Part shown: positions 1 to 64,000 of the stretch, piece by piece | How positions within the stretch are numbered: position 1 is the stretch's first letter | How the letters are laid out: every line of letters begins with the position of its first letter | DNA from: Thermoplasmata archaeon | GTDB lineage: Archaea > Thermoplasmatota > E2 > DHVEG-1 | NCBI GenBank assembly: GCA_020054495.1 | Contig: JAHWGK010000009.1 | Location: 5,314 to 69,313 of the forward strand | Length of the DNA stretch: 64,000 nt | Reading direction: 5' to 3' | Notes under the pieces: generated by a model | Databases searched by the model: none | What the model was told of the DNA's origin: nothing | What the model saw: the letters and a program-made list of their open reading frames with translations, nothing else | Made by a program: the position numbers and the translations under genes

Positions 1-624
1 ATACTCCTGCAGAACTGCCTCCTGTTCAGTTTCGATGAATTCTCTATGTTCAACACCACTGTCAAGACTCTGAGAAAACCGATCTAAAAAATCTTTGAGC
101 ATTTTGCTTGGTGTTCTTGCAGATACAAAGCGAAATGTTTTTGATAGTGGCATTCGCCATTGTATAGAAAGTACACTGATTTTTTTTAGTTCATCACCTA
201 AGCTACCATATGCTTTTTTACCCCCAAGAACATTGATGATGTCCTTGAGTGATAAATCTGAGATTGCTAAAACTCTGATGTGTGTGATGAAAAAATGCAT
301 TTTACCATTGATATCATTTTCTTTGTTTTTCCAGGCTATATATGGATAAAAAATTCCTAAGACTATTGGAACAATTCCTCCAATGATAAATGTTATTGGA
401 TTGAGATCTAAAGGAAATGGGATAAGTAAATTTAAAATAAAGGGCATCAAAAAAACTAAAATTCCAATTATGATTAATGGGGATAATATCGTCGTGTAAA
501 ATTTCTCTGGTTCTTCAAGTCCTCTGTAAGCTATTTTAAGTTGTTTAATGAAACCTTGTTTCTTTTCACTTTCTTTTTTCTTTGAATCCTTTTTCGATTT
601 TTTTTCCTTTCCTTTTTTTGCCAT
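1..624 (-). CDS. arlJ: ArlJ/FlaJ archaellum membrane platform protein, first 208 codons (gene continues past position 1)
   Basis: Absent from the ORF track because it has no stop in the window. My reverse-strand read from ATG 624..622 stays open to position 1: MAKKGKEKKSKKDSKKKESEKKQGFIKQLKIAYRGLEEPEKFY..., then hydrophobic helices and ...DRFSQSLDSGVEHREFIETEQEAVLQEY. It lies 7 nt downstream of arlI, matching the canonical arlH-I-J order. Confidence 0.7.
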   Translation of the reverse strand, partial: MAKKGKEKKSKKDSKKKESEKKQGFIKQLKIAYRGLEEPEKFYTTILSPLIIIGILVFLMPFILNLLIPFPLDLNPITFIIGGIVPIVLGIFYPYIAWKNKENDINGKMHFFITHIRVLAISDLSLKDIINVLGGKKAYGSLGDELKKISVLSIQWRMPLSKTFRFVSARTPSKMLKDFLDRFSQSLDSGVEHREFIETEQEAVLQEY

Positions 625-631
625 AATATTT

Positions 632-2302
632 TCACTTCAGTAATGCGGATATTCCTTTATCCCCCTCTCTATAATAGTTCCAAATAAACTGAACTACCTC
701 GTAATAATCCATTATATCTTTCTCAACCATCCGATCAAGAATTACTTTTCTTTTATCATACTCTAAATAAATTTCAGATACATCTGTGTATCCAGCATTT
801 TTGGCGATTTTTTCTTCCAGAATGAAACTGTTTCTGTTCGCTTTAAAATGATGGTCATCTTTAATTGGATTCCATTCAAAGGCATTTCTTGCCATTATCC
901 CGTCTAGCTCTCGGTTATATCCCTCAATTTCATCAATTGAAGTAACCCTTCTAATTAGTTTTCCGTCTCGATCGATGGCAAGTTGTATAACTACAAAATC
1001 GAGGTTATCCATGAATGTTTTAGGAACATTAATTGGATCTCCGGTAAACCTCTGAATAACTTTTATTAAAGAACCTGCATGAAATGTAGTCATACAAGGA
1101 TGCCCTGTTTGCATAGCTTGAAATACGATGGCTCCTTCTGGCCCTCTTACTTCTCCAGGAATTATGTATTCTGGTCTTGACCTGAGTGCAGCTTTTAATA
1201 GATCAAAAAGATCTACCTGCCCCTCTTCTGGGCCTGTAGTTTTTGTTAGTAATCTTTGCCAAACAGTGTGCGGTACTTGCATTTCAGGGGTAGCCTCAGC
1301 AGTGTATATCTTTTTATCTGGAGGAATAAATGGAATAATAGAATTCATAGTAGTGGTTTTGCCGCAAGCTGTTCCGCCGCATATAAAAAAACTTCGACCA
1401 TATTGCAGGCAAAGCCAAAAATATGCTGCTATACCTGAGCTGAGCGTTCCCCATTTAATAAGTTGTGTTACACTAATCGGAGTCTCTGTGAACCTTCTAA
1501 TAGTCATGCTGGGGCCTTTAAGGCTTATTGCATCACTGTAGATGATGTTTCCTCTACTTCCATCAGGTAGAATTCCATCAACTATGGGCCGTCCTTCACT
1601 TACAGGTGCGCCCATTTTTTCACCCAATTTTCTTGCAAAGCGGTGCCCATCATCTCTACCAATCTCCACATTAGTTTTAATCATCCCAAAGACCTTATGA
1701 ATAAGATGGATTTTATGTCCAGTTACAATGTGAATGTCTTCTATGTGTGGATCTCTCATAAAACATTCTGTGAGTCCGCCACCTACTACATTTTTAATTA
1801 AAAAATATTCAATATTTTTCTTTTGAAAGGAAGTAGCTTTTATTATATCGCCACTTTTGGATTTTGTAAATTGACGTTTTTCTAAGAAATCTGGCTTGAC
1901 TGCTTTTTCATCGATCAAAATAATCTCATCTATTAATTCTTGCAGTACTTTTTTTAGCTCTTCATCTGTAACAATACTCTCTTTTTTAGGAGCCAATTTA
2001 ACTATTAATTTTTGTATTTCATCATGTTTTAATTGTTCATTTTTATCCAGTGTTGGCTCAATTGCGTGATATTCTGCCTCGTCCATATCTCTTGTCTTAT
2101 AGATATGAATAAATATTGGACCCCGACCATGATAAATTAAATTGGGATATTCTTCATCTCTTACTTTATACGGCAACGCGGAATAAAATACTGGCTCATT
2201 CATTTTCTTTTTTACATCATCAACATATTTTTTCAAATGGGGATTTTTTTGAAGAACTTGGTCTCTTTCATTATCATTCATCTTTGGCATTTTCTTCTCC
2301 AA
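632..2302 (-). CDS. arlI: ArlI/FlaI archaellum ATPase, paralog 2 (likely true start ATG 2290, preceded by GGAG)
   Basis: Walker A FICGGTACGKTT, EYIIPGEVRG, His box GHPCMTTFHAG. Full-length similarity to the adjacent arlI. The longest ORF starts at TTG 2302; ATG 2290 has the better SD spacing. Confidence 0.9.
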   Translation of the reverse strand: MEKKMPKMNDNERDQVLQKNPHLKKYVDDVKKKMNEPVFYSALPYKVRDEEYPNLIYHGRGPIFIHIYKTRDMDEAEYHAIEPTLDKNEQLKHDEIQKLIVKLAPKKESIVTDEELKKVLQELIDEIILIDEKAVKPDFLEKRQFTKSKSGDIIKATSFQKKNIEYFLIKNVVGGGLTECFMRDPHIEDIHIVTGHKIHLIHKVFGMIKTNVEIGRDDGHRFARKLGEKMGAPVSEGRPIVDGILPDGSRGNIIYSDAISLKGPSMTIRRFTETPISVTQLIKWGTLSSGIAAYFWLCLQYGRSFFICGGTACGKTTTMNSIIPFIPPDKKIYTAEATPEMQVPHTVWQRLLTKTTGPEEGQVDLFDLLKAALRSRPEYIIPGEVRGPEGAIVFQAMQTGHPCMTTFHAGSLIKVIQRFTGDPINVPKTFMDNLDFVVIQLAIDRDGKLIRRVTSIDEIEGYNRELDGIMARNAFEWNPIKDDHHFKANRNSFILEEKIAKNAGYTDVSEIYLEYDKRKVILDRMVEKDIMDYYEVVQFIWNYYREGDKGISALLK

Positions 2303-2395
2303 ATTTTTCTAATGATTATTTTTTTTCTTAAATTAACAAATCTTTAAGTGCTTCCTTAATCCCCTCATTTCTAATGGCTAATTATCTTTATTTTA

Positions 2396-4036
2396 TCATA
2401 TTGTAATAGGTAGCCCGTTTACCCCTTCCCTATAGAACGTCCAGATGAATTGTACGAACTCATAATAATCAAATATTTTTTCTTCAACCATCCTCTCTAA
2501 AATATGCTTTCGTTGATCGTACTCTGTGTATATTAGCATTGGTTCTTCAAGTCCTGCCATTGGTGCAATCCGTTGTTCTAAAATATAACTATTTCTATTC
2601 GCCTTAAACATATGGGTGTCATCCATCGCATTCCACTCGAATGCCTTTCTAGACATGACACCATCTACTTCCTTGTTGTATCCTTCTATTTCATCTACAG
2701 AGAGAACTCGCCTGATTTTCTTTCCCTTCCGTTCAACAGCCATCTGTATTACCACAATATCCAAGTTGTCCATAAATGTTTTAGGTATGTTAATCGGATG
2801 CCCTGTAAAACGCTGTATAACCTTTGTTACTGAACCAGCGTGAAAAGTTGTAACAATTGGATGCCCTGTCTGCATAGCTTGAAAGACAACTCGACTTTCT
2901 GCTCCTCTTGTCTCACCAGGGATGATATAGTCTGGTCTCGATCTTAATCCAGCTAATAAAAGAGTCCCCTCATCAATATGTCCTTCTTTTGGACCTGTCG
3001 TTCTAGTTAATAATTGTTGCCAAACAGCATGAGGAAGCTTCACTTCAGGGGTGTTTTCCACAGAATATATTTTTTTATCTGGAGGAATAAATGGAAATAT
3101 TGCATTTGCAGTGGTTGTTTTACCAGCTGCAGTTTCACCACAGACAAAAATACTTCGCCCATATTGTAGAGAAAGCCAGAGATAAGCTGCGATTCCAGAA
3201 TCGATTGTTCCCCAATTTATCAGTTGGGTTACACTAATAGGTGTTTCACTAAACTTTCTAACAGTCATGCTCGGCCCTTTTAGACTTACATCTTTACTAT
3301 GAATAATATTAACCCTACTACCATCTGGGAGGGTACCATCAGCAATAGGTTGCCCTTCACTTACAGGACTGCCGATTTTCTCTGCAAATTCTTGTGAAAA
3401 TCTATTTGCCCATGATTTGTCGATATGAATATTTGTCTTAACCATGTCAAAAACTTTATGGATAAGATGGACGTTTTCTCCAGTTATAATATGAATATCT
3501 TCAATGTATGGATCTCTCATAAACGCTTCGAGAGGCCCACCACCAACAATGTCCTTAATTATGTCGTATTGGATATTCATCTTTTCAATGGACGTAACTC
3601 TTATCCTACCTCGGCTAACTTTTCCTATTTTGCCCTTGGATTTTTCGTCAACAACAGTTATTTTATCTATAACTTTTTTAATTGTTTTTCTTAAATCATC
3701 TTGAGTTTTAATATCTGTTTTGAGATGAGCTCTCTCATACAACATTTCAAGAATTATGTCGCGTTTTTCTTTTGTTTTTTTATCTAATTCAGGTGTAACA
3801 GTGTGATATTCTGGTCTTTCCATGTCTTTTGATTTAAAGACGTGTATAAAAACAGAACCTCTAGTGGTATAAATGATATTAGGGAATTCCTGCTCTTTTA
3901 CATCTCGAGGAACTTTACTATAATATATTGGACTGCCCATACTTTTTTCAATTTCTTCAACATATTTTTTAAGATGGAGATTGTCCTTAAGCAGTTTTTC
4001 AACCTCTGATTTTTCTATCTCTGTCATATCTCCCAC
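2396..4036 (-). CDS. arlI: ArlI/FlaI archaellum ATPase, paralog 1 (likely true start ATG 4027 after GTGGGAGAT)
   Basis: Walker A VCGETAAGKTT, DYIIPGETRG, GHPIVTTFHAG, typical of FlaI/VirB11-type secretion ATPases. Directly downstream of arlH. Confidence 0.92.
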   Translation of the reverse strand: MGDMTEIEKSEVEKLLKDNLHLKKYVEEIEKSMGSPIYYSKVPRDVKEQEFPNIIYTTRGSVFIHVFKSKDMERPEYHTVTPELDKKTKEKRDIILEMLYERAHLKTDIKTQDDLRKTIKKVIDKITVVDEKSKGKIGKVSRGRIRVTSIEKMNIQYDIIKDIVGGGPLEAFMRDPYIEDIHIITGENVHLIHKVFDMVKTNIHIDKSWANRFSQEFAEKIGSPVSEGQPIADGTLPDGSRVNIIHSKDVSLKGPSMTVRKFSETPISVTQLINWGTIDSGIAAYLWLSLQYGRSIFVCGETAAGKTTTANAIFPFIPPDKKIYSVENTPEVKLPHAVWQQLLTRTTGPKEGHIDEGTLLLAGLRSRPDYIIPGETRGAESRVVFQAMQTGHPIVTTFHAGSVTKVIQRFTGHPINIPKTFMDNLDIVVIQMAVERKGKKIRRVLSVDEIEGYNKEVDGVMSRKAFEWNAMDDTHMFKANRNSYILEQRIAPMAGLEEPMLIYTEYDQRKHILERMVEEKIFDYYEFVQFIWTFYREGVNGLPITI

Positions 4037-4039
4037 TTT

Positions 4040-4750
4040 TTAGAATGCCACTCCACTTGTTTCAATTGTTAATCCAACACTAGGTCTTACGGAAAACGTA
4101 GTCAATGGCTCGTATCTATGTCTGGCACCATTAAATTTCTCAAGATAAATATTATGAACTACACCAACACCGGGCATTGCCTCACGAGTAATTTTAAAAT
4201 GAATATCAGAAATCATCTGAAATGAACTATGAATTCGTTCAGACCATTCATTGGGATTTCCTGTTACAACTATTATTTTTCCAGAGCCCTTTAATCTATT
4301 TAAAAAATTCGTTAATTCTATCATATTACTTTCATTTAGGCTTTCAATGAGAAGTGTTGATAATGAATCAATAAATATTATCTCAGGATCAAAGATTTTT
4401 TTACATGTAATTAGTCTTTCAAGAAACGTGCTTTTTGGTTTTGTTTCTGCTAGCATAACCTCGGTAGAAATAAAAAATAACTTACCGGTCATAACATATT
4501 TCCGGATATCATAACCGACTGAAGCAGTTTGTCTTAGAAAATTTTTTATGGTGTATTGTGTAGAAATATACGAACATGTAGAACCATTTTTTAAAAAACT
4601 ATAACAAAATCTCTGGCAGAAAATACTCTTGCCTGTACCTTCTTTACCTTCCATAAACATTAAAGTTCCAAGGGGTATCTCCCTTCCAAATCTCTGAGCA
4701 AAACCATCTTTTTCCCCTTTTCGTTCTAATATTATGGATTTACCTGCCAT
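4040..4750 (-). CDS. arlH: ArlH/FlaH KaiC/RecA-like ATP-binding protein
   Basis: Walker A MEGKEGTGKS, about 236 aa, positioned between arlG and arlI. Confidence 0.85.
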   Translation of the reverse strand: MAGKSIILERKGEKDGFAQRFGREIPLGTLMFMEGKEGTGKSIFCQRFCYSFLKNGSTCSYISTQYTIKNFLRQTASVGYDIRKYVMTGKLFFISTEVMLAETKPKSTFLERLITCKKIFDPEIIFIDSLSTLLIESLNESNMIELTNFLNRLKGSGKIIVVTGNPNEWSERIHSSFQMISDIHFKITREAMPGVGVVHNIYLEKFNGARHRYEPLTTFSVRPSVGLTIETSGVAF

Positions 4751-4776
4751 TCGTTTTTACCCCATCCATATTTTCT

Positions 4777-5217
4777 TTAAATTGTAAATGTAAATTCATC
4801 CTCAATCCCTTGTGGTCCAACAACTCTCAATGTATGGCCTCCTGGTGATAAGCTTGTTTCTGCATATATCGTTGTATATTCTGAAGGTCTGATAGAGCTA
4901 TCTGTAAAATTATAATTTGTTATATCGATAATATCTCCATCTATAAATATCTGAAATGTTTGGTTTGTCGTTGATAATTTGGTTCCACCAATATTCTTTA
5001 AATAAAAAATATAATCGCTGCCGGACGTTGGAATGTTATTTGGATCATTAATAATCTTAAATTCGGTATCAATTTGATCCTGCAATCTATCTCCCCTATC
5101 TGATATACTTACGCTAACATCTGTTGTTACTGCCATGAAAACACCTGAAATTGCACCAGCTACGATTAGGGATACAATAAAGAATATTGTATGTGTTCCG
5201 CTAAGACTAGATCCCAT
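4777..5217 (-). CDS. arlG: ArlG/FlaG-like archaellum stator/accessory protein, copy 2
   Basis: N-terminal hydrophobic helix MGSSLSGTHTIFFIVSLIVAGAISG, then a beta-rich domain (DYIFYLKNIGGTKL). About 60% identical by eye to the upstream copy. SD GAGGGG before the ATG. Confidence 0.7.
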   Translation of the reverse strand: MGSSLSGTHTIFFIVSLIVAGAISGVFMAVTTDVSVSISDRGDRLQDQIDTEFKIINDPNNIPTSGSDYIFYLKNIGGTKLSTTNQTFQIFIDGDIIDITNYNFTDSSIRPSEYTTIYAETSLSPGGHTLRVVGPQGIEDEFTFTI

Positions 5218-5340
5218 ACTTTATTCCCCTCTTTTTAACTATACCCCTCACAATCAGAAATGACGTTCTCCGTAATAAATTTAATTCTTTCCGGTCCATC
5301 AGCAGATACATTTATGAATATATTCATTTCTTTTCTTATT

Positions 5341-5784
5341 TTATAAACTAAATGTAAACTCATCTTCATTGCCTTGAAGGTCGATAATTCTCATGGTATG
5401 ATCTCCAAGCAAAATTTCACTATTATCGACATACATCATTACAACATCCCCAGGGTATATATGCTCCTCTGAAAAATTGTATTTTACTTCTGATATTATT
5501 ATTCCATCAACTAATATTTGAAATGTTTCATTTGTTGTTATTATTCTTATATCGCCAGTATTTTTCAAATAGAATATATAATCGCTTCCGGACGTAGGGA
5601 TATGATCTGGATCATTGATAATTTCAAAATCTGTATCAAGTTGATTCTGTAACCTATCTCCTCTTTCAGAAAGACTTGTGCTAACATCTGTTGTAACTGC
5701 AACTAATACACCTGAAACTGTACTGGCTAAAATTACAGATATGATAAAGAGTATTACATGTGTTCCGCTAAGGCTAAGTCCCAT
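5341..5784 (-). CDS. arlG: ArlG/FlaG-like archaellum accessory protein, copy 1
   Basis: Same architecture as 4777..5217 (MGLSLSGTHVILFIISVILAS..., DYIFYLKNTGDIRI). Confidence 0.7.
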   Translation of the reverse strand: MGLSLSGTHVILFIISVILASTVSGVLVAVTTDVSTSLSERGDRLQNQLDTDFEIINDPDHIPTSGSDYIFYLKNTGDIRIITTNETFQILVDGIIISEVKYNFSEEHIYPGDVVMMYVDNSEILLGDHTMRIIDLQGNEDEFTFSL

Positions 5785-5807
5785 ATCAATTTCCCACTCT
5801 TTTTTTA

Positions 5808-6242
5808 CTATGTAATTGTATAATCATAATAATCTGATACGCCATTTATTGCAGCCACTTTCAATCTTCTTTGCCCAGTACCCGATAAGTTAGTAACATT
5901 GAAATAAACATTATTTCCAGGATAAATATAAGAATTTGAACAAGTAAATGGATGAAGCGTTCCATTTATTAAAATACTAAAATCACTGGTTTTTAATGTA
6001 ATACTACCAGTGTTTTCCAGTGTAATACTAAGATCATAGTTCGATCCATTAACCGGGGTGTTTACATTGGTGATATCTATATCAGTTTGAATTTTGTCAA
6101 TGATTCTATCTCTCATATCTTCATAAGAATCGCTTATATCTGTGACAGCAGGTAACAAACTTCCAGTAAAAGTTCCAATAACAACTAGTATTGAAACACC
6201 AATAATAGCAGCAGCAGCTACTAAAGAGAATCCCATCTGCAT
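5808..6242 (-). CDS. arlF: ArlF/FlaF-like archaellum accessory protein
   Basis: N-terminal hydrophobic helix MGFSLVAAAAIIGVSILVV and a FlaF/G-type beta domain (LSITLENTGSITLK). Its operon position precedes the arlG-like genes. Confidence 0.65.
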   Translation of the reverse strand: MQMGFSLVAAAAIIGVSILVVIGTFTGSLLPAVTDISDSYEDMRDRIIDKIQTDIDITNVNTPVNGSNYDLSITLENTGSITLKTSDFSILINGTLHPFTCSNSYIYPGNNVYFNVTNLSGTGQRRLKVAAINGVSDYYDYTIT

Positions 6243-6332
6243 TTCACCTCCTTTTAGTAAGTGAGTGTATTAAAGTCCCCTCTGACTACTTGAGTTATAA
6301 ATTAATAACCCAAAACAAGTAAATAAATATTT

Positions 6333-7142
6333 TTATTTTAGTTGGTAATTATCAACTTTTTTTATTATTCTAGATATTTCGTCATCAATTCTGTCTATAA
6401 AATGCTTGTCAAATTGTCTGCCTTTAAGCTTTTGTATAAATATAAGCGACTGTATGTGATCTTTTGATGGTAAATCAGTAACATCTCTCCTTACATTTTC
6501 CCCATCCTTTTTCTCTTCAGTTATGCCCTGAGAATAATCAATTAAACTAATTTTTGTGTCATGTGAGATCCATCCAATATCCACATAATAATCAAGTATA
6601 TTTGAAAGATTAGGGTGCCCACATCTATCAATAAGATTTTGTAGCCATTTCATTAAAACTATAACGCTTTCAGGGTCATTTGGGAGTTCAGTTAATTTAT
6701 CTAGCTCCCATTTAGGGTCAGTTCCTCTAATGATTTTAGGAACTTTTATGTCATCAGTTGTAACAATTCTATTTTTGCTTTCTGTGCCCTTTTCTATATT
6801 GGTCATTCTTTCTTGTAGTCTTCCTATGACGTCGATAAGATTTTGCATATTTTCGCCTGTGGTTATCTCAGCTGGTTGTTTTGTCTTTTTTGTAACTCCT
6901 TTTTCGGTCATTTGTCTGGTTTTAGCATATGACCGCATTATGTTTCTTATTATCTCTACAAGCCGCTCAAGTTGTTCTTTATTAATTTTTGCATTTTTCT
7001 CCTTTAACTTTTGTTCTAATCTTTTTGCTACTCTTGAAGGAATAATATTTTTAGTTGCCAGGATAGATAGTTCAGTTGCTAGATCAAAATCATCTGAATT
7101 TTTCATTTTACTATCTCCTTCATTATCAATCATACTCCTCAC
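6333..7142 (-). CDS. arlD: ArlD/E (FlaD/E family) protein (likely start ATG 7133 after GGTGAGGAG)
   Basis: C-terminal FlaD/E-type signature LMKWLQNLIDRCGHPNLSNILDYYVDIGWISHDTKISLIDY. Coiled-coil N-terminal half. Confidence 0.75.
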   Translation of the reverse strand: MRSMIDNEGDSKMKNSDDFDLATELSILATKNIIPSRVAKRLEQKLKEKNAKINKEQLERLVEIIRNIMRSYAKTRQMTEKGVTKKTKQPAEITTGENMQNLIDVIGRLQERMTNIEKGTESKNRIVTTDDIKVPKIIRGTDPKWELDKLTELPNDPESVIVLMKWLQNLIDRCGHPNLSNILDYYVDIGWISHDTKISLIDYSQGITEEKKDGENVRRDVTDLPSKDHIQSLIFIQKLKGRQFDKHFIDRIDDEISRIIKKVDNYQLK

Positions 7143-7883
7143 CTATTTCATATTCCAATCTTTTATGTTTTCTATAAATTCATCTATCGCTACATCAATT
7201 TTCCGATCTGCATTTATTTCACCAAATGATTTTTCAATTATTACATCTAAATCTTCTGCAGATAAATCCCCTAATTCTTTATTCATATCATCCTTTTTGT
7301 CAGTTGATGTTTTCCTTCTCAAAGTTTTAATTTCTGCAAAATTTGAACCTGTTCTTTCAGCAAAGGATTCTAGATCTCCCATTCTCTCTTTTATTTCACC
7401 GATTTCTCTAGTAAAATTTTCTAGTGCATCTATCCTTTTCTTTGTAACTTTTGAAAGCCCGACAAAAGGGTTCATCTGTTCCGACACAATTTCATATAAG
7501 CTAACTAGATCGTCAAGGTCTTTTAATACGCCGTCTACCCTGTTATTTAAAAGTGTTAATTCCTCTTGGTTCTTTTTTATCTGAAAATCAAAATCTTTTA
7601 TACTTTGAAGTATTGCACGTTTCTGTTCTAAAGCTTCTCTCCCAGTAATCTCTTCGTCAAATGATATTTGTTCACCTTGGTTAGAATCTTCATTTTTTTC
7701 TTGTTGTTCTGTAGGATTCTTTTCTGAAGATTCAAGTTTTATCACTTTTCTTAGGCTAGCTATATTCTCTTTTGTTTCTTCATTGTCCTCATCAGTTTTA
7801 GTTGCATTATCCGTTTCTTCATGAGTGGAAACTGTATCTTCATCATCTGATTGATCTGCTAAGTCATCCTCACCTTTTTCCAT
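7143..7883 (-). CDS. arlC: ArlC (FlaC-like) protein with acidic N-terminal tail
   Basis: FlaC-type coiled-coil core ...LKDLDDLVSLYEIVSEQMNPFVGLSK.... First gene of the arlC-J transcription unit. Confidence 0.65.
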   Translation of the reverse strand: MEKGEDDLADQSDDEDTVSTHEETDNATKTDEDNEETKENIASLRKVIKLESSEKNPTEQQEKNEDSNQGEQISFDEEITGREALEQKRAILQSIKDFDFQIKKNQEELTLLNNRVDGVLKDLDDLVSLYEIVSEQMNPFVGLSKVTKKRIDALENFTREIGEIKERMGDLESFAERTGSNFAEIKTLRRKTSTDKKDDMNKELGDLSAEDLDVIIEKSFGEINADRKIDVAIDEFIENIKDWNMK

Positions 7884-8126
7884 CTTTAATTTTATTCATA
7901 CCCCTCCTAATAATATGAACTCAACCAACACTATATGCTAACTATAAACTTGTATTTATACTGTTATTTATGGAGAGTGTCATCCTTCTCTGCAATGTTA
8001 GAATAAAATTTGTACTATTTATATTCTTGGGAACTGAAACAAATGTAAATAAATCAATATTTTTGGTTAATTTTGTAAAACAAAAAATTTTAAAGCAATT
8101 AAAGAATAGTGAAAACCGATTAATTC

Positions 8127-9389
8127 ATGATTTTTAGCATAAGGATGTACTTGTTAAAGGAGAAAACAGGTAAATCGCTTGAGGTGCCGAATAAGGGAGA
8201 CCATACAGGCTCAAATACTCGCGGTAGTAGTTTAGTGTTAAGTATAGATAAAACTGGGAGAATTACTAAATTTAACAAAGAATGTGAACGAATTTCTGGT
8301 TACACTAAGAAGGAGGTATTAAATCGATATATTTTTGATTTTTTGATACCTACTCGCTATTTTGATCAATGGAAAAATTTATTTGATTATTCTCCGGAAA
8401 ATAAAGTGATAGAAGATTATAAACTTCCATTGTTGACAAAGCGAGGTAATGAAATCATGATCTGTTGGAGTAACTTTCATGTAAAAAATACCGAAGGTGT
8501 TGTTGTAGATATTAGTCTTGTTGGAAACTTAGTTAACTCCTTGGATGAAACAGATGAAAAATTGCATAAATATCCAGAATACGAAACAAAAGGATTTACA
8601 ATTGAGAGTCTAATTAAAAATAAAAAAATTATAAGCCATGATGATTCTGATGAAACTATTGGAGATGTGGAACAGATAAATGCAGTCTTAGAACGGAAAA
8701 ATGTGGCTTTGGAAAATAATTTACAGGCTCTAAAGGCTCGTCGAGACCAGTTTGCCGGTAAGAAAAGAAAGCAAAAATTTCAAACATACGATGACAAGAT
8801 GCGTGAGTTAGAAGAACATGAGAATATCTTAAATAAGCTTGAGTCTAAACTTACAGAGGATAAGATAAAGATTAATGGGCAGGTAAATAAGTTTAAAAAA
8901 TGGCGTGAAAAACTCGAATCTTTGGAGAATCAGCTCGAAAATAAACGAGAGGGGCTGTTAAAACTGGAGAGATCGCCTATTAAGCACGCTAGGGATACAA
9001 GTTATACTACTACTTTTAAAGTTAAAAAAGACGAAGAAGTTGAGGGGCATCGAGATCTTCTTGACGAAATACCTGATTGTGCAGCTATTGTTCAGAGAGG
9101 AATTTTAAAACAGGCTAATGATTCTTTTGCAAATTTGGTTGGTTATGATCCTGGTGAAATTGTGGATAAACGTTTATCTGATTTTATTGCCCCTGAAGGT
9201 TTTTCAGATGTTGAAAAGTACTATTTAAGTCGTCTAAAAGGCGTGGATGCCTCTGGTTATGAGACAGTTTTTTTAACTAAGGATAATACTAAAATATCTG
9301 TGGAGGTTAGTACTAAACCAGCTTTTTTTAATGGCCTTAAAGCTGAAATTGCGGTATTTAAAAAGTTGGAAAATAAAAAAAATGAATAA
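8127..9389 (+). CDS. Double-PAS sensor protein with central coiled coil and no recognisable output domain
   Basis: PAS 1: LVLSIDKTGRITKFNKECERISGYTKKEV...GVVVDISLVG. PAS 2: AAIVQRGILKQANDSFANLVGYDPGEIV...KISVEVSTKP. A heptad-like K/E-rich linker lies between them. Confidence 0.75.
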   Translation: MIFSIRMYLLKEKTGKSLEVPNKGDHTGSNTRGSSLVLSIDKTGRITKFNKECERISGYTKKEVLNRYIFDFLIPTRYFDQWKNLFDYSPENKVIEDYKLPLLTKRGNEIMICWSNFHVKNTEGVVVDISLVGNLVNSLDETDEKLHKYPEYETKGFTIESLIKNKKIISHDDSDETIGDVEQINAVLERKNVALENNLQALKARRDQFAGKKRKQKFQTYDDKMRELEEHENILNKLESKLTEDKIKINGQVNKFKKWREKLESLENQLENKREGLLKLERSPIKHARDTSYTTTFKVKKDEEVEGHRDLLDEIPDCAAIVQRGILKQANDSFANLVGYDPGEIVDKRLSDFIAPEGFSDVEKYYLSRLKGVDASGYETVFLTKDNTKISVEVSTKPAFFNGLKAEIAVFKKLENKKNE

Positions 9390-9449
9390 AAATAGAAAAA
9401 AATTAAAAAAAAGGTAAAGAGGAAGTTTTTAGGTTTCTCTCTTTTGTTT
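9390..9449. terminator. Bidirectional oligo-T/oligo-A tract between the convergent PAS gene and arlB
   Basis: aaatagaaaaaaattaaaaaaaagg...ttttaggtttctctcttttgttttta gives T-runs on both strands. Archaeal terminators are oligo-T tracts. Confidence 0.35.
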
Positions 9450-10334
9450 TTACCAGAGGTCAATTACTCTTGTTGTATATACTGATGGTGAGGTTACATC
9501 GTAGACACCGGATGATCCTACTTCTGGGAGTATTGAACCAGATATCGATTTTCTTACACCTAATCCGCTCTCATCAGGTATTATGGCAGTTAGATTCACC
9601 ATTATGTATGCCCTATCTCCTTGATTCATCCCTAGAGTGTTTGTTATGGAACTGTCATAATCATGTGTTGCAATGAGTGCAAATTCACCTTGTGATAGAT
9701 TGTGATATATCGTGTAGTTTGATCCAGCTGAGAGAGGTAAATGAAATACAGATTTATTATCAGTGTTGACATTTATGACTCGAGATGTGTTTAGCGTTAG
9801 TACACTTAGGTTACTGTTTTGTATTGATAATGTTATCATACTGAGATCTATATCTTTTGATCCAGCTCTTGGTCTTATAGCAATCACAAGGTATTCAATT
9901 TTTGTTTTTCCTTCATTTGTGTATCCAATTATATCTTCAATCATTAATCCAGATGATACTTCACGTATGGTTTGTGTTCCTACACTTTGTGCTCTTTGCT
10001 GTAATTGTTCACTGGTTTGAATTATAACACTTGCTGCTATTGCTGCTACTAAAATCATAGCTATAAAAACGATTAATGTACCAATACCAACTAATGCTTC
10101 TTCATCATTTTTAATATCTTTATGTTTTGGTCGTCGTTTACCTGGTTTTATTGCTACTATAGTGTTTATCCTTAGGCATCCTAATCCTTGGCTAGAATCA
10201 ATTAAAATAAAACCATCTTTGTAGTCTACATCTTCAAGGATGCCTGTAACTACATTTGCTCTATCTTCTCCGGGTTCTTTAGTGACAATTTTACAATATT
10301 TGCCTATCAGCCTTTCCATGTATTTTTTTTCCAT
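9450..10334 (-). CDS. arlB: Archaellin ArlB/FlaB with an atypical 80-aa N-terminal extension
   Basis: Canonical archaellin N-terminus LVGIGTLIVFIAMILVAAIAASVIIQTSEQLQQRA begins at residue 81. Beta-rich C-terminal part with many N-x-S/T sequons. Confidence 0.85.
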   Translation of the reverse strand: MEKKYMERLIGKYCKIVTKEPGEDRANVVTGILEDVDYKDGFILIDSSQGLGCLRINTIVAIKPGKRRPKHKDIKNDEEALVGIGTLIVFIAMILVAAIAASVIIQTSEQLQQRAQSVGTQTIREVSSGLMIEDIIGYTNEGKTKIEYLVIAIRPRAGSKDIDLSMITLSIQNSNLSVLTLNTSRVINVNTDNKSVFHLPLSAGSNYTIYHNLSQGEFALIATHDYDSSITNTLGMNQGDRAYIMVNLTAIIPDESGLGVRKSISGSILPEVGSSGVYDVTSPSVYTTRVIDLW

Positions 10335-10639
10335 GCTTTACACCACCTTTCTTTCCTTTCTTGCATTTCATGCCAACATAAGGCATGTTAATGCATTTCA
10401 TGTATACTGTTCTCAAGTGACACTATATAAAGCTTCCCCGTTGGATTGTCAAATGGAAAAAAAGGCTGGATCGTAAAAATCACAATTTGACATTTTACAA
10501 ATTAAAGAGGCGTTTAAAATGACTTATAAATGTGTTTTTGCACTGTTTAAACCATATTTTATCCATAAAGGTAATAATTGTATAATAAAGTTTATATATT
10601 ATTTATCCTTAAATTTATCCTGTTGAAAACAGTGATAAA

Positions 10640-11266
10640 ATGGGTAAATCAATAATAACAGGAGTAACTACTGTAATACTATTTATTTCTCTACTCTTAA
10701 TAGGGATTATTGTAGCCTCAGTTATATCAGGCCAGACCTTAGGTACAACAACAAATCACAATTATAATCAAATGATAGAAGAAACTTTAGATGAAATATC
10801 CACATATATACTTATAAAAGATCAAAATGGAAAATTCCGCGAAATCGATGGTGAACAAAGAATAGACAAAATTGCATTATATATAACTCCACTGGTTTCT
10901 CAAGAAATTAATATGTCACAACTCACTATTCAATTAAACAATGGAGAAACTGTAATGATTCTGGTATATGATGGAAACGCAGAGAATTTAGAATCAAAAT
11001 CTATATTTGGTCATCCAATTTGGAATAATATGAATGGGAATAATTTTGGTTTTATTTCGATTATTGATTTAGATGAATCATTGGTAAGTTATGATACATT
11101 TAACGATTGTTCAGATAAAGCATACGTAGTTTTCAAATTACCAGACGATATGACTCTGGGTAAACATGAAAAATTAGCAGTTTCTCTATTTCCCTCAGTG
11201 GGAATAACAAGAACAACAATCTTAAAAGCGCCTTTACCAATGACCTCGGTAATTACTTTTGAATAA
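10640..11266 (+). CDS. Divergent archaellin-like / type IV pilin-like protein (208 aa)
   Basis: Short leader plus hydrophobic helix MGKSIITGVTTVILFISLLLIGIIVASVISG. The following segment parallels archaellin (IDKIALYITPLVSQEINMSQLTIQLNNGE vs KIEYLVIAIRPRAGSKDIDLSMITLSIQNSN). Confidence 0.5.
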   Translation: MGKSIITGVTTVILFISLLLIGIIVASVISGQTLGTTTNHNYNQMIEETLDEISTYILIKDQNGKFREIDGEQRIDKIALYITPLVSQEINMSQLTIQLNNGETVMILVYDGNAENLESKSIFGHPIWNNMNGNNFGFISIIDLDESLVSYDTFNDCSDKAYVVFKLPDDMTLGKHEKLAVSLFPSVGITRTTILKAPLPMTSVITFE

Positions 11267-11273
11267 ATACTTA

Positions 11274-14204
11274 TTAGCCTTCTCCGGTATCTTCGATTTT
11301 TTTCGTCTTAAGCTCACCATTTGCCATATCTAAACTACGATCAATTTCGTCAATTAGCTTGAGCTTCTCACTTAATGATTTATCAGGTTCCCCCATGATT
11401 TTTTCTGTAACCTCTAGTTCTTTTTGTTTTTTCACTAGCTCAGTTTGAACCAAGTTTAAATCAGATTTGTTCTCTTCTGTTTTACTATTTATGTTATCAA
11501 GTTCGCTGGTTTTTAACTCAATAAAATTATCCAATTTTTCTAGTTCTACTTTCTTATCTTTTAAAATACTATCTATATGTTGTATCTCATCACTTCTATT
11601 TTCCATATCCGCTTTAATTTTCATCAGATCATTATTATTAGCATCTCGTTCTCTGTCAGCAATCTTAAGCTGAGTATAAACCTCTTGAAATTTGCTATTT
11701 AAGTTATCTAACTCCTCTTGCTTTTGCTCCAATTCAGCTTGAATCACTGCGACTTTCGATACATCATTTATAACCATTATCGATCCTGAAAATTCACTAT
11801 TACCATCAAATAAAGGAATCTGAGAAATATCTGTCAAAGATCTATTACCCTTTTCATCTTTTATGCAAACAGATCTGACAGTAACAGATTTTTTCTCTTG
11901 CTGACATTGACTCTTTGCGCCAACTAATCTTTTATCTTTCATAAAATCGATTTCAAAAAAGCTCTTACCTATTACTTTATCTGATTCTAAGCCAAGCATT
12001 TCTTCTGCTTTTTTATTCCAGCTAGTTACAACATCTTCATTATTTATAGTTATTATAGGTGATGGTATTGTATCTTTTAAATTCTGAAGATGAGAAACTA
12101 GTTGATTTTTTTCTATTTCTAGTTGATATTTCTCTTCTGTTTTATTTTTTATCTCTAATCTATTAAGCTCTAGCTCTGCAGACCTAGTATCCAATTTTCG
12201 TTGTCTTTGTTCTAACTCAATTTGTAGTTGATTAACAACTTTGTTCTTCTCCATCATTGACATTTGGCTTTCTATTAGCTGTTTTTTGATGTCCTCGATT
12301 ATGTTGTTTCTTGTTTTTAGGTCTGTGTTCATTGTTTCTATTTCTTCTGTTTTTGTTTGTATTTCTGTTGTTATTTGTGTTATTTTGTCTTGTTGTTTGT
12401 TGAGCAGGTCGTTTCGGTGTTCTAGGTCTTTTTGTCTTTCTTCCATTTCTTTTTGTAGTTGTTGTAGGTCTTGTTGTTTTTTGTATAGTTCTTGGTCTAT
12501 GGTTTGGAGGTTTTGTTCCATTTGTTGGATTTGGTCTTTTAGTTGGTCGTTAGCTTGTGTTTTTTGGATTACAGTTAGTCGGTTGTCTGTTAGTTGTTCT
12601 TTTATTTCTTTGATTATGTTGTTTCTTGTTTCTAGGTCTGTGTTCATTGTTTCTATTTGTTGTTGCTTATTATCAAGTTCAACCTGCAAATTATCGATTC
12701 TTTGTAGGCTATCTTGTAATTTCAATTGACTTTTCTTCAATTCTTTTTTCGTTGGTTTCGTCTTCTCTTTTTCTAGTTCTTCTTGAATTTGTGATATCTC
12801 TTCTTTTTTACGGTTTAATTCGTTATCCTTTAACTCAAAGTCCTTTAACGTTTCATCTAAGTGTTTCTGTGTCTGTTCGATTTCACTGGTTTTTTCACCT
12901 AATGTCAACTTCATTAACCCAAGTTCTTCATTTTTTGTCTCTACCATTTTTTGAAATTTGTGTAATTTATTATTCAATTTTAATACAGTTGCTTCTAATC
13001 CCTGTTTTATTTGTTCCATTTCTGTCTCTAAGTGATTAGCAAAATTAGATTTTTCCAATAATTGAAGATGATCTTGTGTTAGTTGTATACTTATATCTCT
13101 GATTATGCCGCCTCTTGTTTCTATTTCTTGCTGTCTGCGTTCAAGATCTGCTTGTAGTTCAATAATAATTTGATGTTTTTCGTTTAACTCTCCAGTTTTT
13201 GTTTGTATTTCCGTTGTCATTTGTGTTATTTTGTCTTGTTGTTTGTTTAGTTGATCATTTCGATATTTGAAATCTTTTTGTTTTTTGTCTAACTCTATAT
13301 CTATTGACTCTTGTTTTTGTTTCATTTGCTGAATTTGATCTTTTAGTTGATCATTATCTTGAGTTTTTTCTGTTAGTTGTTCTTTGATTCCCTCTATCTT
13401 TTTAGTTTTTCTTTCTAATTCTGATTTAATTTGTTCGGTTTCCTCTTGTTTTTTATCTAGTTCTTTTTTCCCAAATTCTAACTCTCTAAGTCTTTTCTCT
13501 AATTCAGTTTGTAAAAGTTGTACATCTTTATCATTTGGCTTAAAGTTCATTTTAGCTAGTTCCAGTTCTTTTTGCATTTGTTCCTTGTTTGATTGTAATT
13601 GCTTTATAGTCCCAGTTTTATATTCGATTTCTCTCTTGCTTTTTCCCAGTTCTCTTTGTAATTCTTCAATTTCTTGTTCACGCATTTCGATTTGCCTTTG
13701 CTTTTTCTCTAACTTTATCTGTATTCTTCCATTTTTTTCAGTATCTCTCTCAAAGTTCTTTAATGTACTAACTAAATCTGTTTCTTTGGAACCAAATTCT
13801 TTTTCTGCTTTTTTCTCTCTCTGAAACTCTTTCATTTTATGTTGAGTAATATTCTGTACAAATCCGATTTCTTCGCCTTTCTCATTCTTCTTTGTCTCAA
13901 TCTCAAAAGATAAAATATCTCCCTTGTTGGTTTTTAAATCAAGCGAATAAAATGGAGTTTCTCTTCCAAGTAACTTAGCCAGCTGCCGGTATGTTGCCTG
14001 TTTTCGAGAATTTTCTGTAAGGAAACTAGATTCCTGAAGAGACGTTTCTAATAATTCGTTTTTAATATATCCTAGCCTTTTACAGAAAGCATCATTTACA
14101 TTTATAATCCTTCCTTTCCTATTTAAAATAAAAATAGGCTTATCGCTACTCAAGTAAAAAGAATAAGACTGGTCATCTAGATTTTCATTATCTTCCCAAT
14201 TCAT
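11274..14204 (-). CDS. 976-aa PAS / long coiled coil / PAS / coiled-coil protein
   Basis: N-terminal PAS (PIFILNRKGRIINVNDAFCKRLGY...). About 560 aa of K/E/Q heptad-like sequence with internal repeats. Second PAS (SPIITINNEDVVTSWNKKAEEMLGL...IMVINDVS). C-terminal coiled coil. Confidence 0.75.
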   Translation of the reverse strand: MNWEDNENLDDQSYSFYLSSDKPIFILNRKGRIINVNDAFCKRLGYIKNELLETSLQESSFLTENSRKQATYRQLAKLLGRETPFYSLDLKTNKGDILSFEIETKKNEKGEEIGFVQNITQHKMKEFQREKKAEKEFGSKETDLVSTLKNFERDTEKNGRIQIKLEKKQRQIEMREQEIEELQRELGKSKREIEYKTGTIKQLQSNKEQMQKELELAKMNFKPNDKDVQLLQTELEKRLRELEFGKKELDKKQEETEQIKSELERKTKKIEGIKEQLTEKTQDNDQLKDQIQQMKQKQESIDIELDKKQKDFKYRNDQLNKQQDKITQMTTEIQTKTGELNEKHQIIIELQADLERRQQEIETRGGIIRDISIQLTQDHLQLLEKSNFANHLETEMEQIKQGLEATVLKLNNKLHKFQKMVETKNEELGLMKLTLGEKTSEIEQTQKHLDETLKDFELKDNELNRKKEEISQIQEELEKEKTKPTKKELKKSQLKLQDSLQRIDNLQVELDNKQQQIETMNTDLETRNNIIKEIKEQLTDNRLTVIQKTQANDQLKDQIQQMEQNLQTIDQELYKKQQDLQQLQKEMEERQKDLEHRNDLLNKQQDKITQITTEIQTKTEEIETMNTDLKTRNNIIEDIKKQLIESQMSMMEKNKVVNQLQIELEQRQRKLDTRSAELELNRLEIKNKTEEKYQLEIEKNQLVSHLQNLKDTIPSPIITINNEDVVTSWNKKAEEMLGLESDKVIGKSFFEIDFMKDKRLVGAKSQCQQEKKSVTVRSVCIKDEKGNRSLTDISQIPLFDGNSEFSGSIMVINDVSKVAVIQAELEQKQEELDNLNSKFQEVYTQLKIADRERDANNNDLMKIKADMENRSDEIQHIDSILKDKKVELEKLDNFIELKTSELDNINSKTEENKSDLNLVQTELVKKQKELEVTEKIMGEPDKSLSEKLKLIDEIDRSLDMANGELKTKKIEDTGEG
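12241..13375 (-). repeat. Shuffled internal DNA repeats inside the coiled-coil gene
   Basis: Near-identical about 50-nt segment gattatgttgtttcttgttt[t/c]taggtctgtgttcattgtttctattt at about 12294-12345 and about 12611-12660. The segment about 12345-12420 recurs at about 13190-13260. The NDQLKDQIQQM-coding segment occurs at about 12500-12565 and about 13318-13372. Confidence 0.7.
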
Positions 14205-14271
14205 TTTATCAAAGCTTTAGCCTAGGTCTCTCCTCTACTCTCCCCAGATTTCATACAGTCTCGGCTATAGT

Positions 14272-15396
14272 TTATTCCTTAGCAATTAATTTTTCCGCAG
14301 CTGACTTTAATTCATTATACTCATCTAGTAACTGCTCAAAGCGCTCCTTCATATCATCGTATTTTTGCTTATAAGGGTTTTCAATTTCTTCAGCAAGTAT
14401 GACATTGCTATCATCTTTAGTATTTTTAGGTTTACTTGAATAATGACCTCTGTTTTCATTATCCATTTGAACAATGATTTGCTTACCTAGTCTTCCAAAT
14501 GAAGTGGCATCTAATCGTTTTAGAAGATCTTTGCATTTTTTAATATTCACATCAAGAACATTTACCTTGCGCCGATGATTTGTTATATGCTCTGAAAATT
14601 CTCTTCTGTCAATATCTTTTATCAACCTTTTCTCTGTTAAATCCATTAAACTATCTTTCAATGCTAGACGTTGTTTTTCTAAAACTTTCAGACGTTGATG
14701 AAGAAGTTCTTTAAGAGAAACAGCCTCGTCAATATAATGTACCATTTGGTCATCATGTTTTACAAATATATTATATAACTCTTCATTAGAAATTGTATCA
14801 TCGTCAATGAGTGTTGTAAGTTCAGGGGATACTTTCTCCTTGAACTCTAATCGCTCTAAGGTTTTCAATGAATTTATATACCAACTTTGAATAAATATCA
14901 ATCCTTCTTTGTGTTCATCGAATTGATCAACTGGAAAAGACATTACAGAGTCAGATTTTTCATCTTTTATTTTAAATCCAGTAAGATTTTTCTCCCCGTC
15001 ATAAATCATATCAAAAACTGTTCCAAGTTTTTCACCAGTGTCTTCAAGAAATACTGGTTTGTCTTTCATATCCTTTGATTTAATTATTTTCTTCTTTTTG
15101 TGGCTAGGCCACTGTTTTTTCTCGTCTTCTTCGAGGATATCTAGTTCTTTTTCATTTGATATTTTATCTTGAAAAACCTCTGTTTTTTCTTTATTTAGTT
15201 CAATTTCAACATTTTCCTTTTCTATTTCTCTGTTTTTTTGTTTATCTTTTTTGTATTTTAAAGAATTTTCTTTTTGAGCATTATCTTTCTTTTTATATCT
15301 TATACCGATTTTTTTTCTCTTTTTTATTTTTCTTTCTAAACTTGTAACACCATTTTTGGCAATCTGAATTTTTTTGTCTTTTTTAAAAAGAGCCAT
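14272..15396 (-). CDS. Lys-rich N-terminus + PRC-barrel-like domain + coiled-coil protein
   Basis: KPVFLEDTGEKLGTVFDMIYDGEKNLTGFKIKDEKSDSVMSFPVDQF fits the PRC-barrel pattern. C-terminal coiled coil. Strong SD GAGGTGG before the ATG. Confidence 0.5.
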   Translation of the reverse strand: MALFKKDKKIQIAKNGVTSLERKIKKRKKIGIRYKKKDNAQKENSLKYKKDKQKNREIEKENVEIELNKEKTEVFQDKISNEKELDILEEDEKKQWPSHKKKKIIKSKDMKDKPVFLEDTGEKLGTVFDMIYDGEKNLTGFKIKDEKSDSVMSFPVDQFDEHKEGLIFIQSWYINSLKTLERLEFKEKVSPELTTLIDDDTISNEELYNIFVKHDDQMVHYIDEAVSLKELLHQRLKVLEKQRLALKDSLMDLTEKRLIKDIDRREFSEHITNHRRKVNVLDVNIKKCKDLLKRLDATSFGRLGKQIIVQMDNENRGHYSSKPKNTKDDSNVILAEEIENPYKQKYDDMKERFEQLLDEYNELKSAAEKLIAKE

Positions 15397-15417
15397 CCTC
15401 AGATACCACCTCTGGCC

Positions 15418-17028
15418 TTACAGGTCACAGCTTCCCTCCAATGAAAGTAATGGGTCTTTCCGTTCTTTAACATTTTGGATAAGATGTACTATACTCCAGG
15501 ATACTAGTGATAATGGTATCAGAAGTACGGCTAGTAATAGTAGATAAATTCCAATTGTTCCTAATGTGAGAGCCATTAATTCCATCATTGTTTGTTCTTT
15601 TGATATTATTACTAGGTTTGATTGAATTATCATATGGGCTATTGCAAGTACCATTGTTGTTAGAACTGCTAATACAATTTTGCTTCTAATTTTGCAACTT
15701 ATAAGATAGGCCAATAGCCCAGCTATTAAAACAGCAATAAACATTGCTAGTATTTGGTCTTCTAGAAAGTATAATATTGGTATGATTACTAATGCGGCTA
15801 GGATGGGTTTTCCTGTTGATGAGAAAACAGTTTCTTTGAGTTTTATATCTGAAAAATTTATTCGCGCAATCCATATGAAATTCCTCCCAATTGTACGTTT
15901 TGTGTTTTCTTTTGCTCTGGTAACCCTTTTAACTACATTTTCTTTAAGGATAAGTCGAGATGGATGTCGCCATGATCTATCTACAGCCCAGATGACTATT
16001 TTGTCTCCTACAAAAGTGATTGATATTAACAAAAACAAAGTGATTGTTGTTAAAATTATTGCTGATAAGAGATCAAGGATGAATACTGTAGCTTCAGCAT
16101 TCAAATTTATTAAATTTTGAATGAAATCGTCAGGAAATATAATCCAAAAAGGTGAAGAATACAACATTATTTCTCCAACATATGATCCATTTTGTGTCTC
16201 ATTAGAAGCTACTGCTTTTACACTAGTTGATTTTGTTTCTCCCCTTTCAAGCTCAAAGGTTTGTCTTGGAATATATTCACTTATTTCTCCACGACCAAAA
16301 ATTATTCCCTTTATATGCATTGTCCCTGGGTTTATCAACGGTATATCTTTTGGAAAAGATTCTCTACCCGGTTTAATTCTTCCAAATTCTATGGCACCTC
16401 CAGGGTCATCAGCATTGATACCTACTGATGCAGAAATAGAATCATTTGCAAAAGTGTGAATAACAGTTAAAAAAATAATGTATGCTATTAGAAAAGTAAT
16501 TATTGTTCTCTTTAGTTTTAGTGGTTTGCGACCAAATATATTCAAATGGATTTTTTCTTTAATTGTTTTTGCTTTTTCAGGTAAAATAAATATTAATATT
16601 ACTAGTATAACAATCGAAATTGTTAATGGTGCAAAAATACCAGCGTAGCTTATTGGATCCTTTGATGATGTAGGTTGCGATAACGAGTCTAAACCTTGAT
16701 TTATCCAAAGTCCAAGAAAACCAATAAATGGTATTTTTAATGGCTGTTGACCTATAGATAATATCTTCCCCATTAGATTCTCTTCTCTTATGTATGGTTC
16801 TGGTATGTGTGGTCCTGCTTGGTCTGTCCATTTGTTATTATCTCCTTTTGTTTCTAAACGAATTTCGCCTTTGCTATTTGTTATTATATTTGATACTCTG
16901 TGAACAAGGATTTTTTCATCTGGCCAGTGTACGTAGCTTTTAAAAACCACTACGTCTCCAGTTTTGATATCTTCTATTTTTGTGGGCGTCCAAGCAACTA
17001 CATCTCCTTCTATAAGAGTTGGGCTCAT
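15418..17028 (-). CDS. Sec11/SipW-type (S26B) signal peptidase I fused to a large polytopic membrane + beta-domain region. The called ORF is N-terminally truncated; the true start is upstream, at about 17157-17169.
   Basis: MSPTL (SM-x-PT box), ILVHRV (catalytic His box), ETKGDNN (GDNN box), then at least 8 hydrophobic helices. The in-frame upstream sequence encodes the expected TM anchor and the catalytic Ser (see finding). Confidence 0.8.
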   Translation of the reverse strand: MSPTLIEGDVVAWTPTKIEDIKTGDVVVFKSYVHWPDEKILVHRVSNIITNSKGEIRLETKGDNNKWTDQAGPHIPEPYIREENLMGKILSIGQQPLKIPFIGFLGLWINQGLDSLSQPTSSKDPISYAGIFAPLTISIVILVILIFILPEKAKTIKEKIHLNIFGRKPLKLKRTIITFLIAYIIFLTVIHTFANDSISASVGINADDPGGAIEFGRIKPGRESFPKDIPLINPGTMHIKGIIFGRGEISEYIPRQTFELERGETKSTSVKAVASNETQNGSYVGEIMLYSSPFWIIFPDDFIQNLINLNAEATVFILDLLSAIILTTITLFLLISITFVGDKIVIWAVDRSWRHPSRLILKENVVKRVTRAKENTKRTIGRNFIWIARINFSDIKLKETVFSSTGKPILAALVIIPILYFLEDQILAMFIAVLIAGLLAYLISCKIRSKIVLAVLTTMVLAIAHMIIQSNLVIISKEQTMMELMALTLGTIGIYLLLLAVLLIPLSLVSWSIVHLIQNVKERKDPLLSLEGSCDL

Positions 17029-17278
17029 TGAATCAGAGGTGACTAAATCTATTGGGAATGGCGTTCCAGCTGATACTGATAGGAAACGAGCTATGATTAA
17101 AATTAAGGTTGCAAGGAAAATAACATTACCAATAATGGATGTTATCCTGAATTTAATGTATCATCCCATCCCAATTGCATACGTGTATATATTTTTGGAT
17201 ATATTATATTTGTGCTAAAAACAAGTGTTTACAATATTTATAATATAATTGACGAATGTGATTGGGTTATGTTTCTAG

Positions 17279-20200
17279 CTAGGCTTTGTAATGTTCGATG
17301 TAGTACCCTTCTGCAACGAACTCAATTTTATCATAAGTTTTTGGTAATGTAAATTCAAGGTAGTATTCATCTCCCTCTTTCAAAATAAGATAATGATCAT
17401 CTGAATATCTCAGAAGTTGCCTATTTATTAATGATGTAAATGATTCTTCAGTTAATGGCTTTGAGATTGATAATTGAGTTTTAATATTATCTAATTCAAC
17501 TATCTGGCCATCATTTATTCTAAGATAGATGTGATCAAGGTATGTTGTCTCATCAAGCTCCTCAGTGATTTTCAACATCACCTTTCCATCGATTATATCT
17601 ATTTTTCTAGTAATGTCTATAAGCTGTGTGTATTTATTATCAAGTGCTATTGCCCCTGGTATAAAATCTGAAAGTTTTCTGAATTCTTTATCTCTAAATA
17701 AATAAAGGAAAGGCGAAGCTGATGGAGTGTAATTCACTTCCACGTAGACTTGTGTGCAGTTACTATATTGATAGTCGCGTCCTATTAAGGCTACGCCAAC
17801 TTGAAGTTGATCTATTTCAGTCCATGTCCAGTTGGAACTAGTAAATGGGTTTGTATCATGGTTCCAGCTATAGGTTACATAGCTAGTGGTTAAAGTAACA
17901 GACGTATCGCTGTCATAAAAGTCCCTTGCCCCACCATTATACATAGCCGGTTTCATATCATTATCGACTGGTGGACCACCACCGGTGCCATATTTTGTAC
18001 CAACTAGATAAATAGTGACATTATTGATATCGCCAGTTTCAGTGGTATGAGGTTGGAGAATGTAGGTATCATTAATGTAGGTGGCTTGATCGTCTGTGTA
18101 TACAAAATCGGTATCTCCATTGTGTGTTTCCTCATCAACAGATTGCCAATTTGGATTATCCGGCACGCCGAGAGGTCCATTTGCTAGCTGTTCAGATTGC
18201 CCCGTGTTAATCGGTCTTATTGTTAGAGTTTGTGGCGGGGTTGTTGTAAAGTTATATGTTCTATTTGCCCATGCTGTGTAATCTGTGACATTTACACTCC
18301 ACCAGTATTTTGTATTTGGGCTGTCCATACTTTCATTTGTTTGACTGTATGTTCCGTTGTAAACAGAATCATTATATCCAATTAATCCCCAAGATCCTGT
18401 CACATTAGTATAAAAGGTAACATTCATGGCGTCAATGTTAGTATCGTTTACTTGTATTGACAAAGTTGGAGTTATACCTTGGCCAGTTGCACCATCACTT
18501 GGACTTGGGCTGCTTTGTGTTGGTGCAACGTTTTGTATTTCTTGACCACCAAATGCTATGAATAAACTTGGGGAACTAGTTGTGTTATATGTTGCGTTTA
18601 TCCAGCTGGTATTACGAGCGATTTTTGAGATTCTAACTTCATCAATCTTTCCATCCCAATATTCTGGATCAGCTGAATTGTTTTCTCTACCAATCATCAA
18701 AGGAACTGATTGAGTTGATGGATTTGATGCGACTGCATCAGCTGTTCCTTCTGAGCTACTATTAACATATAATCTTAGATTACTTCCATCATTTATTCCC
18801 ACCACATAGTGCCAGCCAGTTGATGTCAAGTCAGTATTACCATTAGCGGTCTCAGTTCCGCCACCTGAGTTACTAAATGTTACAACAGCAATACCATCAG
18901 TTGTATTTGAATATAAGGCAAAGTTTCTATCTGTGGAATCATCGATTTGTTTATTGATCATAAAATGATGGTCAGATTTATCATCTAATGTTACCCAGCA
19001 TTCAAGACTGAATGAACTAAGATTAAAATCAGAATGATGATTTTCATCCATATAATCTGCATCTCCTTCTAAATCATCAGCTCCATTTGCAATACCAGTT
19101 GCGTCAGTATCCGAATCACTGTCTGTATCATGGAGTGTTAAATCATGGTCGTTAGATGTTGAATCGTTATGGTTTTGCCCATTAGATGGTGCATCATGAA
19201 GATGCCATATTCCAACAAAATTACTATCCCATACATTTGTTACGTCCTCTCTATTTGCAGTACATACTGTGTTTCCATAATACATATATATTGTTGTATT
19301 TGTTGAAGAAGATAGACTTGTAACATTAACCCAAGCAACAAGTTCACCGTTACTATTATCATATTTTTCAATTTCATGTGCCAACTTATCTGTATATGAG
19401 CCATTCATCCAATCAACAGTAGTAATCATAAACATGATATCATTACCACTTGAATGCGCGTTATTTTTAAGATCGTCATCGGTAGTACTAATTAGAACCG
19501 GAAAGTTAGTAAGATCTTCATCAATCATTGAAGCATTTATCCATATTTGCTTTCGATAACTCCATGTTTTTAAAATCCCTTCTTGACTACCAAATGTAGC
19601 AAAAGTTGTTGGGCTATTTGTATTATAATAAGTTGTATTTATCCAGTCAGCACTTCTTGCTGTATTAGAAATACGAAGTTCATCCAAAGTTCCTGTAAGG
19701 TACTCTCCAATTTTTAAGTCGTTATTATTTGTATTAATGCTACTTGAGTAACTAGTGTCATCTACTTCGTCTCCATCTCTATATAACCTTATTGTTGAAC
19801 CATCATAAGTTAACACAACATAATGCCAATTAGTATCAATTGAACAAGTTGCACTATTGCTATTAATATAACCATATACGGTAGTGCCTCCAGGATTCAT
19901 TTCAAGTGAATAAGCATTTTGTCCTTTACTTATAATTTCTTTATTTGCTCCAATCGTTGTAAAATGATATGTTGCATTAGTCCACTCACCCTGACTGTCA
20001 TTTACACAAACTTTCCAATAATAAGTTTGACTGTTTGAAGAAAAGTTTGAGTCAACATCTGCTTGGGAATAGGTTCCATTGGTTTTTGAATAATTTGTAC
20101 CAACTAAATTTGGACAACTACTATCTGCTCCCCAGTACCATGTGATATCCATCTGTAATGAATCACTGTGATTTACTTGAATTTCAAGAGTCGGATTCAA

Positions 20201-23200
20201 ACTTACTCCGGTACTTTCATTTGAAGGATTTTCATTTGATAATATGGGTTTGTTGTTTGTAGTATTGCTACCACTTTCATTATCATCTGACCACTCATCA
20301 AGTGTTGGGTTATATGTCCAAGTTGCATAGCTCCATGCTTGATAATAATAAATGACTCCGGCTGTTAACCCGGCGTCTTCATAATTAGAGCCGCTGTCAT
20401 TATAAACTTCTATTCCTTCACCTCTATCCCAACTTGTTACCCCACTTTGATTTCTTTCAATATAAGTTGTATTAGCACCATCTCCCGCGGTCCATGTTAG
20501 ATAAATAACTGATGAGCTATTTGTTTGGATATTTAATGTTCCTGATACTGTAGCATTTGGTTTTGTTAGAAATGTTAGTTCAATCCCAGTTGAAAAACCT
20601 CCACTATTGTTTGCCCATGCTGTAAAATAATATAGTTGTCCTGGTATTAAATCACTTGAATTATTACTAAATGCATTTCCTTCTGAGACTGTTCCAACAG
20701 TAATATTTGTCGAAGTTCCACCAGAAGTTGTATCTAACCAAAAACCACAAGTTGTAGTTCCATTTCCATCATCATTTAATAATCCATTTAGAGTTGCATT
20801 TGTTTCTTCAACGCCTGTTGCAGCATTTGTAGTAACAGTTGGAGAACCCGCACCTGTAGTAAAATGATATGTTGCATTTGTCCAATTGCACCCGTCTGTT
20901 AAATTTATACTCCAATGGTAAGTAACTCCAGGATCACTAAAGTTTGTATTTGTTTGTGTTATGTTTGTTCCTGTGCTTATACTAGTATTGGTTGCGAAGT
21001 CTACCCATGTCTCTGAGCTGTTGCTTCTCCATGTCGCTGTCATGGTGTCGCTGTCTGCATCTGTACATATTACATACAAAGCAGGCGTTGTAGTTATACC
21101 TGTGCTTTGGTTTACTGGTGATTCTCCGCTTTGTGTTGGTTCACTGTTTGTAGTGAAGTGATATGTCTCATTACTCCAACCTCCTTCTCCATCTGTTAAA
21201 TTTATACTCCAATAGTATGTAGTTCCTGGGTTGCTGAAGTTGCTGTTAGTTTGAGTAATATTTGTATTATTTGCTATACTATTATTTGAGGCAAAATCAA
21301 CCCAAGCTCCTGAGATGTTGCTCCTCCACGTTGCATTCATTGTGTCTCCGTCATTATCTGTACAAATTACGTAAAGTGCGGGTATTGGACATATATTCAA
21401 ACTCTCATTAGTTGGACTCTCGCCTGATTGTGTGGGTTCATTATTTGTAGTTTGGTTTGTACTACTATTTTCATCTGACCATTGATGAATAGTAGGATTA
21501 TAAGTCCAATTAGCAAAGGTCCAAGCTTGATAGTAGTATCGTAATCCTTCTAAGAGACCTGTATCTTCATAGTTCGTCCCACTACCATTATAAATTTCAG
21601 TACCATCCCCTCTAGCCCAAACAGTAACGTCACTTGCATTCCGTTCAATGTATGTGGTGTTATATCCTGTTCCACCAGTCCATGATAGATAAATCATTGA
21701 TGTGCTATTTCTCTGCGAAATAAATGAACTAGGTACGTTTGGTTTTGTAAGAAATGTCATCTCTGAGCCATTAGCAAATCCTTCGCTATTGCTGGCCCAA
21801 GCTTGATAGAAATAGATCTGACCTTGGCTAAGGCTCTCATTATTATTACCAAACTCTGTATTGTTTGCTATTGTTCCCACACTAAAGTTTTCGGAATAAG
21901 TTCCTGAGCTTGTTCCAAATCTAAATCCACAGGTTGTATCGGCACTACCATTGTTTTGTAAGTATCCTCTGAGTGTTGCATTTGTTTCCTCTATTCCTAT
22001 AGATGCATTAGTTGTGACCGTAGGTGCTGATACTGTTGTTGGATTATAGTAACAACTTGCATCATCACTGCTTGGAGCAAGCTCCATATTACTTGAGTTA
22101 TCCTCTGCTATGCTGTAAAATTCATAATATCCAGTTCCGTTTGGAAAATTGAAATTCCAGGAAGCTGCAACCCATGGATCTGTATCGGGATTGCTTGCAT
22201 CGTTCCATTTAGTCCACCCCTCTCCTGCGAAATGTTGTGAGAATGCTACAATACATACTCCTCTATCATCATGCATTGCATTACCGCCATCTTCTCCATT
22301 TGCCTTTAATAAATAATTATAAGTGTTTGTGTTTAAAACACTATTGTTATCAAACATTATTGCGTATCCTATATCTGGACCCTCGGAATTTCCCTTATTG
22401 TTCCAACTACATATTCGATTTGCGCCAGTTTGTTTGCATGCAGTTGATGCAGCTCCAGTCTTGACAGAAAGAGCTTGGTATTGTATTGCAGCGGCCCATG
22501 GGTCATTAGGGGGATCACCTGAACCGTCATGTTCATATCTACCCCCCCAAAATGTTATAACGGTGCCATTAAACGTTGGATTATAACCACTTGCATTTCC
22601 TAGTTCAGTCCATGTACTATGAGGAATTTCGGTATTTGCAGAAGTTTGGTTATATGTGTAATTAAAAAATGCACTAAGATTCAATATAAAAATTTGACTG
22701 GATTGTTTATCATGAACATTATCCCCACAGAAATCTAATCCATACGTTTTTGAAGGCACAGCTGGTGATTCTAAAACATAAATTAAACTAAGCACCGATT
22801 CGTCATTTGAAGATTCTCCATCTCTTTCGACTGCTGTTTTTTCAGTTTTTACCGCGCCTGTATCTTCCGTTAATCTCATCATTAACAAATCATCACTAAC
22901 AGCATCGATTTCACATCTACTTGTACCCATAACAAGATAGTCACTACTCCCATCTGGAGTGAATGTAATGCTGGCACCAGATGTACTCCAGCTATCATCC
23001 ATATCATCCGATACTGAAGTATCATCATCATACCAATAATCAGAATTTTCAGTTAAATTGTCAAGTGGAATAGCCATTAATGATATTTCATCGAAATAAA
23101 CATTCAACACTGAGAGTGCATCTTGTGTTGCGTATAAGTCAATATCTTCTTCACTAACAGCAGTCCAATTGATAAATGTAAAATAAACCCAAGCTGAATT

Positions 23201-26200
23201 CTCATCACTAGGACCAGATTGTTGCTCATGAGTCTCTGTAAAAACAGAACCTCCATGCCTTATTCTTAGTCCTGCTACACAATCACTAAGATCATCATCT
23301 GCTCGAGCATGAGCTGAAGCAACAAGTAAATATTCATCTCCAACTATAAAATCGCCAGAATCCAGTGTTACTAGTGCTTGTGGACTTCTTCTTTCTACTG
23401 TTTGTTCGGTATTCTGCTCAGCATAGATTACTCCAATTTCGTCAGTTTCAGCAGTAAAATTATCGCTAGAGTATCTATAATAAAGTGTAACATTTTTTAA
23501 ACCAGATTCACTATCACTTGCTGTTGCAGTTATTGACAAAGGCGAACTTGTTTGCTCATAAGGAGAGATAGTATCTATACTTGACGTGGGTATGGTAGTA
23601 TCAGCTACAGTTGTAAAATGATATGTTTCATTATTCCATTCTCCTTCACCATCAGATACGTTGACACTCCAATAGTATTTTGTATTGTAACTACTAAAGT
23701 TTGAATTAGTTTGTGTAATGTTTGTATCTGGACTAATACTATTATTATATGCAAATTGAACCCAGCTTTCTGATGAGTTACTCCACCATGTTGCATTCAT
23801 AGTGTCACCATCCTCATCAGAAACTATTACATATAACGCAGGAGTCACACTTACCCCAGTACTTTCATTAGTCGGTGATTCTCCACTTTGTGTTGGTGCA
23901 TAACTAATTGAAATAGTAATAGTATCATTATCAGCTTTACCATAATTATAAACATTATCCCTTGCCCAAACATAATAAGTATTAAGTCCTTCAACACCAG
24001 TATCAGTATCTTCTCCATCATTCCCAGCATCTTCATCAGGAGTTGCATCACCGATTTCTGCAAAATGTGTATCTATTCCACTGCCACTCCCATCACTTGA
24101 AGTATCCCATGTGAAATATATTTCTGTATCATCATCTATTTCACCTTCATCCTCATATCCATCTGGTCTGCATTGAGCATTTGTTGTAGCAGTTGGAACT
24201 TCATCGTCTCTTGTGCAATCAACTTCTATTCCTGCAGCAGTTACATCAGAGCCTCCTGAGCATATTCCTTGTATTGCTACATCCCAATCGGCATTTGTCT
24301 CAAGTGTTTTATCATCAGCGGGAGTATATGCTGGAATTGAAAATGAACCAGAACTAATTGTATTATCTTTATAGGAACTACCTAAATCATCAGGGGTTCC
24401 ATCCTCATCTGTATCATAAAATAGTTGAACCTCAGTAGACCCACTACAAATATCATCATATGATGAATCAAAAGTCTGTGATGAACCTTGATATTCAACT
24501 GTACCAGTTGCTGTTACTGGATATCCGCCATTAAAAAAATCATTATCATTAATTTGCCCGGCAGTTCCTCCATATTCATAATTATCATCAATTGATAATG
24601 TTAATGAAACAACTTCTATGTCGTTTTCAAATGTATATGATCCTGCTTCATAGGTAATATAACCACATGTATACCCTAATTCATCATCAGTCCATGCAAC
24701 TACATCATAGTCAAAATCATCAGCGAGAAAATCCCAATCTGGGATAAACTGCCATGTTAAACGGTAACCTCCGGTTATTGCAGTTTCTGTTACACTACAT
24801 CCAGTTATCGATACATAACTTGAGCCAGCATAAATTGTAAAGGCATTTGTATCAACATTATAATTTAGAGTAAAAGAGGATAAACCAGCAGATATTCTAA
24901 GCCTACAATCATCTACATATGAACAACCTGTACCACTACATCCACCATCGATATGCTCTGTTATAATCGTAGTTGATTTTTTCCCGGCAAACAGATTTGC
25001 AGCACCAGAGATATATTCTGCTGCGGCTTGGTAATCAAGTTCAACATATGGCGTTTTACTACCAGAACTATAATCATTTGAATAATATTTTGCAGCATAG
25101 CTTGTTGATCCTGTTTCTGAACTATCCCTTATCATCCAGCCATAAGTTGTAGTTTGCAAAACTCTGGATTGAAAATTGGATGTAACATCCCAATCTTTAT
25201 ATTCATAAGTACTACCAAGTACCCTCCCATCAGTATATGTTGTTGCACTATTTTGATTATCCCAATCTAATTCACTACCTTGTGCAGTTGCAGCACATCG
25301 AGCTCCTTCTACCCACTGTGAAGGAACGGCACTTACAATATAACAATTGTGTGTTCGACTTGCGGGACTAGATCCAGAATATCCATAGTAATATACATTT
25401 AAGTCTGCATCATCTATTCTTGCATTAGTTAAATAAGAAGGTATACCTGAACTAGAAACATCAATAAACATACGATTTATTTGCTGTTGAGAACCTAGAA
25501 TTCCATGTTTTGGATCTACATACATATATGTACAAGTACCATAATTATAGCCATTATAATACTCACTTACAAAAGAGTCATAATTACAATCTAGTTCATA
25601 ACCTGCCGTATCAAGAGCATAATAATCTTTCCCCTCTGTAAAAACACCCTGCTGCCAACCAGAATAATCAAAAGGCTCTAGTGTTTTATTGTTTATTATT
25701 GCGTTATAAATATCTAAACGAGGATAATTGATACTAAAATTTTCATCATAATAAATATGATTTATTGGTTTACCAGTACTTTTTAATCGATAACTTAATT
25801 CATTCGGATCTAAATCATTTTGTTCTAGAACAAGTAATGCAGCCGCTGAAACATGTGGAGCACTGAATGATGTTCCTCTTCCTATGCCAGTTGGCGTTTT
25901 AATTTTAACTCCTGGTGCAAACATATCAAGTGTTGGATTAACATTAGAAAAACTAGCAACATTATCTGAACTACCAGTTGCGCTAACAGAAAATACCTTA
26001 GATCCACAAGATGGTGATTTTAGATATGTATCTCCATCATTTCCTGCTGCTGCTACAACAAATATTCCTTGATCAACTGCATCATTGCTCATCTCTGCAA
26101 CAAAATCACCATCACAAAATCCATCACAACCTCCTTGGGAACCAATACTAAAGCTGATAACATCTGGATTTTGTTCAATACACCATTCAATTGCTTCTAA

Positions 26201-28675
26201 AACATCAGATTCGTAACCAATACCGCTAGCGCCTATTACTTTTGCAACAATTAGTTCTGCATCAGGTGCAATACTCTTTATAATGGAAGCAACTTTAGTA
26301 CCATGCCCATATTCATCATCTGGAATATCATCATCATGAACAAAATCATAGCCATAGCTATAATTAACAATTGAAGAATCAACGCCTGTATCAATAATGC
26401 ATATTTTTTTACCCACTCCTGTAACATTAAACTCATTGATAGCCTCAGTGTATCTTATAATGGGTAAGCTATGTTCTAATAAAGTTGTATAGTTTTTATC
26501 AGGAAAAATTTCTGAAATGTCATTGTTAAACTTAATCGTATCATAAACTGATTTATTTATTACTCCTGAAATATATCCTTTTGATGATATCTCTGATTTT
26601 TTAATAAAACCGTCCTCTTCTAGTTCGGATACTTTTTTTGTAAAATTTTTCTTATCTTTATATTTAATAATTACTTGAACATTATCAATTTGCGATATTT
26701 CTTCAGCCACTTCCGACGGTAAACTTAATGGTTTATTAAAATAAATTTCATCTTTCCGCCAATTTTCAAAATACGATTGGTTATTAACTTTATTTTTCAA
26801 ATTTATAAATAAATTATCTAATACTGATTTGTTAACAAGGCCACTAAAATTTTTATAAGTATATCCATTTTCATTATCAGATATTAGAAACAAAGATGGA
26901 TATGAATCAATACCATAATTAGTAAATAATGAAGGATTTTGATTTTTATTTATATAAATTATTTCCAATTCGTTACTATATTTTTTATTTACATCAATCA
27001 ATATATCATCTTGAATTTTACAAATATCGCAATTGTCAGTAAAAAAATACAACAATACTGATTTTCCCAGATTTAAATTATTTTCAATATCTAACTCAAT
27101 ATTTCTTACATCTGAAATTGAAATTATGGAAAAACCTTCATTCTTGCATACTGTAATATTATCAATAAGAATTTTAATATCTGAAAATCCATAACTTGAA
27201 AGAAATTCAAAAGCTCTTATTTTATTAAGGTAGTTTTCGCCATAAATGATTACATTATTATCCTTATAATCTTCAAGCCTACTTAATAAACAAGGGCTAC
27301 AATTAAAATCTAATAATGGAATTGAAATCGAATCATAAATGTAATTAGAACTGTAATCCTCTTCACTTCTAATATCAAAAATTATTGCATTTTTGTTTGA
27401 ATTTACCATATCTTTGGCCTGTTGAGCAGTGATACCATATGGATTTTCATCTAAATCTTTGCTTTTTAGAGCATCTATTATAAACTCCAATATTGAAAAA
27501 GGATTGTTCCAGTTTGTTGAACCATATGAATTGTTCCAATGAGTAGTACTTTCATAGTCATATGTCCCATCAGAGGATATAACAAGATAACTGATTTTTC
27601 CATCAGAATAATGATTTTGTAACACTGTTTCAAAATCTATTTTAATTGTCTCTAAATCTTTAGTAATGAATGGCTTTGAATAAGCAATATAATCAAGGTT
27701 TTGTATTTTTTCGGGAAGTTTGATACGTATATTTTCAATTCTTTTTTCAATAGCTGAATTTGGTTTATTTTTATGATAGAATCCTTCAAATATAGATTCA
27801 AGATTTACAGATATATCCTTAATTTTTACTCCAAAAGAAAATAAAGTAATAAAGGTCAATTCCGTCTCTTTTTTTACAGAAATAGTTCTTTCAGCTGAAA
27901 ATTTATTTCCAGGAATAATTACTCGTTTTTCTTCTCTTTTATCAACAATTTTAATAGAAGTATCATCCTCAATTGTTTTCAATGGAGGGTCCTTTGCCCA
28001 CCCTTCAAGTGTAATACTATTTGTAATATTTAGACTGCTTGCATCATTAACAGTTATATTGTCGCTTCCATCAAAATCATATCCTCCATCTATTTTACTT
28101 GAAGTATTAGCTGTTGCGCCATTGTTAGTTCCATCGTTATCGTTTGATGTAGAATCAAATATTGAAGTTTGGTTCAAATGTTGAACCATTTTAAAGTTAG
28201 AATCCCATGTTTCAGAAATATTTTGTTGATTAGTGCAAGTTGGATTTCCATAATACATATATAAAATTGTATCTAAGGTTGATGAAAGACTTGAAACCTT
28301 TACCCATGCAGTGAGTTCACCCGTGCTACTATTATATTCTTCAATTTCGTGCTTGTATTGCGTTGTGTTGTAATGGTCTACAAATGCTATGTCACCACCA
28401 TCAGATTGTGCATTTGTAGCGAGATCAACATCTGCACTTTCGTAAATTAAAACCGGGAAATTTGTCTGATCAGAACCTACCTTAGTATGATCAATTGTAA
28501 TCTTCTTGCAATAAGACCAATTACAATTCCACCAGTCTGCACCTGATGAAACACTGAAAGAGTAGCCTGGTTTCGTTGTCATATATTGAGTTCCATATAA
28601 AAGAGTAGAGTTTATCCCACCAAATATGATAAGAACAACACATGCAGCAGCGATAAAAGCTAGTTTCTTTCTCAT
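17279..28675 (-). CDS. Giant 3,798-aa secreted/anchored multidomain surface protein (DUF2341, split LamG, rhodanese-like, thioredoxin-like, I9-like propeptide + S8 subtilase, beta-rich region, FN3-like modules, second DUF2341-LamG, C-terminal domain)
   Basis: The ORF track starts at 28774, but ATG 28675 has SD GGAGGG 5 nt upstream and opens a signal anchor MRKKLAFIAAACVVLIIFGG. Catalytic triad contexts CIIDTGVD / HGTKVAS / GTSFSAPH. Very dense N-x-S/T sequons. Confidence 0.9.
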   Translation of the reverse strand: MRKKLAFIAAACVVLIIFGGINSTLLYGTQYMTTKPGYSFSVSSGADWWNCNWSYCKKITIDHTKVGSDQTNFPVLIYESADVDLATNAQSDGGDIAFVDHYNTTQYKHEIEEYNSSTGELTAWVKVSSLSSTLDTILYMYYGNPTCTNQQNISETWDSNFKMVQHLNQTSIFDSTSNDNDGTNNGATANTSSKIDGGYDFDGSDNITVNDASSLNITNSITLEGWAKDPPLKTIEDDTSIKIVDKREEKRVIIPGNKFSAERTISVKKETELTFITLFSFGVKIKDISVNLESIFEGFYHKNKPNSAIEKRIENIRIKLPEKIQNLDYIAYSKPFITKDLETIKIDFETVLQNHYSDGKISYLVISSDGTYDYESTTHWNNSYGSTNWNNPFSILEFIIDALKSKDLDENPYGITAQQAKDMVNSNKNAIIFDIRSEEDYSSNYIYDSISIPLLDFNCSPCLLSRLEDYKDNNVIIYGENYLNKIRAFEFLSSYGFSDIKILIDNITVCKNEGFSIISISDVRNIELDIENNLNLGKSVLLYFFTDNCDICKIQDDILIDVNKKYSNELEIIYINKNQNPSLFTNYGIDSYPSLFLISDNENGYTYKNFSGLVNKSVLDNLFINLKNKVNNQSYFENWRKDEIYFNKPLSLPSEVAEEISQIDNVQVIIKYKDKKNFTKKVSELEEDGFIKKSEISSKGYISGVINKSVYDTIKFNNDISEIFPDKNYTTLLEHSLPIIRYTEAINEFNVTGVGKKICIIDTGVDSSIVNYSYGYDFVHDDDIPDDEYGHGTKVASIIKSIAPDAELIVAKVIGASGIGYESDVLEAIEWCIEQNPDVISFSIGSQGGCDGFCDGDFVAEMSNDAVDQGIFVVAAAGNDGDTYLKSPSCGSKVFSVSATGSSDNVASFSNVNPTLDMFAPGVKIKTPTGIGRGTSFSAPHVSAAALLVLEQNDLDPNELSYRLKSTGKPINHIYYDENFSINYPRLDIYNAIINNKTLEPFDYSGWQQGVFTEGKDYYALDTAGYELDCNYDSFVSEYYNGYNYGTCTYMYVDPKHGILGSQQQINRMFIDVSSSGIPSYLTNARIDDADLNVYYYGYSGSSPASRTHNCYIVSAVPSQWVEGARCAATAQGSELDWDNQNSATTYTDGRVLGSTYEYKDWDVTSNFQSRVLQTTTYGWMIRDSSETGSTSYAAKYYSNDYSSGSKTPYVELDYQAAAEYISGAANLFAGKKSTTIITEHIDGGCSGTGCSYVDDCRLRISAGLSSFTLNYNVDTNAFTIYAGSSYVSITGCSVTETAITGGYRLTWQFIPDWDFLADDFDYDVVAWTDDELGYTCGYITYEAGSYTFENDIEVVSLTLSIDDNYEYGGTAGQINDNDFFNGGYPVTATGTVEYQGSSQTFDSSYDDICSGSTEVQLFYDTDEDGTPDDLGSSYKDNTISSGSFSIPAYTPADDKTLETNADWDVAIQGICSGGSDVTAAGIEVDCTRDDEVPTATTNAQCRPDGYEDEGEIDDDTEIYFTWDTSSDGSGSGIDTHFAEIGDATPDEDAGNDGEDTDTGVEGLNTYYVWARDNVYNYGKADNDTITISISYAPTQSGESPTNESTGVSVTPALYVIVSDEDGDTMNATWWSNSSESWVQFAYNNSISPDTNITQTNSNFSSYNTKYYWSVNVSDGEGEWNNETYHFTTVADTTIPTSSIDTISPYEQTSSPLSITATASDSESGLKNVTLYYRYSSDNFTAETDEIGVIYAEQNTEQTVERRSPQALVTLDSGDFIVGDEYLLVASAHARADDDLSDCVAGLRIRHGGSVFTETHEQQSGPSDENSAWVYFTFINWTAVSEEDIDLYATQDALSVLNVYFDEISLMAIPLDNLTENSDYWYDDDTSVSDDMDDSWSTSGASITFTPDGSSDYLVMGTSRCEIDAVSDDLLMMRLTEDTGAVKTEKTAVERDGESSNDESVLSLIYVLESPAVPSKTYGLDFCGDNVHDKQSSQIFILNLSAFFNYTYNQTSANTEIPHSTWTELGNASGYNPTFNGTVITFWGGRYEHDGSGDPPNDPWAAAIQYQALSVKTGAASTACKQTGANRICSWNNKGNSEGPDIGYAIMFDNNSVLNTNTYNYLLKANGEDGGNAMHDDRGVCIVAFSQHFAGEGWTKWNDASNPDTDPWVAASWNFNFPNGTGYYEFYSIAEDNSSNMELAPSSDDASCYYNPTTVSAPTVTTNASIGIEETNATLRGYLQNNGSADTTCGFRFGTSSGTYSENFSVGTIANNTEFGNNNESLSQGQIYFYQAWASNSEGFANGSEMTFLTKPNVPSSFISQRNSTSMIYLSWTGGTGYNTTYIERNASDVTVWARGDGTEIYNGSGTNYEDTGLLEGLRYYYQAWTFANWTYNPTIHQWSDENSSTNQTTNNEPTQSGESPTNESLNICPIPALYVICTDNDGDTMNATWRSNISGAWVDFASNNSIANNTNITQTNSNFSNPGTTYYWSINLTDGEGGWSNETYHFTTNSEPTQSGESPVNQSTGITTTPALYVICTDADSDTMTATWRSNSSETWVDFATNTSISTGTNITQTNTNFSDPGVTYHWSINLTDGCNWTNATYHFTTGAGSPTVTTNAATGVEETNATLNGLLNDDGNGTTTCGFWLDTTSGGTSTNITVGTVSEGNAFSNNSSDLIPGQLYYFTAWANNSGGFSTGIELTFLTKPNATVSGTLNIQTNSSSVIYLTWTAGDGANTTYIERNQSGVTSWDRGEGIEVYNDSGSNYEDAGLTAGVIYYYQAWSYATWTYNPTLDEWSDDNESGSNTTNNKPILSNENPSNESTGVSLNPTLEIQVNHSDSLQMDITWYWGADSSCPNLVGTNYSKTNGTYSQADVDSNFSSNSQTYYWKVCVNDSQGEWTNATYHFTTIGANKEIISKGQNAYSLEMNPGGTTVYGYINSNSATCSIDTNWHYVVLTYDGSTIRLYRDGDEVDDTSYSSSINTNNNDLKIGEYLTGTLDELRISNTARSADWINTTYYNTNSPTTFATFGSQEGILKTWSYRKQIWINASMIDEDLTNFPVLISTTDDDLKNNAHSSGNDIMFMITTVDWMNGSYTDKLAHEIEKYDNSNGELVAWVNVTSLSSSTNTTIYMYYGNTVCTANREDVTNVWDSNFVGIWHLHDAPSNGQNHNDSTSNDHDLTLHDTDSDSDTDATGIANGADDLEGDADYMDENHHSDFNLSSFSLECWVTLDDKSDHHFMINKQIDDSTDRNFALYSNTTDGIAVVTFSNSGGGTETANGNTDLTSTGWHYVVGINDGSNLRLYVNSSSEGTADAVASNPSTQSVPLMIGRENNSADPEYWDGKIDEVRISKIARNTSWINATYNTTSSPSLFIAFGGQEIQNVAPTQSSPSPSDGATGQGITPTLSIQVNDTNIDAMNVTFYTNVTGSWGLIGYNDSVYNGTYSQTNESMDSPNTKYWWSVNVTDYTAWANRTYNFTTTPPQTLTIRPINTGQSEQLANGPLGVPDNPNWQSVDEETHNGDTDFVYTDDQATYINDTYILQPHTTETGDINNVTIYLVGTKYGTGGGPPVDNDMKPAMYNGGARDFYDSDTSVTLTTSYVTYSWNHDTNPFTSSNWTWTEIDQLQVGVALIGRDYQYSNCTQVYVEVNYTPSASPFLYLFRDKEFRKLSDFIPGAIALDNKYTQLIDITRKIDIIDGKVMLKITEELDETTYLDHIYLRINDGQIVELDNIKTQLSISKPLTEESFTSLINRQLLRYSDDHYLILKEGDEYYLEFTLPKTYDKIEFVAEGYYIEHYKA
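18243..23900 (-). repeat. Repeated ~95-aa (E/A)PTQSGESP...YHFTT modules (5 copies) and a duplicated ~290-aa FN3-like pair
   Basis: Module copies at about 23608-23900, 21152-21445, 20856-21150, 19955-20260 and 18243-18532. The PTVTTNA..EETNATL..TTCGF + FLTKPN.. pair occurs at about 21450-22030 and about 20262-20848. Confidence 0.75.
18550..19560 (-). other. Intact second DUF2341 + LamG module of the giant protein
   Basis: WSYRKQIWINASMIDEDLTNFPVLIST...GELVAWVNVTSLSSSTNTTIYMYYGN...WDSNFVGIWHL, then ...FSLECWVTLDD...WHYVVGINDGSNLRLYVNSS...GKIDEVRISKIARNTSWINATYNT. Confidence 0.65.
25740..26720 (-). other. I9-like propeptide (about 26440-26720) + S8 subtilase catalytic domain (about 25740-26425)
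   Basis: VQVIIKYKDKKNFTKKVSELEEDGF... then Asp (IIDTGVD, about 26391), His (HGTKVAS, about 26304), Asn (AAAGNDG), Ser (GTSFSAPHVSAAALL, about 25865). Confidence 0.8.
26800..27080 (-). other. Thioredoxin-like domain with CxxC (CDIC)
   Basis: GKSVLLYFFTDNCDICKIQDDILIDVNKKYSNELEIIYINKNQNPSLFTNYGIDSYPSLFLIS. Confidence 0.6.
27133..27445 (-). other. Rhodanese-homology domain lacking the active-site Cys
   Basis: GITAQQAKDMVNSNKNAIIFDIRSEEDY...NVIIYGENYLNKIRAFEFLSSYGF. The position of the catalytic Cys loop reads YGENYLNK. Confidence 0.55.
28175..28535 (-). other. DUF2341-like domain 1 of the giant protein
   Basis: WWNCNWSYCKKITIDHTKVGSDQTNFPVLIY...GELTAWVKVSSLSSTLDTILYMYYGN...WDSNFKMVQHL. Same pattern as the second copy at about 19210-19560. 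Confidence 0.6.
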
Positions 28676-28676
28676 G

Positions 28677-28850
28677 TTACCCTCCTGAAGAACAATGATT
28701 ATCAATTTTTTTAATCTTGATTTCACCGTTTTTAAGAGGGATGATTTCAACGATATCTCCACGGTTGATATCAAAGGCTTCTACAAGTTGACTAGGAATT
28801 GTTACAACAATACTACTCCCTGATACACGAGTCTTGCGTGTTAGAGGCAT
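28677..28850 (-). CDS. AbrB/SpoVT-type small DNA-binding protein (57 aa), not in the ORF track
   Basis: My translation: MPLTRKTRVSGSSIVVTIPSQLVEAFDINRGDIVEIIPLKNGEIKIKKIDNHCSSGG. This fits the AbrB/MazE swapped-hairpin pattern (S..VtIP..l...l.i..GD.V.i....g.i.i). SD-like AGGATGGG before the ATG. Its TAA stop lies 1 nt before the giant gene ATG. Confidence 0.65.
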   Translation of the reverse strand: MPLTRKTRVSGSSIVVTIPSQLVEAFDINRGDIVEIIPLKNGEIKIKKIDNHCSSGG

Positions 28851-28964
28851 ATGCCCATCCTGTGCTTATGAGCATATATATTGAAATATATATAGTTTGT
28901 GTTTTTTTTGGATATATGTTAACCATTGATTATATATCTCTTTTTTAAAACCATTCTTAGCTTT

Positions 28965-30317
28965 CTAACTAATTCCTAAGTAGGCATCTGTTAATGTATT
29001 TCTTTCAATCGTATTAATTTCGTAAGGCGTAGAGGAAACATATTCTAGTTGATCTAATTTCTGTTTAGAAGCAAGTAAAACACCTTGATAAGAATAAACA
29101 AAAGGGAAAATCTCTTTTAACGAATAATACAATATATCAAGATATCTCTCATTGCTATAATAGCTCCATAATGAAAAAGTTCCATAGTCCGCTAAAGAGT
29201 CACTAATAATATTAAAAGCATCAACGGTATAAAGATTTGAAGAATGGGCAACAGTAGGGTTTTCAATATCTATCAATATTGAATCATAATCTCTATTATT
29301 AGTTCTTAAGTAATGTAACCCATCGTCAATAATCAAATTAACTCTAGGATTTTCTAAAACATCTGTCATAACTCTGTTCGCATTTACGACTTGCTCATTT
29401 ATCTCAACGACCTCCATAGTGGTATTAAACTCTAATGCTTTCTCTAGGGTAAGGCCACATCCTAATCCTATATTTAAAACTTGTAGATTTCCGTGTTCTT
29501 CTAGCGGTTCTAATGCAAAGGCTGCCATCATCCTTTCAGATGTAGATTCAGTCCAATCACAGCAACATTGGGTTCTTCCTTCTATAGACAGACAATTATC
29601 TTTAACTGTAACAAGACCATAAGGGGAGTTAGCATAAAATTGGTACCCTTCTTTAGGCTCGTTATTTAGTGTTTGTGGAGAATCGGTAACCAAACTAGGA
29701 ACACTAAAAGAAAAGACAAGAAAGATACATAAAAAAACTACAGGTAGAATTTTAATTTTTTTTGACAAAATAATAAAGGCAGAAATTATATTTAATATCG
29801 CTCCAAAAATTGTTGCAAATTCCACTCCAAATTGTGGAATTAGTAAAAAACCTGCAACTAGACTCCCAATAATTGCTCCAAAAAGATCAACAGAATAAAC
29901 AAGCCCAATAACATCACGTTTCTCCTTTTTAAACATAGCTCCGGCTAAAGGAAAAATCGCGCCTAAAAATAAGGTAGGAACTAATAATATTGCAAAACTA
30001 GTTAGAAAAGTTCCAAAAGTTGAGAGCTTAGGCAGAATGTCCAATAGATTAGATAAAACAAGTACTGCATAAAGGGCTATCAAAATTTGTAAAACACCAA
30101 ATAATAATTTTTTATCCTTGATCCTGTTTAAAAGATAATAAATTACAAGCGATCCTACACCAAGACCGAATAAAAACACACCCAATACAGTAGCAATAGA
30201 GTAACTGCTTTCCGTGAAATAATAGTATAGCATCTTTGTTGCTACAACTTCATATATAAGTGCCGAAGCAGCACTTAATGCCAATGCAAGCTGTACGCTC
30301 AAATTTATGAATTTCAT
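28965..30317 (-). CDS. Fused polytopic membrane / spermidine-synthase-like (SAM-dependent aminopropyl- or methyltransferase fold) protein
   Basis: N-terminus ALSAASALIYEVVATKMLYYYF...VLGVFLFGLGVGS, typical of fused membrane spermidine-synthase-like proteins. C-terminal VLNIGLGCGLT...VVEINEQVV...IIDDGLHYL...ILIDIENP. Confidence 0.7.
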   Translation of the reverse strand: MKFINLSVQLALALSAASALIYEVVATKMLYYYFTESSYSIATVLGVFLFGLGVGSLVIYYLLNRIKDKKLLFGVLQILIALYAVLVLSNLLDILPKLSTFGTFLTSFAILLVPTLFLGAIFPLAGAMFKKEKRDVIGLVYSVDLFGAIIGSLVAGFLLIPQFGVEFATIFGAILNIISAFIILSKKIKILPVVFLCIFLVFSFSVPSLVTDSPQTLNNEPKEGYQFYANSPYGLVTVKDNCLSIEGRTQCCCDWTESTSERMMAAFALEPLEEHGNLQVLNIGLGCGLTLEKALEFNTTMEVVEINEQVVNANRVMTDVLENPRVNLIIDDGLHYLRTNNRDYDSILIDIENPTVAHSSNLYTVDAFNIISDSLADYGTFSLWSYYSNERYLDILYYSLKEIFPFVYSYQGVLLASKQKLDQLEYVSSTPYEINTIERNTLTDAYLGIS

Positions 30318-30521
30318 CCTTTTAATCCCATGTTGTGTTCATATAAAATTAAAATGCCCCCCTATCTAAAATTACAATGTATAATTTTTTTTTATTCCCT
30401 CCTTTATACAAACAGCCTGTTTGAAATCCTAATAATTTAAGTGTATATAAATTTCTATGTTTGACTAGATTTTATAACATAAATTTAAAAAAGAAAAATC
30501 AAAGATTTTAGTTTATACTTT

Positions 30522-31214
30522 TTATGAATTAGTTGATGCTTTGAAGTGGATAAATATTGTACCAGTTGGTGAACCAGCTGATGCATCACTTTCGATATCT
30601 AGTGATACTTGTATCCAAACAAAATCACTAGTTTCATTAGTGGCATCCCAATCACTCACAGAGTACCTTACATGCGATGTTTCGTCCCATGGGGTTAGTA
30701 TATCTCCACCTCCACTGGCGTTCATATTTGTTGGATCAGCGTCCCCAGCACCAAGTGTCCATACAACATCATCAGCGTCATATAATGCTGCACCGCCCTC
30801 CACAACTTTAATTGGTGTTCCAGCATCTAGACTTACATCTGTATCTCTATCACCATGTAGCCATATATCTATGTATGAAGCATTGACGCCTGATACGTTA
30901 ATATATGTTATGTTAACAGGAAGGACTTCCTCGTTTACAATACCAAAAGTAGCTGTATAGTTTTTTTCAGAATTCGGCATCCAACTTCCTAACTCTATTG
31001 TTGCATATGGTGTAGTAGCGTTGTTGTTAACTCGTAACACTCTTTGATTATCACCTGATGAATTATCAGAACCAATATATCTTATATCAGACTCGCTCGG
31101 GTGAACAATAGAAAATGAATAAGTAACCCTTGTTGTAGCATACTGAGTAGCCATTGTCATACTTAAAACTACGAGCAATACGCCGGTTAGCATTAAGCGC
31201 CTGTCAATTCTCAT
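30522..31214 (-). CDS. Secreted beta-rich protein, paralog A (possible TasA/camelysin-like or DUF1102-like fibre subunit)
   Basis: RR-containing signal anchor MRIDRRLMLTGVLLVVLSMTMA, then TQYATTRVTYSFSI. Further segments are FGIVNEEVLPVNITYINV and a C-terminal GTIFIHFKAST. Confidence 0.4.
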   Translation of the reverse strand: MRIDRRLMLTGVLLVVLSMTMATQYATTRVTYSFSIVHPSESDIRYIGSDNSSGDNQRVLRVNNNATTPYATIELGSWMPNSEKNYTATFGIVNEEVLPVNITYINVSGVNASYIDIWLHGDRDTDVSLDAGTPIKVVEGGAALYDADDVVWTLGAGDADPTNMNASGGGDILTPWDETSHVRYSVSDWDATNETSDFVWIQVSLDIESDASAGSPTGTIFIHFKASTNS

Positions 31215-31281
31215 TTTATCCCATCCTACTCTTTATCCTAATATTCAAAAGAACGAAAAGGTGCTTTAATACGATTATGCG

Positions 31282-31311
31282 CATATGAACATGCAGACAC
31301 ATATACATATG
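31282..31311. promoter_or_regulatory. Pair of CATATG palindromes in the divergent intergenic region (paralog A / wHTH gene)
   Basis: CATATG at 31282-31287 and 31306-31311. The same hexamer is paired upstream of paralog B (32566-32571 within GCATATGC, and 32602-32607). Confidence 0.3.
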
Positions 31312-31379
31312 ATTATTCACAAGGAGAATACCTTATTAAGTGAGGGCAACATTATTTTTTTGGAAAACAAGGCGATGGG

Positions 31380-31718
31380 ATGCAAAACGAGATTGGAATG
31401 GATACTTCTCCAGAGGCTTTAAGACCTCTTGTTGTTCGTTCACTACGTGGAAGTAATGTGAGGAAGAAGATTGCAGAGTATCTTTTTGATATAAAACCTA
31501 GTGGTAGCTATGTTTCTGAGATAGCATATCATGTGGAAACTGCACCTTCTAATGTAATTGGTGCTTTACGTGGGATGGATTCAAGATATAGACCTGATGA
31601 GTCACTTATTAATCTTCATATCGTTGAACAGATAAAGAGCGAGGGTAATACAGATATAAAGTTGTATAGGCTCACAGATTTCGGAAAAGAAATATTAGAG
31701 TCAATAATAACTAGATAA
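31380..31718 (+). CDS. Winged-helix (ArsR/TrmB-like) transcriptional regulator
   Basis: KKIAEYLFDIKPSGSYVSEIAYHVETAPSNVIGALRGM... followed by a wing-like LYRLTDFGKEIL. Confidence 0.6.
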   Translation: MQNEIGMDTSPEALRPLVVRSLRGSNVRKKIAEYLFDIKPSGSYVSEIAYHVETAPSNVIGALRGMDSRYRPDESLINLHIVEQIKSEGNTDIKLYRLTDFGKEILESIITR

Positions 31719-31830
31719 CAAATTGGCTTTTTTCAATCCTTGTAAGGATAAAATAAAAAATAGGTAATAATAGAAAAATTTTAGTCTTTTTTTAAATACA
31801 ATGTAAACTTAAAGTATTTTATTTCTGGTT

Positions 31831-32538
31831 TTATGTCTCTGCTTTAAAGTGAATATAAATTGTACCCGTTGGTGTAGTACCGGATCCTGCGTCACTAGGT
31901 AGCTGTAATGATATTCCTACCCAGACGAAATCACTAGTTTCATTTACAGAGTTATTCGCATTATTATGTGAATACATTATACTTGAGGTACTGTCCCAGG
32001 GTGTAGTTAATTGCGTGCTTCCATCTGCACTCATATCGGTTGAAACTCCATTTCCTGCGGCTAGCGTCCATGCAACATCATCAGCGTCATATAATGCTGT
32101 ACCATCGTCTAATACTTTTACCGAGGCAGCACCATCACCGCCATAATCTGCATCTCGGTCTCCATGCAACCACATAGTCAGGTATGAATCATTAGTCCCT
32201 GATACATTAATATATGTTATGTTTACAGCAAATTGTTCTTCGTTAACAATTCCAAAAGCAGCTGTATAATTTTTATCTGAATTTGGCATCCAATCGCCAA
32301 GCTCCATTGTTACAAATTGTGTTCCAGTGCCGTTATCATTTACCCTTAATACTCTTTTGTTGTCATCGGACGAGTTATCTGATGCAATATATCTTATATC
32401 AGACTCGCTTGGATGGACAATAGCAAATGAATAAGTAACCCTCGTAGTAGCATACTGAGTAGCCATTGTCATACTTAAAACTACGAGCATTACACCTAAT
32501 AATACTAAACGTCTGTCTAATCTCATCCCATTACACAT
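31831..32538 (-). CDS. Secreted beta-rich protein, paralog B (likely start ATG 32526, MRLDRR...)
   Basis: About 70% identical by eye to 30522..31214. Signal anchor, then TQYATTRVTYSFAI. C-terminal GTIYIHFKAET. Confidence 0.4.
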   Translation of the reverse strand: MCNGMRLDRRLVLLGVMLVVLSMTMATQYATTRVTYSFAIVHPSESDIRYIASDNSSDDNKRVLRVNDNGTGTQFVTMELGDWMPNSDKNYTAAFGIVNEEQFAVNITYINVSGTNDSYLTMWLHGDRDADYGGDGAASVKVLDDGTALYDADDVAWTLAAGNGVSTDMSADGSTQLTTPWDSTSSIMYSHNNANNSVNETSDFVWVGISLQLPSDAGSGTTPTGTIYIHFKAET

Positions 32539-32691
32539 CCCATACTTCTAGCAAGAAAACAAATGCATATGCCATTATTTAAACGTATCGATAATAACCT
32601 ACATATGCAGGTGCATATCCCTCCTGTTGAACATGTGCCAAAAACACCCATATCTTTTCAAAAAATTTACCCAATTAATTGTAAATTTTTT

Positions 32692-34143
32692 CTAAGCAAA
32701 CAATTTTTTTGTTTCGGGTGGATCGGTAAACAAGCTTACTATTATGATGCAGCATAGAGAAACAAAGAATGCTGGAAGCATGCCAGGAACAATTAACTCT
32801 TTTGGCATTAAAGAAGTAATCCCACTTTTGTCCCATATAATTACAGTAGCCATACCAGAGATCATACCAGCTATTGCTCCCCATTTCGTCGTCTGTTTCC
32901 ACCAGAGTGACAAAATAATCAAGGGACCAAAAGATGCAGCAAGGCCTCCCCATGCAAATGCAACTAAAAAATAAATAGCACTATTCTCGCCAGGAATAGC
33001 AAAGATAAAAGCAATACCTGAAAGTAATAAAACAGATGTTCTACTTAAATATAGAAGCTTTTTTTGATTAGCTTTAGGATTTACTAGTTTATGATACACA
33101 TCCTCGACAACCGACGATGCTGCCACTAAAAGCTGAGAGTCAGCAGTTGACATAATTGCAGCGACTATAGCTGCTATTACAATCCCAGCAACCCATTCCG
33201 GCAGAAGACTAATTGCTAACATGGGCATCACCGTTTCAGGATCCGGTAATCCTTTAAACATGGCAAGACCAACGATACCAATGAGCACAGCTCCCCAGAG
33301 ACTTATTATAACCCAGATCATCCCAATTAATGTGCTATCCCACAGTTTTTTTTCACTTTTAATTGCCATATACCTTGTCAGAACATGCGGTTGACCGGGG
33401 TAACCAAAAAACCATGCCATACTAGCAAAGGCAAATAGCAGGAACAGAATCCCACTGTATCCATAGGTTGGCGATATCGAATTATAATCCACTTGTCCTA
33501 TCGCTGTAAAAATTGAACCAAGACCACCTAGTTTAATAATTCCAATGATTGGTAGGACGACTAATATAATTACTAATAGCATTCCTTGGAACACATCAGT
33601 CCATGCTACAGCAAAAAAACCACCCATAAGTGTATAAAAAGTTATAATCGCAAAACCAAGAATCAAAGCAGGATGATACCCCCATCCAAATGTTTCACTC
33701 AAAATCTTCCCACTTGCTACAAGTTGCGCTGAGACGTATGCTACCATAAAAACAGCAATAATTATTGTAGCAATAGCACGTATCGTGTGTGTATCATCTT
33801 TGTATCTCTCTTCAAGGAAACCAGGAATAGTAAGCGCACGAAGTTTTTCAGTAAATCTCCGGAGTCTTTTTGCAATAACACTCCAGTTAAAAAGCGTTCC
33901 AAGCGCACATGCTACTGCGGTCCATATCGCACTTATCCCATAAACAAAGGCTCTACCGGGTAAAGCAAGAACTAGCCATCCGCTCATATCAGATGCCTGA
34001 GCGCTTATTGCCACAGGCCAAGTACCTAGTTTTCTACCAGCAATTAAAAAATCATCGAGGGTTTTATTTAACCTAGAGGACCAAATGCCAATTAAGACAA
34101 GTATGACGAGATAAACAATGAATGCCAGAATTAATGTGCTCAA
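32692..34143 (-). CDS. Sodium:solute symporter family (SSF; PutP/PanF-like) transporter, TTG start
   Basis: 483 aa with about 13 hydrophobic helices. N-terminus FIVYLVILVLIGIWSSRLNKTLDDFLIAGRKLG is typical of the SSF family. Confidence 0.8.
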   Translation of the reverse strand: MSTLILAFIVYLVILVLIGIWSSRLNKTLDDFLIAGRKLGTWPVAISAQASDMSGWLVLALPGRAFVYGISAIWTAVACALGTLFNWSVIAKRLRRFTEKLRALTIPGFLEERYKDDTHTIRAIATIIIAVFMVAYVSAQLVASGKILSETFGWGYHPALILGFAIITFYTLMGGFFAVAWTDVFQGMLLVIILVVLPIIGIIKLGGLGSIFTAIGQVDYNSISPTYGYSGILFLLFAFASMAWFFGYPGQPHVLTRYMAIKSEKKLWDSTLIGMIWVIISLWGAVLIGIVGLAMFKGLPDPETVMPMLAISLLPEWVAGIVIAAIVAAIMSTADSQLLVAASSVVEDVYHKLVNPKANQKKLLYLSRTSVLLLSGIAFIFAIPGENSAIYFLVAFAWGGLAASFGPLIILSLWWKQTTKWGAIAGMISGMATVIIWDKSGITSLMPKELIVPGMLPAFFVSLCCIIIVSLFTDPPETKKLFA

Positions 34144-36782
34144 CTGTTTTTCCTCCTATCCCAGTAGAGATAGATCCCAGTAATTAAAACAACACATAGA
34201 AGAGGAATAATTAAGAAAAGCCAGGTATCAACAGGAACCTGTTTTTCCTTCTCAACTGGTTCAGGTTGTTCAAATGTTTGCGCATCAAAGCAATATATAT
34301 TTCCATTAGTAGACCCAACAAATACTTTCCCATTATCTACATATGGTGAAGAAACAATAGGTTTAGTCTTATAATTATAGATACCCTCGATATGGTAATC
34401 CGGGGCAATACTCCATTTTAAATCTCCATTTGATGCATCAAGCGCATACATTTTACCGTCACTGGATCCAAAAAATACAAAATCGCCATAAACCGTTGGA
34501 GATGACTGTATACCACCCTTTGTTGTAAACATCCATTTTAAGGTTCCATCATTTGCATCAACAGTATAAAAGTTATTATCATGAGATCCAAAATATATTT
34601 TGTTATCAAAATATGCTGGAGAAGAACCAATTCCCCAACCAGTCGTAAACTTCCATTTTAATTTACCAGTTACAGCATCTAATGCATATAGATTACTATC
34701 CCATGAGCCAAAATAAACAACATCATTAAAAATAATTGGAGAAGATACGACCGGCCCATCTGTTTCAAACTTCCATTTTAATTCTCCATATAGTTTATCA
34801 ACAACATACAAATGACCATCATTTGAGCCAAAATACAATAGGTTTTCATGTACAATTGGTGAAGAATGGATTTCACCATTTGTTTTAAAAATCCATTTTT
34901 CATCTCCTGTTTCCAAATCAAAAGCATATAAATTTCTATTATGCGAACCACAATAAATTATATTGTTTGAATATAGTGGCTTTGTTGACACATCACTAAT
35001 TTCATTTTTCCAAATAATCTCACCATTTATACTATTAAGAGCAAACAAACCTTCACTTGCTCCAACAACTACTTTATTATCAATATAGAGTGATGTTGAT
35101 TCGCTACTCCATCCAATATTATTCTCCCAAATTTTATCCCCTGTTTCAAAATCTAAAGCGTAAATATTTCCGTTCCATGATGTAAAAAATAAATTTTCTC
35201 CATTTGTTATCGGAGACGAATAAATTGCATTGCCTAATTCTCCTTGATCTGTTTCATATTCCCAAATGATTTCTCCGGTGACTCCCCTTTTTGTATATTC
35301 ATTAATATCTCTATGGATGCTTGATGCGTCCCTTGCAAATATTTGAACCCATCCACATGATGGTAAATCCGTATATTCTTCTCTATCTTCATGTAATGGA
35401 AATTCTTCCGCAAGAAAATCAACATCTCCGGGGTTCCCCATAAAAGCCCACAGGCCAAAGTCTTTTACCAATTGTGAATCCGTTACTTTACCATCAAACA
35501 TTATTACTTTCTTAGTTAAAATATTGCATATGGGATAAGTTGAAGTTATCCTACGAGCGATATCAGCATCAATACTACCATAATATTTTTCTTTAAATTC
35601 CTCAAACTTCAAGTCCCTCGAATTTTGTTCATAGGTAGGTGTTAATATCCTTCCAAGAATTCCTAAACCAAAAATTGAGTAAAGTTCCCTTCTTACTTTA
35701 TCATCTCTAGCAGCATTGACTGACCAATAGAATCCGTTTTTTGTTCTTTTTATTGCATGATTAAAAAAGGCTAATTCTAATGATGCAATTTCACCTGTTT
35801 TTGTATCACCCATTAACCACTCATTTGCAAAAAGACCATTATTCCTATTTAATAAACAATCAATCATTGCATCTATGTTATCTGAATATTGTATTGCTTT
35901 TCTTGCTCTTACAACAGTTGGAAGCCCAAACCGGTTCCATACGCCTCCTGGTTGAAGTGTAGTTTCCATAAGAATCATACCTGCATCATTTTGATAAAAA
36001 TCTTCATCACTAAATATCATTCCCGGAGCAGTTGACATTAAAATTCTATAACCCTTTGAGGGTTTAAGATCAATCATTACATTCCAACGCTCTGTTACAT
36101 AAACATGCCACCAATCATTTTCAAAAACCCAGGTTCTGGTGTTATGAGAAGCAACAATCCTACCATCAATTGTAGCATCACCTGTAGCAATAAATGCACT
36201 GCATTTATCCTTATATGATTCATTGAGGTCATCAGACGATTCCGAATATGAAAGAGGTTTTACAACATTAGTAAAAATTGGCCAAAGCCAATTGCTTTTA
36301 ATGCGATATGGATAAACATTACTATTTCTGAAACGTGATAGCATTTCATACATTTCATTTAAAGTTAAAATATCTTTATAACTAACAGCTTTACCTAAAA
36401 TTTTTCCACCTCTGTCAGCACATCCATCTGCAATACCTTTTATTTCCTGTTTATACTCATCAGGGTATAACTTCCAGAAAAAACGATTTGCATTAAACCT
36501 ATGAAATGTCCAAGAAAGTTTTTGGGGAAAAATATGAATCCATCTAGTTATATGATCAACAATTTCATCTGATAGAAGATATCCATGTTGATATCCACGT
36601 TCATATGGATCACCTTCGATGTGTAGATAAATCCAACCATGAGTGTTATATCGATAACCCTCTTTATATCTATCAGAGCTTTTTGCGTTTGATGAAATTC
36701 CCTCTTCTGTTGCTGAAACACCAGTGAAAAATATCGGTGATAGTAAAATCATAACTACTATTGTACAGTATAATTCTTTCAT
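34140..36782 (-). CDS. Exported Ntn-hydrolase-like (peptidase C45 / phospholipase-B-like) domain + 8-blade PQQ-like beta-propeller + C-terminal TM anchor
   Basis: Signal peptide MKELYCTIVVMILLSPIFFTGVSA. Segments GDPYERGYQHGYLLSDEI and a candidate nucleophile KCSAFIATGDATIDGRIVASHN. Repeated G.IYALD..TG..KW motifs. Terminal WLFLIIPLLCVVLITGIYLYW. Confidence 0.6.
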   Translation of the reverse strand: MKELYCTIVVMILLSPIFFTGVSATEEGISSNAKSSDRYKEGYRYNTHGWIYLHIEGDPYERGYQHGYLLSDEIVDHITRWIHIFPQKLSWTFHRFNANRFFWKLYPDEYKQEIKGIADGCADRGGKILGKAVSYKDILTLNEMYEMLSRFRNSNVYPYRIKSNWLWPIFTNVVKPLSYSESSDDLNESYKDKCSAFIATGDATIDGRIVASHNTRTWVFENDWWHVYVTERWNVMIDLKPSKGYRILMSTAPGMIFSDEDFYQNDAGMILMETTLQPGGVWNRFGLPTVVRARKAIQYSDNIDAMIDCLLNRNNGLFANEWLMGDTKTGEIASLELAFFNHAIKRTKNGFYWSVNAARDDKVRRELYSIFGLGILGRILTPTYEQNSRDLKFEEFKEKYYGSIDADIARRITSTYPICNILTKKVIMFDGKVTDSQLVKDFGLWAFMGNPGDVDFLAEEFPLHEDREEYTDLPSCGWVQIFARDASSIHRDINEYTKRGVTGEIIWEYETDQGELGNAIYSSPITNGENLFFTSWNGNIYALDFETGDKIWENNIGWSSESTSLYIDNKVVVGASEGLFALNSINGEIIWKNEISDVSTKPLYSNNIIYCGSHNRNLYAFDLETGDEKWIFKTNGEIHSSPIVHENLLYFGSNDGHLYVVDKLYGELKWKFETDGPVVSSPIIFNDVVYFGSWDSNLYALDAVTGKLKWKFTTGWGIGSSPAYFDNKIYFGSHDNNFYTVDANDGTLKWMFTTKGGIQSSPTVYGDFVFFGSSDGKMYALDASNGDLKWSIAPDYHIEGIYNYKTKPIVSSPYVDNGKVFVGSTNGNIYCFDAQTFEQPEPVEKEKQVPVDTWLFLIIPLLCVVLITGIYLYWDRRKNS

Positions 36783-36898
36783 ATATATTTAAGATATATA
36801 TGTTGCATATTATATAAAAATATTTATCTGAGCACCATTTTCTATACAAAGAACATATAACTTAGAAATATATTTCCTACAAAACAAGAGGGATAACA

Positions 36899-37243
36899 AT
36901 GTCAAAACACGTTAATAACATGAGAGAATATCGGCAAAAAATGAATGATGCAATACTCAACATTGATAACAAAAACATAAAACGATTTTTTGCACTTGAT
37001 AATAGGGTCTATAATTCTGGTGCGATTGATAAAAAACTAAAAGAATTAATGGGCCTTGTTGCATCGACTGTACTGCGATGTAACGATTGTATTTTTTATC
37101 ATCTTGATCAATGTAATAAGCAGGGTGTTACCGATGAAGAGCTTTACGAAGCAATAAACATTGCACTCATTGTTGGTGGATCAATAACAATTCCACACAT
37201 ACGTTTTATCTTTGAAATGTGGGAACAATTAAAAAAACCCTAG
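36899..37243 (+). CDS. Carboxymuconolactone decarboxylase/AhpD-like family protein
   Basis: 114 aa; LKELMGLVASTVLRCNDCIFYH with a CxxC motif. Confidence 0.65.
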   Translation: MSKHVNNMREYRQKMNDAILNIDNKNIKRFFALDNRVYNSGAIDKKLKELMGLVASTVLRCNDCIFYHLDQCNKQGVTDEELYEAINIALIVGGSITIPHIRFIFEMWEQLKKP

Positions 37244-37641
37244 GTCTTTTTTTTCTTCAGATGAAAAATATACCTAGTTGGTATTCTTTTTTTCTTACCA
37301 GTCCAGTAACCACAATTAGGGCATCTAAACTCTATCGTTACTTCTCCACCCCAGATTGTAAGGTTTTTCACCCGTTTTAGAGTACTTCTGCATACCGGAC
37401 ATTTTGTCATTAGTTTCTTTGGATTACCTTCACGGGAATGAATTTCAAGTTTTACAAAATCACTATTTATTGCAATCTTTCTAAGTCTGCTACCAGTAAC
37501 TCCAAATTTTTTCTTTTTTGTGTTAAGTTCTTTTGTAGCCAATTCTTTTAATTTGCTTTGCGATTGAACTGTTCGAAATTTTCTTAAAACCTCTTTAAGA
37601 GCAACTTTAATCTGATCATCAGATGGTATATGATAACTCAT
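37240..37641 (-). CDS. Zinc-ribbon protein, basic (function unknown)
   Basis: CPVCRS...CPNCG four-Cys ribbon; Lys-rich. Confidence 0.45.
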   Translation of the reverse strand: MSYHIPSDDQIKVALKEVLRKFRTVQSQSKLKELATKELNTKKKKFGVTGSRLRKIAINSDFVKLEIHSREGNPKKLMTKCPVCRSTLKRVKNLTIWGGEVTIEFRCPNCGYWTGKKKRIPTRYIFHLKKKKT

Positions 37642-37676
37642 GACAATAATAGAATCCAGTTATTACTTAAAACCTT

Positions 37677-38498
37677 TTAGCGCGGAATTGTATTCAGTAG
37701 ATCTGTTCTACTGATAATGCCCACTAGTTTTCCGTTTTCTATGATTGGTAGTGCACCCAAATTTTTCTTTAGCATAATACTTGCTGTATCACTAGCCGTC
37801 ATGTTCGGCTCAGTCCATATAGCAGGTGTTTTCATAACATCTTTAACAAGTAGCTCATCAAGTCTGTGTTTCTGTCGACCAAGAGGGAATGATCTTTTTA
37901 CTTTTGCTAGTGCAAATACTATCTCATTATCAGATATCATGCCAACAAGCGTTCCTTGATCAACAACTGGTAACCTAGAAATATCTTCATCAATTATTAT
38001 TCTTCGAGCGTGAATCACTCTATCATCAGGCGATACCGTATGAAGTTTCTTCTTCATTATTTCTCTAACTCGTTGTTTACTATCCACAAACGGTAAAAAA
38101 TCTGCTTTAGTAACAACACCTACAAGGCTATTATTTTCTACAATACAAAGCATAGTCGGTCCAGGTTTACCAACTTTCTTCAAAATCGTTTTAACACTTG
38201 TATCTGGAGAAATACATTCAATTTCTTTATCAGTAACAGAAGATGCATGCAATCGTGAAGCAGGGACACCTCTCTTACGTATTGATCCAAGTTTATAAGC
38301 AATAATATTGTCAGTAACCATACCAATAAGTTTTTTATCCTCAACTACAGGTATCTTTGTAATTTCATGTTTTTTCATAAGATGAAGAACATATTTTAGA
38401 TCTACGTCTTTATCTACAGTTATAACATTCTTTGCCATAACCTCTTTTACTTTCATATTATTCCATCCTTTTGTAAATAGTTTAATAACAAAATTCAT
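37677..38498 (-). CDS. Four-CBS-domain protein (likely start ATG 38456)
   Basis: Repeated CBS motifs (VKEVMAKNVITV..., ITKIPVVEDKKLIGMVT, ISRLPVVDQGTLVGMIS, LGALPIIENGKLVGIISRTDLL). Confidence 0.8.
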   Translation of the reverse strand: MNFVIKLFTKGWNNMKVKEVMAKNVITVDKDVDLKYVLHLMKKHEITKIPVVEDKKLIGMVTDNIIAYKLGSIRKRGVPASRLHASSVTDKEIECISPDTSVKTILKKVGKPGPTMLCIVENNSLVGVVTKADFLPFVDSKQRVREIMKKKLHTVSPDDRVIHARRIIIDEDISRLPVVDQGTLVGMISDNEIVFALAKVKRSFPLGRQKHRLDELLVKDVMKTPAIWTEPNMTASDTASIMLKKNLGALPIIENGKLVGIISRTDLLNTIPR

Positions 38499-39049
38499 TC
38501 ATATTTTAATGCATCTATGCAATCGTCACAAAGAAGGCGCCCATCAATATTTTTTAAATTAGTAGAAAGTGTTCCACAATCCTCACATTTTCCAGAGAAA
38601 ATTTGTTTTCTTAGATGGGATTCGTCTCTTATGGTTATATCATACCATTCCCGAGATATTTCATGAAGAATAGGGGACATCCTTGAGATATCTTTTTGTG
38701 TAATTATTCCTATTAGTTCATCGTTTTCTATTACGGGTAGTCTTCTAACGTTACATTTACCCATTGTTTTCATTGCGTCCTCAAGTGTGACATATGGATC
38801 AATGACTATAATCGGAGTACTCATCACTTCTCCAACTAGGACATCTTTTGCGTTTTTTCCCACGGCTACAACTTTTTTTAAAATATCGCTCTCAGTCAAT
38901 ATACCAATTGGTTGTTTTTTTTCTACAATTATTACATTTCCAATTTTTCTTTTTTTCATTAATTTTGCTGCTTCTAATACTGTAATTGTTGCTTTTGCCA
39001 TAGCAAGATTTGTTTTCATTGCTTCTTTAACGACTACTTCTCTGCCCAT
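38495..39049 (-). CDS. CBS-pair protein with C-terminal zinc ribbon
   Basis: VKEAMKTNLAMA..., VRRLPVIENDELIGIITQKDI, then CEDCG...CDDC. Confidence 0.75.
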   Translation of the reverse strand: MGREVVVKEAMKTNLAMAKATITVLEAAKLMKKRKIGNVIIVEKKQPIGILTESDILKKVVAVGKNAKDVLVGEVMSTPIIVIDPYVTLEDAMKTMGKCNVRRLPVIENDELIGIITQKDISRMSPILHEISREWYDITIRDESHLRKQIFSGKCEDCGTLSTNLKNIDGRLLCDDCIDALKYE

Positions 39050-39129
39050 TTTACAGCCTCTTGACCGGACTAATATATATTAACTAGACCCAAACATTAA
39101 AGCCTTTCAATGTATTTTATCTTTTTCAT

Positions 39130-39642
39130 ATGAATGCTGGTCAATATGAACGAGAACTTAAAAATATACTTGAAGGAGAAGCCAAGACTCTTTCCAGGAT
39201 AACAAAAACATGCACAGCAATAGAAAAAGGGAACTACTTAAAAATATCAGAAAAGCCTTTTGTAGTAATACGTGCAGCTGGGTCTTTTGGTGTTGATCTC
39301 GTAGCGACACGTGGAGATATTTCTTTTTTAACTGAAGTTAAAACCAGCTTTGGAACTACTCTTCACTTCAGTAGTGTTAGTGGTAAATTACAAAAACAGG
39401 CTGAAACAATGAAGACTACATGTGAAAAAACAAAAACACTACCGATATATGCGTTTAGAACTAAAGGTCAACATGGGGATTCGTGGAGGGTCTTCACTCT
39501 TGATGTTGATGGTCTTGAGGGCAGAACAAGTCTAGCGCATAGGCGAATACCTAAACTTAAAAAAAGTAAGAGTGGTAATTATATTATGGAATGGAATGAA
39601 GGTATGCCCCTTTCAGATTTCATCTCATATTTATGCAAATGA
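39130..39642 (+). CDS. Hjc-like archaeal Holliday junction resolvase (nuclease fold, with insertion)
   Basis: G.YERELKNIL...VIRAAGSFGVDLVATRGDISFLTEVKTS matches the Hjc E...D...EVK core pattern. It is longer than a typical Hjc. Confidence 0.45.
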   Translation: MNAGQYERELKNILEGEAKTLSRITKTCTAIEKGNYLKISEKPFVVIRAAGSFGVDLVATRGDISFLTEVKTSFGTTLHFSSVSGKLQKQAETMKTTCEKTKTLPIYAFRTKGQHGDSWRVFTLDVDGLEGRTSLAHRRIPKLKKSKSGNYIMEWNEGMPLSDFISYLCK

Positions 39643-39680
39643 TACGAAATGTTTTTAGAACTGTTTCATATTAACGCACG

Positions 39681-40130
39681 TTGATTATAATGAAAAAAAT
39701 GCTTGTCGCATATGATGGATCTGAAGCTTCTAAAAAAGCGATAGAAATGGCTAGTAAATGCTCTAGGAAAGAAGATGAAATAACCCTTCTTACTGTTGTA
39801 CCTGCTGAACTAGCAGAATCATCTTTTACAAAAATGTTACTCCCCACTATTGACCTTAGTGATGTAGTAAAATCAGGAAGTTTTAAACAAAAAGCGATGG
39901 AATCCTTATCAAAGATCGTAAAAGAAATTGAAAATAATGTTTCAAAAGTAAATGTAGCTGTCGAAGCAGGAGACCCAGCAGATGAAATTCTTATGTCAGC
40001 AAAAAAACATGAGGCAGACATAATCGTTGTAGGTTACAAAGGCTATGGCAAAGAAGGAAGATTTTTACTTGGGAGCGTAACTGATAAAGTAGTTAGACAT
40101 GCAAGTAAATCGGTTTTAGTTGTAAGATAA
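39681..40130 (+). CDS. Universal stress protein (UspA family), likely start ATG 39690
   Basis: KKMLVAYDGSEASKKAIEMA...ADIIVVGYKGYGKEGRFLLGSVTDKVVRHASKSVLVV. Confidence 0.85.
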   Translation: MIIMKKMLVAYDGSEASKKAIEMASKCSRKEDEITLLTVVPAELAESSFTKMLLPTIDLSDVVKSGSFKQKAMESLSKIVKEIENNVSKVNVAVEAGDPADEILMSAKKHEADIIVVGYKGYGKEGRFLLGSVTDKVVRHASKSVLVVR

Positions 40131-40142
40131 AAATATTTTTTT

Positions 40143-41354
40143 GTGATCTTAATGCATCCTGCAGATGAGATACGGGGGGATAAAAGTAAAAGACTTTCTA
40201 AAAAAAGGATAGTTCTTGCAGTTACAGGTAGTATAGCTGCTGTTGAAACAATCAAACTTTCTCGCGAGCTTATTAGGCACGATGCAGAAGTTTTTCCAGT
40301 TATGACGCCTTCTGCAACAAAGATTATTCATCCTGATTCTCTTTGGTTTGCAACTGGAAATAAACCTATTATTGAGCTTAGTGGAAAAACTGAACATGTT
40401 TCTTTTTGTGGGCGAGTAAAGAATCCAGCAGATTTACTACTTATATCTCCTTGTACAGCAAATACTATTTCAAAAATAGCTCATGGTATTGATGATACAG
40501 CTGTTACAACTTTTGCTACTACAGCAATTGGATCTGATGTACCAATTTTGATTGTACCAGCAATGCATCTTTCTATGTATGATCACAAAATTGTTCAAGA
40601 AAATATAAAAAAATGTAAAAAAGTCGGCATCAAGTTTATTGAACCTTCCATTATAAAAAATAAGGCTAAGATGGTAAGTATTGATGAAATTGTTACATAT
40701 GCCATTCGCGAAACTGGTAAACAGGATTTGTCAAAAAGGAAAATACTTATTATCGGAGGCCCTACTGTAGAGTATATCGATGATATAAGAGTAATTACTA
40801 ATCGTAGTTCTGGAAAAACAGCTATTTCACTTGCGATAAATTCTTTTTATAGAGGCGCTGATGTTGAGCTTTGGTATGGATCTGGTAGAGAAAAACCTCC
40901 AAATTACATTAGAACTATAGTTTTTAAATCTATTAACGATATCTCTAACTTATTAAAATCTAAAGATTTAAAGAAATTTGATGTAATAATTTTATGTGCC
41001 GCTTTATCAGATTATATTCCAAGAAAATATAAAGGGAAAATACCTTCTAAAAAAGACAAATTTGTAGTTGAGATGTTGCAAGCGCCAAAAATTATTGCTA
41101 GTTTAAGGAAAAAAGCTCCAAATTCTAAAATTATCGGTTTCAAAGTTGAAGAAAACGAATTTAACCTTAAAGAAAAAGCCAGAAACCTTCTAAAGAATAA
41201 TAATCTTGATTTTGTAGTTGCAAATACTATATCTGGTTTTGATAAAGATAAAAATGAGATATGGATAATTGATAAAATGGGAAAAAGCATCTATAAAAAA
41301 GGCAAGAAGGATCGATTAGCTGATTGTATTTTAGATAAAGTAAAGTGTGAATAA
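40143..41354 (+). CDS. coaBC: Bifunctional phosphopantothenoylcysteine decarboxylase/synthetase CoaBC (likely start ATG 40152)
   Basis: Flavoprotein N-domain KRIVLAVTGSIAAVETIKL...PAMHLSMY. C-terminal synthetase domain ILIIGGPTVEYIDDIRVITNRSSGK...AALSDY. Confidence 0.85.
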   Translation: MILMHPADEIRGDKSKRLSKKRIVLAVTGSIAAVETIKLSRELIRHDAEVFPVMTPSATKIIHPDSLWFATGNKPIIELSGKTEHVSFCGRVKNPADLLLISPCTANTISKIAHGIDDTAVTTFATTAIGSDVPILIVPAMHLSMYDHKIVQENIKKCKKVGIKFIEPSIIKNKAKMVSIDEIVTYAIRETGKQDLSKRKILIIGGPTVEYIDDIRVITNRSSGKTAISLAINSFYRGADVELWYGSGREKPPNYIRTIVFKSINDISNLLKSKDLKKFDVIILCAALSDYIPRKYKGKIPSKKDKFVVEMLQAPKIIASLRKKAPNSKIIGFKVEENEFNLKEKARNLLKNNNLDFVVANTISGFDKDKNEIWIIDKMGKSIYKKGKKDRLADCILDKVKCE

Positions 41355-42222
41355 CATGAAAGCTACAGCGTTTGCACCAGGTCATATATCAGGTTTTTTT
41401 GAACCCATCTATAATCAAGATATGTCTCGTACTGGTTCTCGTGGTGCAGGAATTAATATCTCTTTGGGGGCATTATCAGAAGTTTTTGCTGAAAGTTCAC
41501 AGAATCAGGATTTTAAGATATATGTTAATAATATGAAGCACGATGACCCTGTAACTAAACTTGCATTAAAATATTTACTAGGTAAAAACCCAATTTGTGT
41601 TACTGTAAAAACTATTTTAGATTTACCTATAGGACAGGGCTTTGGTATGAGTGCAGCAAGTGCTATCAGTGCAACATATGCCCTTGCTAAGGTTATAGGT
41701 GTTTCAAAAAATGATGCTATGAAGGCATCTCATTTTGCTGAAGTTCAACTTAGAACGGGTTTAGGCGATGTTTTGGCTAGTTGCTTTGGTGGTATAGAAA
41801 TACGTAAAAGCGCAGGTCTTCCACCTTGGGGTATAATAGAACATATCCCAGGAAAATATGATTTGGTTTTATGCATAGTTGGTAAAAAACTTGATACTAA
41901 AACAATCTTATCTGACTCTGCAAAAACTAGTAAAATTATTGATTATGGGAAATATTGTACTAAGAAATTACTCGAACGTCCTTCAATTGAAAGTTTTTTT
42001 TCATTGTCTCAAACCTTTTCTAAAAAAACAGGTCTTGCAGACAAAAATGTACTTGAAGCAATTGATGCTGCAAATCAATATGGCATGGCAAGTATGTGTA
42101 TGCTTGGTAGCTCTGTATTTGCTATAGGTAAAACAGATGAAATCTGCAAGGTTCTCTCATCATTTGGCAAATTATATGTTTGCAGTGTTGATGAAAGTGG
42201 AGCACGGATTTTAGAGGGGTAG
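41347..42222 (+). CDS. Archaeal pantoate kinase (GHMP kinase family), likely start ATG 41356
   Basis: AFAPGHISGFFEP... and the GHMP motif LPIGQGFGMSAASAIS. Adjacent to coaBC. Confidence 0.7.
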   Translation: MNNMKATAFAPGHISGFFEPIYNQDMSRTGSRGAGINISLGALSEVFAESSQNQDFKIYVNNMKHDDPVTKLALKYLLGKNPICVTVKTILDLPIGQGFGMSAASAISATYALAKVIGVSKNDAMKASHFAEVQLRTGLGDVLASCFGGIEIRKSAGLPPWGIIEHIPGKYDLVLCIVGKKLDTKTILSDSAKTSKIIDYGKYCTKKLLERPSIESFFSLSQTFSKKTGLADKNVLEAIDAANQYGMASMCMLGSSVFAIGKTDEICKVLSSFGKLYVCSVDESGARILEG

Positions 42223-42238
42223 ATAATTATTTTATTGA

Positions 42239-43456
42239 TTACCTAAATGGATGAATACTCTGGTATCCTCTGATTTCAATGAAAATTGATTGGTTTACCC
42301 CTTTTATTGTAACATTACCCCTTGCTGAAACCATTATCGAATCTGTTGACCAGAAGATGGTAAGTATTTTTGAAAATGGAATTAATATTTCGCATGAGGA
42401 TAGTTCTGATGTCCCAGCTTTTACAAGTATTTCATCAATTTTATCAGTTTCACTAATTAAATGAAGTGTATCGTCAACAACTGTATATATGCTGAATATC
42501 ATATCTTTAAGTATTAGATCAACCTTATAACTGTTATCAATTTCTATCCCAACATAAAAAACAAATCCCTTTAAGGTAAATTTTTCATCTAGTCTTATTG
42601 ATAGAATTGTGGGTTTATCTTTGGATAGTATGATTTCTTCTAAATCGGGAACAATAATTTTAGTCTGAATATTAAATGATAGATTTTTTTCAAAACCAGC
42701 AATTTTTGCCCCAGCAACTCCACTCATGTTAATTACCAGTATTTCAGCGTTTAATGCTTCGAAAAGTATATTTCCAGAACTATTAATTTGCAGATAATCC
42801 TTGGCAGCTACTACTCCGCCTCCTATTACATCAACATTACCGATTTTTTTACCTTCCCCAGTTACTATGTCTACAGACACATCTCTAACAAATATGTCAA
42901 ATGAGTTGGGATTATATACATCTATCAATGCTGTGATGTTTATACCTTTGGCTGTTAATTCAGCAAAGTCGACTGTAATATCAACATTGGGTGCAGCAAG
43001 CTCATCTATTAAATTCTCTATAGAGGTTATTACTCCTATATTTAGTGGAATTGTTTTTTTTATGAACCAAAGGTTCGCACCTACTTCTCCGGTAATTTTA
43101 GTTGTAAGCAATTCAGGTCTGTGGCCATCAAATGAAATAATAACATCTTTTGTAAAAATCTTTTTTTCATGGGAGTTGATTGTCCCTCCTTCAATTAATG
43201 CACGAGTTACCACGTATCCATTGGGGGTAGTTGTCACTATTTCAAGATTTTTCGCTACGATTTCAAAATCATTTGGATTATTAATTTCGATAATCGTATG
43301 TAAAATTGCTTCTTCAGAGGTTACTTCAACAACCTCGATTTCGATGACCACTTCAGGAGTTTGCATTATCTGAATGTCAAAAAAAATGAATGCAGCTGTA
43401 ATTATGTTAATGATGGTAACCACTGCAAGTAATAAAATGATTATTTTTTTTCTCAT
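42239..43456 (-). CDS. Membrane-anchored LEA-2 / WHy-repeat protein
   Basis: N-terminal TM KKIIILLLAVVTIINIITAAFIFF. Repeated units of the type IEINNPNDFEIVAKNLEI / IDVYNPNSFDIFVRDVSVDI. Confidence 0.55.
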   Translation of the reverse strand: MRKKIIILLLAVVTIINIITAAFIFFDIQIMQTPEVVIEIEVVEVTSEEAILHTIIEINNPNDFEIVAKNLEIVTTTPNGYVVTRALIEGGTINSHEKKIFTKDVIISFDGHRPELLTTKITGEVGANLWFIKKTIPLNIGVITSIENLIDELAAPNVDITVDFAELTAKGINITALIDVYNPNSFDIFVRDVSVDIVTGEGKKIGNVDVIGGGVVAAKDYLQINSSGNILFEALNAEILVINMSGVAGAKIAGFEKNLSFNIQTKIIVPDLEEIILSKDKPTILSIRLDEKFTLKGFVFYVGIEIDNSYKVDLILKDMIFSIYTVVDDTLHLISETDKIDEILVKAGTSELSSCEILIPFSKILTIFWSTDSIMVSARGNVTIKGVNQSIFIEIRGYQSIHPFR

Positions 43457-43579
43457 AGGTCTCCAAGAGTTTAATTATTTATTGTTTTTTATATAAAACT
43501 CCATCTTAGGATATAAAGATTTCCATTAAAAATCAATTCGACAATTTTTATTATCTTTTAAGTATTCTATACCTAAAGT

Positions 43580-44161
43580 CTATATTTTATCAGTTTTACT
43601 AGTAGCAAGATCTATAAGATGTTTCTCTCCATCTTCTGGTCCTTTTGCAAAGAGAACATCCCCCGGGTCAATCTTAGTATTTTTATTAGGGCCATAGCGC
43701 CATTTATCACCATGCCTCATCGCAATAACCATCATTCCTGTTTCACTTGCAAGCTTTAATTCACCTAATGTTTTGTTACATAGTACCGAATTGTCTTTAA
43801 CCTGGACTCTAGTAAAAACTACATCAGATTCACGAATACTCATCTTTAAAATAGGATGCAATTCTACATCCCTTAATTCAACATCAGTTATCTCCTGCGC
43901 TGCATCAGCGATCTGCTCAGCTGCCTCAGCAAGTCTTAGAACAGTTAATGCGTCATTAACACTGAGCTTCTTATTTTTAACCTGTTCAAGTGTGTATCTC
44001 TGAAGACTTTTATAAAGACCATCAATCTGATCCTCAAGGTCATATACCTCTTTTGCAATGGTTTTATTATCATACAAAAGTGACGAATATGCAAGATCTA
44101 TCATAAGTTCGGATTTATCTTTAATCTCTAGAACAATGTCTTTAACAGTTTTTTTCTTCAT
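43580..44161 (-). CDS. PhoU-like + TrkA-C domain regulatory protein
   Basis: IKDKSELMIDLAYSSLLYDNKTIAKEVYDLEDQIDGLY (PhoU-like), then a TrkA-C-like C-terminus (LGELKLASETGMMVIAMRHGDKW...GDVLFAKG). Confidence 0.65.
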   Translation of the reverse strand: MKKKTVKDIVLEIKDKSELMIDLAYSSLLYDNKTIAKEVYDLEDQIDGLYKSLQRYTLEQVKNKKLSVNDALTVLRLAEAAEQIADAAQEITDVELRDVELHPILKMSIRESDVVFTRVQVKDNSVLCNKTLGELKLASETGMMVIAMRHGDKWRYGPNKNTKIDPGDVLFAKGPEDGEKHLIDLATSKTDKI

Positions 44162-44820
44162 TCCAACACCTTTAGCTTACCAAGTAAGAATTTATTTAAC
44201 TCTGAATATCCTTCATCGGTTCCACGAGCAATGAGCCAGTCATCTGCCTGAAGCGTAGCGTCTGATCGTGGATTGTAGATCCAACAATCCCCCCGTCGTA
44301 TACCAATAATTCTCATACCTGTCTCAGATTCAACCTTTAAATCTCCGATTTTTTGATTACATGCTTTTGAAGCTGAAGAAACTTTAATCCTAAATAGTTG
44401 TTCATCTGCTTGTTTTAGAATCTTTGGCAAAATTGGCCCTGTTTTTCCCTTCGAAAGTAGATGGACAATATCCCCTGCAGCATTTGATATACTTTCGGCT
44501 GCTTCAGCGACTTGAAGTATTCCAGCAAGCTGCTCAGCATCTTCCTTAGTTCGAGCAGCCATCATTGCCATCATACGAATATCATAATTCAGCTTATCCA
44601 TTCGTACATCAAGATACTTTACTTCCTCAGCTATCTCCTCATTATCAAAGAGAACAGCGGAATAAGCAAGGTCTATGATAAGTTCTGAAATGTCCTTCAT
44701 CTCTGTCAGCAACTCTTTAACAGTAGTAGGTTCATATTCGAGCTCACTGAATTCCTCTTTTTTCCATTTTGGCGTTCTCTGCAGTCGTCCAAATATTCTT
44801 TTTTTCTTTTTTTCTTTCAT
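44158..44820 (-). CDS. PhoU-like + TrkA-C domain regulatory protein, paralog
   Basis: Same layout: MKDISELIIDLAYSAVLFDNEEIAEEV...; IGDLKVESETGMRIIGIRRGDCW...DDWLIARG. Confidence 0.65.
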   Translation of the reverse strand: MKEKKKKRIFGRLQRTPKWKKEEFSELEYEPTTVKELLTEMKDISELIIDLAYSAVLFDNEEIAEEVKYLDVRMDKLNYDIRMMAMMAARTKEDAEQLAGILQVAEAAESISNAAGDIVHLLSKGKTGPILPKILKQADEQLFRIKVSSASKACNQKIGDLKVESETGMRIIGIRRGDCWIYNPRSDATLQADDWLIARGTDEGYSELNKFLLGKLKVLE

Positions 44821-45380
44821 ATTCCAACTCCAAATAATCCAAGTATTGAAAATAAAAATACTATGCCCATTACATCTCCAACAGTTGTGACAACAGGTGC
44901 AACCATGTCATCAGGATCCAATCCTCTTTTAAATGATAAAAAAGCAGTAATCACACTTGCCAATGCAACCACACAACTAAGTAAGAACCCCGTGGATAAC
45001 AGTATAGCTACGAACTCTATCAAGCCCATATCCTCTATTAGATTACTAAATAACGCTATGTAATAAATAACTATCGCAAGAATTGTATAAGTTATAATAC
45101 CTATCAATATAGAAGTGATCAAGTTATCATGCATCTCTTTATCTTTTATGCTAAGGCTTATGTATCCAACATGAAGACCAGATGCTAAACGTGCACCAAG
45201 AACACTCCCTATATTCCCACTAACGCTATTAACAACAGGTATAGAAATAAGAAATATTGGAAATAATATCAGAGCTTCTTGTTTGCCCTGAAGTATTTGA
45301 CCAGCAAAAATCTCAATAATAATAGTAACAGTTAGCAGAGGTAAACCATGCTTAACTATTTTTTTCCAACTATATATCAC
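44817..45380 (-). CDS. MgtE-like divalent cation transporter membrane domain, half 2 (start moved to GTG 45380, giving a GTGA overlap with the upstream stop)
   Basis: GNIGSVLGARLASGLHVG and PDDMVAPVVTTVGDVMG, typical of the MgtE/SLC41 TM domain. Confidence 0.7.
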   Translation of the reverse strand: MIYSWKKIVKHGLPLLTVTIIIEIFAGQILQGKQEALILFPIFLISIPVVNSVSGNIGSVLGARLASGLHVGYISLSIKDKEMHDNLITSILIGIITYTILAIVIYYIALFSNLIEDMGLIEFVAILLSTGFLLSCVVALASVITAFLSFKRGLDPDDMVAPVVTTVGDVMGIVFLFSILGLFGVGI

Positions 45381-45931
45381 AGCATCATCTCCACTAGAAT
45401 CGCACTGCCAAAAATACAAAGCATTGATACAATATCTCCAAAAGTAGCAAGAGCAGGACCCGTAATATTATCCGGATTATAACCACGTTTGAAAACAAGG
45501 TAAATAATTCCAATAGTCATCATAGTAAGAATTACTGCAGAAATAATGCCTGCAAGTAATACAATCGAAATAAGTTTTATAGGATTGGGATAAACATGGA
45601 AAAGTAGAGATGTAACATAAGAAAGAGCCCCTATAATAATTGCAATAAAAAAACTCAAAACAAGTGATCCTATGATATTTTGTTTAAGTTCTTCGTTCCA
45701 CAGATTATCTGCATCAATAATACCAAGATGATAGGCTGATCCTAAACGTGAACCAAAAGCAGTGCTAATATTCCCTCGCATAGCAATAATCGCAGGAATA
45801 ACAACAATAAGACCGGGAATCTCTTTAAATAAATCTGCCATCACACCAAGAGTGCTACCTGCAACTATGGCACCCAAACCGCAAAATATGATTAGGGGGA
45901 GGCTCTGCTTCACCATTTCCTTTGCATACAT
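45377..45931 (-). CDS. MgtE-like divalent cation transporter membrane domain, half 1
   Basis: GNISTAFGSRLGSAYHLG and PDNITGPALATFGDIVS. Confidence 0.7.
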   Translation of the reverse strand: MYAKEMVKQSLPLIIFCGLGAIVAGSTLGVMADLFKEIPGLIVVIPAIIAMRGNISTAFGSRLGSAYHLGIIDADNLWNEELKQNIIGSLVLSFFIAIIIGALSYVTSLLFHVYPNPIKLISIVLLAGIISAVILTMMTIGIIYLVFKRGYNPDNITGPALATFGDIVSMLCIFGSAILVEMML

Positions 45932-45967
45932 CTATTGCAGCCTCCATTTTATAATCACACTCTTGCT

Positions 45968-46873
45968 TTACAGATAACATGATCTGTATCTTTCCCACAT
46001 CTGATATATATGATCCTCTATCTCTTTAATCCTTTTAACATCTTTTTCTGGTTTAAAAAGATGTCCAAATCTACCTTGATATTTGATCCACTCTTCAACG
46101 GGTTTACGCTTTATTTTACCTTCAAGTATAAGTTTACTTTTACCGTTGAAACTCATTTTATCATTTTCATATTCATAAAGTGCCCATGCACCTGTTTCAA
46201 CTGCAAGTGTTCCCATTTCAACGGTTTTCTCCATGCCAAAACGCCAACCAGGTGGACATGGTGCCAGTATCTCGATATACTTAGGTCCTTTCATGCTTTT
46301 AGCTTTCTTTACCTTTTTATATAGGTCTTCTGGGTAGGCAACACATGCTTGGGCAACATATGGAATATGGTGAGCCTGGATTATTTCTCCCATTTCTTTT
46401 CTAAACTCTGTTTTCCCACCTACGGTAGTTGTCGTCCAAGCAGCATATGGTGTTGCACCGCTGCGTTGAATTCCTGTATTAGAATATATTTGATTATTAT
46501 AACATATATAGATGAAATTTGTATTTCGTTCAAGTGCACCTGATAACGCTTGAATACCTATATCATAAGTACCACCGTCACCAGCCCATGCAACAACAGT
46601 GGTATCACCTTTGCCTTGTTGTCTTAATGCTGCTTCTACGCCACTTGCACCAGCCGCAGCTGCTTCGAATGCTATGTTCATCACAGGAATATCAAATGAG
46701 GTGTTAGGATACAAACTTTCAATAACAGCAGTACAACATGCTGGGACAACCATAATTGAGTTTTTACCAAGTGCTTTAAAAACAAGACGTAGACCTAACG
46801 TAGCAGGACATCCTGGGCATGCAGCACTTCCAGGGATAACACATTCAGTGTCCGGTAAATCTTTAATTGCCAA
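45968..46873 (-). CDS. porB: 2-oxoacid (pyruvate-type):ferredoxin oxidoreductase beta subunit (TPP-binding)
   Basis: CPGCPATLGLRL..., GDGGTYDIGIQALSGA. Last gene of the gamma-delta-alpha-beta order. POR versus VOR cannot be distinguished by eye. Confidence 0.8.
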   Translation of the reverse strand: MAIKDLPDTECVIPGSAACPGCPATLGLRLVFKALGKNSIMVVPACCTAVIESLYPNTSFDIPVMNIAFEAAAAGASGVEAALRQQGKGDTTVVAWAGDGGTYDIGIQALSGALERNTNFIYICYNNQIYSNTGIQRSGATPYAAWTTTTVGGKTEFRKEMGEIIQAHHIPYVAQACVAYPEDLYKKVKKAKSMKGPKYIEILAPCPPGWRFGMEKTVEMGTLAVETGAWALYEYENDKMSFNGKSKLILEGKIKRKPVEEWIKYQGRFGHLFKPEKDVKRIKEIEDHIYQMWERYRSCYL

Positions 46874-46877
46874 CTTT

Positions 46878-48035
46878 TTATACCCCCTCTAAATTATACC
46901 ATTCACAATCTTTTGCTTTACCATTTATAGATTTCTTACAAATTTTTTCTATATCAGTATATGGTACATCTTTTCCACCAAGACCCGCGATAAAACCATA
47001 GACTTTAGCATCAGATTTATCATATAATGCAGCTTTAACTTCGCTAAATAGTGCCCCTTCAGATCCAACAGAAATATTACGATCGATGACAATTAAATCT
47101 GCTTGTTTACCAAGTTTTAGTATTTCTTCTTTTGGGAACGGTCGGAATGTTCGAACACGTGCAAGTCCAACTTTCAAACCCTCTTTTCTGAGATTATCAA
47201 TTGCTACTTTGCTTTCTGCACCAATTGCACCCATAGCAAGAAGAATATATTCTGCACCATCACATCTGTATTTCTCTATTAAATCACCATGGTATCTTCC
47301 AAATATTTTTTTCCATTCTTTTGCTATCTCCGGTATTAATTTCTTAGCATTTTCTGAAGAGTTCTGCATGTCTTTCCTAATTTTTTCATAATCTGCGGGT
47401 AGGATAATATTTCCAAAAGTTATTGGGTTGTCAACGTCTAGTTTCCATCTTGGTTTATACTTTGATAGAAAATCATCTATTTCTTTTTGCTTTGGTATCT
47501 CAACAGGCATGGATGTATGTGACAGAATAAAAGCATTATAATTAATCATCACTGGAAGCAATACTTTTTCATTTTCTGCTAACTTGAATGCTTGAATGAC
47601 GGTATCAAAAATCTCTTGGTTGCTACTGCAATAAAACTGGATCCAGCCTGTGTCACGTTGGGAGATAGAATCATTTTCATCTGGCCATATATTCCAACCT
47701 GGGCCAACAGTTCGATTAATGTTACACATAACAATTGGAAGCCGTGCGAGTGCTGCCCAATGAAGCATCTCATGCATCAAAAGCAAACCATGACTGGAGG
47801 TTCCAGTAAATGTTCTCACGCCAGCAGCACTAGCCCCAATACATGCACACATAGCAGAATGCTCACTTTCTACACATATATACTCCCCTTTGAACTCACC
47901 AGTTTTCACATAGTTAGCAATGCCTTCCACGAGCGTAGTCTGAGGCGTAATTGGATAAGCCGGGACAACGGCTGGACGTGCCATAACTGCAGCTTTTGCA
48001 GCTATATAATTCCCGGTATCAATCATTATCGTCAT
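46878..48035 (-). CDS. porA: 2-oxoacid:ferredoxin oxidoreductase alpha subunit
   Basis: GNYIAAKAAVMARPAVVPAYPITPQT...ESEHSAM... 4-nt overlaps with both neighbouring genes. Confidence 0.8.
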   Translation of the reverse strand: MTIMIDTGNYIAAKAAVMARPAVVPAYPITPQTTLVEGIANYVKTGEFKGEYICVESEHSAMCACIGASAAGVRTFTGTSSHGLLLMHEMLHWAALARLPIVMCNINRTVGPGWNIWPDENDSISQRDTGWIQFYCSSNQEIFDTVIQAFKLAENEKVLLPVMINYNAFILSHTSMPVEIPKQKEIDDFLSKYKPRWKLDVDNPITFGNIILPADYEKIRKDMQNSSENAKKLIPEIAKEWKKIFGRYHGDLIEKYRCDGAEYILLAMGAIGAESKVAIDNLRKEGLKVGLARVRTFRPFPKEEILKLGKQADLIVIDRNISVGSEGALFSEVKAALYDKSDAKVYGFIAGLGGKDVPYTDIEKICKKSINGKAKDCEWYNLEGV

Positions 48036-48304
48036 TTCTTCTTTGCCTCCCGCTCCATAGTAATCGCTTTGACTTTACATACATTGGCACAAATGCCACA
48101 GCCTTTACAGTAATCATAGTCAATACTGACTGTGTCATCTTTATTCCTAGTAACAGTACCCTCAGGACAGTAAATCCAACATCTGAGACATTTTACACAT
48201 TTTGCTTTGTCAAGTATTGGTTTAAAAACTCTCCAAGTACCAGTCTTACCCATTGCACCTTTTTTAGGATAGGAAATTGTTGTAACAACATTGTACTTTT
48301 TCAA
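48032..48304 (-). CDS. porD: 2-oxoacid:ferredoxin oxidoreductase delta subunit (2x[4Fe-4S] ferredoxin)
   Basis: CVKCLRCWIYCP and CKGCGICANVC. Confidence 0.8.
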   Translation of the reverse strand: MKKYNVVTTISYPKKGAMGKTGTWRVFKPILDKAKCVKCLRCWIYCPEGTVTRNKDDTVSIDYDYCKGCGICANVCKVKAITMEREAKKK

Positions 48305-48876
48305 AAGTTCACCTCCACTTCTTCATAAGCATCTTGTGCGGCTTTCACGTTTATTTCACCGCCTTCTCCTTTCCACTTGTTTTTTATAACTGTTTGGATT
48401 GATTTCAAGGTTACGCGATTTAAAATCTTTGGAACTGCGCCAAGAATGGGAGTGTTTACAACGGGAATCCCACCAACGAGAATATCATGTTTTAATGCTA
48501 TTCCTGTTGCATCAACTGTTGCAACATTATATTTTTTAGAGAAATCAAAATCTTCTGGTTTTTTAGTAGTATTAATAAGAATTGTTCCGTCTTTTCTTAA
48601 ACCCTTGAGAACATCTACTATTCCCATGATGCTTTCATCAAGTACGATGACTATATCTGGTGTGTAGATTTCACTTCTGAGATGTATCTCATCTCCAGAT
48701 ATTCGAGCAAATGCTCGTACTGGTGCACCACGTCTCTCTGCTCCAAAAAACGGAAACGCTTGAACACCCTTGTTACCATCCTTTAAAGCTGCTGTTACAA
48801 ACAAGTTTGCTGCGGTGACAGAACCCTGCCCGCCACGTCCATGAAAAACTATTTCAACTAATTCTTGCGATGACAC
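48301..48876 (-). CDS. porG: 2-oxoacid:ferredoxin oxidoreductase gamma subunit
   Basis: VEIVFHGRGGQGSVTAANLF...FGAERRGAPV. Confidence 0.8.
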   Translation of the reverse strand: MSSQELVEIVFHGRGGQGSVTAANLFVTAALKDGNKGVQAFPFFGAERRGAPVRAFARISGDEIHLRSEIYTPDIVIVLDESIMGIVDVLKGLRKDGTILINTTKKPEDFDFSKKYNVATVDATGIALKHDILVGGIPVVNTPILGAVPKILNRVTLKSIQTVIKNKWKGEGGEINVKAAQDAYEEVEVNF

Positions 48877-48946
48877 GATAATACCTTCCCGAATCTCGGA
48901 ATGAAAATGTTACATATAACTGTTTTGAATATCTAAAAACAAATGT

Positions 48947-49243
48947 TTATTGGATAGATTTTACTTTAGACCCTATTGTTACATTTTTATCTCGCCTATC
49001 GTCTATCTTTAGTTCTGTAATTACTCTTTGTGCACCAGATTCTATCACTGCTTTATGAGCTTCTCCCACTACTTTAAACAATGTTTCAATGTCCTTTGTC
49101 TCAATGACTGTTGCCATATCATTTGTTTCAAATTTGATGTCGTTTTCCTTAAGGACGTTAATAACTTTTTTGACATATCTACTTAGGCTTACATTTTTTC
49201 CAACAGGTGCTATGCTAAGCTGTGAAATAATCATTTCAACCAC
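48947..49243 (-). CDS. MTH1187/YkoF-like (UPF0045) small protein
   Basis: 98 aa; IISQLSIAPVGKNVSLSRYVKKVINVL...ATVIE... Confidence 0.6.
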   Translation of the reverse strand: MVEMIISQLSIAPVGKNVSLSRYVKKVINVLKENDIKFETNDMATVIETKDIETLFKVVGEAHKAVIESGAQRVITELKIDDRRDKNVTIGSKVKSIQ

Positions 49244-49406
49244 TATGTCATCAACATATAACTAGGTTAATTAATTTTTTGCAAATCTGAAAAAAGTAAT
49301 GACTGGCGGACACTGTTAACATAATATAAACCAAACATTATTTATAACGTTGCTTTATTTGCCATTCACAACTTTAAATCTTATAATCCTGAGGGAGGAA
49401 TAATTT

Positions 49407-50681
49407 GTGTCTATGAATATGCGAAACAAACTAGCTATAGAAAGTAAAAGATTAGATGAGATAAATACATTTTTGATGGATCCAGATAACAAATTAGTCA
49501 GCGATCTTTTAGATGTAGTTGAAAAATATGGTGGGTCTGAAGAGATAAATAGAAAGGCCAGAGAAGCAGGTAAAGTGGAAAACTTAATGGCAAGATTAAG
49601 GAAGAAAAATTCTCCATATTTGAAAGATTTGGAATGGCTTATAGAACAAAGAGACAAAGGAGCTTTTATTACCGTTGGTGAATACCGTAAGAACATTCTA
49701 GGTGACAAAGTTAAAGAAATGAAATTCAACGAGGATTTTGCAGTAACATTGGAGATAAGCGCCTGTCAGTATTTTCTGTTCTTTATGATTCAAGCACGTC
49801 AAGCAGTGGAAAAAGGCGAACTAATGCCAAGTCGTTTTATAAGAGTAAGGCATATGAAAGAACAAGAAGAAGACAATGATTTACTGGCGATGACTGCTGC
49901 CATGCAAATCCTGGGAGCAAGTTGGTGTGAAACACTTGATACAAAAGGAACTGATGGTTCCAACATTCATCTAGGAGGCCCTGAAACGATAACAGGTTAT
50001 TTTGGAGGCATAGGTCAACCAAATGATCATCCGATGAAATGGGTAGATGAGTTTCTTTATTATTATACTACTTATGGGGTAAAACAGGTTCTTAATATTA
50101 ACCCGGGGACTATACTCCTTGGGTACATGATGCATAAGATTGGGATAGACATTGAATTCAAGATTTCTGTTTATATGGGAAATGACAATCCATATGCTGT
50201 ATTTTGGACGCTTATGGCCGCACGATTATTTTCAAGAGATGATGGTTCCACTTCACTTATTGGGTTCAACTTTTCCAATTCAGTGAACAATACTACAATA
50301 GAGTTCAGCGGTGATATAAGAAAATCTCTTGGTTTAGAAGATTTTGTCAGATTTGAGCATCATATATTTGAGACTTGGAAGAGCATTGTAATCCAGCCAT
50401 ATGATAGAAGGGATGAACTTTTAGAAGTTGCTTCAAAGGTTAAAAATATTAGTGCCAAACATGAAGGTGGAGAAATTGCAGTAGAGCAGAAAAGAAAACA
50501 TCCTTCGGATATCGCTGAATATTTTTTACCTAAGATAGATATAACTGAGAAAGGGCTTATGCCTGCTCTAACTCAGAATTATATGGACAAGCATGAGACT
50601 ATAAATAATACTGCTCGTGCTCTTACTGAGAAGGGGCTTACGTTTATTGCTGCACCTAATTTGCATCATAGGGATGAATGA
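49407..50681 (+). CDS. Conserved-looking protein of unknown function (424 aa), translationally coupled to hom
   Basis: GTG start 8 nt after GGAGG. ATGA stop/start overlap with homoserine dehydrogenase. I recognise no motif. Confidence 0.6.
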   Translation: MSMNMRNKLAIESKRLDEINTFLMDPDNKLVSDLLDVVEKYGGSEEINRKAREAGKVENLMARLRKKNSPYLKDLEWLIEQRDKGAFITVGEYRKNILGDKVKEMKFNEDFAVTLEISACQYFLFFMIQARQAVEKGELMPSRFIRVRHMKEQEEDNDLLAMTAAMQILGASWCETLDTKGTDGSNIHLGGPETITGYFGGIGQPNDHPMKWVDEFLYYYTTYGVKQVLNINPGTILLGYMMHKIGIDIEFKISVYMGNDNPYAVFWTLMAARLFSRDDGSTSLIGFNFSNSVNNTTIEFSGDIRKSLGLEDFVRFEHHIFETWKSIVIQPYDRRDELLEVASKVKNISAKHEGGEIAVEQKRKHPSDIAEYFLPKIDITEKGLMPALTQNYMDKHETINNTARALTEKGLTFIAAPNLHHRDE

Positions 50682-51721
50682 GTATGCGTTTTAAACTTGC
50701 ATTTATTGGTTTTGGTGTTGTAGGTCAGGGTCTTACTGAGATACTTTTGGAAAAAAAGGATATGCTTGCAGAAAAATATGATTTCCACTATGTTGTAGTT
50801 GCTGTTTCTGATATCATGAAAGGTTCTGTTTATGATGAGAATGGTCTTAATATGGGTGAGATTCTTAGCCTTGTAAAAGCTGATAAAAAGCTTGATGAGT
50901 ACCCATCTGGGATGAAGGATATGGATAGTCTAGCTACTATTAAGGATACCAATGCTGATACAATAATAGAAGTTACTTTTACTGATGTTAAAACAGGTGA
51001 ACCTGCTCTTACACACATAAAAGCAGCTCTTAATGCTGGTAAGAATGTTGTTTCTACGAATAAAGGTCCTGTTGTTAAACAAGTTATGGATCTTTTGAAA
51101 CTTGCTGAAAAAAATAATGTATTTTATGGCTTCGAAGGCGTAGTACTTGCTGGGACTCCTGTGTTGAATCTAGCTGAGTATACTCTCGCGGGTAACAAAA
51201 TCACCGGTTTCAAAGGCATCTTGAATGGTACGACTAATTATATTTTGACTCGAATGGAAGAAGGTATGTCCTATGATGATGCTTTGAAAAAAGCCCAGGA
51301 GCTTGGCTATGCAGAAGCAGATCCAACTGGTGATGTGGAAGGTTTGGATGCCCTGGGTAAGGTTGTGATTTTATCAAATGTAGTGTTGGGTAAGAATATT
51401 GGTTGGAAAGATGTTGAAAGAAAAGGTATCGCGGGTATTACAATTGAGGATGTCGAACAAGCGAAAGCAGAGGGAATGCGTTGGAAGCTTATTGGTAGTG
51501 CAGAAATACAAAAAGACGGTTCCTTAAAGGCCAAGGTTTGGCCGCAGAAACTTCCTTTGAGTGATCCATTAGCTGGTGTCAATGAAGCAATTAATGCTTT
51601 AACTTTTGATACGGATGAGTTGGGCCCAGTAACTGTTGTTGGTCCAGGTGCTGGTCGCCGTGAGACTGGTTTTTCGCTTCTTATTGATCTTCTAAATATG
51701 AATCGTAAGTTGAGTGAGTAG
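50678..51721 (+). CDS. hom: Homoserine dehydrogenase
   Basis: AFIGFGVVGQG (NAD site), GILNGTTNYIL, LGYAEADPTGDVEGLDA. Confidence 0.85.
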   Translation: MSMRFKLAFIGFGVVGQGLTEILLEKKDMLAEKYDFHYVVVAVSDIMKGSVYDENGLNMGEILSLVKADKKLDEYPSGMKDMDSLATIKDTNADTIIEVTFTDVKTGEPALTHIKAALNAGKNVVSTNKGPVVKQVMDLLKLAEKNNVFYGFEGVVLAGTPVLNLAEYTLAGNKITGFKGILNGTTNYILTRMEEGMSYDDALKKAQELGYAEADPTGDVEGLDALGKVVILSNVVLGKNIGWKDVERKGIAGITIEDVEQAKAEGMRWKLIGSAEIQKDGSLKAKVWPQKLPLSDPLAGVNEAINALTFDTDELGPVTVVGPGAGRRETGFSLLIDLLNMNRKLSE

Positions 51722-53554
51722 ATGAGCGGTGGATATACTGGACGAATGCTTGTTGTTGATTTGAAAAATCAGACAACAACAGTGGAAGATACAGATTTGG
51801 ATGATGCGCAGAATTTTATTGGTGCAAAAGGTCTTGGAGCAAAAATCCTGTTTGATAGACTTCCAAAAAAAACTGATCCATTATTTCCTAAAAATATTTT
51901 GATATTTACTACTGGTCCTCTTACTGGTACTTCTGCTCAGACATCAGGTCGTGGAACAGTTGTTACTAAGTCTCCTCAGACTGGTCTTTTTTTGGATTCT
52001 CATTTTGGTGGTAGTTTTGCTTTTGAAATGAAAAAAGCTGGTTGGGATTTCATAATAATCAATGAACAGGCTGGTAATCCTGTTTATCTTGTTATCAATG
52101 ATGATTCCGTTGAATTCAAAGACGCCAAAAATATCTGGGGTAAGGAATGTCTTGAGACTCATAACTGGCTTCTAAAAAACGAGGGAAAAGTTAAAACTGC
52201 GGTTATTGGTCCTGCTGGTGAAAACCTTGTAAAAATTTCTGCAATAACAATTGATGGTCACCGTCACGCAGGACGAGGTGGTTCTGGAGCTGTAATGGGT
52301 TCTAAAAACTTGAAAGCTATTGCAATTGCAGGTAGTAGCAAGATTCCGTTATATAATCCTAATGGCTTCCGTGAGAAATCAAAAGAAGTAACTAAGCAAG
52401 TAAAGCAAAATGATTTCGTACCTGTTAGAAGGAAATATGGTACTCCATTTTGGGTTAAACCCATTAACGACGAAGGTTTCATACCAACCAAAAACTACCA
52501 AGAAGGAAATTTTGAATATGCTGATGAACTCAATGCAGAAACAATGCAGAAAAAAATTGTAGATGGTGGTGGTGCATGTTATAACTGTGTGATTGCCTGT
52601 TGGAATAAATCATCTATCAAATCCGGTCCTTTTAAGGGTGTTTCACTTGTTGGTCCGGAGTATGAAACTCTGGCTCTTATGGGTTCCAATCTTTGTATGA
52701 AATCAGTTGAAGATGTAGCATATCTTAACGAAAGATGTAATGAGCTAGGCATGGATACAATTTCACTTGGCGGTATTCTTGGTTTTGCAATTGAGGCATA
52801 TGAAAAAGGAATTATAACCAAGGATGATCTCGGCGGTGTTGATATTGGCTGGGGAAAAGCAAAAGAACTAGGAAAACTCATAAGAGATATTGCTTATCGT
52901 AAAACAAAAGCTGGTGATATTCTTGCAGATGGTGTAAAACTTGCTGCTGAAAAACTAGGGAAAAACTCTGAGAGTTTTGCTGTGCATACTCATGGACTTG
53001 AAATTCCGGGTTATGACCCACGTGGAACATTTGGCATGGGTCTTGCTTATGCAACATCTGACCGTGGTGGCTGTCATCAGAGAGCTTGGACTGTGAAAGC
53101 TGAACTTAATGATCCAGATCTTGAACGTTTTTCTTTTGAAAACAAGGCACAGATGGTTAAAGATGTTCAGGATGAACGAGCAGCGTTTTTCTCACTGGTT
53201 TTGTGTGATTTTGCTCCTATTTCAGAAGAAAACTGTGTTGATATGTGGAATCTCGCAACTGGTTTTAATCATACTGTCGAAAGCTACATAAAATGTGGTG
53301 AACGTATTTGGAATCTTGTTCGATTGTTTAATCTCCGTGAGGGTATGAATCCAGCTGATGACAAACTCTCAGCTAGGTTTTTCAAGAATTCATTTACAAA
53401 AGGAAAAGCAAAAGGAATCACATTATCTGAAAATGAGTTTCAAAAAAGCCTGAAAGAATACTATTCAATTCGTGGCTGGGATGAAAAAGGAATTCCAACA
53501 TCTAAAAAACTTAAGGAGCTAGGGTTGGAAAGATATAGCTATAAAAAATGGTGA
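51722..53554 (+). CDS. aor: Tungsten-type aldehyde:ferredoxin oxidoreductase (AOR family)
   Basis: YTGRMLVVDL..., AGRGGSGAVMGSKNLKAI, CYNCVIAC, DRGGCHQRAW. Confidence 0.85.
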   Translation: MSGGYTGRMLVVDLKNQTTTVEDTDLDDAQNFIGAKGLGAKILFDRLPKKTDPLFPKNILIFTTGPLTGTSAQTSGRGTVVTKSPQTGLFLDSHFGGSFAFEMKKAGWDFIIINEQAGNPVYLVINDDSVEFKDAKNIWGKECLETHNWLLKNEGKVKTAVIGPAGENLVKISAITIDGHRHAGRGGSGAVMGSKNLKAIAIAGSSKIPLYNPNGFREKSKEVTKQVKQNDFVPVRRKYGTPFWVKPINDEGFIPTKNYQEGNFEYADELNAETMQKKIVDGGGACYNCVIACWNKSSIKSGPFKGVSLVGPEYETLALMGSNLCMKSVEDVAYLNERCNELGMDTISLGGILGFAIEAYEKGIITKDDLGGVDIGWGKAKELGKLIRDIAYRKTKAGDILADGVKLAAEKLGKNSESFAVHTHGLEIPGYDPRGTFGMGLAYATSDRGGCHQRAWTVKAELNDPDLERFSFENKAQMVKDVQDERAAFFSLVLCDFAPISEENCVDMWNLATGFNHTVESYIKCGERIWNLVRLFNLREGMNPADDKLSARFFKNSFTKGKAKGITLSENEFQKSLKEYYSIRGWDEKGIPTSKKLKELGLERYSYKKW

Positions 53555-53561
53555 TAAAGAT

Positions 53562-54722
53562 ATGGTAAAACTAAGTGAAGGTGCAAATCGGATTTATGGT
53601 GAAGCGGCATTTGAAGTACTTGCAAAAGCGCAAGAACTAGAAAGACAAGGTAAAAAAATTCTTCATTTTGAAATCGGAGAGCCAGATATGGAAACACCTG
53701 AGAATATAGCAAAAGCAGGGATGCAAGCGATAAATGATAAAAAAACACATTATGTTCCCTCAATTGGACTTTTAGAACTTAGAAAAGCAGCTCAGGATGA
53801 AGTTGAAAAAACTAGAGGCTACAGGCCAGATCTTGAACAAATGGTGGTTATTCCTGGTTTGAAACCTGGGATATTTTTTTCAATGCTTACAACAGTGAAC
53901 CCTGGTGATGAAGTCATATATCAAGATCCGGGTTATCCAACATATGGTTCGGTTTCATCATTTCTCGGGGCAAAAGGAGTCCTTGTTCCTCTACTTGAAG
54001 AAAACGAGTTTCGTATGAATCCGGATGATATAAAAAGTAGAATAACTAAGAAAGCAAAGCTAATTATAGTAAACTCGCCGCAGAATCCAACAGGATCAGT
54101 TATGACTAAATCAGAGTTGGATGAAATCGCAGAACTAGCAGAAGAACATGACATTTTTGTAGTTTCAGATGAGATATACTCAAAGATGACATATGATACA
54201 AAACATTATACACCGACAGCTAGAGATGAAGCAAAAGAAAGAACAGTGCTATTAGATGGTTTTTCTAAATATTATGCTATGACGGGTTGGCGACTTGGAT
54301 ATATGGTAGCACCAGTTAAAATGGTTGAAAGGCTCCAGGATTTTCTTGTCAGCGCAGTGTCATGTACCGCAGCGTTTACACAGTGGGCTGGTGTGGAGGC
54401 ACTTACTGGCGATCAAAGTTTTATACCTAAGATGATGGCAAGATTCAAAGAAAAAAGAGATAAAATCATTGACGGTCTGAACTCAATACCTGGTTTTAGT
54501 TGCTTAGCACCAAAAGGTGCGTTCTATGCATTTCCAAACATTATAGAAACAGGTATGACCTCCCAAGAATGTGCAGATCACCTGCTTTATAATGCAGGAA
54601 TAGCTGTTCTTCCGGGTACTGCGTTTGGTCCATATGGCGAGGGGTATCTTCGTTTTTCTTATGCCAATGCACTGAAAAACATTGATTTAGTTATTGAACG
54701 AATTAAAGAACATTTTAAGTAA
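53562..54722 (+). CDS. PLP-dependent class I aminotransferase (aspartate aminotransferase-like)
   Basis: NSPQNPTGSV, SDEIYSKM, GFSKYYAMTGWRLGY (PLP Lys). Confidence 0.8.
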   Translation: MVKLSEGANRIYGEAAFEVLAKAQELERQGKKILHFEIGEPDMETPENIAKAGMQAINDKKTHYVPSIGLLELRKAAQDEVEKTRGYRPDLEQMVVIPGLKPGIFFSMLTTVNPGDEVIYQDPGYPTYGSVSSFLGAKGVLVPLLEENEFRMNPDDIKSRITKKAKLIIVNSPQNPTGSVMTKSELDEIAELAEEHDIFVVSDEIYSKMTYDTKHYTPTARDEAKERTVLLDGFSKYYAMTGWRLGYMVAPVKMVERLQDFLVSAVSCTAAFTQWAGVEALTGDQSFIPKMMARFKEKRDKIIDGLNSIPGFSCLAPKGAFYAFPNIIETGMTSQECADHLLYNAGIAVLPGTAFGPYGEGYLRFSYANALKNIDLVIERIKEHFK

Positions 54723-54903
54723 TATTGTCATCCCTAACAGGTTTCGCCTTAGTCCTTTTGCAAACGATAGTAATATCTCTCTTTGCTATCCTTATTATAT
54801 CTAGTCTACATTTGTTTATAACTTCGTTATTTCGTTTCAACCTCATGTCAAAAATTATAATGTTTAATTAGCATCTACTAATCATACAAATATTTTTATA
54901 AAT

Positions 54904-55182
54904 CTAAATTAGCCCTCTAACGTTAAAAACAGGTCTGGGTTCGCCATCAATTTTTTCATGAAAAATTTTTTTGTTAGAAGTTTTCGCATATTCAACATTG
55001 TCTGTTGAAAATACCGTCATATTGGAATTGTCTTTCTCAAAATTTTTCTTTTTTTCTAAAGAGAGCAAATTGAATATTCTCTGTTTAATTATAAAGATTT
55101 TTACAATATCCTCAATATCCAATGCTTCATTATAATCATTTACTACGCCAACAATTTTCAATCTCCACCACGATATTAACAA
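54904..55182 (-). CDS. Hypothetical 92-aa protein (weak call)
   Basis: The only ORF in a 600-nt AT-rich gap. No recognisable motif. Confidence 0.25.
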   Translation of the reverse strand: MLISWWRLKIVGVVNDYNEALDIEDIVKIFIIKQRIFNLLSLEKKKNFEKDNSNMTVFSTDNVEYAKTSNKKIFHEKIDGEPRPVFNVRGLI

Positions 55183-55319
55183 TTGTTAATTACCTTTAAT
55201 ACCCTTTCGTTTATCGATTGCTATAAATAAATACATATATATTTTTCCAAAACTTAAACCAAAACACTATTATCATTTTGCAATGATTAAAATTTGAATA
55301 TATTTACGGATAAAATTAT

Positions 55320-56195
55320 CTAGCTATATTTTTCCACTTGATCTGCTATATCAGTTGGGAATTTAGCTACTTTAACATTTGCCTTTTCGAAAGCCTTTAT
55401 TTTTGATTCAGCAGTACCTTTTCCACGAGCGATAATTGCTCCAGCGTGACCCATACGTTTACCAGGAGGAGCAGTCCTACCAGCAATGAATGCAAACACA
55501 GGTTTACTAATATGCTCAATTATATGTTCTGCAGCATCCTCTTCAGCAGTTCCACCAATTTCACCAACTAATACTATTGCTTTTGTTTCTTTATCTGCTT
55601 CAAATGCATCAAGGGCATCAATAAAAGTAGTACCAATAATTGGATCTCCACCAAGACCAACACAAGTACTCTGACCAATACCTTTCTCTTTCAACGAGTT
55701 CACAATCTCATAAGTAAGAGTTCCAGAACGACTTGCAACACCAACATCGCCCTCTAAAAAGATACTACCAGGTAAAATTCCAATTTTGCTTTTACCTGGG
55801 CTTGCAATACCCGGACAATTCGGACCAATCAATATTGCATCCTTGTATTTTGCATAGTGAACAAATTCCATTGCATCATGAAACGGAATATTCTCAGTAA
55901 TTGTTACAACTGTTTTGATCCCTGCATCAAGTGCCTCGAATACAGCATCTTTTGCAAAACGAGCAGGAACAAGAATTAGGGATGTATCGGCACCGGTTTC
56001 ATTCACGGCATTGCCAACGTTGTTAAAAACAGGGACGTTATGTACTTCTTGGCCTGCTTTACCTGGTGTTACGCCAGCAACTACTTTTGTTCCAAAACCT
56101 AGCATTTCACCAATATGAAAAACACCCTGGTGACCTGTTGCACCCTGAACTACTAATTTGTTTTTTTCATCAACAAAAATAGACAATTTATGCAC
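55320..56195 (-). CDS. sucD: Succinyl-CoA synthetase alpha subunit
   Basis: [26 protein letters not shown] (phosphohistidine loop). Confidence 0.9.
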
Positions 56196-57294
56196 CTCCG
56201 GCTAAATCAGAAGATTGTTGTGCAGCATCCTGTAAAGTCGTAGCAGTAATCAAACCTGCATCCTTCAAAATGTCTTTAGCAGCATCTTCATTCATACCTT
56301 TAATGCGAGTAATAACTGGGCAATCAATTCCTTCTTTTGTAATAACTGCCTTAACACCTTTTGCAACAGTATCACACTTAGTTATGCCACCAAATAAATT
56401 CAAAAAGATCACCTTAGGCTTAGCCTTTTTCATAAGCTCAAAAGCCTGCTTTACTTTTTCAGGGTCATCAGTACCACCAAGATCTAAAAATACACCGCCT
56501 GCGCCTTTGAAATGAGTCAATGCATCAAGAGTAGCCATTGTAAGACCTGCTCCATTAGCGATAACACCAATATTCCCATCAAGCTGAATAAAAGCAATAC
56601 CTTTTTCCTTAGCATCCTTCTCCAATGGTGTAAGCTCAACAAGCTCAGGGGCAATATCAGGATGACGAAACATAGCATCATCATTAATAATCACCTTAGA
56701 GTCAAGAGCCATCACACTGCCATCGCCCGTGATTACCAAAGGATTTATTTCAACTAATTCACAATCATATTCTCTAAACAATTTGTAAATCTTGGAAAGA
56801 ACCTTAGAAGCTCCTTTACTTTCATCCCTACCAAGATCTAACTTGGAAAGAATATTACGAATATTAAAAAGTTGAATACCGATCAAAGGGTTAACCCATT
56901 CCTTGAAAATCTCTTCATCGAGAACACTTTCGATATCCATACCGCCTTTAGCACTAGCCATAATACAAGGCATTCTCTTGGTCCGATCTAAAGAAATACT
57001 AAGATACAACTCATTTTTAATATCTGCTTGCTCCTCTGCAAGAACCTTGCCAACCGTATAACCACGAATATCCATACCAAGAATCTGCGACAATTTTTTC
57101 TCTGCATCCTTCAAATTATCCACAGGTTTAATACCACCTGCTTTTCCACGGCCACCAATAGGGACCTGAGCCTTCAATATTAACGGAAAATTGAGACCAG
57201 AAAAATCTTTCTCATCTTTCACCAACTTACCTTTTGGAACTGCAATACCATATTTACCAAACAGCTCCTTCCCCCTGTACTCAAAAAGCTTCAT
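56188..57294 (-). CDS. sucC: Succinyl-CoA synthetase beta subunit (ATP-grasp)
   Basis: [20 protein letters not shown]..., [17 protein letters not shown]. Confidence 0.9.
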
Positions 57295-57312
57295 GGCACA
57301 CTGAATGCAAAT

Positions 57313-58401
57313 TCACATATTTAATAGCTTTTTAACCCAGAAATCACAACCCACAATTTTATGAGTAATAGGGGCAAACTTGAAATCTTTAATAAAAACC
57401 AACGTGTTCAAACCGTAAGTACGAATGACAGGATCCTCAGCAATCCACTTATTCTCCTTCAACACTTGCATAACCTTCATCATATCAGATTTATAATCAT
57501 CATAATCTTGATATACAGAAATCATAACCGCTTCAAACATCCTACTCGCCAAAAAAATAGTTGAATCACTCATCAACAAAGCTGCATCTTCAACTTCCAT
57601 ATTAGGCGGATTACGTGGATCGAAACGAATATGATAAAACGCTAAAATCTCAAAACCCAGCTTCTTAAGATTAGGGAGACTAATCTTCCTTACAAGGTTA
57701 TTTTCCTCAAAAACCCGTCTCAAACGTGAAACGGTATGTCTTGAAACACCGATTTCCCTACCGATATCACTATCAGACATCTCAGGATAACTAACCATCA
57801 TACAAAATACGTTCTTTTCGGTATCGGAAAAATCAACATTCTTAGTATGTCTAAAAGCCAAATCTGCAACAACTTCCTCAAATTCAAGATTCAAATCAAA
57901 ACTGATCTTTAACAAAGGAGCAAAATCAAAAAAACGATACACACGGCCAATCTCAAAAGGAAAAACAACCATACTAGGATACTCATCTTCTAAAAGACCA
58001 CGTCCACCAAAAGTCTGCGTCCTAATATCGTTAATCCTACCAACAGTTGCATAATTCCGTGAAAGACTCAAAGAAAAACCTTTATCCTGCTCACCAACAG
58101 AAAAAAATATCTCCTCAAAAACCTCAATGGTTTTACCTGTGATTCCAACTCTTTCCTCCAACGGAATCAATGGACTAAAATTCGTATAAATCGCAACTAA
58201 CATCTGGCAGCCCATGTTCTGAAGTCGCGGTATTATAAGTTTCCTGAAATATTCATTTTTCCGTAATCTATGTCTGATTGAGGTGACTGTGGAATGTTTT
58301 AAATCAAGTTTTTCAGAAAGTTGTTTATCTGTTAACTTTGGGTATCTAGCAAGACCGTATAACGTTAGTTTTTCTTTTGGCGTTAATTCAAATTTTTTCA
58401 T
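57313..58401 (-). CDS. Transcriptional regulator with two HTH modules
   Basis: LTPKEKLTLYGLARYPKLTDKQLSEKLDLKHSTVTSIRHRL, and a second FSDTEKNVFCMMVSYPEMSDSDIGREIGVSRHTVSRLRRVF. Confidence 0.6.
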   Translation of the reverse strand: MKKFELTPKEKLTLYGLARYPKLTDKQLSEKLDLKHSTVTSIRHRLRKNEYFRKLIIPRLQNMGCQMLVAIYTNFSPLIPLEERVGITGKTIEVFEEIFFSVGEQDKGFSLSLSRNYATVGRINDIRTQTFGGRGLLEDEYPSMVVFPFEIGRVYRFFDFAPLLKISFDLNLEFEEVVADLAFRHTKNVDFSDTEKNVFCMMVSYPEMSDSDIGREIGVSRHTVSRLRRVFEENNLVRKISLPNLKKLGFEILAFYHIRFDPRNPPNMEVEDAALLMSDSTIFLASRMFEAVMISVYQDYDDYKSDMMKVMQVLKENKWIAEDPVIRTYGLNTLVFIKDFKFAPITHKIVGCDFWVKKLLNM

Positions 58402-58452
58402 TTGCTCTACTTAAGAATAAGTAATTTTTGCATATAAACCTTTTTATTATTT

Positions 58453-58467
58453 TGACAAAAATTGTCA
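58453..58467. promoter_or_regulatory. Perfect inverted repeat TGACAA-AAA-TTGTCA in the divergent intergenic region
   Basis: Read directly at 58453-58467. It lies 52-66 nt upstream of the HTH regulator start and about 250 nt upstream of the sdhB-like gene. Confidence 0.35.
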
Positions 58468-58720
58468 TGTTTTTTAGTAAAAAGAGCAGAAATTAGTAGT
58501 TATTCTAGCATATACGTAAATTTGTTAATGTGCTTTATAATTTCGATAATTTTTACCAAAAGCTTATAATATATAATTAACATTTGGAATCTCATAACTT
58601 GGGAGGAGCCACCTTGGTAAAAACCATGGCAGAGAATGCCATTTACGGAAAAATTAAAACGAATATTTTTCTCTTTAGATTTTTAAAAATTTGTTTTGTC
58701 TGTTTTGTGGGGATAAGAAC

Positions 58721-59482
58721 ATGAGTAAAAGTAAACAATTCCTTGTAGAAAAGCTAGATAGAAAAGCAGAGGATATGAGGAAAAAAGCCGGTGAGGTTGA
58801 AGTTTTTATTATGGGTAAAAGTTACAGGGTCCCTGCGGGTCTTACTATAATGAAGGCTTTGGAATATGCTGGCTATAGGTTTATACGTGGTTGTGGCTGC
58901 CGGGCTGGTTTTTGTGGTGCATGTTCCACGGTTTATCGTATTGAAGATGAACAAAAACTTGGTTTTGATCTTGCTTGTCAGAAGGTTGTTGAGGATAAGA
59001 TGTATCTTGTTCAGCTTCCTTTTGTTCCCGGTGCAAAAGCAGAATATGATATCAATAAGCTTGAACCCGGCGATAGTACCCTGATTACGATGTATCCTGA
59101 GATTGCTCGTTGTGTATCTTGTAATACTTGTACTAAATCTTGCCCTCAGGATATTGAGGTTATGAAGTATATTCAAATGGCTATCAGGGGCGATGTTTCT
59201 AGGTGTGCTGAGATCTCTTTTGATTGTATTCAATGTGGTCTTTGTGCGATGCGTTGTCCTGCTGATATTAAACATTATCATGTTTCACAGTTGGCTCGTA
59301 GGTTGCGTGGTAAATATATTGATCCTAAATCTAAGAACCTTACTAAGCGTTTGAAGGAGATTGAAGAAAGAAAATATGATGACGAAATCGAAAAGATGAT
59401 AAAGATGGATAAAAAAAATATCACGGAACTATACAAGAATCGTGAGATCGAAGCAGAGCAAGAGGGAGAAGGGGGTGAATAG
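58721..59482 (+). CDS. Succinate dehydrogenase/fumarate reductase iron-sulfur subunit-like protein (start set at ATG 58721)
   Basis: 2Fe-2S motif CGCRAGFCGACS. 4Fe-4S motifs CVSCNTCTKSCP and CIQCGLCAMRCP. Confidence 0.75.
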   Translation: MSKSKQFLVEKLDRKAEDMRKKAGEVEVFIMGKSYRVPAGLTIMKALEYAGYRFIRGCGCRAGFCGACSTVYRIEDEQKLGFDLACQKVVEDKMYLVQLPFVPGAKAEYDINKLEPGDSTLITMYPEIARCVSCNTCTKSCPQDIEVMKYIQMAIRGDVSRCAEISFDCIQCGLCAMRCPADIKHYHVSQLARRLRGKYIDPKSKNLTKRLKEIEERKYDDEIEKMIKMDKKNITELYKNREIEAEQEGEGGE

Positions 59483-59483
59483 T

Positions 59484-61130
59484 ATGGCGATGGTTGATGG
59501 TTATCCAGATTATATGATGAAATCAATAAAACTTGTGGAGAAGAAACGTGAGAGGAATATGTCCACTCATGTTAAACCTATGAATATGAAGGAGCGGGAA
59601 CAAATTCTTGGTAAATTTCATCCAGATTATATGACGGGTACGAAAAGGGAGCTTAGAGTTGGTATTGATAAAGGTAAACTTTTGTATAATGGTATCGCGG
59701 ATCTTCTCGAGGCTAAATCTGTTCTTGATCCAAAAGACGTTGATTTGAGTAAGATTGATTATGATGTTGATTTACTTATTATAGGGGGCGGAGGCGCTGG
59801 AACAGTTGCTGCATTATTTGCCTATGAATCCAGCGTTCCTAAGGATGAAATTTTGATTGTTACCAAACTTCGTCATGGTGATTCAAACAGTATGATGGCG
59901 CAGGGCGGTATTCAAGCAGCAGATCGACCTGAAGATAGTCCAGCTTTGCATTATTTGGATATTTATGGCGGTGGACATTTCACTAATAAACATGAGTTGG
60001 CTCGTGCTCTTGCTTTGGATGCTCCTGGCATAATTAATTGGCATCAAGAGCTTGGAGTGATGTATGATCGTCAGGATGATGCTGAATTTCAGGAGCTCTC
60101 AGGCGGTGGGACCTGTAGAAATCGTATGCATAGCGCTAAGGACTATACGGGCATGGAGCTTCTTCGAAACATTAGGGATAAATTTAGGAATCTTGAGATT
60201 CCGGTGTTGGAGTTTTGCCCTATAATAGAATTCCTTATGGATGACAAGGGTCAGGTAGCTGGTGGGATCGCTTTCAATCTTGAAACATATGAGTATTATG
60301 TTATTCGAGCCAAGGCTACTCTTCTTGCAACAGGTGGTAGTGGACGTTTACATCTTTCAAATTATCCAACAACAAATCATTACGGCGCCACAGGTGATGG
60401 TCTTATTATGGCATATCATGTAGGTGCTAATCTCACTGATCTCGATACGATTCAGATTCATCCAACTGGCGATGCTCATCCTGAACCATTGGTTGGAATA
60501 CTTTCCACTGAGAAAATAAGAGGACTTGGTGCGATACCTGTAAATGCTAATGGTGACCCGTTTGTATTCCCACTTGAACCCCGTGATGTTGAATCAGCAG
60601 CTTTTATCCAGGAATGCAAAGAGGGTAGAGGTACTGTAACACCAACGGGGATGCCCGGAGTATGGCTTGATACACCAATGATTGAGATTATACATGGAGA
60701 GGGCACCATTCAAACATTACTTGCAGGTGAAATGCGTAAGTTCAAACGATTTGGAATTGACATGACAGAATATCCAATTCTTGTTTATCCAACTCTACAT
60801 TATCAGAATGGCGGTGTAGAGATCAACGAGAAAACTGAGACCAAGATACCGGGACTCTTTGCAGCTGGTGAAGTAACTGGCGGCGTCCATGGGAAAAACC
60901 GGCTTATGGGAAACTCACTACTTGATTACAACGTATTTGGTAGACGTGCTGGAATATATACTGCTAAATATGTTAAAAAAGCTAAAGTTGGAAAAATCAC
61001 TCTAAACCATCTGGATAAATATAATAAGATGCTAGGTCAAGCAAATATTAAACCAAAGAAAACAGCACCAATAATATTACCAGAATACCGTGGTGAAATG
61101 GCAATTTCTAGAGCTTTAGATATACTCTGA
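59484..61130 (+). CDS. Fumarate reductase/succinate dehydrogenase flavoprotein-like subunit (start set at ATG 59484 after GGGGGTGA)
   Basis: DLLIIGGGGAGTVAA (FAD), SMMAQGGIQAA, IQIHPTG, GNSLLDYNVFGRRAG. No His at the covalent-FAD position (GDSNSMMAQGG). Confidence 0.8.
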   Translation: MAMVDGYPDYMMKSIKLVEKKRERNMSTHVKPMNMKEREQILGKFHPDYMTGTKRELRVGIDKGKLLYNGIADLLEAKSVLDPKDVDLSKIDYDVDLLIIGGGGAGTVAALFAYESSVPKDEILIVTKLRHGDSNSMMAQGGIQAADRPEDSPALHYLDIYGGGHFTNKHELARALALDAPGIINWHQELGVMYDRQDDAEFQELSGGGTCRNRMHSAKDYTGMELLRNIRDKFRNLEIPVLEFCPIIEFLMDDKGQVAGGIAFNLETYEYYVIRAKATLLATGGSGRLHLSNYPTTNHYGATGDGLIMAYHVGANLTDLDTIQIHPTGDAHPEPLVGILSTEKIRGLGAIPVNANGDPFVFPLEPRDVESAAFIQECKEGRGTVTPTGMPGVWLDTPMIEIIHGEGTIQTLLAGEMRKFKRFGIDMTEYPILVYPTLHYQNGGVEINEKTETKIPGLFAAGEVTGGVHGKNRLMGNSLLDYNVFGRRAGIYTAKYVKKAKVGKITLNHLDKYNKMLGQANIKPKKTAPIILPEYRGEMAISRALDIL

Positions 61131-61138
61131 GGAGTTTT

Positions 61139-61399
61139 ATGATAGAAGTAAAAGACGACTGGTGTAAAGGCTGCAATATCTGTATAGAACGATGCCCAGT
61201 TAACGCACTTGAAGAATCTGATAGATTAAACAAGAAAGGCATTCGCCCGCCCCAGTTGAAAAAAAACAACGAATGTAATGACTGCAGGCTCTGTGAACTA
61301 CTTTGCCCAGATCTTGCAATATCTGTTATATCTGATAAAGAAGTTAAAAAAGAGGATAAAAAAATCCTTCTAAGACCAGTTGGAGGAACTATAAAATGA
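61139..61399 (+). CDS. korD: 2-oxoglutarate-type ferredoxin oxidoreductase delta subunit (ferredoxin)
   Basis: CKGCNICIERCP and CNDCRLCELLCP. Confidence 0.7.
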   Translation: MIEVKDDWCKGCNICIERCPVNALEESDRLNKKGIRPPQLKKNNECNDCRLCELLCPDLAISVISDKEVKKEDKKILLRPVGGTIK

Positions 61400-62577
61400 A
61401 ATATACGCGAGACCCTGAACTGATAAGAAAGGTTTTAGGAAAAAAAGTACAATTTATACTAGGAGATATGGCCTGTGTATATGGTGGTATACTTGCAGGT
61501 TGTTCTTTCTTTGGAGGGTATCCTATAACCCCTGCATCAGAAGTTGCTGAGGGAATGGCACGTATGCTTCCGAGAGTAAAAGGAACATATATGCAGATGG
61601 AAGATGAAATAGGAAGTATCGCCGCAGTAATAGGGGCTGCATGGGGTGGAGCAAAATCTATGACTGCCACATCTGGACCTGGTTTCTCACTTATGATGGA
61701 AAACTATGGCTATGCTGTTATGACTGAAACACCATGCGTCATCGTCAATGTTCAACGTACTGGTCCATCTACAGGGCAGCCGACACTCGGAGCACAGGGA
61801 GACATGATGCAAGCCAAATGGGGGACACATGGCGATTTTGAAGCTATAGCTTTCGCACCAAGTACCGTTCAGGAATGTATAGATTTCACATTAGAGGCAT
61901 TCAATCTCGCAGAGAAATATCGAACTCCTGTCTGTGTTATGGCCGACGGTGAAATAGGTCATCTCAGGGAACGAGTAATCATACCTGATGAAAAAGATTT
62001 AAAACTCATTGAGAGAGCCCCTGCAACAATAGATAAGAAAAAATTCATACCATTTACTAATTCTCAAACACGAAAGAGCAAGGTTCCCGATTTTCCAACT
62101 TTTGGAACGGGTTACCGTACATATGTTACTGGCCTTACTCATAACGAGAAAGGCTTTCCGGCTACAGATAAACAAAAGGATCATGAAAAACTTGTCAAAA
62201 GGATTACTTCAAAAATTTCTGATGATGCTGATAAACTTGTTATGGTTGAAGAGATAAACTTAGATGATGCCGAAATAGCATTTGTTACATATGGCGCTAC
62301 TGCACGGCCAGCAGAATCTGCAATGGAAATGGGACGGAAAAAAGGAATCAAAATAGGCCTACTTCGTCTTAAACTTGCATGGCCTTTCCCAGAGAAAGTA
62401 ATACATAAACTAGCAAAAGAGGTAGACAAAATAATTGTGCCGGAAATGAATCTTGGGCAGATAGTTCATCCCGTTCGAGAGTATGTTAACGGAGAATGTG
62501 AAGTTGTTTCTGCGCCAAAAATCGGTGGAGAAATGCATCTACCTAATGAACTTTTTAAATATCTGGAGGGGAAATAA
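61396..62577 (+). CDS. korA: 2-oxoglutarate:ferredoxin oxidoreductase alpha subunit
   Basis: GGYPITPASEVAE...EDEIGS...SGPGFSLM. The DABG gene order and adjacency to sucCD/sdh suggest 2-oxoglutarate specificity. Confidence 0.7.
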   Translation: MKYTRDPELIRKVLGKKVQFILGDMACVYGGILAGCSFFGGYPITPASEVAEGMARMLPRVKGTYMQMEDEIGSIAAVIGAAWGGAKSMTATSGPGFSLMMENYGYAVMTETPCVIVNVQRTGPSTGQPTLGAQGDMMQAKWGTHGDFEAIAFAPSTVQECIDFTLEAFNLAEKYRTPVCVMADGEIGHLRERVIIPDEKDLKLIERAPATIDKKKFIPFTNSQTRKSKVPDFPTFGTGYRTYVTGLTHNEKGFPATDKQKDHEKLVKRITSKISDDADKLVMVEEINLDDAEIAFVTYGATARPAESAMEMGRKKGIKIGLLRLKLAWPFPEKVIHKLAKEVDKIIVPEMNLGQIVHPVREYVNGECEVVSAPKIGGEMHLPNELFKYLEGK

Positions 62578-62578
62578 A

Positions 62579-63454
62579 ATGGTGGAGATTAAAACCGCTG
62601 AAGAACTTAACAAAAAATATCTCCGAGAGGGCATGTGGCCAACGATATTTTGTAATGGATGTGGCATTGGCGTAGTACTTGAATACACTCTTTGGGCAAT
62701 AGAAGAACTTGGATGGGATATGGACAAAGTTGTGTTTGCCTCAGGAATTGGTTGTTCTTCACGCCTTCCAGGATATATAAATGCTGATGGACTGCATACT
62801 ACACATGGACGAGCAATTGCATTTGCCACAGGCATTAAAGCAGCTAATCCTGATTTAAATGTTGTAATTTTTACTGGTGATGGTGATTGCTCAGGGATAG
62901 GTGGCAATCATTTCATCCATGCGGCTCGACGTAATATTGATTTAACAGTTATTATGGTTAATAATTTCGTTTATGGAATGACTGGTGGACAATCTTCGCC
63001 CACCGCTCCAATAGGAAGTGTTGCAACAACTGCTCCGTATGGAAACATAGAGCATCCGTTTGACATTTGTGGCATTGCAAAAGCACTTGGTGCAAACTAT
63101 GTAGCACGATGGCCTGTTTCTCATCCATATCAGCCCATTAAATCTGTAAAAGAAGGTCTTCAAAAAAAAGGTTTTTCATTGTTGGAATTTCTTGCTCCAT
63201 GTCCAACTGCTTATGGGAGACGTAATAAACTAGGAGACATCAAAAAACTATGGAAATGGTATGATGACAATACAATCCTTATTGAAGACTACGAGAAAAC
63301 AATGAACTACGGGAACGAAAAAGAGAAAGAAGAAATTAAAAATAAGATACAAATCGGTGTGTTTCAAGATATTGAAAAATCTGGGTTTTTTGAGGAATAT
63401 GAAAAACTGATGATGATGCTTCAAGAGAAAAAAACCACGGGGGAAAAGAAATGA
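62579..63454 (+). CDS. korB: 2-oxoglutarate:ferredoxin oxidoreductase beta subunit (start set at ATG 62579 after GGAGGGG)
   Basis: FCNGCGIG..., GDGDCSGIGGNHFIHAARRN (TPP motif). Confidence 0.7.
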   Translation: MVEIKTAEELNKKYLREGMWPTIFCNGCGIGVVLEYTLWAIEELGWDMDKVVFASGIGCSSRLPGYINADGLHTTHGRAIAFATGIKAANPDLNVVIFTGDGDCSGIGGNHFIHAARRNIDLTVIMVNNFVYGMTGGQSSPTAPIGSVATTAPYGNIEHPFDICGIAKALGANYVARWPVSHPYQPIKSVKEGLQKKGFSLLEFLAPCPTAYGRRNKLGDIKKLWKWYDDNTILIEDYEKTMNYGNEKEKEEIKNKIQIGVFQDIEKSGFFEEYEKLMMMLQEKKTTGEKK

Positions 63455-63993
63455 AAAAAGAGATACGGATTTGTGGCTTCGGCGGTCAAGGAGTTATTCT
63501 TGCTGGGTTTATCATTGGAAAAGCTGCTTCTGTCTTTATGGATTATAATGCTGTGCAGAGCCAGTCGTATGGCCCTGAGGCTCGAGGTGGGGCAGCAAGG
63601 TCTGAGATAATCATATCTGATGAGAAGATAGGTTATCCAAGGCCAACTGGTGTAGATTTTTTCGTGGCTATGTCTCAGGAATCATTTGATACATACCGTG
63701 GCGATGTCACTGATGACACAGTAATTGTTGTAGATCCTGATCTTGTTAAAAAACATGATATTGGTAAATCTGTCTATAAGGTCCAAGCTCAGAAAATAGC
63801 TGAAGGACTTGGTAATAAAATTGTTACCAATATTGTTATGGTTGGGGCAGCTACTGCAATTTTTGCTTTATTAGAATATGATGCTGTAAAACAATCTGTG
63901 CTTGATAGTGTTCCAAGTCGGTTTAAAGCGCTTAATGAAAAAGCTTTTGAAAAAGGATTTGAGGCGGGCAAGAATGCCGTCAAAGGATTATAG
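63451..63993 (+). CDS. korG: 2-oxoglutarate:ferredoxin oxidoreductase gamma subunit
   Basis: IRICGFGGQGVILAG...YGPEARGGAARSEI. Confidence 0.7.
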   Translation: MKKEIRICGFGGQGVILAGFIIGKAASVFMDYNAVQSQSYGPEARGGAARSEIIISDEKIGYPRPTGVDFFVAMSQESFDTYRGDVTDDTVIVVDPDLVKKHDIGKSVYKVQAQKIAEGLGNKIVTNIVMVGAATAIFALLEYDAVKQSVLDSVPSRFKALNEKAFEKGFEAGKNAVKGL

Positions 63994-64000
63994 TCAAAAA

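Follow-up and report, generated by a model that had tools for sequence, protein, structure and literature searches.

Three proteins encoded on the minus strand of the window, as the 64,000-nucleotide stretch of a Thermoplasmata contig analysed here is termed, carry the sequence TQYxTT[KR]xxYSF directly after their signal peptides. They comprise two paralogs of ~230 residues and a giant protein of 3,798 residues, and a motif scan confirmed the shared sequence, hereafter the tag, in all three proteins and at every position given in a preliminary description of this DNA. Paralog A (230 residues; 30522–31214, minus strand) displays a signal peptide (31149–31214) followed by the tag (TQYATTRVTYSFSI, 31107–31148) and a β-sandwich domain. 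Paralog B (31831–32538, minus strand) is a 235-residue ORF whose probable start is Met-5, at 32526, and it presents a signal peptide, the tag (32419–32460) and a β-rich domain. The core of the tag in the paralogs, TQYATTRVTYSF, is located at 31113–31148 in A and at 32425–32460 in B. In the giant (17279–28675, minus strand), TQYMTTKPGYSF extends over 28556–28591 and, together with the next S-V, over 28550–28591; this full form (TQYMTTKPGYSFSV) comes immediately after the predicted cleavage site LLYG↓T.

The giant comprises, from the N- to the C-terminus, the signal peptide, the tag, a DUF2341 domain, rhodanese, thioredoxin and S8 subtilase domains, repeats, two LamG_3 domains, a second DUF2341 domain and a conserved C-terminal domain. 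The subtilase (25772–26410, minus strand; PF00082, E = 1.1e-32) retains intact D-H-S motifs (DTG at 762, HGT at 791 and GTSxA at 934). The C-terminal domain (~167 residues; 17282–17782, minus strand) has no Pfam match and belongs to no known family, and it is 48–50% identical to the C-termini of a 773-residue cargo protein (P0259) and of a pilin fusion (P0260), where cargo designates the giant and its relatives, and pilin the paralogs and theirs. Orthologues of the giant, which span 379 to 6,453 residues, keep the tag. The smallest cargo homologue (P0278, 379 residues) consists of the tag, DUF2341 and LamG_3, and is similar in size and LamG content to TafC, the LamG tip protein of the haloarchaeal Tat-fimbriae. 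The first 100 residues of the giant gave no match to the TafC model (NF052521), and an hhalign comparison of cargo with TafC aligned no more than a stretch of LamG, weakly (probability 10%). The window pilin does not match the Tat-signal model TIGR01409, and the signal of the giant has K-K where Tat signals have the twin arginine; thus a Sec route for this system is likely but not settled.

A TafD-type, two-domain signal peptidase I of ~579 residues is encoded at 15418–17157 (minus strand), directly downstream of the giant gene and ~120 nt past its stop. The two genes are separate: rather than with the giant, as had been supposed, the peptidase is fused, like TafD, with a second domain of its own and with a membrane module. 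The listed ORF begins only at 17028, and the match to TIGR02228, the archaeal/Sec11-type signal peptidase I family (80 bits, cut-off 51.9), which bears out the Sec11/SipW-type peptidase of the preliminary description, appears only once the ORF is extended upstream of the listed ATG. The window sequence holds no canonical start codon 5′ of the catalytic serine (codon at 17029–17031), the apparent start being ATT/ATA. The enzyme is laid out as TM1, the Sec11-type catalytic domain, TM2/TM3, a β-sandwich (16153–16446), TM4 and an extra four-helix membrane module (~15421–16080). Ser-43, His-86 and Asp-106/Asp-112 are invariant in the family, and the catalytic triad is intact. In an hhalign comparison with Haloferax (Hfx.) mediterranei TafD (98.1%, E = 6.7e-14 over 315 columns), residues 10–359 align on TafD residues 3–336, so that by sequence the two enzymes are collinear across both domains, while ~220 extra membrane residues, in four helices, extend the C-terminus beyond TafD. 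This C-terminus gave no DUF5305 match in Pfam, and no alignment with Hfx. mediterranei TafG was obtained by hhalign. In the AlphaFold model the β-sandwich (residues 238–335) has a pLDDT of 77–86 and the rest is low; Foldseek matched the model to human SEC11 (probability 1.0). On the Bacillus SipW equivalog model the protein scores 41.5 bits, below the cut-off of 190. It is SipW-type in kind (Sec11-like, Ser-His) and not a SipW equivalog.

The AbrB-like ORF and the winged-helix regulator placed in the block by the preliminary description both have Pfam matches. The AbrB/SpoVT-like gene (57 residues; 28677–28850, minus strand; PF04014, E = 1.5e-9) stops 1 nt before the ATG of the giant, and an EarA-like winged-helix (wHTH) regulator (31380–31718, plus strand; PF07381, E = 1.8e-24) is located between the two paralogs. 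In relatives, the EarA-like gene lies between two pilin genes in the near-identical L047/L048 loci and in L049, lies ~8 kb from the pilin gene in L039, and is absent from L001–L003; it may belong to the adjacent archaellum operon rather than to the fibre proposed below. That operon has archaellins of its own. A PRC-barrel protein (374 residues; 14272–15396, minus strand; PF05239) is always encoded next after the peptidase (synteny in L011, L022, L037, L050, L051, L053 and L054), and whether it forms part of the fibre system is uncertain.

The peptidase, paralog and giant genes remain linked in relatives. The order pilin gene or genes, AbrB-like gene, tag-bearing cargo gene and peptidase gene is kept across dozens of Thermoplasmata contigs, and it is followed by the PRC gene in the window and in L001, L003, L010–L012, L017, L031, L049–L051, L053 and L054; in L008, L022 and L037 the peptidase gene comes directly after the pilin gene. 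An AbrB gene precedes 32 of the 38 DUF2341 genes with the tag and 0 of the 37 without it (Fisher p = 2e-15), and a pilin gene lies upstream of 14 of 38 and 0 of 37, respectively (Fisher p = 3e-5), counts that rest on whatever upstream DNA each DUF2341 contig offers. DUF5305/TafG was found neither in any gene of the block nor in the neighbour lists of relatives. This gene order supports the view that the three tag proteins and the peptidase constitute a conserved linked module. All sequences are metagenome-derived, and the system is known here from its genes, no filament having been seen.

The tag is not generic to secreted proteins. A profile of 38 positions, covering the signal peptide and the tag, was searched against 1.84 billion representative proteins and matched 37 at E ≤ 1e-3, all of which belong to the small pilin-type family or to the DUF2341-type cargo. 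Within the 64 kb window, a six-frame scan allowing three substitutions revealed no further copy, and the tag is missing from the other signal-bearing ORFs, namely the archaellin, an 880-residue propeller protein and a 405-residue protein. Likewise, a relaxed pattern applied to the window and ~740 kb of related loci was restricted to the pilin and cargo classes, save for one spurious antisense ORF. Cargo orthologues from more than 30 contigs present the tag as T-[QE]-Y-x5-6-[YF]-x-[YF]-x-[VIL], and across the pilin family it is nearly invariant; Ala-22, just before the predicted cut, and Gln-24, Tyr-25 and Ala-26 are fully so. Profile-profile comparison of pilins and cargo yielded an alignment that covers the signal peptide and tag alone (35 columns, E = 1.6e-4). 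Covariation between the tags of the two classes is only suggestive, pilin and cargo agreeing at the F/Y position in 15 of 21 pairs that are not phylogenetically independent (Fisher p = 0.08).

The two paralogs belong to the same family (67% identity). Their genes are 87% identical over the first 45 codons, close to the ~90% reported earlier, and 69% identical over the remainder. Paralog A has 660 homologues (clusters at 90% identity); the 120 matches listed are all free of Pfam domains, and the paralogs matched no Pfam, NCBIfam or PDB sequence family. A profile search of all PDB chain sequences, Saci_0406 and AbpA included, returned nothing at E ≤ 10. The proposed membership of the TasA/camelysin or DUF1102 families was negative in every sequence test: Peptidase_M73 (PF12389) gave no match at E ≤ 10 in the window proteins or in 40 members of the pilin family, and DUF1102 none in any of these 40. 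The pilins also matched neither TafA nor TafE (NF052520 and NF052522; E ≤ 10), models that gave the Hfx. mediterranei control proteins 257 and 227 bits, and hhalign of the paralog family against TafA gave a probability of 0.2%. The SipW-cognate signal peptide model TIGR04088 was reported neither for the window proteins nor for the Taf control proteins. The pilin signal has n-, h- and c-regions, its helix being followed by a small residue at −1. A type IV pilin or archaellin identity was rejected on the basis of this signal, of a peptidase that is a signal peptidase I and not PibD/FlaK, and of structural matches that are not type IV pilins. Eight N-glycosylation sequons in each pilin and 121 in the giant are counted as support for a probable extracellular location. 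In L049 the last 55 aligned residues of the paralogs are 93% identical, and because these C-terminal parts are near-identical gene conversion does appear to occur in the pilin family. Pilin-type proteins with large C-terminal propeller or repeat domains also exist (P0254, P0255 and P0257).

The AlphaFold model of paralog A (pLDDT 84.5) displays a signal helix at residues 2–24 and a first strand, residues 30–37, formed by the YSFSIV part of the tag. Its best Foldseek match in the PDB is the Saci_0406 thread subunit of Sulfolobus (7pnb_A; E = 4.9e-4, probability 1.0) and its third-best the AbpA bundling pilus subunit of Pyrobaculum (7ueg_A; E = 1.7e-3, probability 1.0), while self-complemented FimA variants are also among the best matches (probability 1.0). 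TM-scores are modest (0.37–0.47) and the rmsd is high (~7 Å). The small paralogs are thus predicted to fold like the subunits of archaeal donor-strand fibres. As regards the TasA-like fold suggested in the preliminary description, the structural matches include donor-strand subunits of the thread and the bundling pilus and do not include TasA itself.

Among the closest known systems, and overlooked where the preliminary description named no described system that couples a TasA-like module to a multi-thousand-residue cargo, is that of the Tat-fimbriae (tafi) of haloarchaea, with TafD, TafA/TafE, the LamG tip protein TafC and a common post-signal motif, together with the Sec-type taf-like clusters of Thermococcales and Archaeoglobales (TafA-G; PMC11821415, PMC12337348). 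Both systems have a dedicated two-domain signal peptidase I, the second domain being an extracellular β-sandwich (Ig-like) between membrane helices, as well as two small pilin genes (TafA/TafE in Taf), a LamG-containing accessory protein (TafC), a small regulator within the cluster, and an assembly proposed to proceed by strand donation. A post-signal motif is common to pilins and accessory proteins in both, the same in principle and not in sequence: the pilins, LamG tip protein and anchor of Hfx. mediterranei share G-A-F-[ST]-[ST], extended to GAF[ST][ST][VI][ED]A, in contrast with TQYxTTKxxYxF in the window. The window pilins and cargo match no TafA, TafE, TafC or DUF1102 model, the comparison of cargo with the TafC model covering the first 100 residues of the giant. 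The block also lacks a TafF-like membrane anchor and TafG/DUF5305, a companion of TafD in every taf-like cluster described, while its peptidase carries the ~220 additional C-terminal residues in four helices. The cargo, 10–17 times the size of TafC, includes an intact subtilase, and its gene is coupled to an AbrB-like one; the lineage is Thermoplasmata.

Three further systems offer parallels. The tapA-sipW-tasA genes of Bacillus subtilis (PMC9674648, PMC10151520) likewise group, in operon-like fashion, an accessory protein with a Sec11/SipW-type peptidase and a fibre subunit, and the mature N-terminus of the accessory protein, with which TapA has been shown to nucleate the fibre, resembles the donor strand of the subunit; the window subunit, however, falls outside Peptidase_M73, and TapA has 253 residues compared with 3,798 in the window accessory protein. 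AbpB of Pyrobaculum calidifontis (PMC9245690) is a larger signal-peptide protein encoded beside AbpA, for which roles as first complementing strand and adhesin have been proposed. In this case there is no sequence similarity to the window pilins, the ABP operon has no dedicated peptidase and AbpB has only 410 residues. The thread subunit Saci_0406 of Sulfolobus acidocaldarius (PMC9715654) is heavily glycosylated and cleaved by signal peptidase I, and its neighbour Saci_0405 has been proposed as a cap with a donor strand and no acceptor site. The thread likewise differs in showing no sequence similarity and no linked peptidase, and in a proposed cap that is pilin-sized and has no Sec signal. 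The window system is new with respect to these in its sequence family, tag, lineage, and cargo size and content.

At a probability of roughly 0.6, the block encodes a thin, Sec-dependent, chaperone-free donor-strand surface fibre of an uncultured Thermoplasmata archaeon, with the giant mounted at one end. It is best read as a Sec-type donor-strand fibre that adds a new variant to the taf/TasA/thread kind, and the giant, by analogy, as a TafC/TapA/AbpB-like partner enlarged ten-fold and with intact subtilase motifs. The linked module, the specific tag, the predicted fold and the precedents all support the earlier proposal of a fibre with two small subunits and a giant sharing their N-terminal handle, whereas its TasA/camelysin identity and fused peptidase have been abandoned. 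The two paralogs, ~208 residues when mature, would be the fibre subunits, probably as a major and a minor one. The dedicated TafD-type peptidase would cut their signal peptides after ...TMA, exposing the N-terminus T-Q-Y-A-T-T-[KR]-x-x-Y-x-[FY]-x-[IV], whose alternating aromatic/aliphatic end would provide the β-strand that completes the fold of a neighbouring subunit. The same peptidase would cut the giant after ...LYG, exposing an identical strand. With no pilin domain behind this strand, the giant could donate it to one subunit and could not accept one, and would therefore nucleate or cap the fibre at one of its ends, where its subtilase, thioredoxin, rhodanese and lectin-type modules would be displayed extracellularly. 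From the genes we infer that the signal peptides are cut where proposed, that the subunits polymerise, that the giant inserts its strand and which end it takes. That an accessory protein shares the N-terminal strand of the subunits to join or nucleate a fibre, as suggested here for the giant by analogy, has direct precedents: TapA nucleates the TasA fibre by donating its own N-terminus (PMC10151520), and a TapA-like role has been proposed for AbpB (PMC9245690), Saci_0405 (PMC9715654) and TafC/TafF (PMC11821415). Both the processing of TafA and the formation of fimbriae require TafD (PMC11821415).

An unlikely alternative is that the tag is mainly the substrate signature (P′ side, T-Q-Y onward) of the dedicated peptidase and marks a small secreted regulon, the giant being released or retained at the surface by itself, with no attachment to the small proteins. 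The substrates of SipW and TafD are defined, in the TasA and Taf systems, by a common motif across the cleavage site; here T-Q-Y, the most invariant part of the tag, is located immediately past the predicted cut, the pilin signal peptide is itself unusually conserved and the peptidase is always linked to tag genes. Conservation nevertheless reaches +14 in a β-strand alternation that coincides with the first strand of the pilin model, the residues before the cut are unlike (SMTMA in pilins, NSTLLYG in cargo), and the short cargo of L010/L011 has lost T-Q-Y yet keeps K-S-G-Y-S-Y-S-I. Moreover, in the precedents a single segment is both cleavage context and donor strand, which renders a substrate signature compatible with the fibre explanation.

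It is improbable that the paralogs are instead monomeric, glycosylated surface proteins, possibly anchored in the membrane through an uncleaved N-terminal helix, that serve an S-layer-less cell as lectin-like or coat proteins, with the juxtamembrane motif docking them and the giant to the membrane module of the peptidase. The weak TM-scores, the lack of sequence homology to proven fibres, the extra four-helix module of the peptidase and the propeller or repeat C-termini of P0254, P0255 and P0257, which resemble surface enzymes or adhesins more than rod subunits, would fit such a role. This contrasts with the Foldseek probability of 1.0 for two archaeal donor-strand filaments and self-complemented FimA, and with a signal peptidase with intact catalytic residues that is conserved beside the paralog genes; the cleavage-type c-region is also conserved, with small residues at −1 and −3 in pilins, and two adjacent paralogs fit a major/minor arrangement as in TafA/TafE. 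Shared signal-peptide ancestry with no common function, through exon-like shuffling or 5′-end gene conversion, is very improbable: identical residues of the paralogs use the same codon in 76% of cases in the first 45 codons and 56% later, and the L049 paralogs point to gene conversion, but what is conserved between cargo and pilin 5′ ends is residues and not DNA, both tags are kept in species diverged to 40–50% identity elsewhere, and the tag-less DUF2341 relatives also have no pilin or AbrB neighbours.

The donor-strand fibre may, more tentatively and at somewhat less than even odds, be a modular, plug-in structure, in which a 14-residue strand exposed by a TafD-type peptidase mounts cargo of any size on a pilus, making it an extracellular enzyme-display scaffold and not just an adhesive pilus. 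Its cargo would range from a single domain of 127 residues to multi-enzyme proteins of 6,453 residues with an active subtilase, thioredoxin and rhodanese, on a pilin family without known relatives, and the pilins themselves can carry C-terminal propeller or repeat cargo too.

Donor-strand fibres of archaea have been recognised only from 2022, as bundling pili, threads, Tat-fimbriae and cannulae, and to our knowledge they have so far been found in Thermoproteota, haloarchaea and a few thermophilic euryarchaea. The present locus would extend them to uncultured, mostly sediment- and soil-dwelling Thermoplasmata and would add a subunit family missed by every current model. The extra membrane module of the TafD-type peptidase hints at a platform for assembly or anchoring. 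Since the same strand heads proteins of ~130 to more than 6,000 residues, and cargo relatives without the strand have no pilin or AbrB genes, the locus would be the clearest natural case for a short N-terminal strand as a portable ticket onto a fibre. If true, this would reveal how S-layer-less cells expose enzymes and adhesins of very large size, and would provide a defined peptide/groove pair reusable for surface display.

The block between the archaellum operon and the sodium:solute symporter gene is best read as encoding a strand-donating fibre with a giant protein joined to it by the same strand, a reading that draws on sequence, on structural modelling and on analogy with described fibres. 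All sequences are metagenomic, and the window has a G+C content of ~33%. The archaellum operon (1-11266, minus strand) comprises two FlaI-like genes (632-2302 and 2396-4036), FlaH-like and FlaC/D/E-like genes and archaellins; three small FlaF/G-like genes also lie within it. Next on the minus strand are genes for a 976-aa coiled-coil/PAS protein (11274-14204), a PRC-barrel protein (14272-15396), the signal peptidase (15418-17157), the 3,798-aa giant (17279-28675), a 57-aa AbrB-like protein (28677-28850), a fused MFS/spermidine-synthase-like protein (NF037959; 28965-30317) and paralog A (30522-31214), one of two small pilin-like proteins. An EarA-like wHTH gene on the plus strand (31380-31718) separates it from paralog B (31831-32538, minus strand), beyond which lie the symporter gene and a gene for an 880-aa secreted propeller protein. 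The fibre block always adjoins the archaellum operon (window and related loci L050, L051, L053 and L054). Between them lie a PRC-barrel-like gene and one for a coiled-coil protein of 1,000-2,400 aa (also PAS in the window). The EarA-like regulator may work for the archaellum, for the fibre or for the two together. The MFS/spermidine-synthase-like gene between paralog A and the AbrB-like gene occurs in the window lineage (with contigs L047/L048) and L031 only; L029 has a short remnant of it. It is probably not core to the system.

The shared tag, TQYxTT[KR]xxYSF, was confirmed in place in the giant and in both paralogs, each time directly after an n-h-c signal peptide. A six-frame scan of the window allowing three substitutions gave no further copies, and the other signal-bearing ORFs of the window lack the tag. 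Compared with 1.84 billion representative proteins, a 38-position profile built on the signal peptide and tag matched 37 at E <= 1e-3. Classed by the residues after the tag, 19 of these are pilin-type (HPSxADIRF), that is, members of the predicted fibre-subunit family of the small paralogs, and 12 are DUF2341-cargo-type (WWDCNWSY), belonging with the giant and its tag-bearing relatives; the remaining six are fragments or variants of one or the other class. A relaxed pattern, run over the window and ~740 kb of related loci, was confined to the same pilin and cargo classes. The preliminary description had allowed that the tag might be common at the N-termini of unrelated secreted proteins; its restriction to two protein classes rules out a generic signal-peptidase context. 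Compared profile against profile, the pilin and cargo families aligned over the signal peptide and tag only (35 columns, E = 1.6e-4), the domains downstream being unrelated. Covariation between pilin and cargo tags, computed over 18-21 locus pairs, is a suggestive hint that does not reach significance, the F/Y position being concordant in 15 of 21 pairs that are not independent (Fisher p = 0.08).

Linkage of these genes in relatives was upheld. Pilin-side look-ups recovered the order pilin(s), AbrB, cargo in many loci, and contigs that are long enough go on to the peptidase, a PRC-like gene, a coiled-coil gene and the archaellum operon. From the peptidase side, the cargo gene lies immediately upstream in 4/4 cases, with AbrB and pilin genes upstream too in L051 and L053. 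In L008, L022 and L037 the peptidase gene directly follows the pilin gene, without a cargo or AbrB gene. At every junction read (window, L001, L003, L049, L051 and L053) the AbrB/SpoVT-like gene touches or runs into the start of the cargo gene that bears the tag, and it is missing where the cargo gene is missing. Its product may be a regulator or else a partner of the cargo in the cytoplasm. L051 carries AbrB-like copies at 466-645 and 9597-9776, one of them being an additional copy that precedes the peptidase gene. As a control, a metagenome scan provided 80 relatives of the DUF2341 N-domain. Within the available upstream DNA, tag-bearing relatives have an AbrB gene in 32/38 and a pilin gene in 14/38 cases, against 0/37 for either gene among relatives whose similarity starts only past the tag (ordinary signals or internal domains). 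Tag, AbrB and pilin co-occur in a clean pattern, with Fisher p-values of 2e-15 (AbrB) and 3e-5 (pilin) that overstate independence because the tag-bearing and tag-less classes differ in relatedness.

The first 45 codons of the two paralogs, previously put at ~90% DNA identity, measure a close 87%, against 69% for the rest of the genes; synonymous-codon identity is 76% in this region and 56% afterwards. Across 40 family members V-L-S-M-T-M-A-T-Q-Y-A-T-T is invariant or nearly so and is conserved more than the protein body. The 5' DNA similarity is therefore attributed mainly to conservation at the protein level, and gene conversion is at best a partial contributor, given that family-wide conservation. 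In L049 the adjacent paralogs P0005 and P0002 (8699-9406 and 10001-10696) resemble each other most towards the C-terminus: identity is 88% and 93% in the final two alignment stretches and 72% in the middle, a peak that points to gene conversion between those copies. MAGs that carry the linked genes also contain further solo pilin copies at other sites.

The small paralogs have 660 homologues at E <= 1e-3. Among the homologues listed, 0/120 carry a Pfam domain, and those with names are called 'hypothetical protein'. In one-genome-per-species data the family occupies 43 loci, and the MAGs concerned nearly all bear the label Thermoplasmata, Thermoplasmatales or Thermoplasmatota. The suggested check for Peptidase_M73 and DUF1102 found neither, Pfam and NCBIfam giving scattered chance matches only for the paralogs, as did Pfam at E <= 10 for 40 family members. 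A profile search of PDB chain sequences with the pilin alignment found nothing, and NCBIfam models for TafA, TafE and TafC, the pilins and tip protein of the haloarchaeal Tat-fimbriae (taf) cluster, did not match the small paralogs. Nor did hhalign of the pilin against genuine TafA show any relationship.

The AlphaFold model of a small paralog, computed on a 40-sequence alignment, is confident (pLDDT 84.5, pTM 0.79) and displays a helix (residues 2-24), a low-confidence linker and a β-sandwich whose first strand, residues 30-37, is the VTYSFSIV part of the tag. Its best PDB match by Foldseek is the thread subunit of Sulfolobus acidocaldarius (7pnb_A; E = 4.9e-4, probability 1.0). The top matches also include the bundling-pilus subunit of Pyrobaculum (7ueg_A; E = 1.7e-3, probability 1.0) and self-complemented or strand-swapped FimA, all of moderate quality with modest TM-scores of 0.37-0.47. 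TasA is not among these matches. Both paralogs contain eight N-glycosylation sequons each, and several of these are invariant.

A class III (type IV pilin) signal in the paralogs is ruled out by the position of the cleavage site and the type of the linked peptidase. A twin arginine (D-R-R-L-V-L-I-G) is nearly invariant in pilin signals, at paralog residues 5-6 (31197-31202 and 32509-32514), and the motif resembles the N-R-R-S-V-L-G-L-I-G of Taf pilins. The Tat model did not match the pilin signal peptide, whose hydrophobic core is strongly Sec-like, and the cargo signal has K-K, not twin arginine. Judged from these signals, the Sec and twin-arginine routes are both kept as candidates for export.

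The giant opens with the signal peptide and tag, followed in order by DUF2341, rhodanese and thioredoxin, an S8 subtilase whose D-H-S motifs are intact, long repeat-rich stretches, two LamG_3 domains, a second DUF2341 and a C-terminal domain of 167 aa (17282-17782). The latter belongs to no known family, a Pfam search with these ~167 residues giving no match; it recurs at 48-50% identity in the 773-aa cargo P0259 and the pilin fusion P0260 and could be an anchoring or docking domain. Cargo orthologues were taken from the loci and the profile scan, a word-indexed database search with the first 100 residues of the giant having returned 2 fragments only. In other contigs they range from 379 aa (tag, DUF2341 and LamG_3) to 6,453 aa, and their signal peptides are still followed by T-[QE]-Y-x5-6-[YF]-x-[YF]-x-[VIL]. 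L010 (10881-11417) and L011 (10879-11262) have a cargo of only ~127 aa with one Ig/FN3-like repeat, encoded between the AbrB and peptidase genes, in which T-Q-Y is replaced by [LV]-E-K and K-S-G-Y-S-Y-S-I is retained; it may be a minimal or decaying cargo. Two other samples gave near-identical contigs, L047 and L048, that both stop inside the giant gene. Such ends would be expected from breaks in short-read assemblies at the internal repeats of the gene, and metagenomic giant lengths are thus likely underestimates. The TafC model did not match the N-terminus of the giant, and hhalign of the cargo against TafC aligned nothing more than a weak LamG stretch.

Some pilin-type proteins bear large C-terminal additions (P0254, P0255, P0257, P0260, P0261 and L014 9833-11263) while keeping the same signal, tag and pilin domain. 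The additions are ~40-residue repeats in P0254 and P0255, SBBP β-propeller repeats in P0257 and the C-terminal domain of the giant in P0260, indicating that the subunit itself can carry cargo.

The signal peptidase ORF as listed starts at the Met of S-D-S-M-S-P, a start that would cost the protein its first membrane helix along with the catalytic serine. Extended to 17157, it encodes 579 aa, passes TIGR02228 (archaeal signal peptidase I) with 80 bits and matches SipW weakly; the residues Ser43, His86 and Asp106/112 do not vary among 36 homologues. The catalytic domain is followed by two helices, a β-sandwich (238-335, pLDDT 77-86) and several further helices. With an overall pLDDT of 56, the AlphaFold model is usable for the catalytic core and the β-sandwich only, and its Foldseek result is interpretable for the SEC11 match only. 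The reference taf cluster was that of Haloferax mediterranei pHM500, confirmed with the NCBIfam TafA, TafE, TafC and TafF models. Its two-domain peptidase, TafD, aligns with the window peptidase profile by hhalign at 98.1% probability (E = 6.7e-14, 315 columns), collinear across both domains. In contrast to TafD, the window peptidase runs on for ~220 residues with four further helices. A fused TafG (DUF5305) was rejected as the source of this C-terminus, which has no DUF5305 match in Pfam and no similarity to Hfx. mediterranei TafG by hhalign.

Comparison of the start region in the window (17028-17180, minus strand), L022, L050 and L051 showed that, after an in-frame TGA (17161-17163), none of the codons ATG, GTG and TTG occurs before the first membrane helix or the catalytic serine is encoded. 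A conserved TTGGGATGGGATGA is followed 3-4 nt on by an in-frame ATT or ATA (window, L050, L051 and L011); L022 has GAGGTGAT, then 5 nt, then ATT. Initiation at ATT/ATA is the most economical reading of these sequences; read-through of the TGA after ATG-GGA, or a frameshift, would be less economical candidates. Internal-Met starts (529-537 aa) are assigned to ~42 of 120 among the peptidase homologues listed.

Fold, tag, linkage and literature precedents together lead to a three-step proposal. The peptidase would cut between TMA and TQY in the paralogs and between LYG and TQY in the giant, the paralogs would polymerise through strand donation, and the giant would donate its strand to a terminal subunit. 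It would sit at one or the other end of the fibre, as nucleator or as terminator. The tag may instead be a peptidase recognition element only, a role that could also hold alongside strand donation.

The strand-donating fibre has precedents for its individual steps. In B. subtilis, TasA and TapA undergo processing by SipW, and the TapA N-terminus is donated to start the TasA fibre (PMC10151520, PMC9245690). Pyrobaculum AbpB is the proposed source of the first complementing strand and adhesin (PMC9245690), and Sulfolobus Saci_0405, with a donor strand and no acceptor site, a proposed cap (PMC9715654). In haloarchaea, TafA processing and fimbriae need TafD, and the LamG-like TafC is placed at the tip (PMC11821415). 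In the pHM500 cluster, G-A-F-[ST]-[ST] follows the signal peptide of the pilins, TafC and TafF alike. The window block comes nearest to taf-like clusters in gene content and peptidase type; TafG has no counterpart in it. In modelled subunit fold, threads and bundling pili are its nearest counterparts, and it shares its logic with tapA-sipW-tasA. It differs from these precedents in its motif, its pilin family and its very large cargo, and since sequence-membership tests for TafA/TafE, DUF1102 and Peptidase_M73 failed, it is not filed within those families. No paper describing this Thermoplasmata system was found in the literature. The system is new in its pilin family, its TQY tag, its Thermoplasmata host range, its extended peptidase, the coupling of an AbrB-like gene to the cargo gene, its pilin-cargo fusions and a cargo that runs to thousands of residues and includes enzymatic domains.

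Follow-up and report, generated by a model that had tools for sequence, protein, structure and literature searches.

The window analyzed here, the whole 64,000-nucleotide stretch of a contig from an uncultured Thermoplasmatota archaeon, contains a single unbroken open reading frame (ORF) on its minus strand (17279..28774). Translation of this giant gene likely begins at the methionine of MRKKLAF at position 28675, where a GGAGG motif lies 7 nt upstream of the ATG. The features of the predicted protein are collected in Table 1. The stop codon of a small SpoVT/AbrB gene is located 1 nt before the ATG of the giant gene, and a small SpoVT/AbrB gene also precedes the orthologs of the giant gene at the related loci L001 and L002. 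No pilus genes were noted among the neighbor genes examined. The product is probably an N-terminally anchored and glycosylated surface protein; both the anchor and the surface location are read from the sequence.

Table 1. Features of the giant gene, its product and the adjacent upstream gene (window positions; aa, amino acids).
Feature	Position	Strand	Basis
SpoVT/AbrB (MazE_antitoxin-type) gene, 57 aa, directly upstream of the giant gene	28677..28850	-	Pfam PF04014, E 1.5e-9
Giant ORF, 3,798 aa, from MRKKLAF (span includes stop codon)	17279..28675	-	ORF; GGAGG upstream of ATG
N-terminal hydrophobic segment, residues 1-28, MRKKLAFIAAACVVLIIFGGINSTLLYG; putative signal peptide or membrane anchor	28592..28675	-	Read by eye; conserved in homologs
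First DUF2341, residues ~46-165	28181..28540	-	Pfam PF10102; module HMM
LamG N-half, residues ~166-231, last letters ITLEGWAKDPP	27983..28180	-	Pfam/module HMM; homolog alignment
Nested insert (payload), residues 232-2911, 2,680 aa, 8,040 nt	19943..27982	-	Lies between the LamG halves
Domain X, residues ~232-405, no known family	27461..27982	-	Conserved directly after KDPP in Thermoplasmatota relatives
Rhodanese-like domain, residues 416-503	27167..27430	-	Pfam PF00581, 27.3 bits
Thioredoxin-like domain, residues 534-619, C-D-I-C motif	26819..27076	-	Pfam PF00085, 31.2 bits; NCBIfam thioredoxin, E 8e-9
Subtilisin-family S8 catalytic domain, residues 755-967	25775..26413	-	Pfam PF00082, 113.9 bits; PDB 1dui, E 5.6e-33
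CBM96-like beta-rich region, residues ~1031-1198	25082..25585	-	Pfam PF24517, 31.9 bits (cut-off 26)
Last FN3/Ig-like "PTQSGESP...YHFTT" module of the insert, residues ~2815-2907	19955..20233	-	Repeated module
Linker IGAN, 4 residues, between last FN3-like module and LamG C-half	19943..19954	-	
LamG C-half, residues 2912-3030, begins KEIISKGQNAYSLEMNPGGTTVYGYI	19586..19942	-	Pfam PF13385 positions 53-150; module HMM ~196-333
Second DUF2341-LamG module, uninterrupted, residues 3036-3379	18539..19570	-	Module HMM 8-333, 312 bits; PF13385 4-150, 84 bits
Further FN3-like module (residues ~3384-3470), then C-terminal region of ~330 aa without family match	17282..18526	-	

The first DUF2341 belongs to its family by a profile match in two stretches (64.7 bits against a cut-off of 23.4), and the second DUF2341-LamG module, described as intact in an earlier note on this DNA, is an ordinary member of the DUF2341-LamG family. 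Between the two lies a payload built of autonomous domains, comprising rhodanese, thioredoxin, S8 and CBM96-like domains recognized by Pfam, together with domain X and FN3-like repeats. The earlier note had listed these contents with an I9-S8 subtilase; the rhodanese-like, thioredoxin-like, Peptidase_S8 and beta-rich (CBM96-like) parts of that list were recovered, while the Inhibitor_I9 propeptide had no match at E<=10 in residues 620-760 or 600-1010. By eye, a stretch of about 130 residues ahead of the S8 domain is propeptide-like. The Asp, His and Ser of the S8 domain align with the catalytic triad of subtilisin BPN' (1dui), and the alignment covers the DTG, HGT and GTSxxxP motifs; the triad is thus present in the order of the family and the protease looks active. 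In the rhodanese-like domain, the usual active-site position reads IIYG and has no Cys, as judged by eye without an alignment. Domain X gave no significant match in Pfam or PDB searches; it occurs as two to three tandem copies in L011 and L012 and ahead of a DUF2341 in L026 and L027, contexts that mark it as an autonomous, duplicable module.

The earlier note had proposed that a LamG domain is split by an in-frame insertion of 2,680 residues nested in one of its loops, and this reading was borne out. The N-half peptide FDSTSNDNDG...LEGWAKDPP corresponds to residues 173-231 (28159..27983) and the C-half peptide KEIISKGQNAY...INTTYYNT to residues 2912-3019 (19942..19619), so that within the single ORF the halves, ending at 27983 and resuming at 19942, are separated by precisely 2,680 residues (8,040 nt). 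By itself, the N-half is too short to score and had no PF13385 match, and the C-half covered positions 53-150 of the 151 of this profile (56.3 bits; cut-off 27.6). The joined halves matched positions 2-150 of 151 with 61.3 bits against the same cut-off, and a full-length Laminin_G_3 match was reached solely by the discontinuous pair. Likewise, on a module HMM built from 150 contiguous DUF2341-LamG modules, residues 46-231 aligned with positions 3 to about 189 and residues 2912-3032 aligned well with positions from about 196 to 333, while the intact second module spanned positions 8-333. Moreover, 214 contiguous modules could be aligned with the joined halves across 85% or more of the length of these halves, and for a relative, P0133, the joined halves gave end-to-end alignments with 205 contiguous modules. 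These profile alignments, which could have exposed two complete but degenerate domains, confirm at the sequence level that the pieces are complementary, non-overlapping parts of one LamG domain, and chance is no explanation for the pairing. Because the sequence is not contiguous, automatic annotation misses the LamG or sees only its C-half; P0133, for instance, is annotated with DUF2341 only. Consequently, the split-LamG family is systematically mis-described, with profile searches showing "half LamG" or nothing.

The structure of the concatenated halves, a check suggested together with the original claim, was predicted with AlphaFold2 from a 40-sequence alignment and comprised about 15 strands, with a pLDDT of 92.3 and a pTM of 0.90, values that could hardly have turned out otherwise since the input was an artificial fusion accompanied by an alignment of contiguous homologs. 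In the model, strands 67-74 and 79-83 are connected at the junction by a turn of 4 residues, and Foldseek related the model to ConA-like jelly rolls (TM 0.70-0.77, E ~5e-10) at 10-18% identity to solved structures. The joined halves are thus confidently predicted to form a complete ConA-like/LamG jelly roll, a two-sheet beta-sandwich. Without an alignment, AlphaFold2 was uninformative for the joined halves (pLDDT 32). For P0133 (1,005 aa), MAFFT misplaced the contiguous homologs, whose C-halves began beside KDPP and not after the insert, and a clean alignment was limited to a shallow set of split-type rows.

Split and contiguous forms were counted among about 400 fetched proteins. All proteins from the homolog search were less than about 1.75-fold the length of the query, so that the lack of giant homologs there carries no meaning; this gap was filled by a search of representatives and by genome loci. 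The N junction is common to about 24 Thermoplasmatota species (43-73% identity), and a split at W-x-K-D-P-[PS] was also found in one genome each of Methanobacteriota, Nanoarchaeota, Pacearchaeota and Nealsonbacteria. All 12 homologs compared keep W-x-K-D-P-P, with D229, P230 and P231 unchanged, and both halves lie within one continuous ORF in L019, L020, L028, L030, L031, L033 and L034. None of 205 contiguous DUF2341-LamG modules contains W-x-K-D-P-[PS], and only one of 23 proteins with the C-half signature (L001) is contiguous. Furthermore, among 22 split relatives, 16-17 have the end of an FN3-like module and a linker just ahead of the C-half. In the sample examined, sequence comparison therefore places this LamG subtype as almost always split at the same turn. 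A metagenome search with a DNA pattern for the contiguous form (W-[AV]-K, 2-12 aa, K-x-I-I-S-K-G-x-x-A-Y) returned one chance match without LamG, which is a weak negative, as split forms were uncounted in the same collection. In the literature on DUF2341 with LamG, nested or discontinuous jelly rolls and giant Thermoplasmatota proteins, we found no description of a split LamG.

While the site is kept, the insert differs widely in length and content. Smaller inserts measure about 149, 333, 342, 390, 499, 526, 539, 552, 616 and 667 aa (P0250, ~149; P0365, 342; P0271, 539; P0133, 552), and larger ones about 1198, 1842, 1871, 2615, 2680, 2866, 3172, 4211, 4334, 4737 and 5470 aa. Depending on the relative, the payload holds BNR-like repeats (recognized by eye), whole DUF2341-LamG modules or a subtilisin. 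The segment after KDPP in P0016 was considered as Hint/intein-like and set aside, having no Pfam or PDB support and a weak NCBIfam match (E 0.01).

The recurrence of the split also bears on whether the giant gene could be an artefact of assembly or annotation, in which two loci were chimerically joined or repeats mis-assembled. The source organism is uncultured, a circumstance in which such errors would be conceivable; however, the ORF is continuous over 11.4 kb, independent assemblies of other samples and species show both junctions with the same modules on either side (L002, L019, L020, P0121-P0125, P0256 and others), and the internal repeats of the gene are just 62-81% identical, none of them near-identical. 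On this sequence evidence a chimeric assembly is excluded in practice, and an artefact of any kind is extremely improbable.

Sequence conservation is likewise informative on whether the halves still belong together. When compared with L002, identity was 64% for the N part, 65% for the C-half and 62% for the S8 domain, against 48% for domain X and 35% for the rhodanese/thioredoxin region, and L019 and L020 presented a similar pattern across domains. Conservation of both LamG halves is roughly on a par with that of the protease core and exceeds that of the neighboring insert domains. Additionally, N-half and C-half co-occur one-to-one in 13 of 14 complete proteins, the exception being a truncated sequence. 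If the halves were vestigial remnants that no longer fold together, they would be disordered or completed by their neighbors, the N-half by domain X and the C-half by the FN3-like module. In line with the latter, the module HMM weakly continues its match to the C-half into the FN3-like module (residues 2851-2911, HMM positions 132-195), but with low posterior probability there and hardly any matching residues. Domain X, for its part, is an autonomous module found in tandem and in other contexts, and other lineages have quite different sequences after KDPP or before the C-half. The conservation of the halves (54-65% across relatives), the motifs kept across phyla, the one-to-one co-occurrence and the in-register deletion in L001, described below, also argue against decay, which we regard as improbable.

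A homolog lacking the insertion, whose existence the earlier note had suggested checking, was found in L001/P0005, a syntenic ortholog with 71% identity in the N part and 66% in the C-half. The note had pictured an ancestral protein of about 1,100 residues with two DUF2341-LamG modules that gained an 8-kb insertion. Taken as a recent, lineage-specific event, the block would have been gained in one step, and L001 would be a surviving example of the ancestor. The uninterrupted pair of modules at a syntenic locus fits this history, as do more distant contiguous two-module proteins such as P0012 and the slightly lower GC3 of the first ~1,750 insert residues (0.145-0.18 vs 0.20-0.29 in the backbone). 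However, L001 is nested in a clade with 100% bootstrap support whose other 15 members all bear the insert, additional insert-bearing genes fall outside that clade, and the same split site, common to about two dozen species, recurs in other phyla. Moreover, the L001 loop, WVKNSSFFTTIGSNKEIISKG, keeps FTT-IGSN, which corresponds to the end of the last FN3-like module of the insert plus the linker; an FTT-linker ending closes every copy of the FN3-like module, including copies away from LamG. The DPP that never varies among split forms is likewise missing from L001. Given this nesting among insert-bearing genes and the FTT-IGSN scar, L001 is most likely a deletion derivative, not an ancestor, in which secondary loss of the insert rejoined the LamG halves in register. 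In codon usage, the insert correlates with the backbone (RSCU, 0.93) and with other genes (0.95), and the comparison of insert and flanks in composition and codon usage yielded no foreign signature beyond the mild GC3 difference. A recent one-step gain is therefore unlikely, and the sequences indicate that the split is old and conserved, a hallmark of the family rather than a one-off accident.

Taken together, we consider it probable that the first LamG is a discontinuous domain which would tie both ends of the payload to a membrane-proximal base, the payload being exchangeable at a conserved turn. According to this model, the first strands of the LamG would follow the first DUF2341 and end at W-x-K-D-P-P, where the chain would leave the domain at a tight beta-turn and run through the 2,680-residue string of autonomous modules. 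Four residues after the last FN3-like module the chain would return, with K-E-I-I-S-K-G... supplying the remaining strands. We infer that the halves would fold together, with the insert in place, as one jelly roll beside DUF2341, a clasp that would close the payload into a loop with both ends held at the base. Were the chain cut within the payload, for instance by its own subtilisin, the pieces would be expected to stay attached. The payload at this turn has lengthened and shortened over evolution and was deleted in one case.

The halves might alternatively be complemented in trans, the N-half of one chain pairing with the C-half of another chain or fragment to give head-to-tail polymers or a two-chain complex. 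Two papers regard DUF2341 proteins as putative adhesins or as parts of type IV pilus-like systems (PMC4858521; PMC11809585), functions compatible with such assemblies. An active-looking subtilisin lies between the halves, inserts of kilo-residue length give same-chain pairing no obvious kinetic advantage, and in L002 a break after domain X leaves the N-half and the C-half on two different ORFs. This break may come from an error or mark a pseudogene, or it may hint at halves that work on separate chains; since the second ORF has no signal sequence by eye, an error or pseudogene is more likely. In addition, members with short inserts (~149-550 aa) would pair most simply within one chain, and pairing in trans seems unlikely. 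A broader form of the clasp is conceivable, albeit doubtful: the W-x-K-D-P-P LamG might be a payload-agnostic split domain that snaps together after secretion, could cyclise giant surface proteins or hold separate chains or polymers after cleavage within the payload or in trans, and might have reached Thermoplasmatota, Methanobacteriota, DPANN archaea and CPR bacteria by horizontal transfer. Within this reading, one may speculate that the invariant Asp-Pro-Pro is a programmed labile exit point.

Domain insertion is an established way in which proteins evolve. In the giant protein, one beta-turn within a small lectin-like domain accommodates 2,680 residues (in relatives as many as about 5,470), and the site has stayed conserved through exchange, expansion and, in one case, clean removal of its payload. 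Should the two halves indeed form one domain, this would be among the largest nested insertions known to us, and would offer a simple account of how giant surface proteins of archaea and CPR bacteria could be kept compact and anchored at both ends. It could also provide a natural split-domain pair of possible use in protein engineering.

Compared with known systems, the giant protein has the same module architecture as DUF2341-LamG surface proteins (MshQ-like by source annotation), whereas their LamG is contiguous and its first LamG is split. Within the Laminin_G_3/ConA-like superfamily, which includes the lectin-like HcN subdomain of clostridial neurotoxins, the joined halves match the whole of PF13385 and superpose with TM 0.70-0.77, although the domain is not contiguous in sequence. 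Nested domains are well known, examples being the PA domain inserted in S8 subtilases and the RuvC domain of Cas9, which the REC lobe and HNH interrupt; to our knowledge, such inserts usually comprise one or two domains and up to several hundred residues. As in these cases, a surface loop is interrupted by autonomous domains and the parent becomes recognizable once its flanks are joined, but here the insert amounts to 2,680 residues, and in relatives to as many as about 5,470, holds many domains and combines a conserved site with an exchangeable payload.

In SMC/Rad50 proteins, the halves of the ATPase head are far apart in sequence and are joined when the intervening region folds back; this region, about a thousand residues long at most, is one antiparallel coiled coil with a hinge. 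The proposed split LamG resembles them in that distant halves of one globular domain would tie the ends of a long element, and differs in being a jelly roll, in its likely surface location and in spanning a several-fold longer string of unrelated globular modules. GAIN and SEA domains are autoproteolytic and their fragments stay non-covalently attached, which is similar to the outcome proposed here, where two chains would be held by a shared beta-sandwich after cleavage; in contrast to their self-catalyzed cut inside the domain, any cut in the giant protein would hypothetically fall in the payload. Finally, concanavalin A undergoes post-translational circular permutation, a contiguous precursor being cut and religated, and likewise illustrates that a ConA-like jelly roll tolerates breaks and re-joins in its surface loops, whereas the split LamG is an encoded insertion.

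In the giant protein, the two pieces of the first LamG domain were found to be complementary halves, as the earlier note had held, and the peptides quoted there do lie at the positions it gave for them (listed in the table together with the other features). The N-half (residues ~166-231) and the C-half (residues 2912-3030) are separated by 2,680 residues, or 8,040 nt. The C-half by itself matched positions 53-150/151 of PF13385 (56 bits), the joined halves, an artificial fusion, matched positions 2-150 (61 bits), and the N-half by itself was too short to score. Moreover, in a module HMM built from 150 contiguous DUF2341-LamG modules, residues 46-231 covered positions 3-~189 (269 bits) and residues 2912-3032 aligned well with positions ~196-333, the intact second module of the same protein covering positions 8-333 (312 bits); the C-half alignment reached weakly into the preceding FN3-like module, with low posterior probability and hardly any matching residues.

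AlphaFold2 modelling of the joined halves gave a pLDDT of 32 without an alignment and of 92.3 (pTM 0.90) with 40 aligned homologs, a fold test biased towards success since the alignment contained contiguous LamGs only. In this model, the junction of D-P-P with K forms a 4-residue turn between strands 67-74 and 79-83. Foldseek searches against PDB returned ConA-like jelly rolls: domain 4 of arabinanase AbnA (TMq 0.74, TMt 0.71) and, from clostridial neurotoxins and NTNH proteins, the lectin-like HcN subdomain (TMq 0.70-0.77). The predicted structure shows the joined halves to be compatible with a jelly-roll fold, folding in the native chain being a separate matter.

Features of the window and of loci in other genomes and metagenomes
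Feature	Coordinates	Strand	Remarks
Giant gene, open reading frame	17279..28774	-	Single, no interruption; likely start MRKKLAF at 28675, GGAGG 7 nt upstream; product 3,798 aa
SpoVT/AbrB (MazE-type) gene	28677..28850	-	57 aa; MazE_antitoxin Pfam; directly upstream of giant gene
N-half, C-terminal end	27983		Residue 231, ...ITLEGWAKDPP
Rhodanese-like domain	27167-27430	-	Catalytic Cys apparently missing, IIYG at its usual place (by eye)
Thioredoxin-like domain	26819-27076	-	CxxC motif kept (C-D-I-C)
C-half, first residues	19942		Residue 2912, KEIISKG
Upstream paralogous ORF	30522-31214	-	230 aa
Upstream paralogous ORF	31831-32538	-	235 aa
Frame change in L001	L001:8300-8330		Inside second DUF2341-LamG module
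Break in L002	L002:11180-11300		JGI 3300076001, Ga0645781_01121
Tandem domain X	L011:2801-5860; L012:1612-3573		2-3 copies
P0016, residues ~246-640	L025:10001-12163		Methanobacteriota MAG LacPavin; ~400-residue segment replaces domain X
P0133	L028:9827-12841		Complete, 1,005 aa
Insert of L028/P0133			BNR-like repeat region (by eye)
Insert of L031			Two complete DUF2341-LamG modules
Insert of L034			DUF2341, then other sequence
Locus in L033	L033:6812-12034		Thermoplasmata MAG CSMAG_2056; rhodanese/thioredoxin/subtilisin block upstream of split LamG, not within

Pfam matches in the giant protein comprised DUF2341 (twice), Laminin_G_3, rhodanese, thioredoxin and Peptidase_S8, and a CBM96-like region and 120 N-x-S/T sequons were also present; the hydrophobic N-terminus suggests export. 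In the payload, Asp, His and Ser of the subtilisin aligned with those of subtilisin BPN' (E 5.6e-33). The I9 propeptide assumed by the earlier note was not detectable before this domain, and for that reason autoprocessing between the halves is treated here as hypothetical.

Homologs of the first 420 residues (50-63% identity) run from KDPP into a matching domain X (residues ~232-405 in the window protein, no known family) and rhodanese domain, with W226, D229, P230 and P231 invariant in 12/12 sequences. A scan of GTDB species genomes yielded 32 loci, of which ~24 have the N-half followed by domain X; these are nearly all from uncultured Thermoplasmatales or Thermoplasmatota MAGs, which places the window organism in that group. 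The SSF transporter of this organism shares 88-90% identity with the counterparts at loci L003 and L001. The C junction, checkable only in relatives with sufficiently long contigs, was present along with the N junction in one continuous ORF in L019 (insert ~1,871 aa, with an entire DUF2341-LamG module inside it) and in L020 (~2,615 aa), and in a broken gene in L002 (~2,866 aa). In short protein fragments from other metagenomes, it reads as the FN3-like module end YHF[ST]T, ~4 residues and K-x-I-I-x-K-G. With independent assemblies agreeing, it is very unlikely that the split is an assembly artefact.

Identity to L002 was 64% for the N part, 65% for the C-half, 62% for S8, 48% for X and 35% for rhodanese/thioredoxin; both halves are conserved like the protease core and above the neighbouring insert domains. 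The L002 gene is split after domain X into a 408-aa ORF (P0004, ending ...LRYLKK before the stop) and, after a gap of 15 nt, a remainder of 3,127 aa or more that holds the C-half and reads on in another frame from MKFQLED. An indel of 1 nt in an A-rich stretch or a pseudogene could explain this, as could a true two-chain form of the split LamG. The last of these would speak for halves that pair in trans, between chains, as they may; since the second ORF has no obvious signal sequence, an error or pseudogene seems more likely.

Domain X occurs in tandem in L011 and L012 and upstream of a DUF2341 in L026 and L027; it is thus a module in its own right, capable of duplication, and deserves its own family definition. 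Upstream of the giant gene, the two paralogous ORFs had no Pfam match; two copies also occur in L002 (64-70% identity), and single copies lie beside the giant gene in ~10 further relatives. The SpoVT/AbrB gene is directly upstream in the window, L001 and L002, which suggests that a small regulator or partner in the operon has been conserved; no toxin-like partner was seen adjoining it.

An insert-less homolog, with the two uninterrupted DUF2341-LamG modules that the earlier note inferred for an ancestral protein of ~1,100 aa, does exist in L001 (P0005), but it is probably not the ancestor. The locus is syntenic, with the upstream PQQ-propeller, SSF transporter, 230-aa protein and AbrB-like gene as in the window, and the architecture is DUF2341-LamG-DUF2341-LamG, with the first LamG unbroken. 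A neighbour-joining tree of the N part places L001 in a clade with 100% bootstrap in which the 15 remaining members all bear the insert, and more insert-bearing genes lie outside it. Furthermore, its loop (W-V-K-N-S-S-F-F-T-T-I-G-S-N-K-E-I-I-S-K-G) retains F-T-T and I-G-S-N, the end of the last FN3-like module of the insert and its linker (window: Y-H-F-T-T-I-G-A-N); every copy of this module, also those away from LamG, closes with H-F-T-T. The otherwise invariant D-P-P is replaced by N-S-S. Because of the nested position, the FN3 scar and this replacement, L001 is most likely a deletion derivative. The reading frame of L001 shifts within the second DUF2341-LamG module, where P0005 ends, so the gene may be decaying or the contig in error. 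Other contiguous versions were sought in JGI metagenome contigs with a DNA pattern, which gave one chance match only, a weak negative. That the halves are vestigial half-domains is contradicted by their strong and equal conservation, their one-to-one co-occurrence, the autonomy of domain X seen in its tandem copies, and the re-fusion of L001 in register.

Matches to the pattern E-[GA]-W-[VA]-K-D-P-P also came from L028 (Methanobacteriota MAG), L031 (Nanoarchaeota SAG), L034 (Pacearchaeota MAG), L033 (Thermoplasmata MAG) and L030 (Nealsonbacteria, CPR, MAG). In all five, the N-half terminates at KDPP and the C-half, with the signature K-x-I-[IL]-x-K-G..AY.L....G..LYGYI, follows 390-667 residues on in the same ORF, the inserts being unrelated among themselves. 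The S8 of L033 is 70% identical to that of the window, and its ~500-aa insert holds other sequence and one FN3-like module, a layout which indicates that modules have been shuffled around this site. P0133 comprises a TM segment, DUF2341, N-half, ~550-aa insert, C-half and 90-aa tail; its source names it a DUF2341 protein only and LamG is absent from its precomputed Pfam list, a case which shows that the split conceals LamG from routine annotation. The P0016 segment (P0016 being a close relative of P0007) begins KDPPIGGAE-C-YDEKTQILTLDGW, ends ...VLVRRGDGSAFWSGN-S and looks Hint/intein-like by eye; it had no match in Pfam or PDB sequence searches and a weak NCBIfam match (E 0.01) to an intein-containing Tes model.

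Searched against 1.84 billion representatives, the joined halves matched 22,483 proteins (E<=1e-3). Of the 150 best, about a dozen had W-x-[KQ]-D-P-P and a distant C-half, with inserts of 342, 526, 539, 667, 1,198, 1,842, 1,871, 3,172, 4,211, 4,334, 4,737 and 5,470 residues; two K-D-P-S variants had inserts of ~149 and ~333. The C-half signature was contiguous with its own N-half in 1/23 fetched proteins, and W-x-K-D-P-[PS] occurred in 0/205 contiguous DUF2341-LamG modules. In the sample examined, this LamG subtype is almost always split, and the spread of sizes makes the window's insert mid-range for the subtype.

Over domain X, rhodanese and thioredoxin (window 26000-27500), GC dropped to 24-29%. 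GC3 of the first ~1,750 insert residues (0.145-0.18) was also lower than that of the backbone (0.20-0.29) and of other, neighbouring genes (0.18-0.30), yet RSCU of the insert correlated at 0.93 with the backbone and 0.95 with other genes, and no sign of recent foreign origin was seen. With the divergence of the internal repeats (only 62-81% identical) and the varied insert sizes, the data fit an insertion site of long standing at which payload modules were gained, lost and shuffled. A recent insertion in this lineage, like the single 8-kb event first envisaged, is contradicted by the phylogeny, the L001 scar and the cross-phylum distribution.

Taken together, the LamG subtype is shown to be encoded as two complementary pieces, conserved and found together, that flank an exchangeable payload, with the break at a tight turn. 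DUF2341 proteins, which occur in giant proteins of Patescibacteria, have been proposed as adhesins or components of type IV pilus-like systems, these roles being proposals only (PMC4858521; PMC11809585). After export, the N-half and C-half would form one jelly roll beside DUF2341, whose assembly would fix both payload ends at the membrane-proximal base; if the chain were cut within the payload, its fragments would stay joined through the LamG once this had formed again. That the two halves assemble around the insert, on which this functional reading turns, is inferred.

In the literature searched, within our choice of terms, no description of a split LamG subtype was found. The apparent novelty lies in a LamG subtype recognisable by one fixed split site and a hallmark motif, with payloads that reach ~5,470 residues, differ in size by nearly two orders of magnitude and occur in archaeal and CPR lineages. 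Nested domain insertion is itself well known: the two halves of SMC/Rad50 heads are united by a folded-back coiled coil, and the RuvC domain of Cas9 is interrupted by other lobes, both being, in principle, close analogues of the split LamG.
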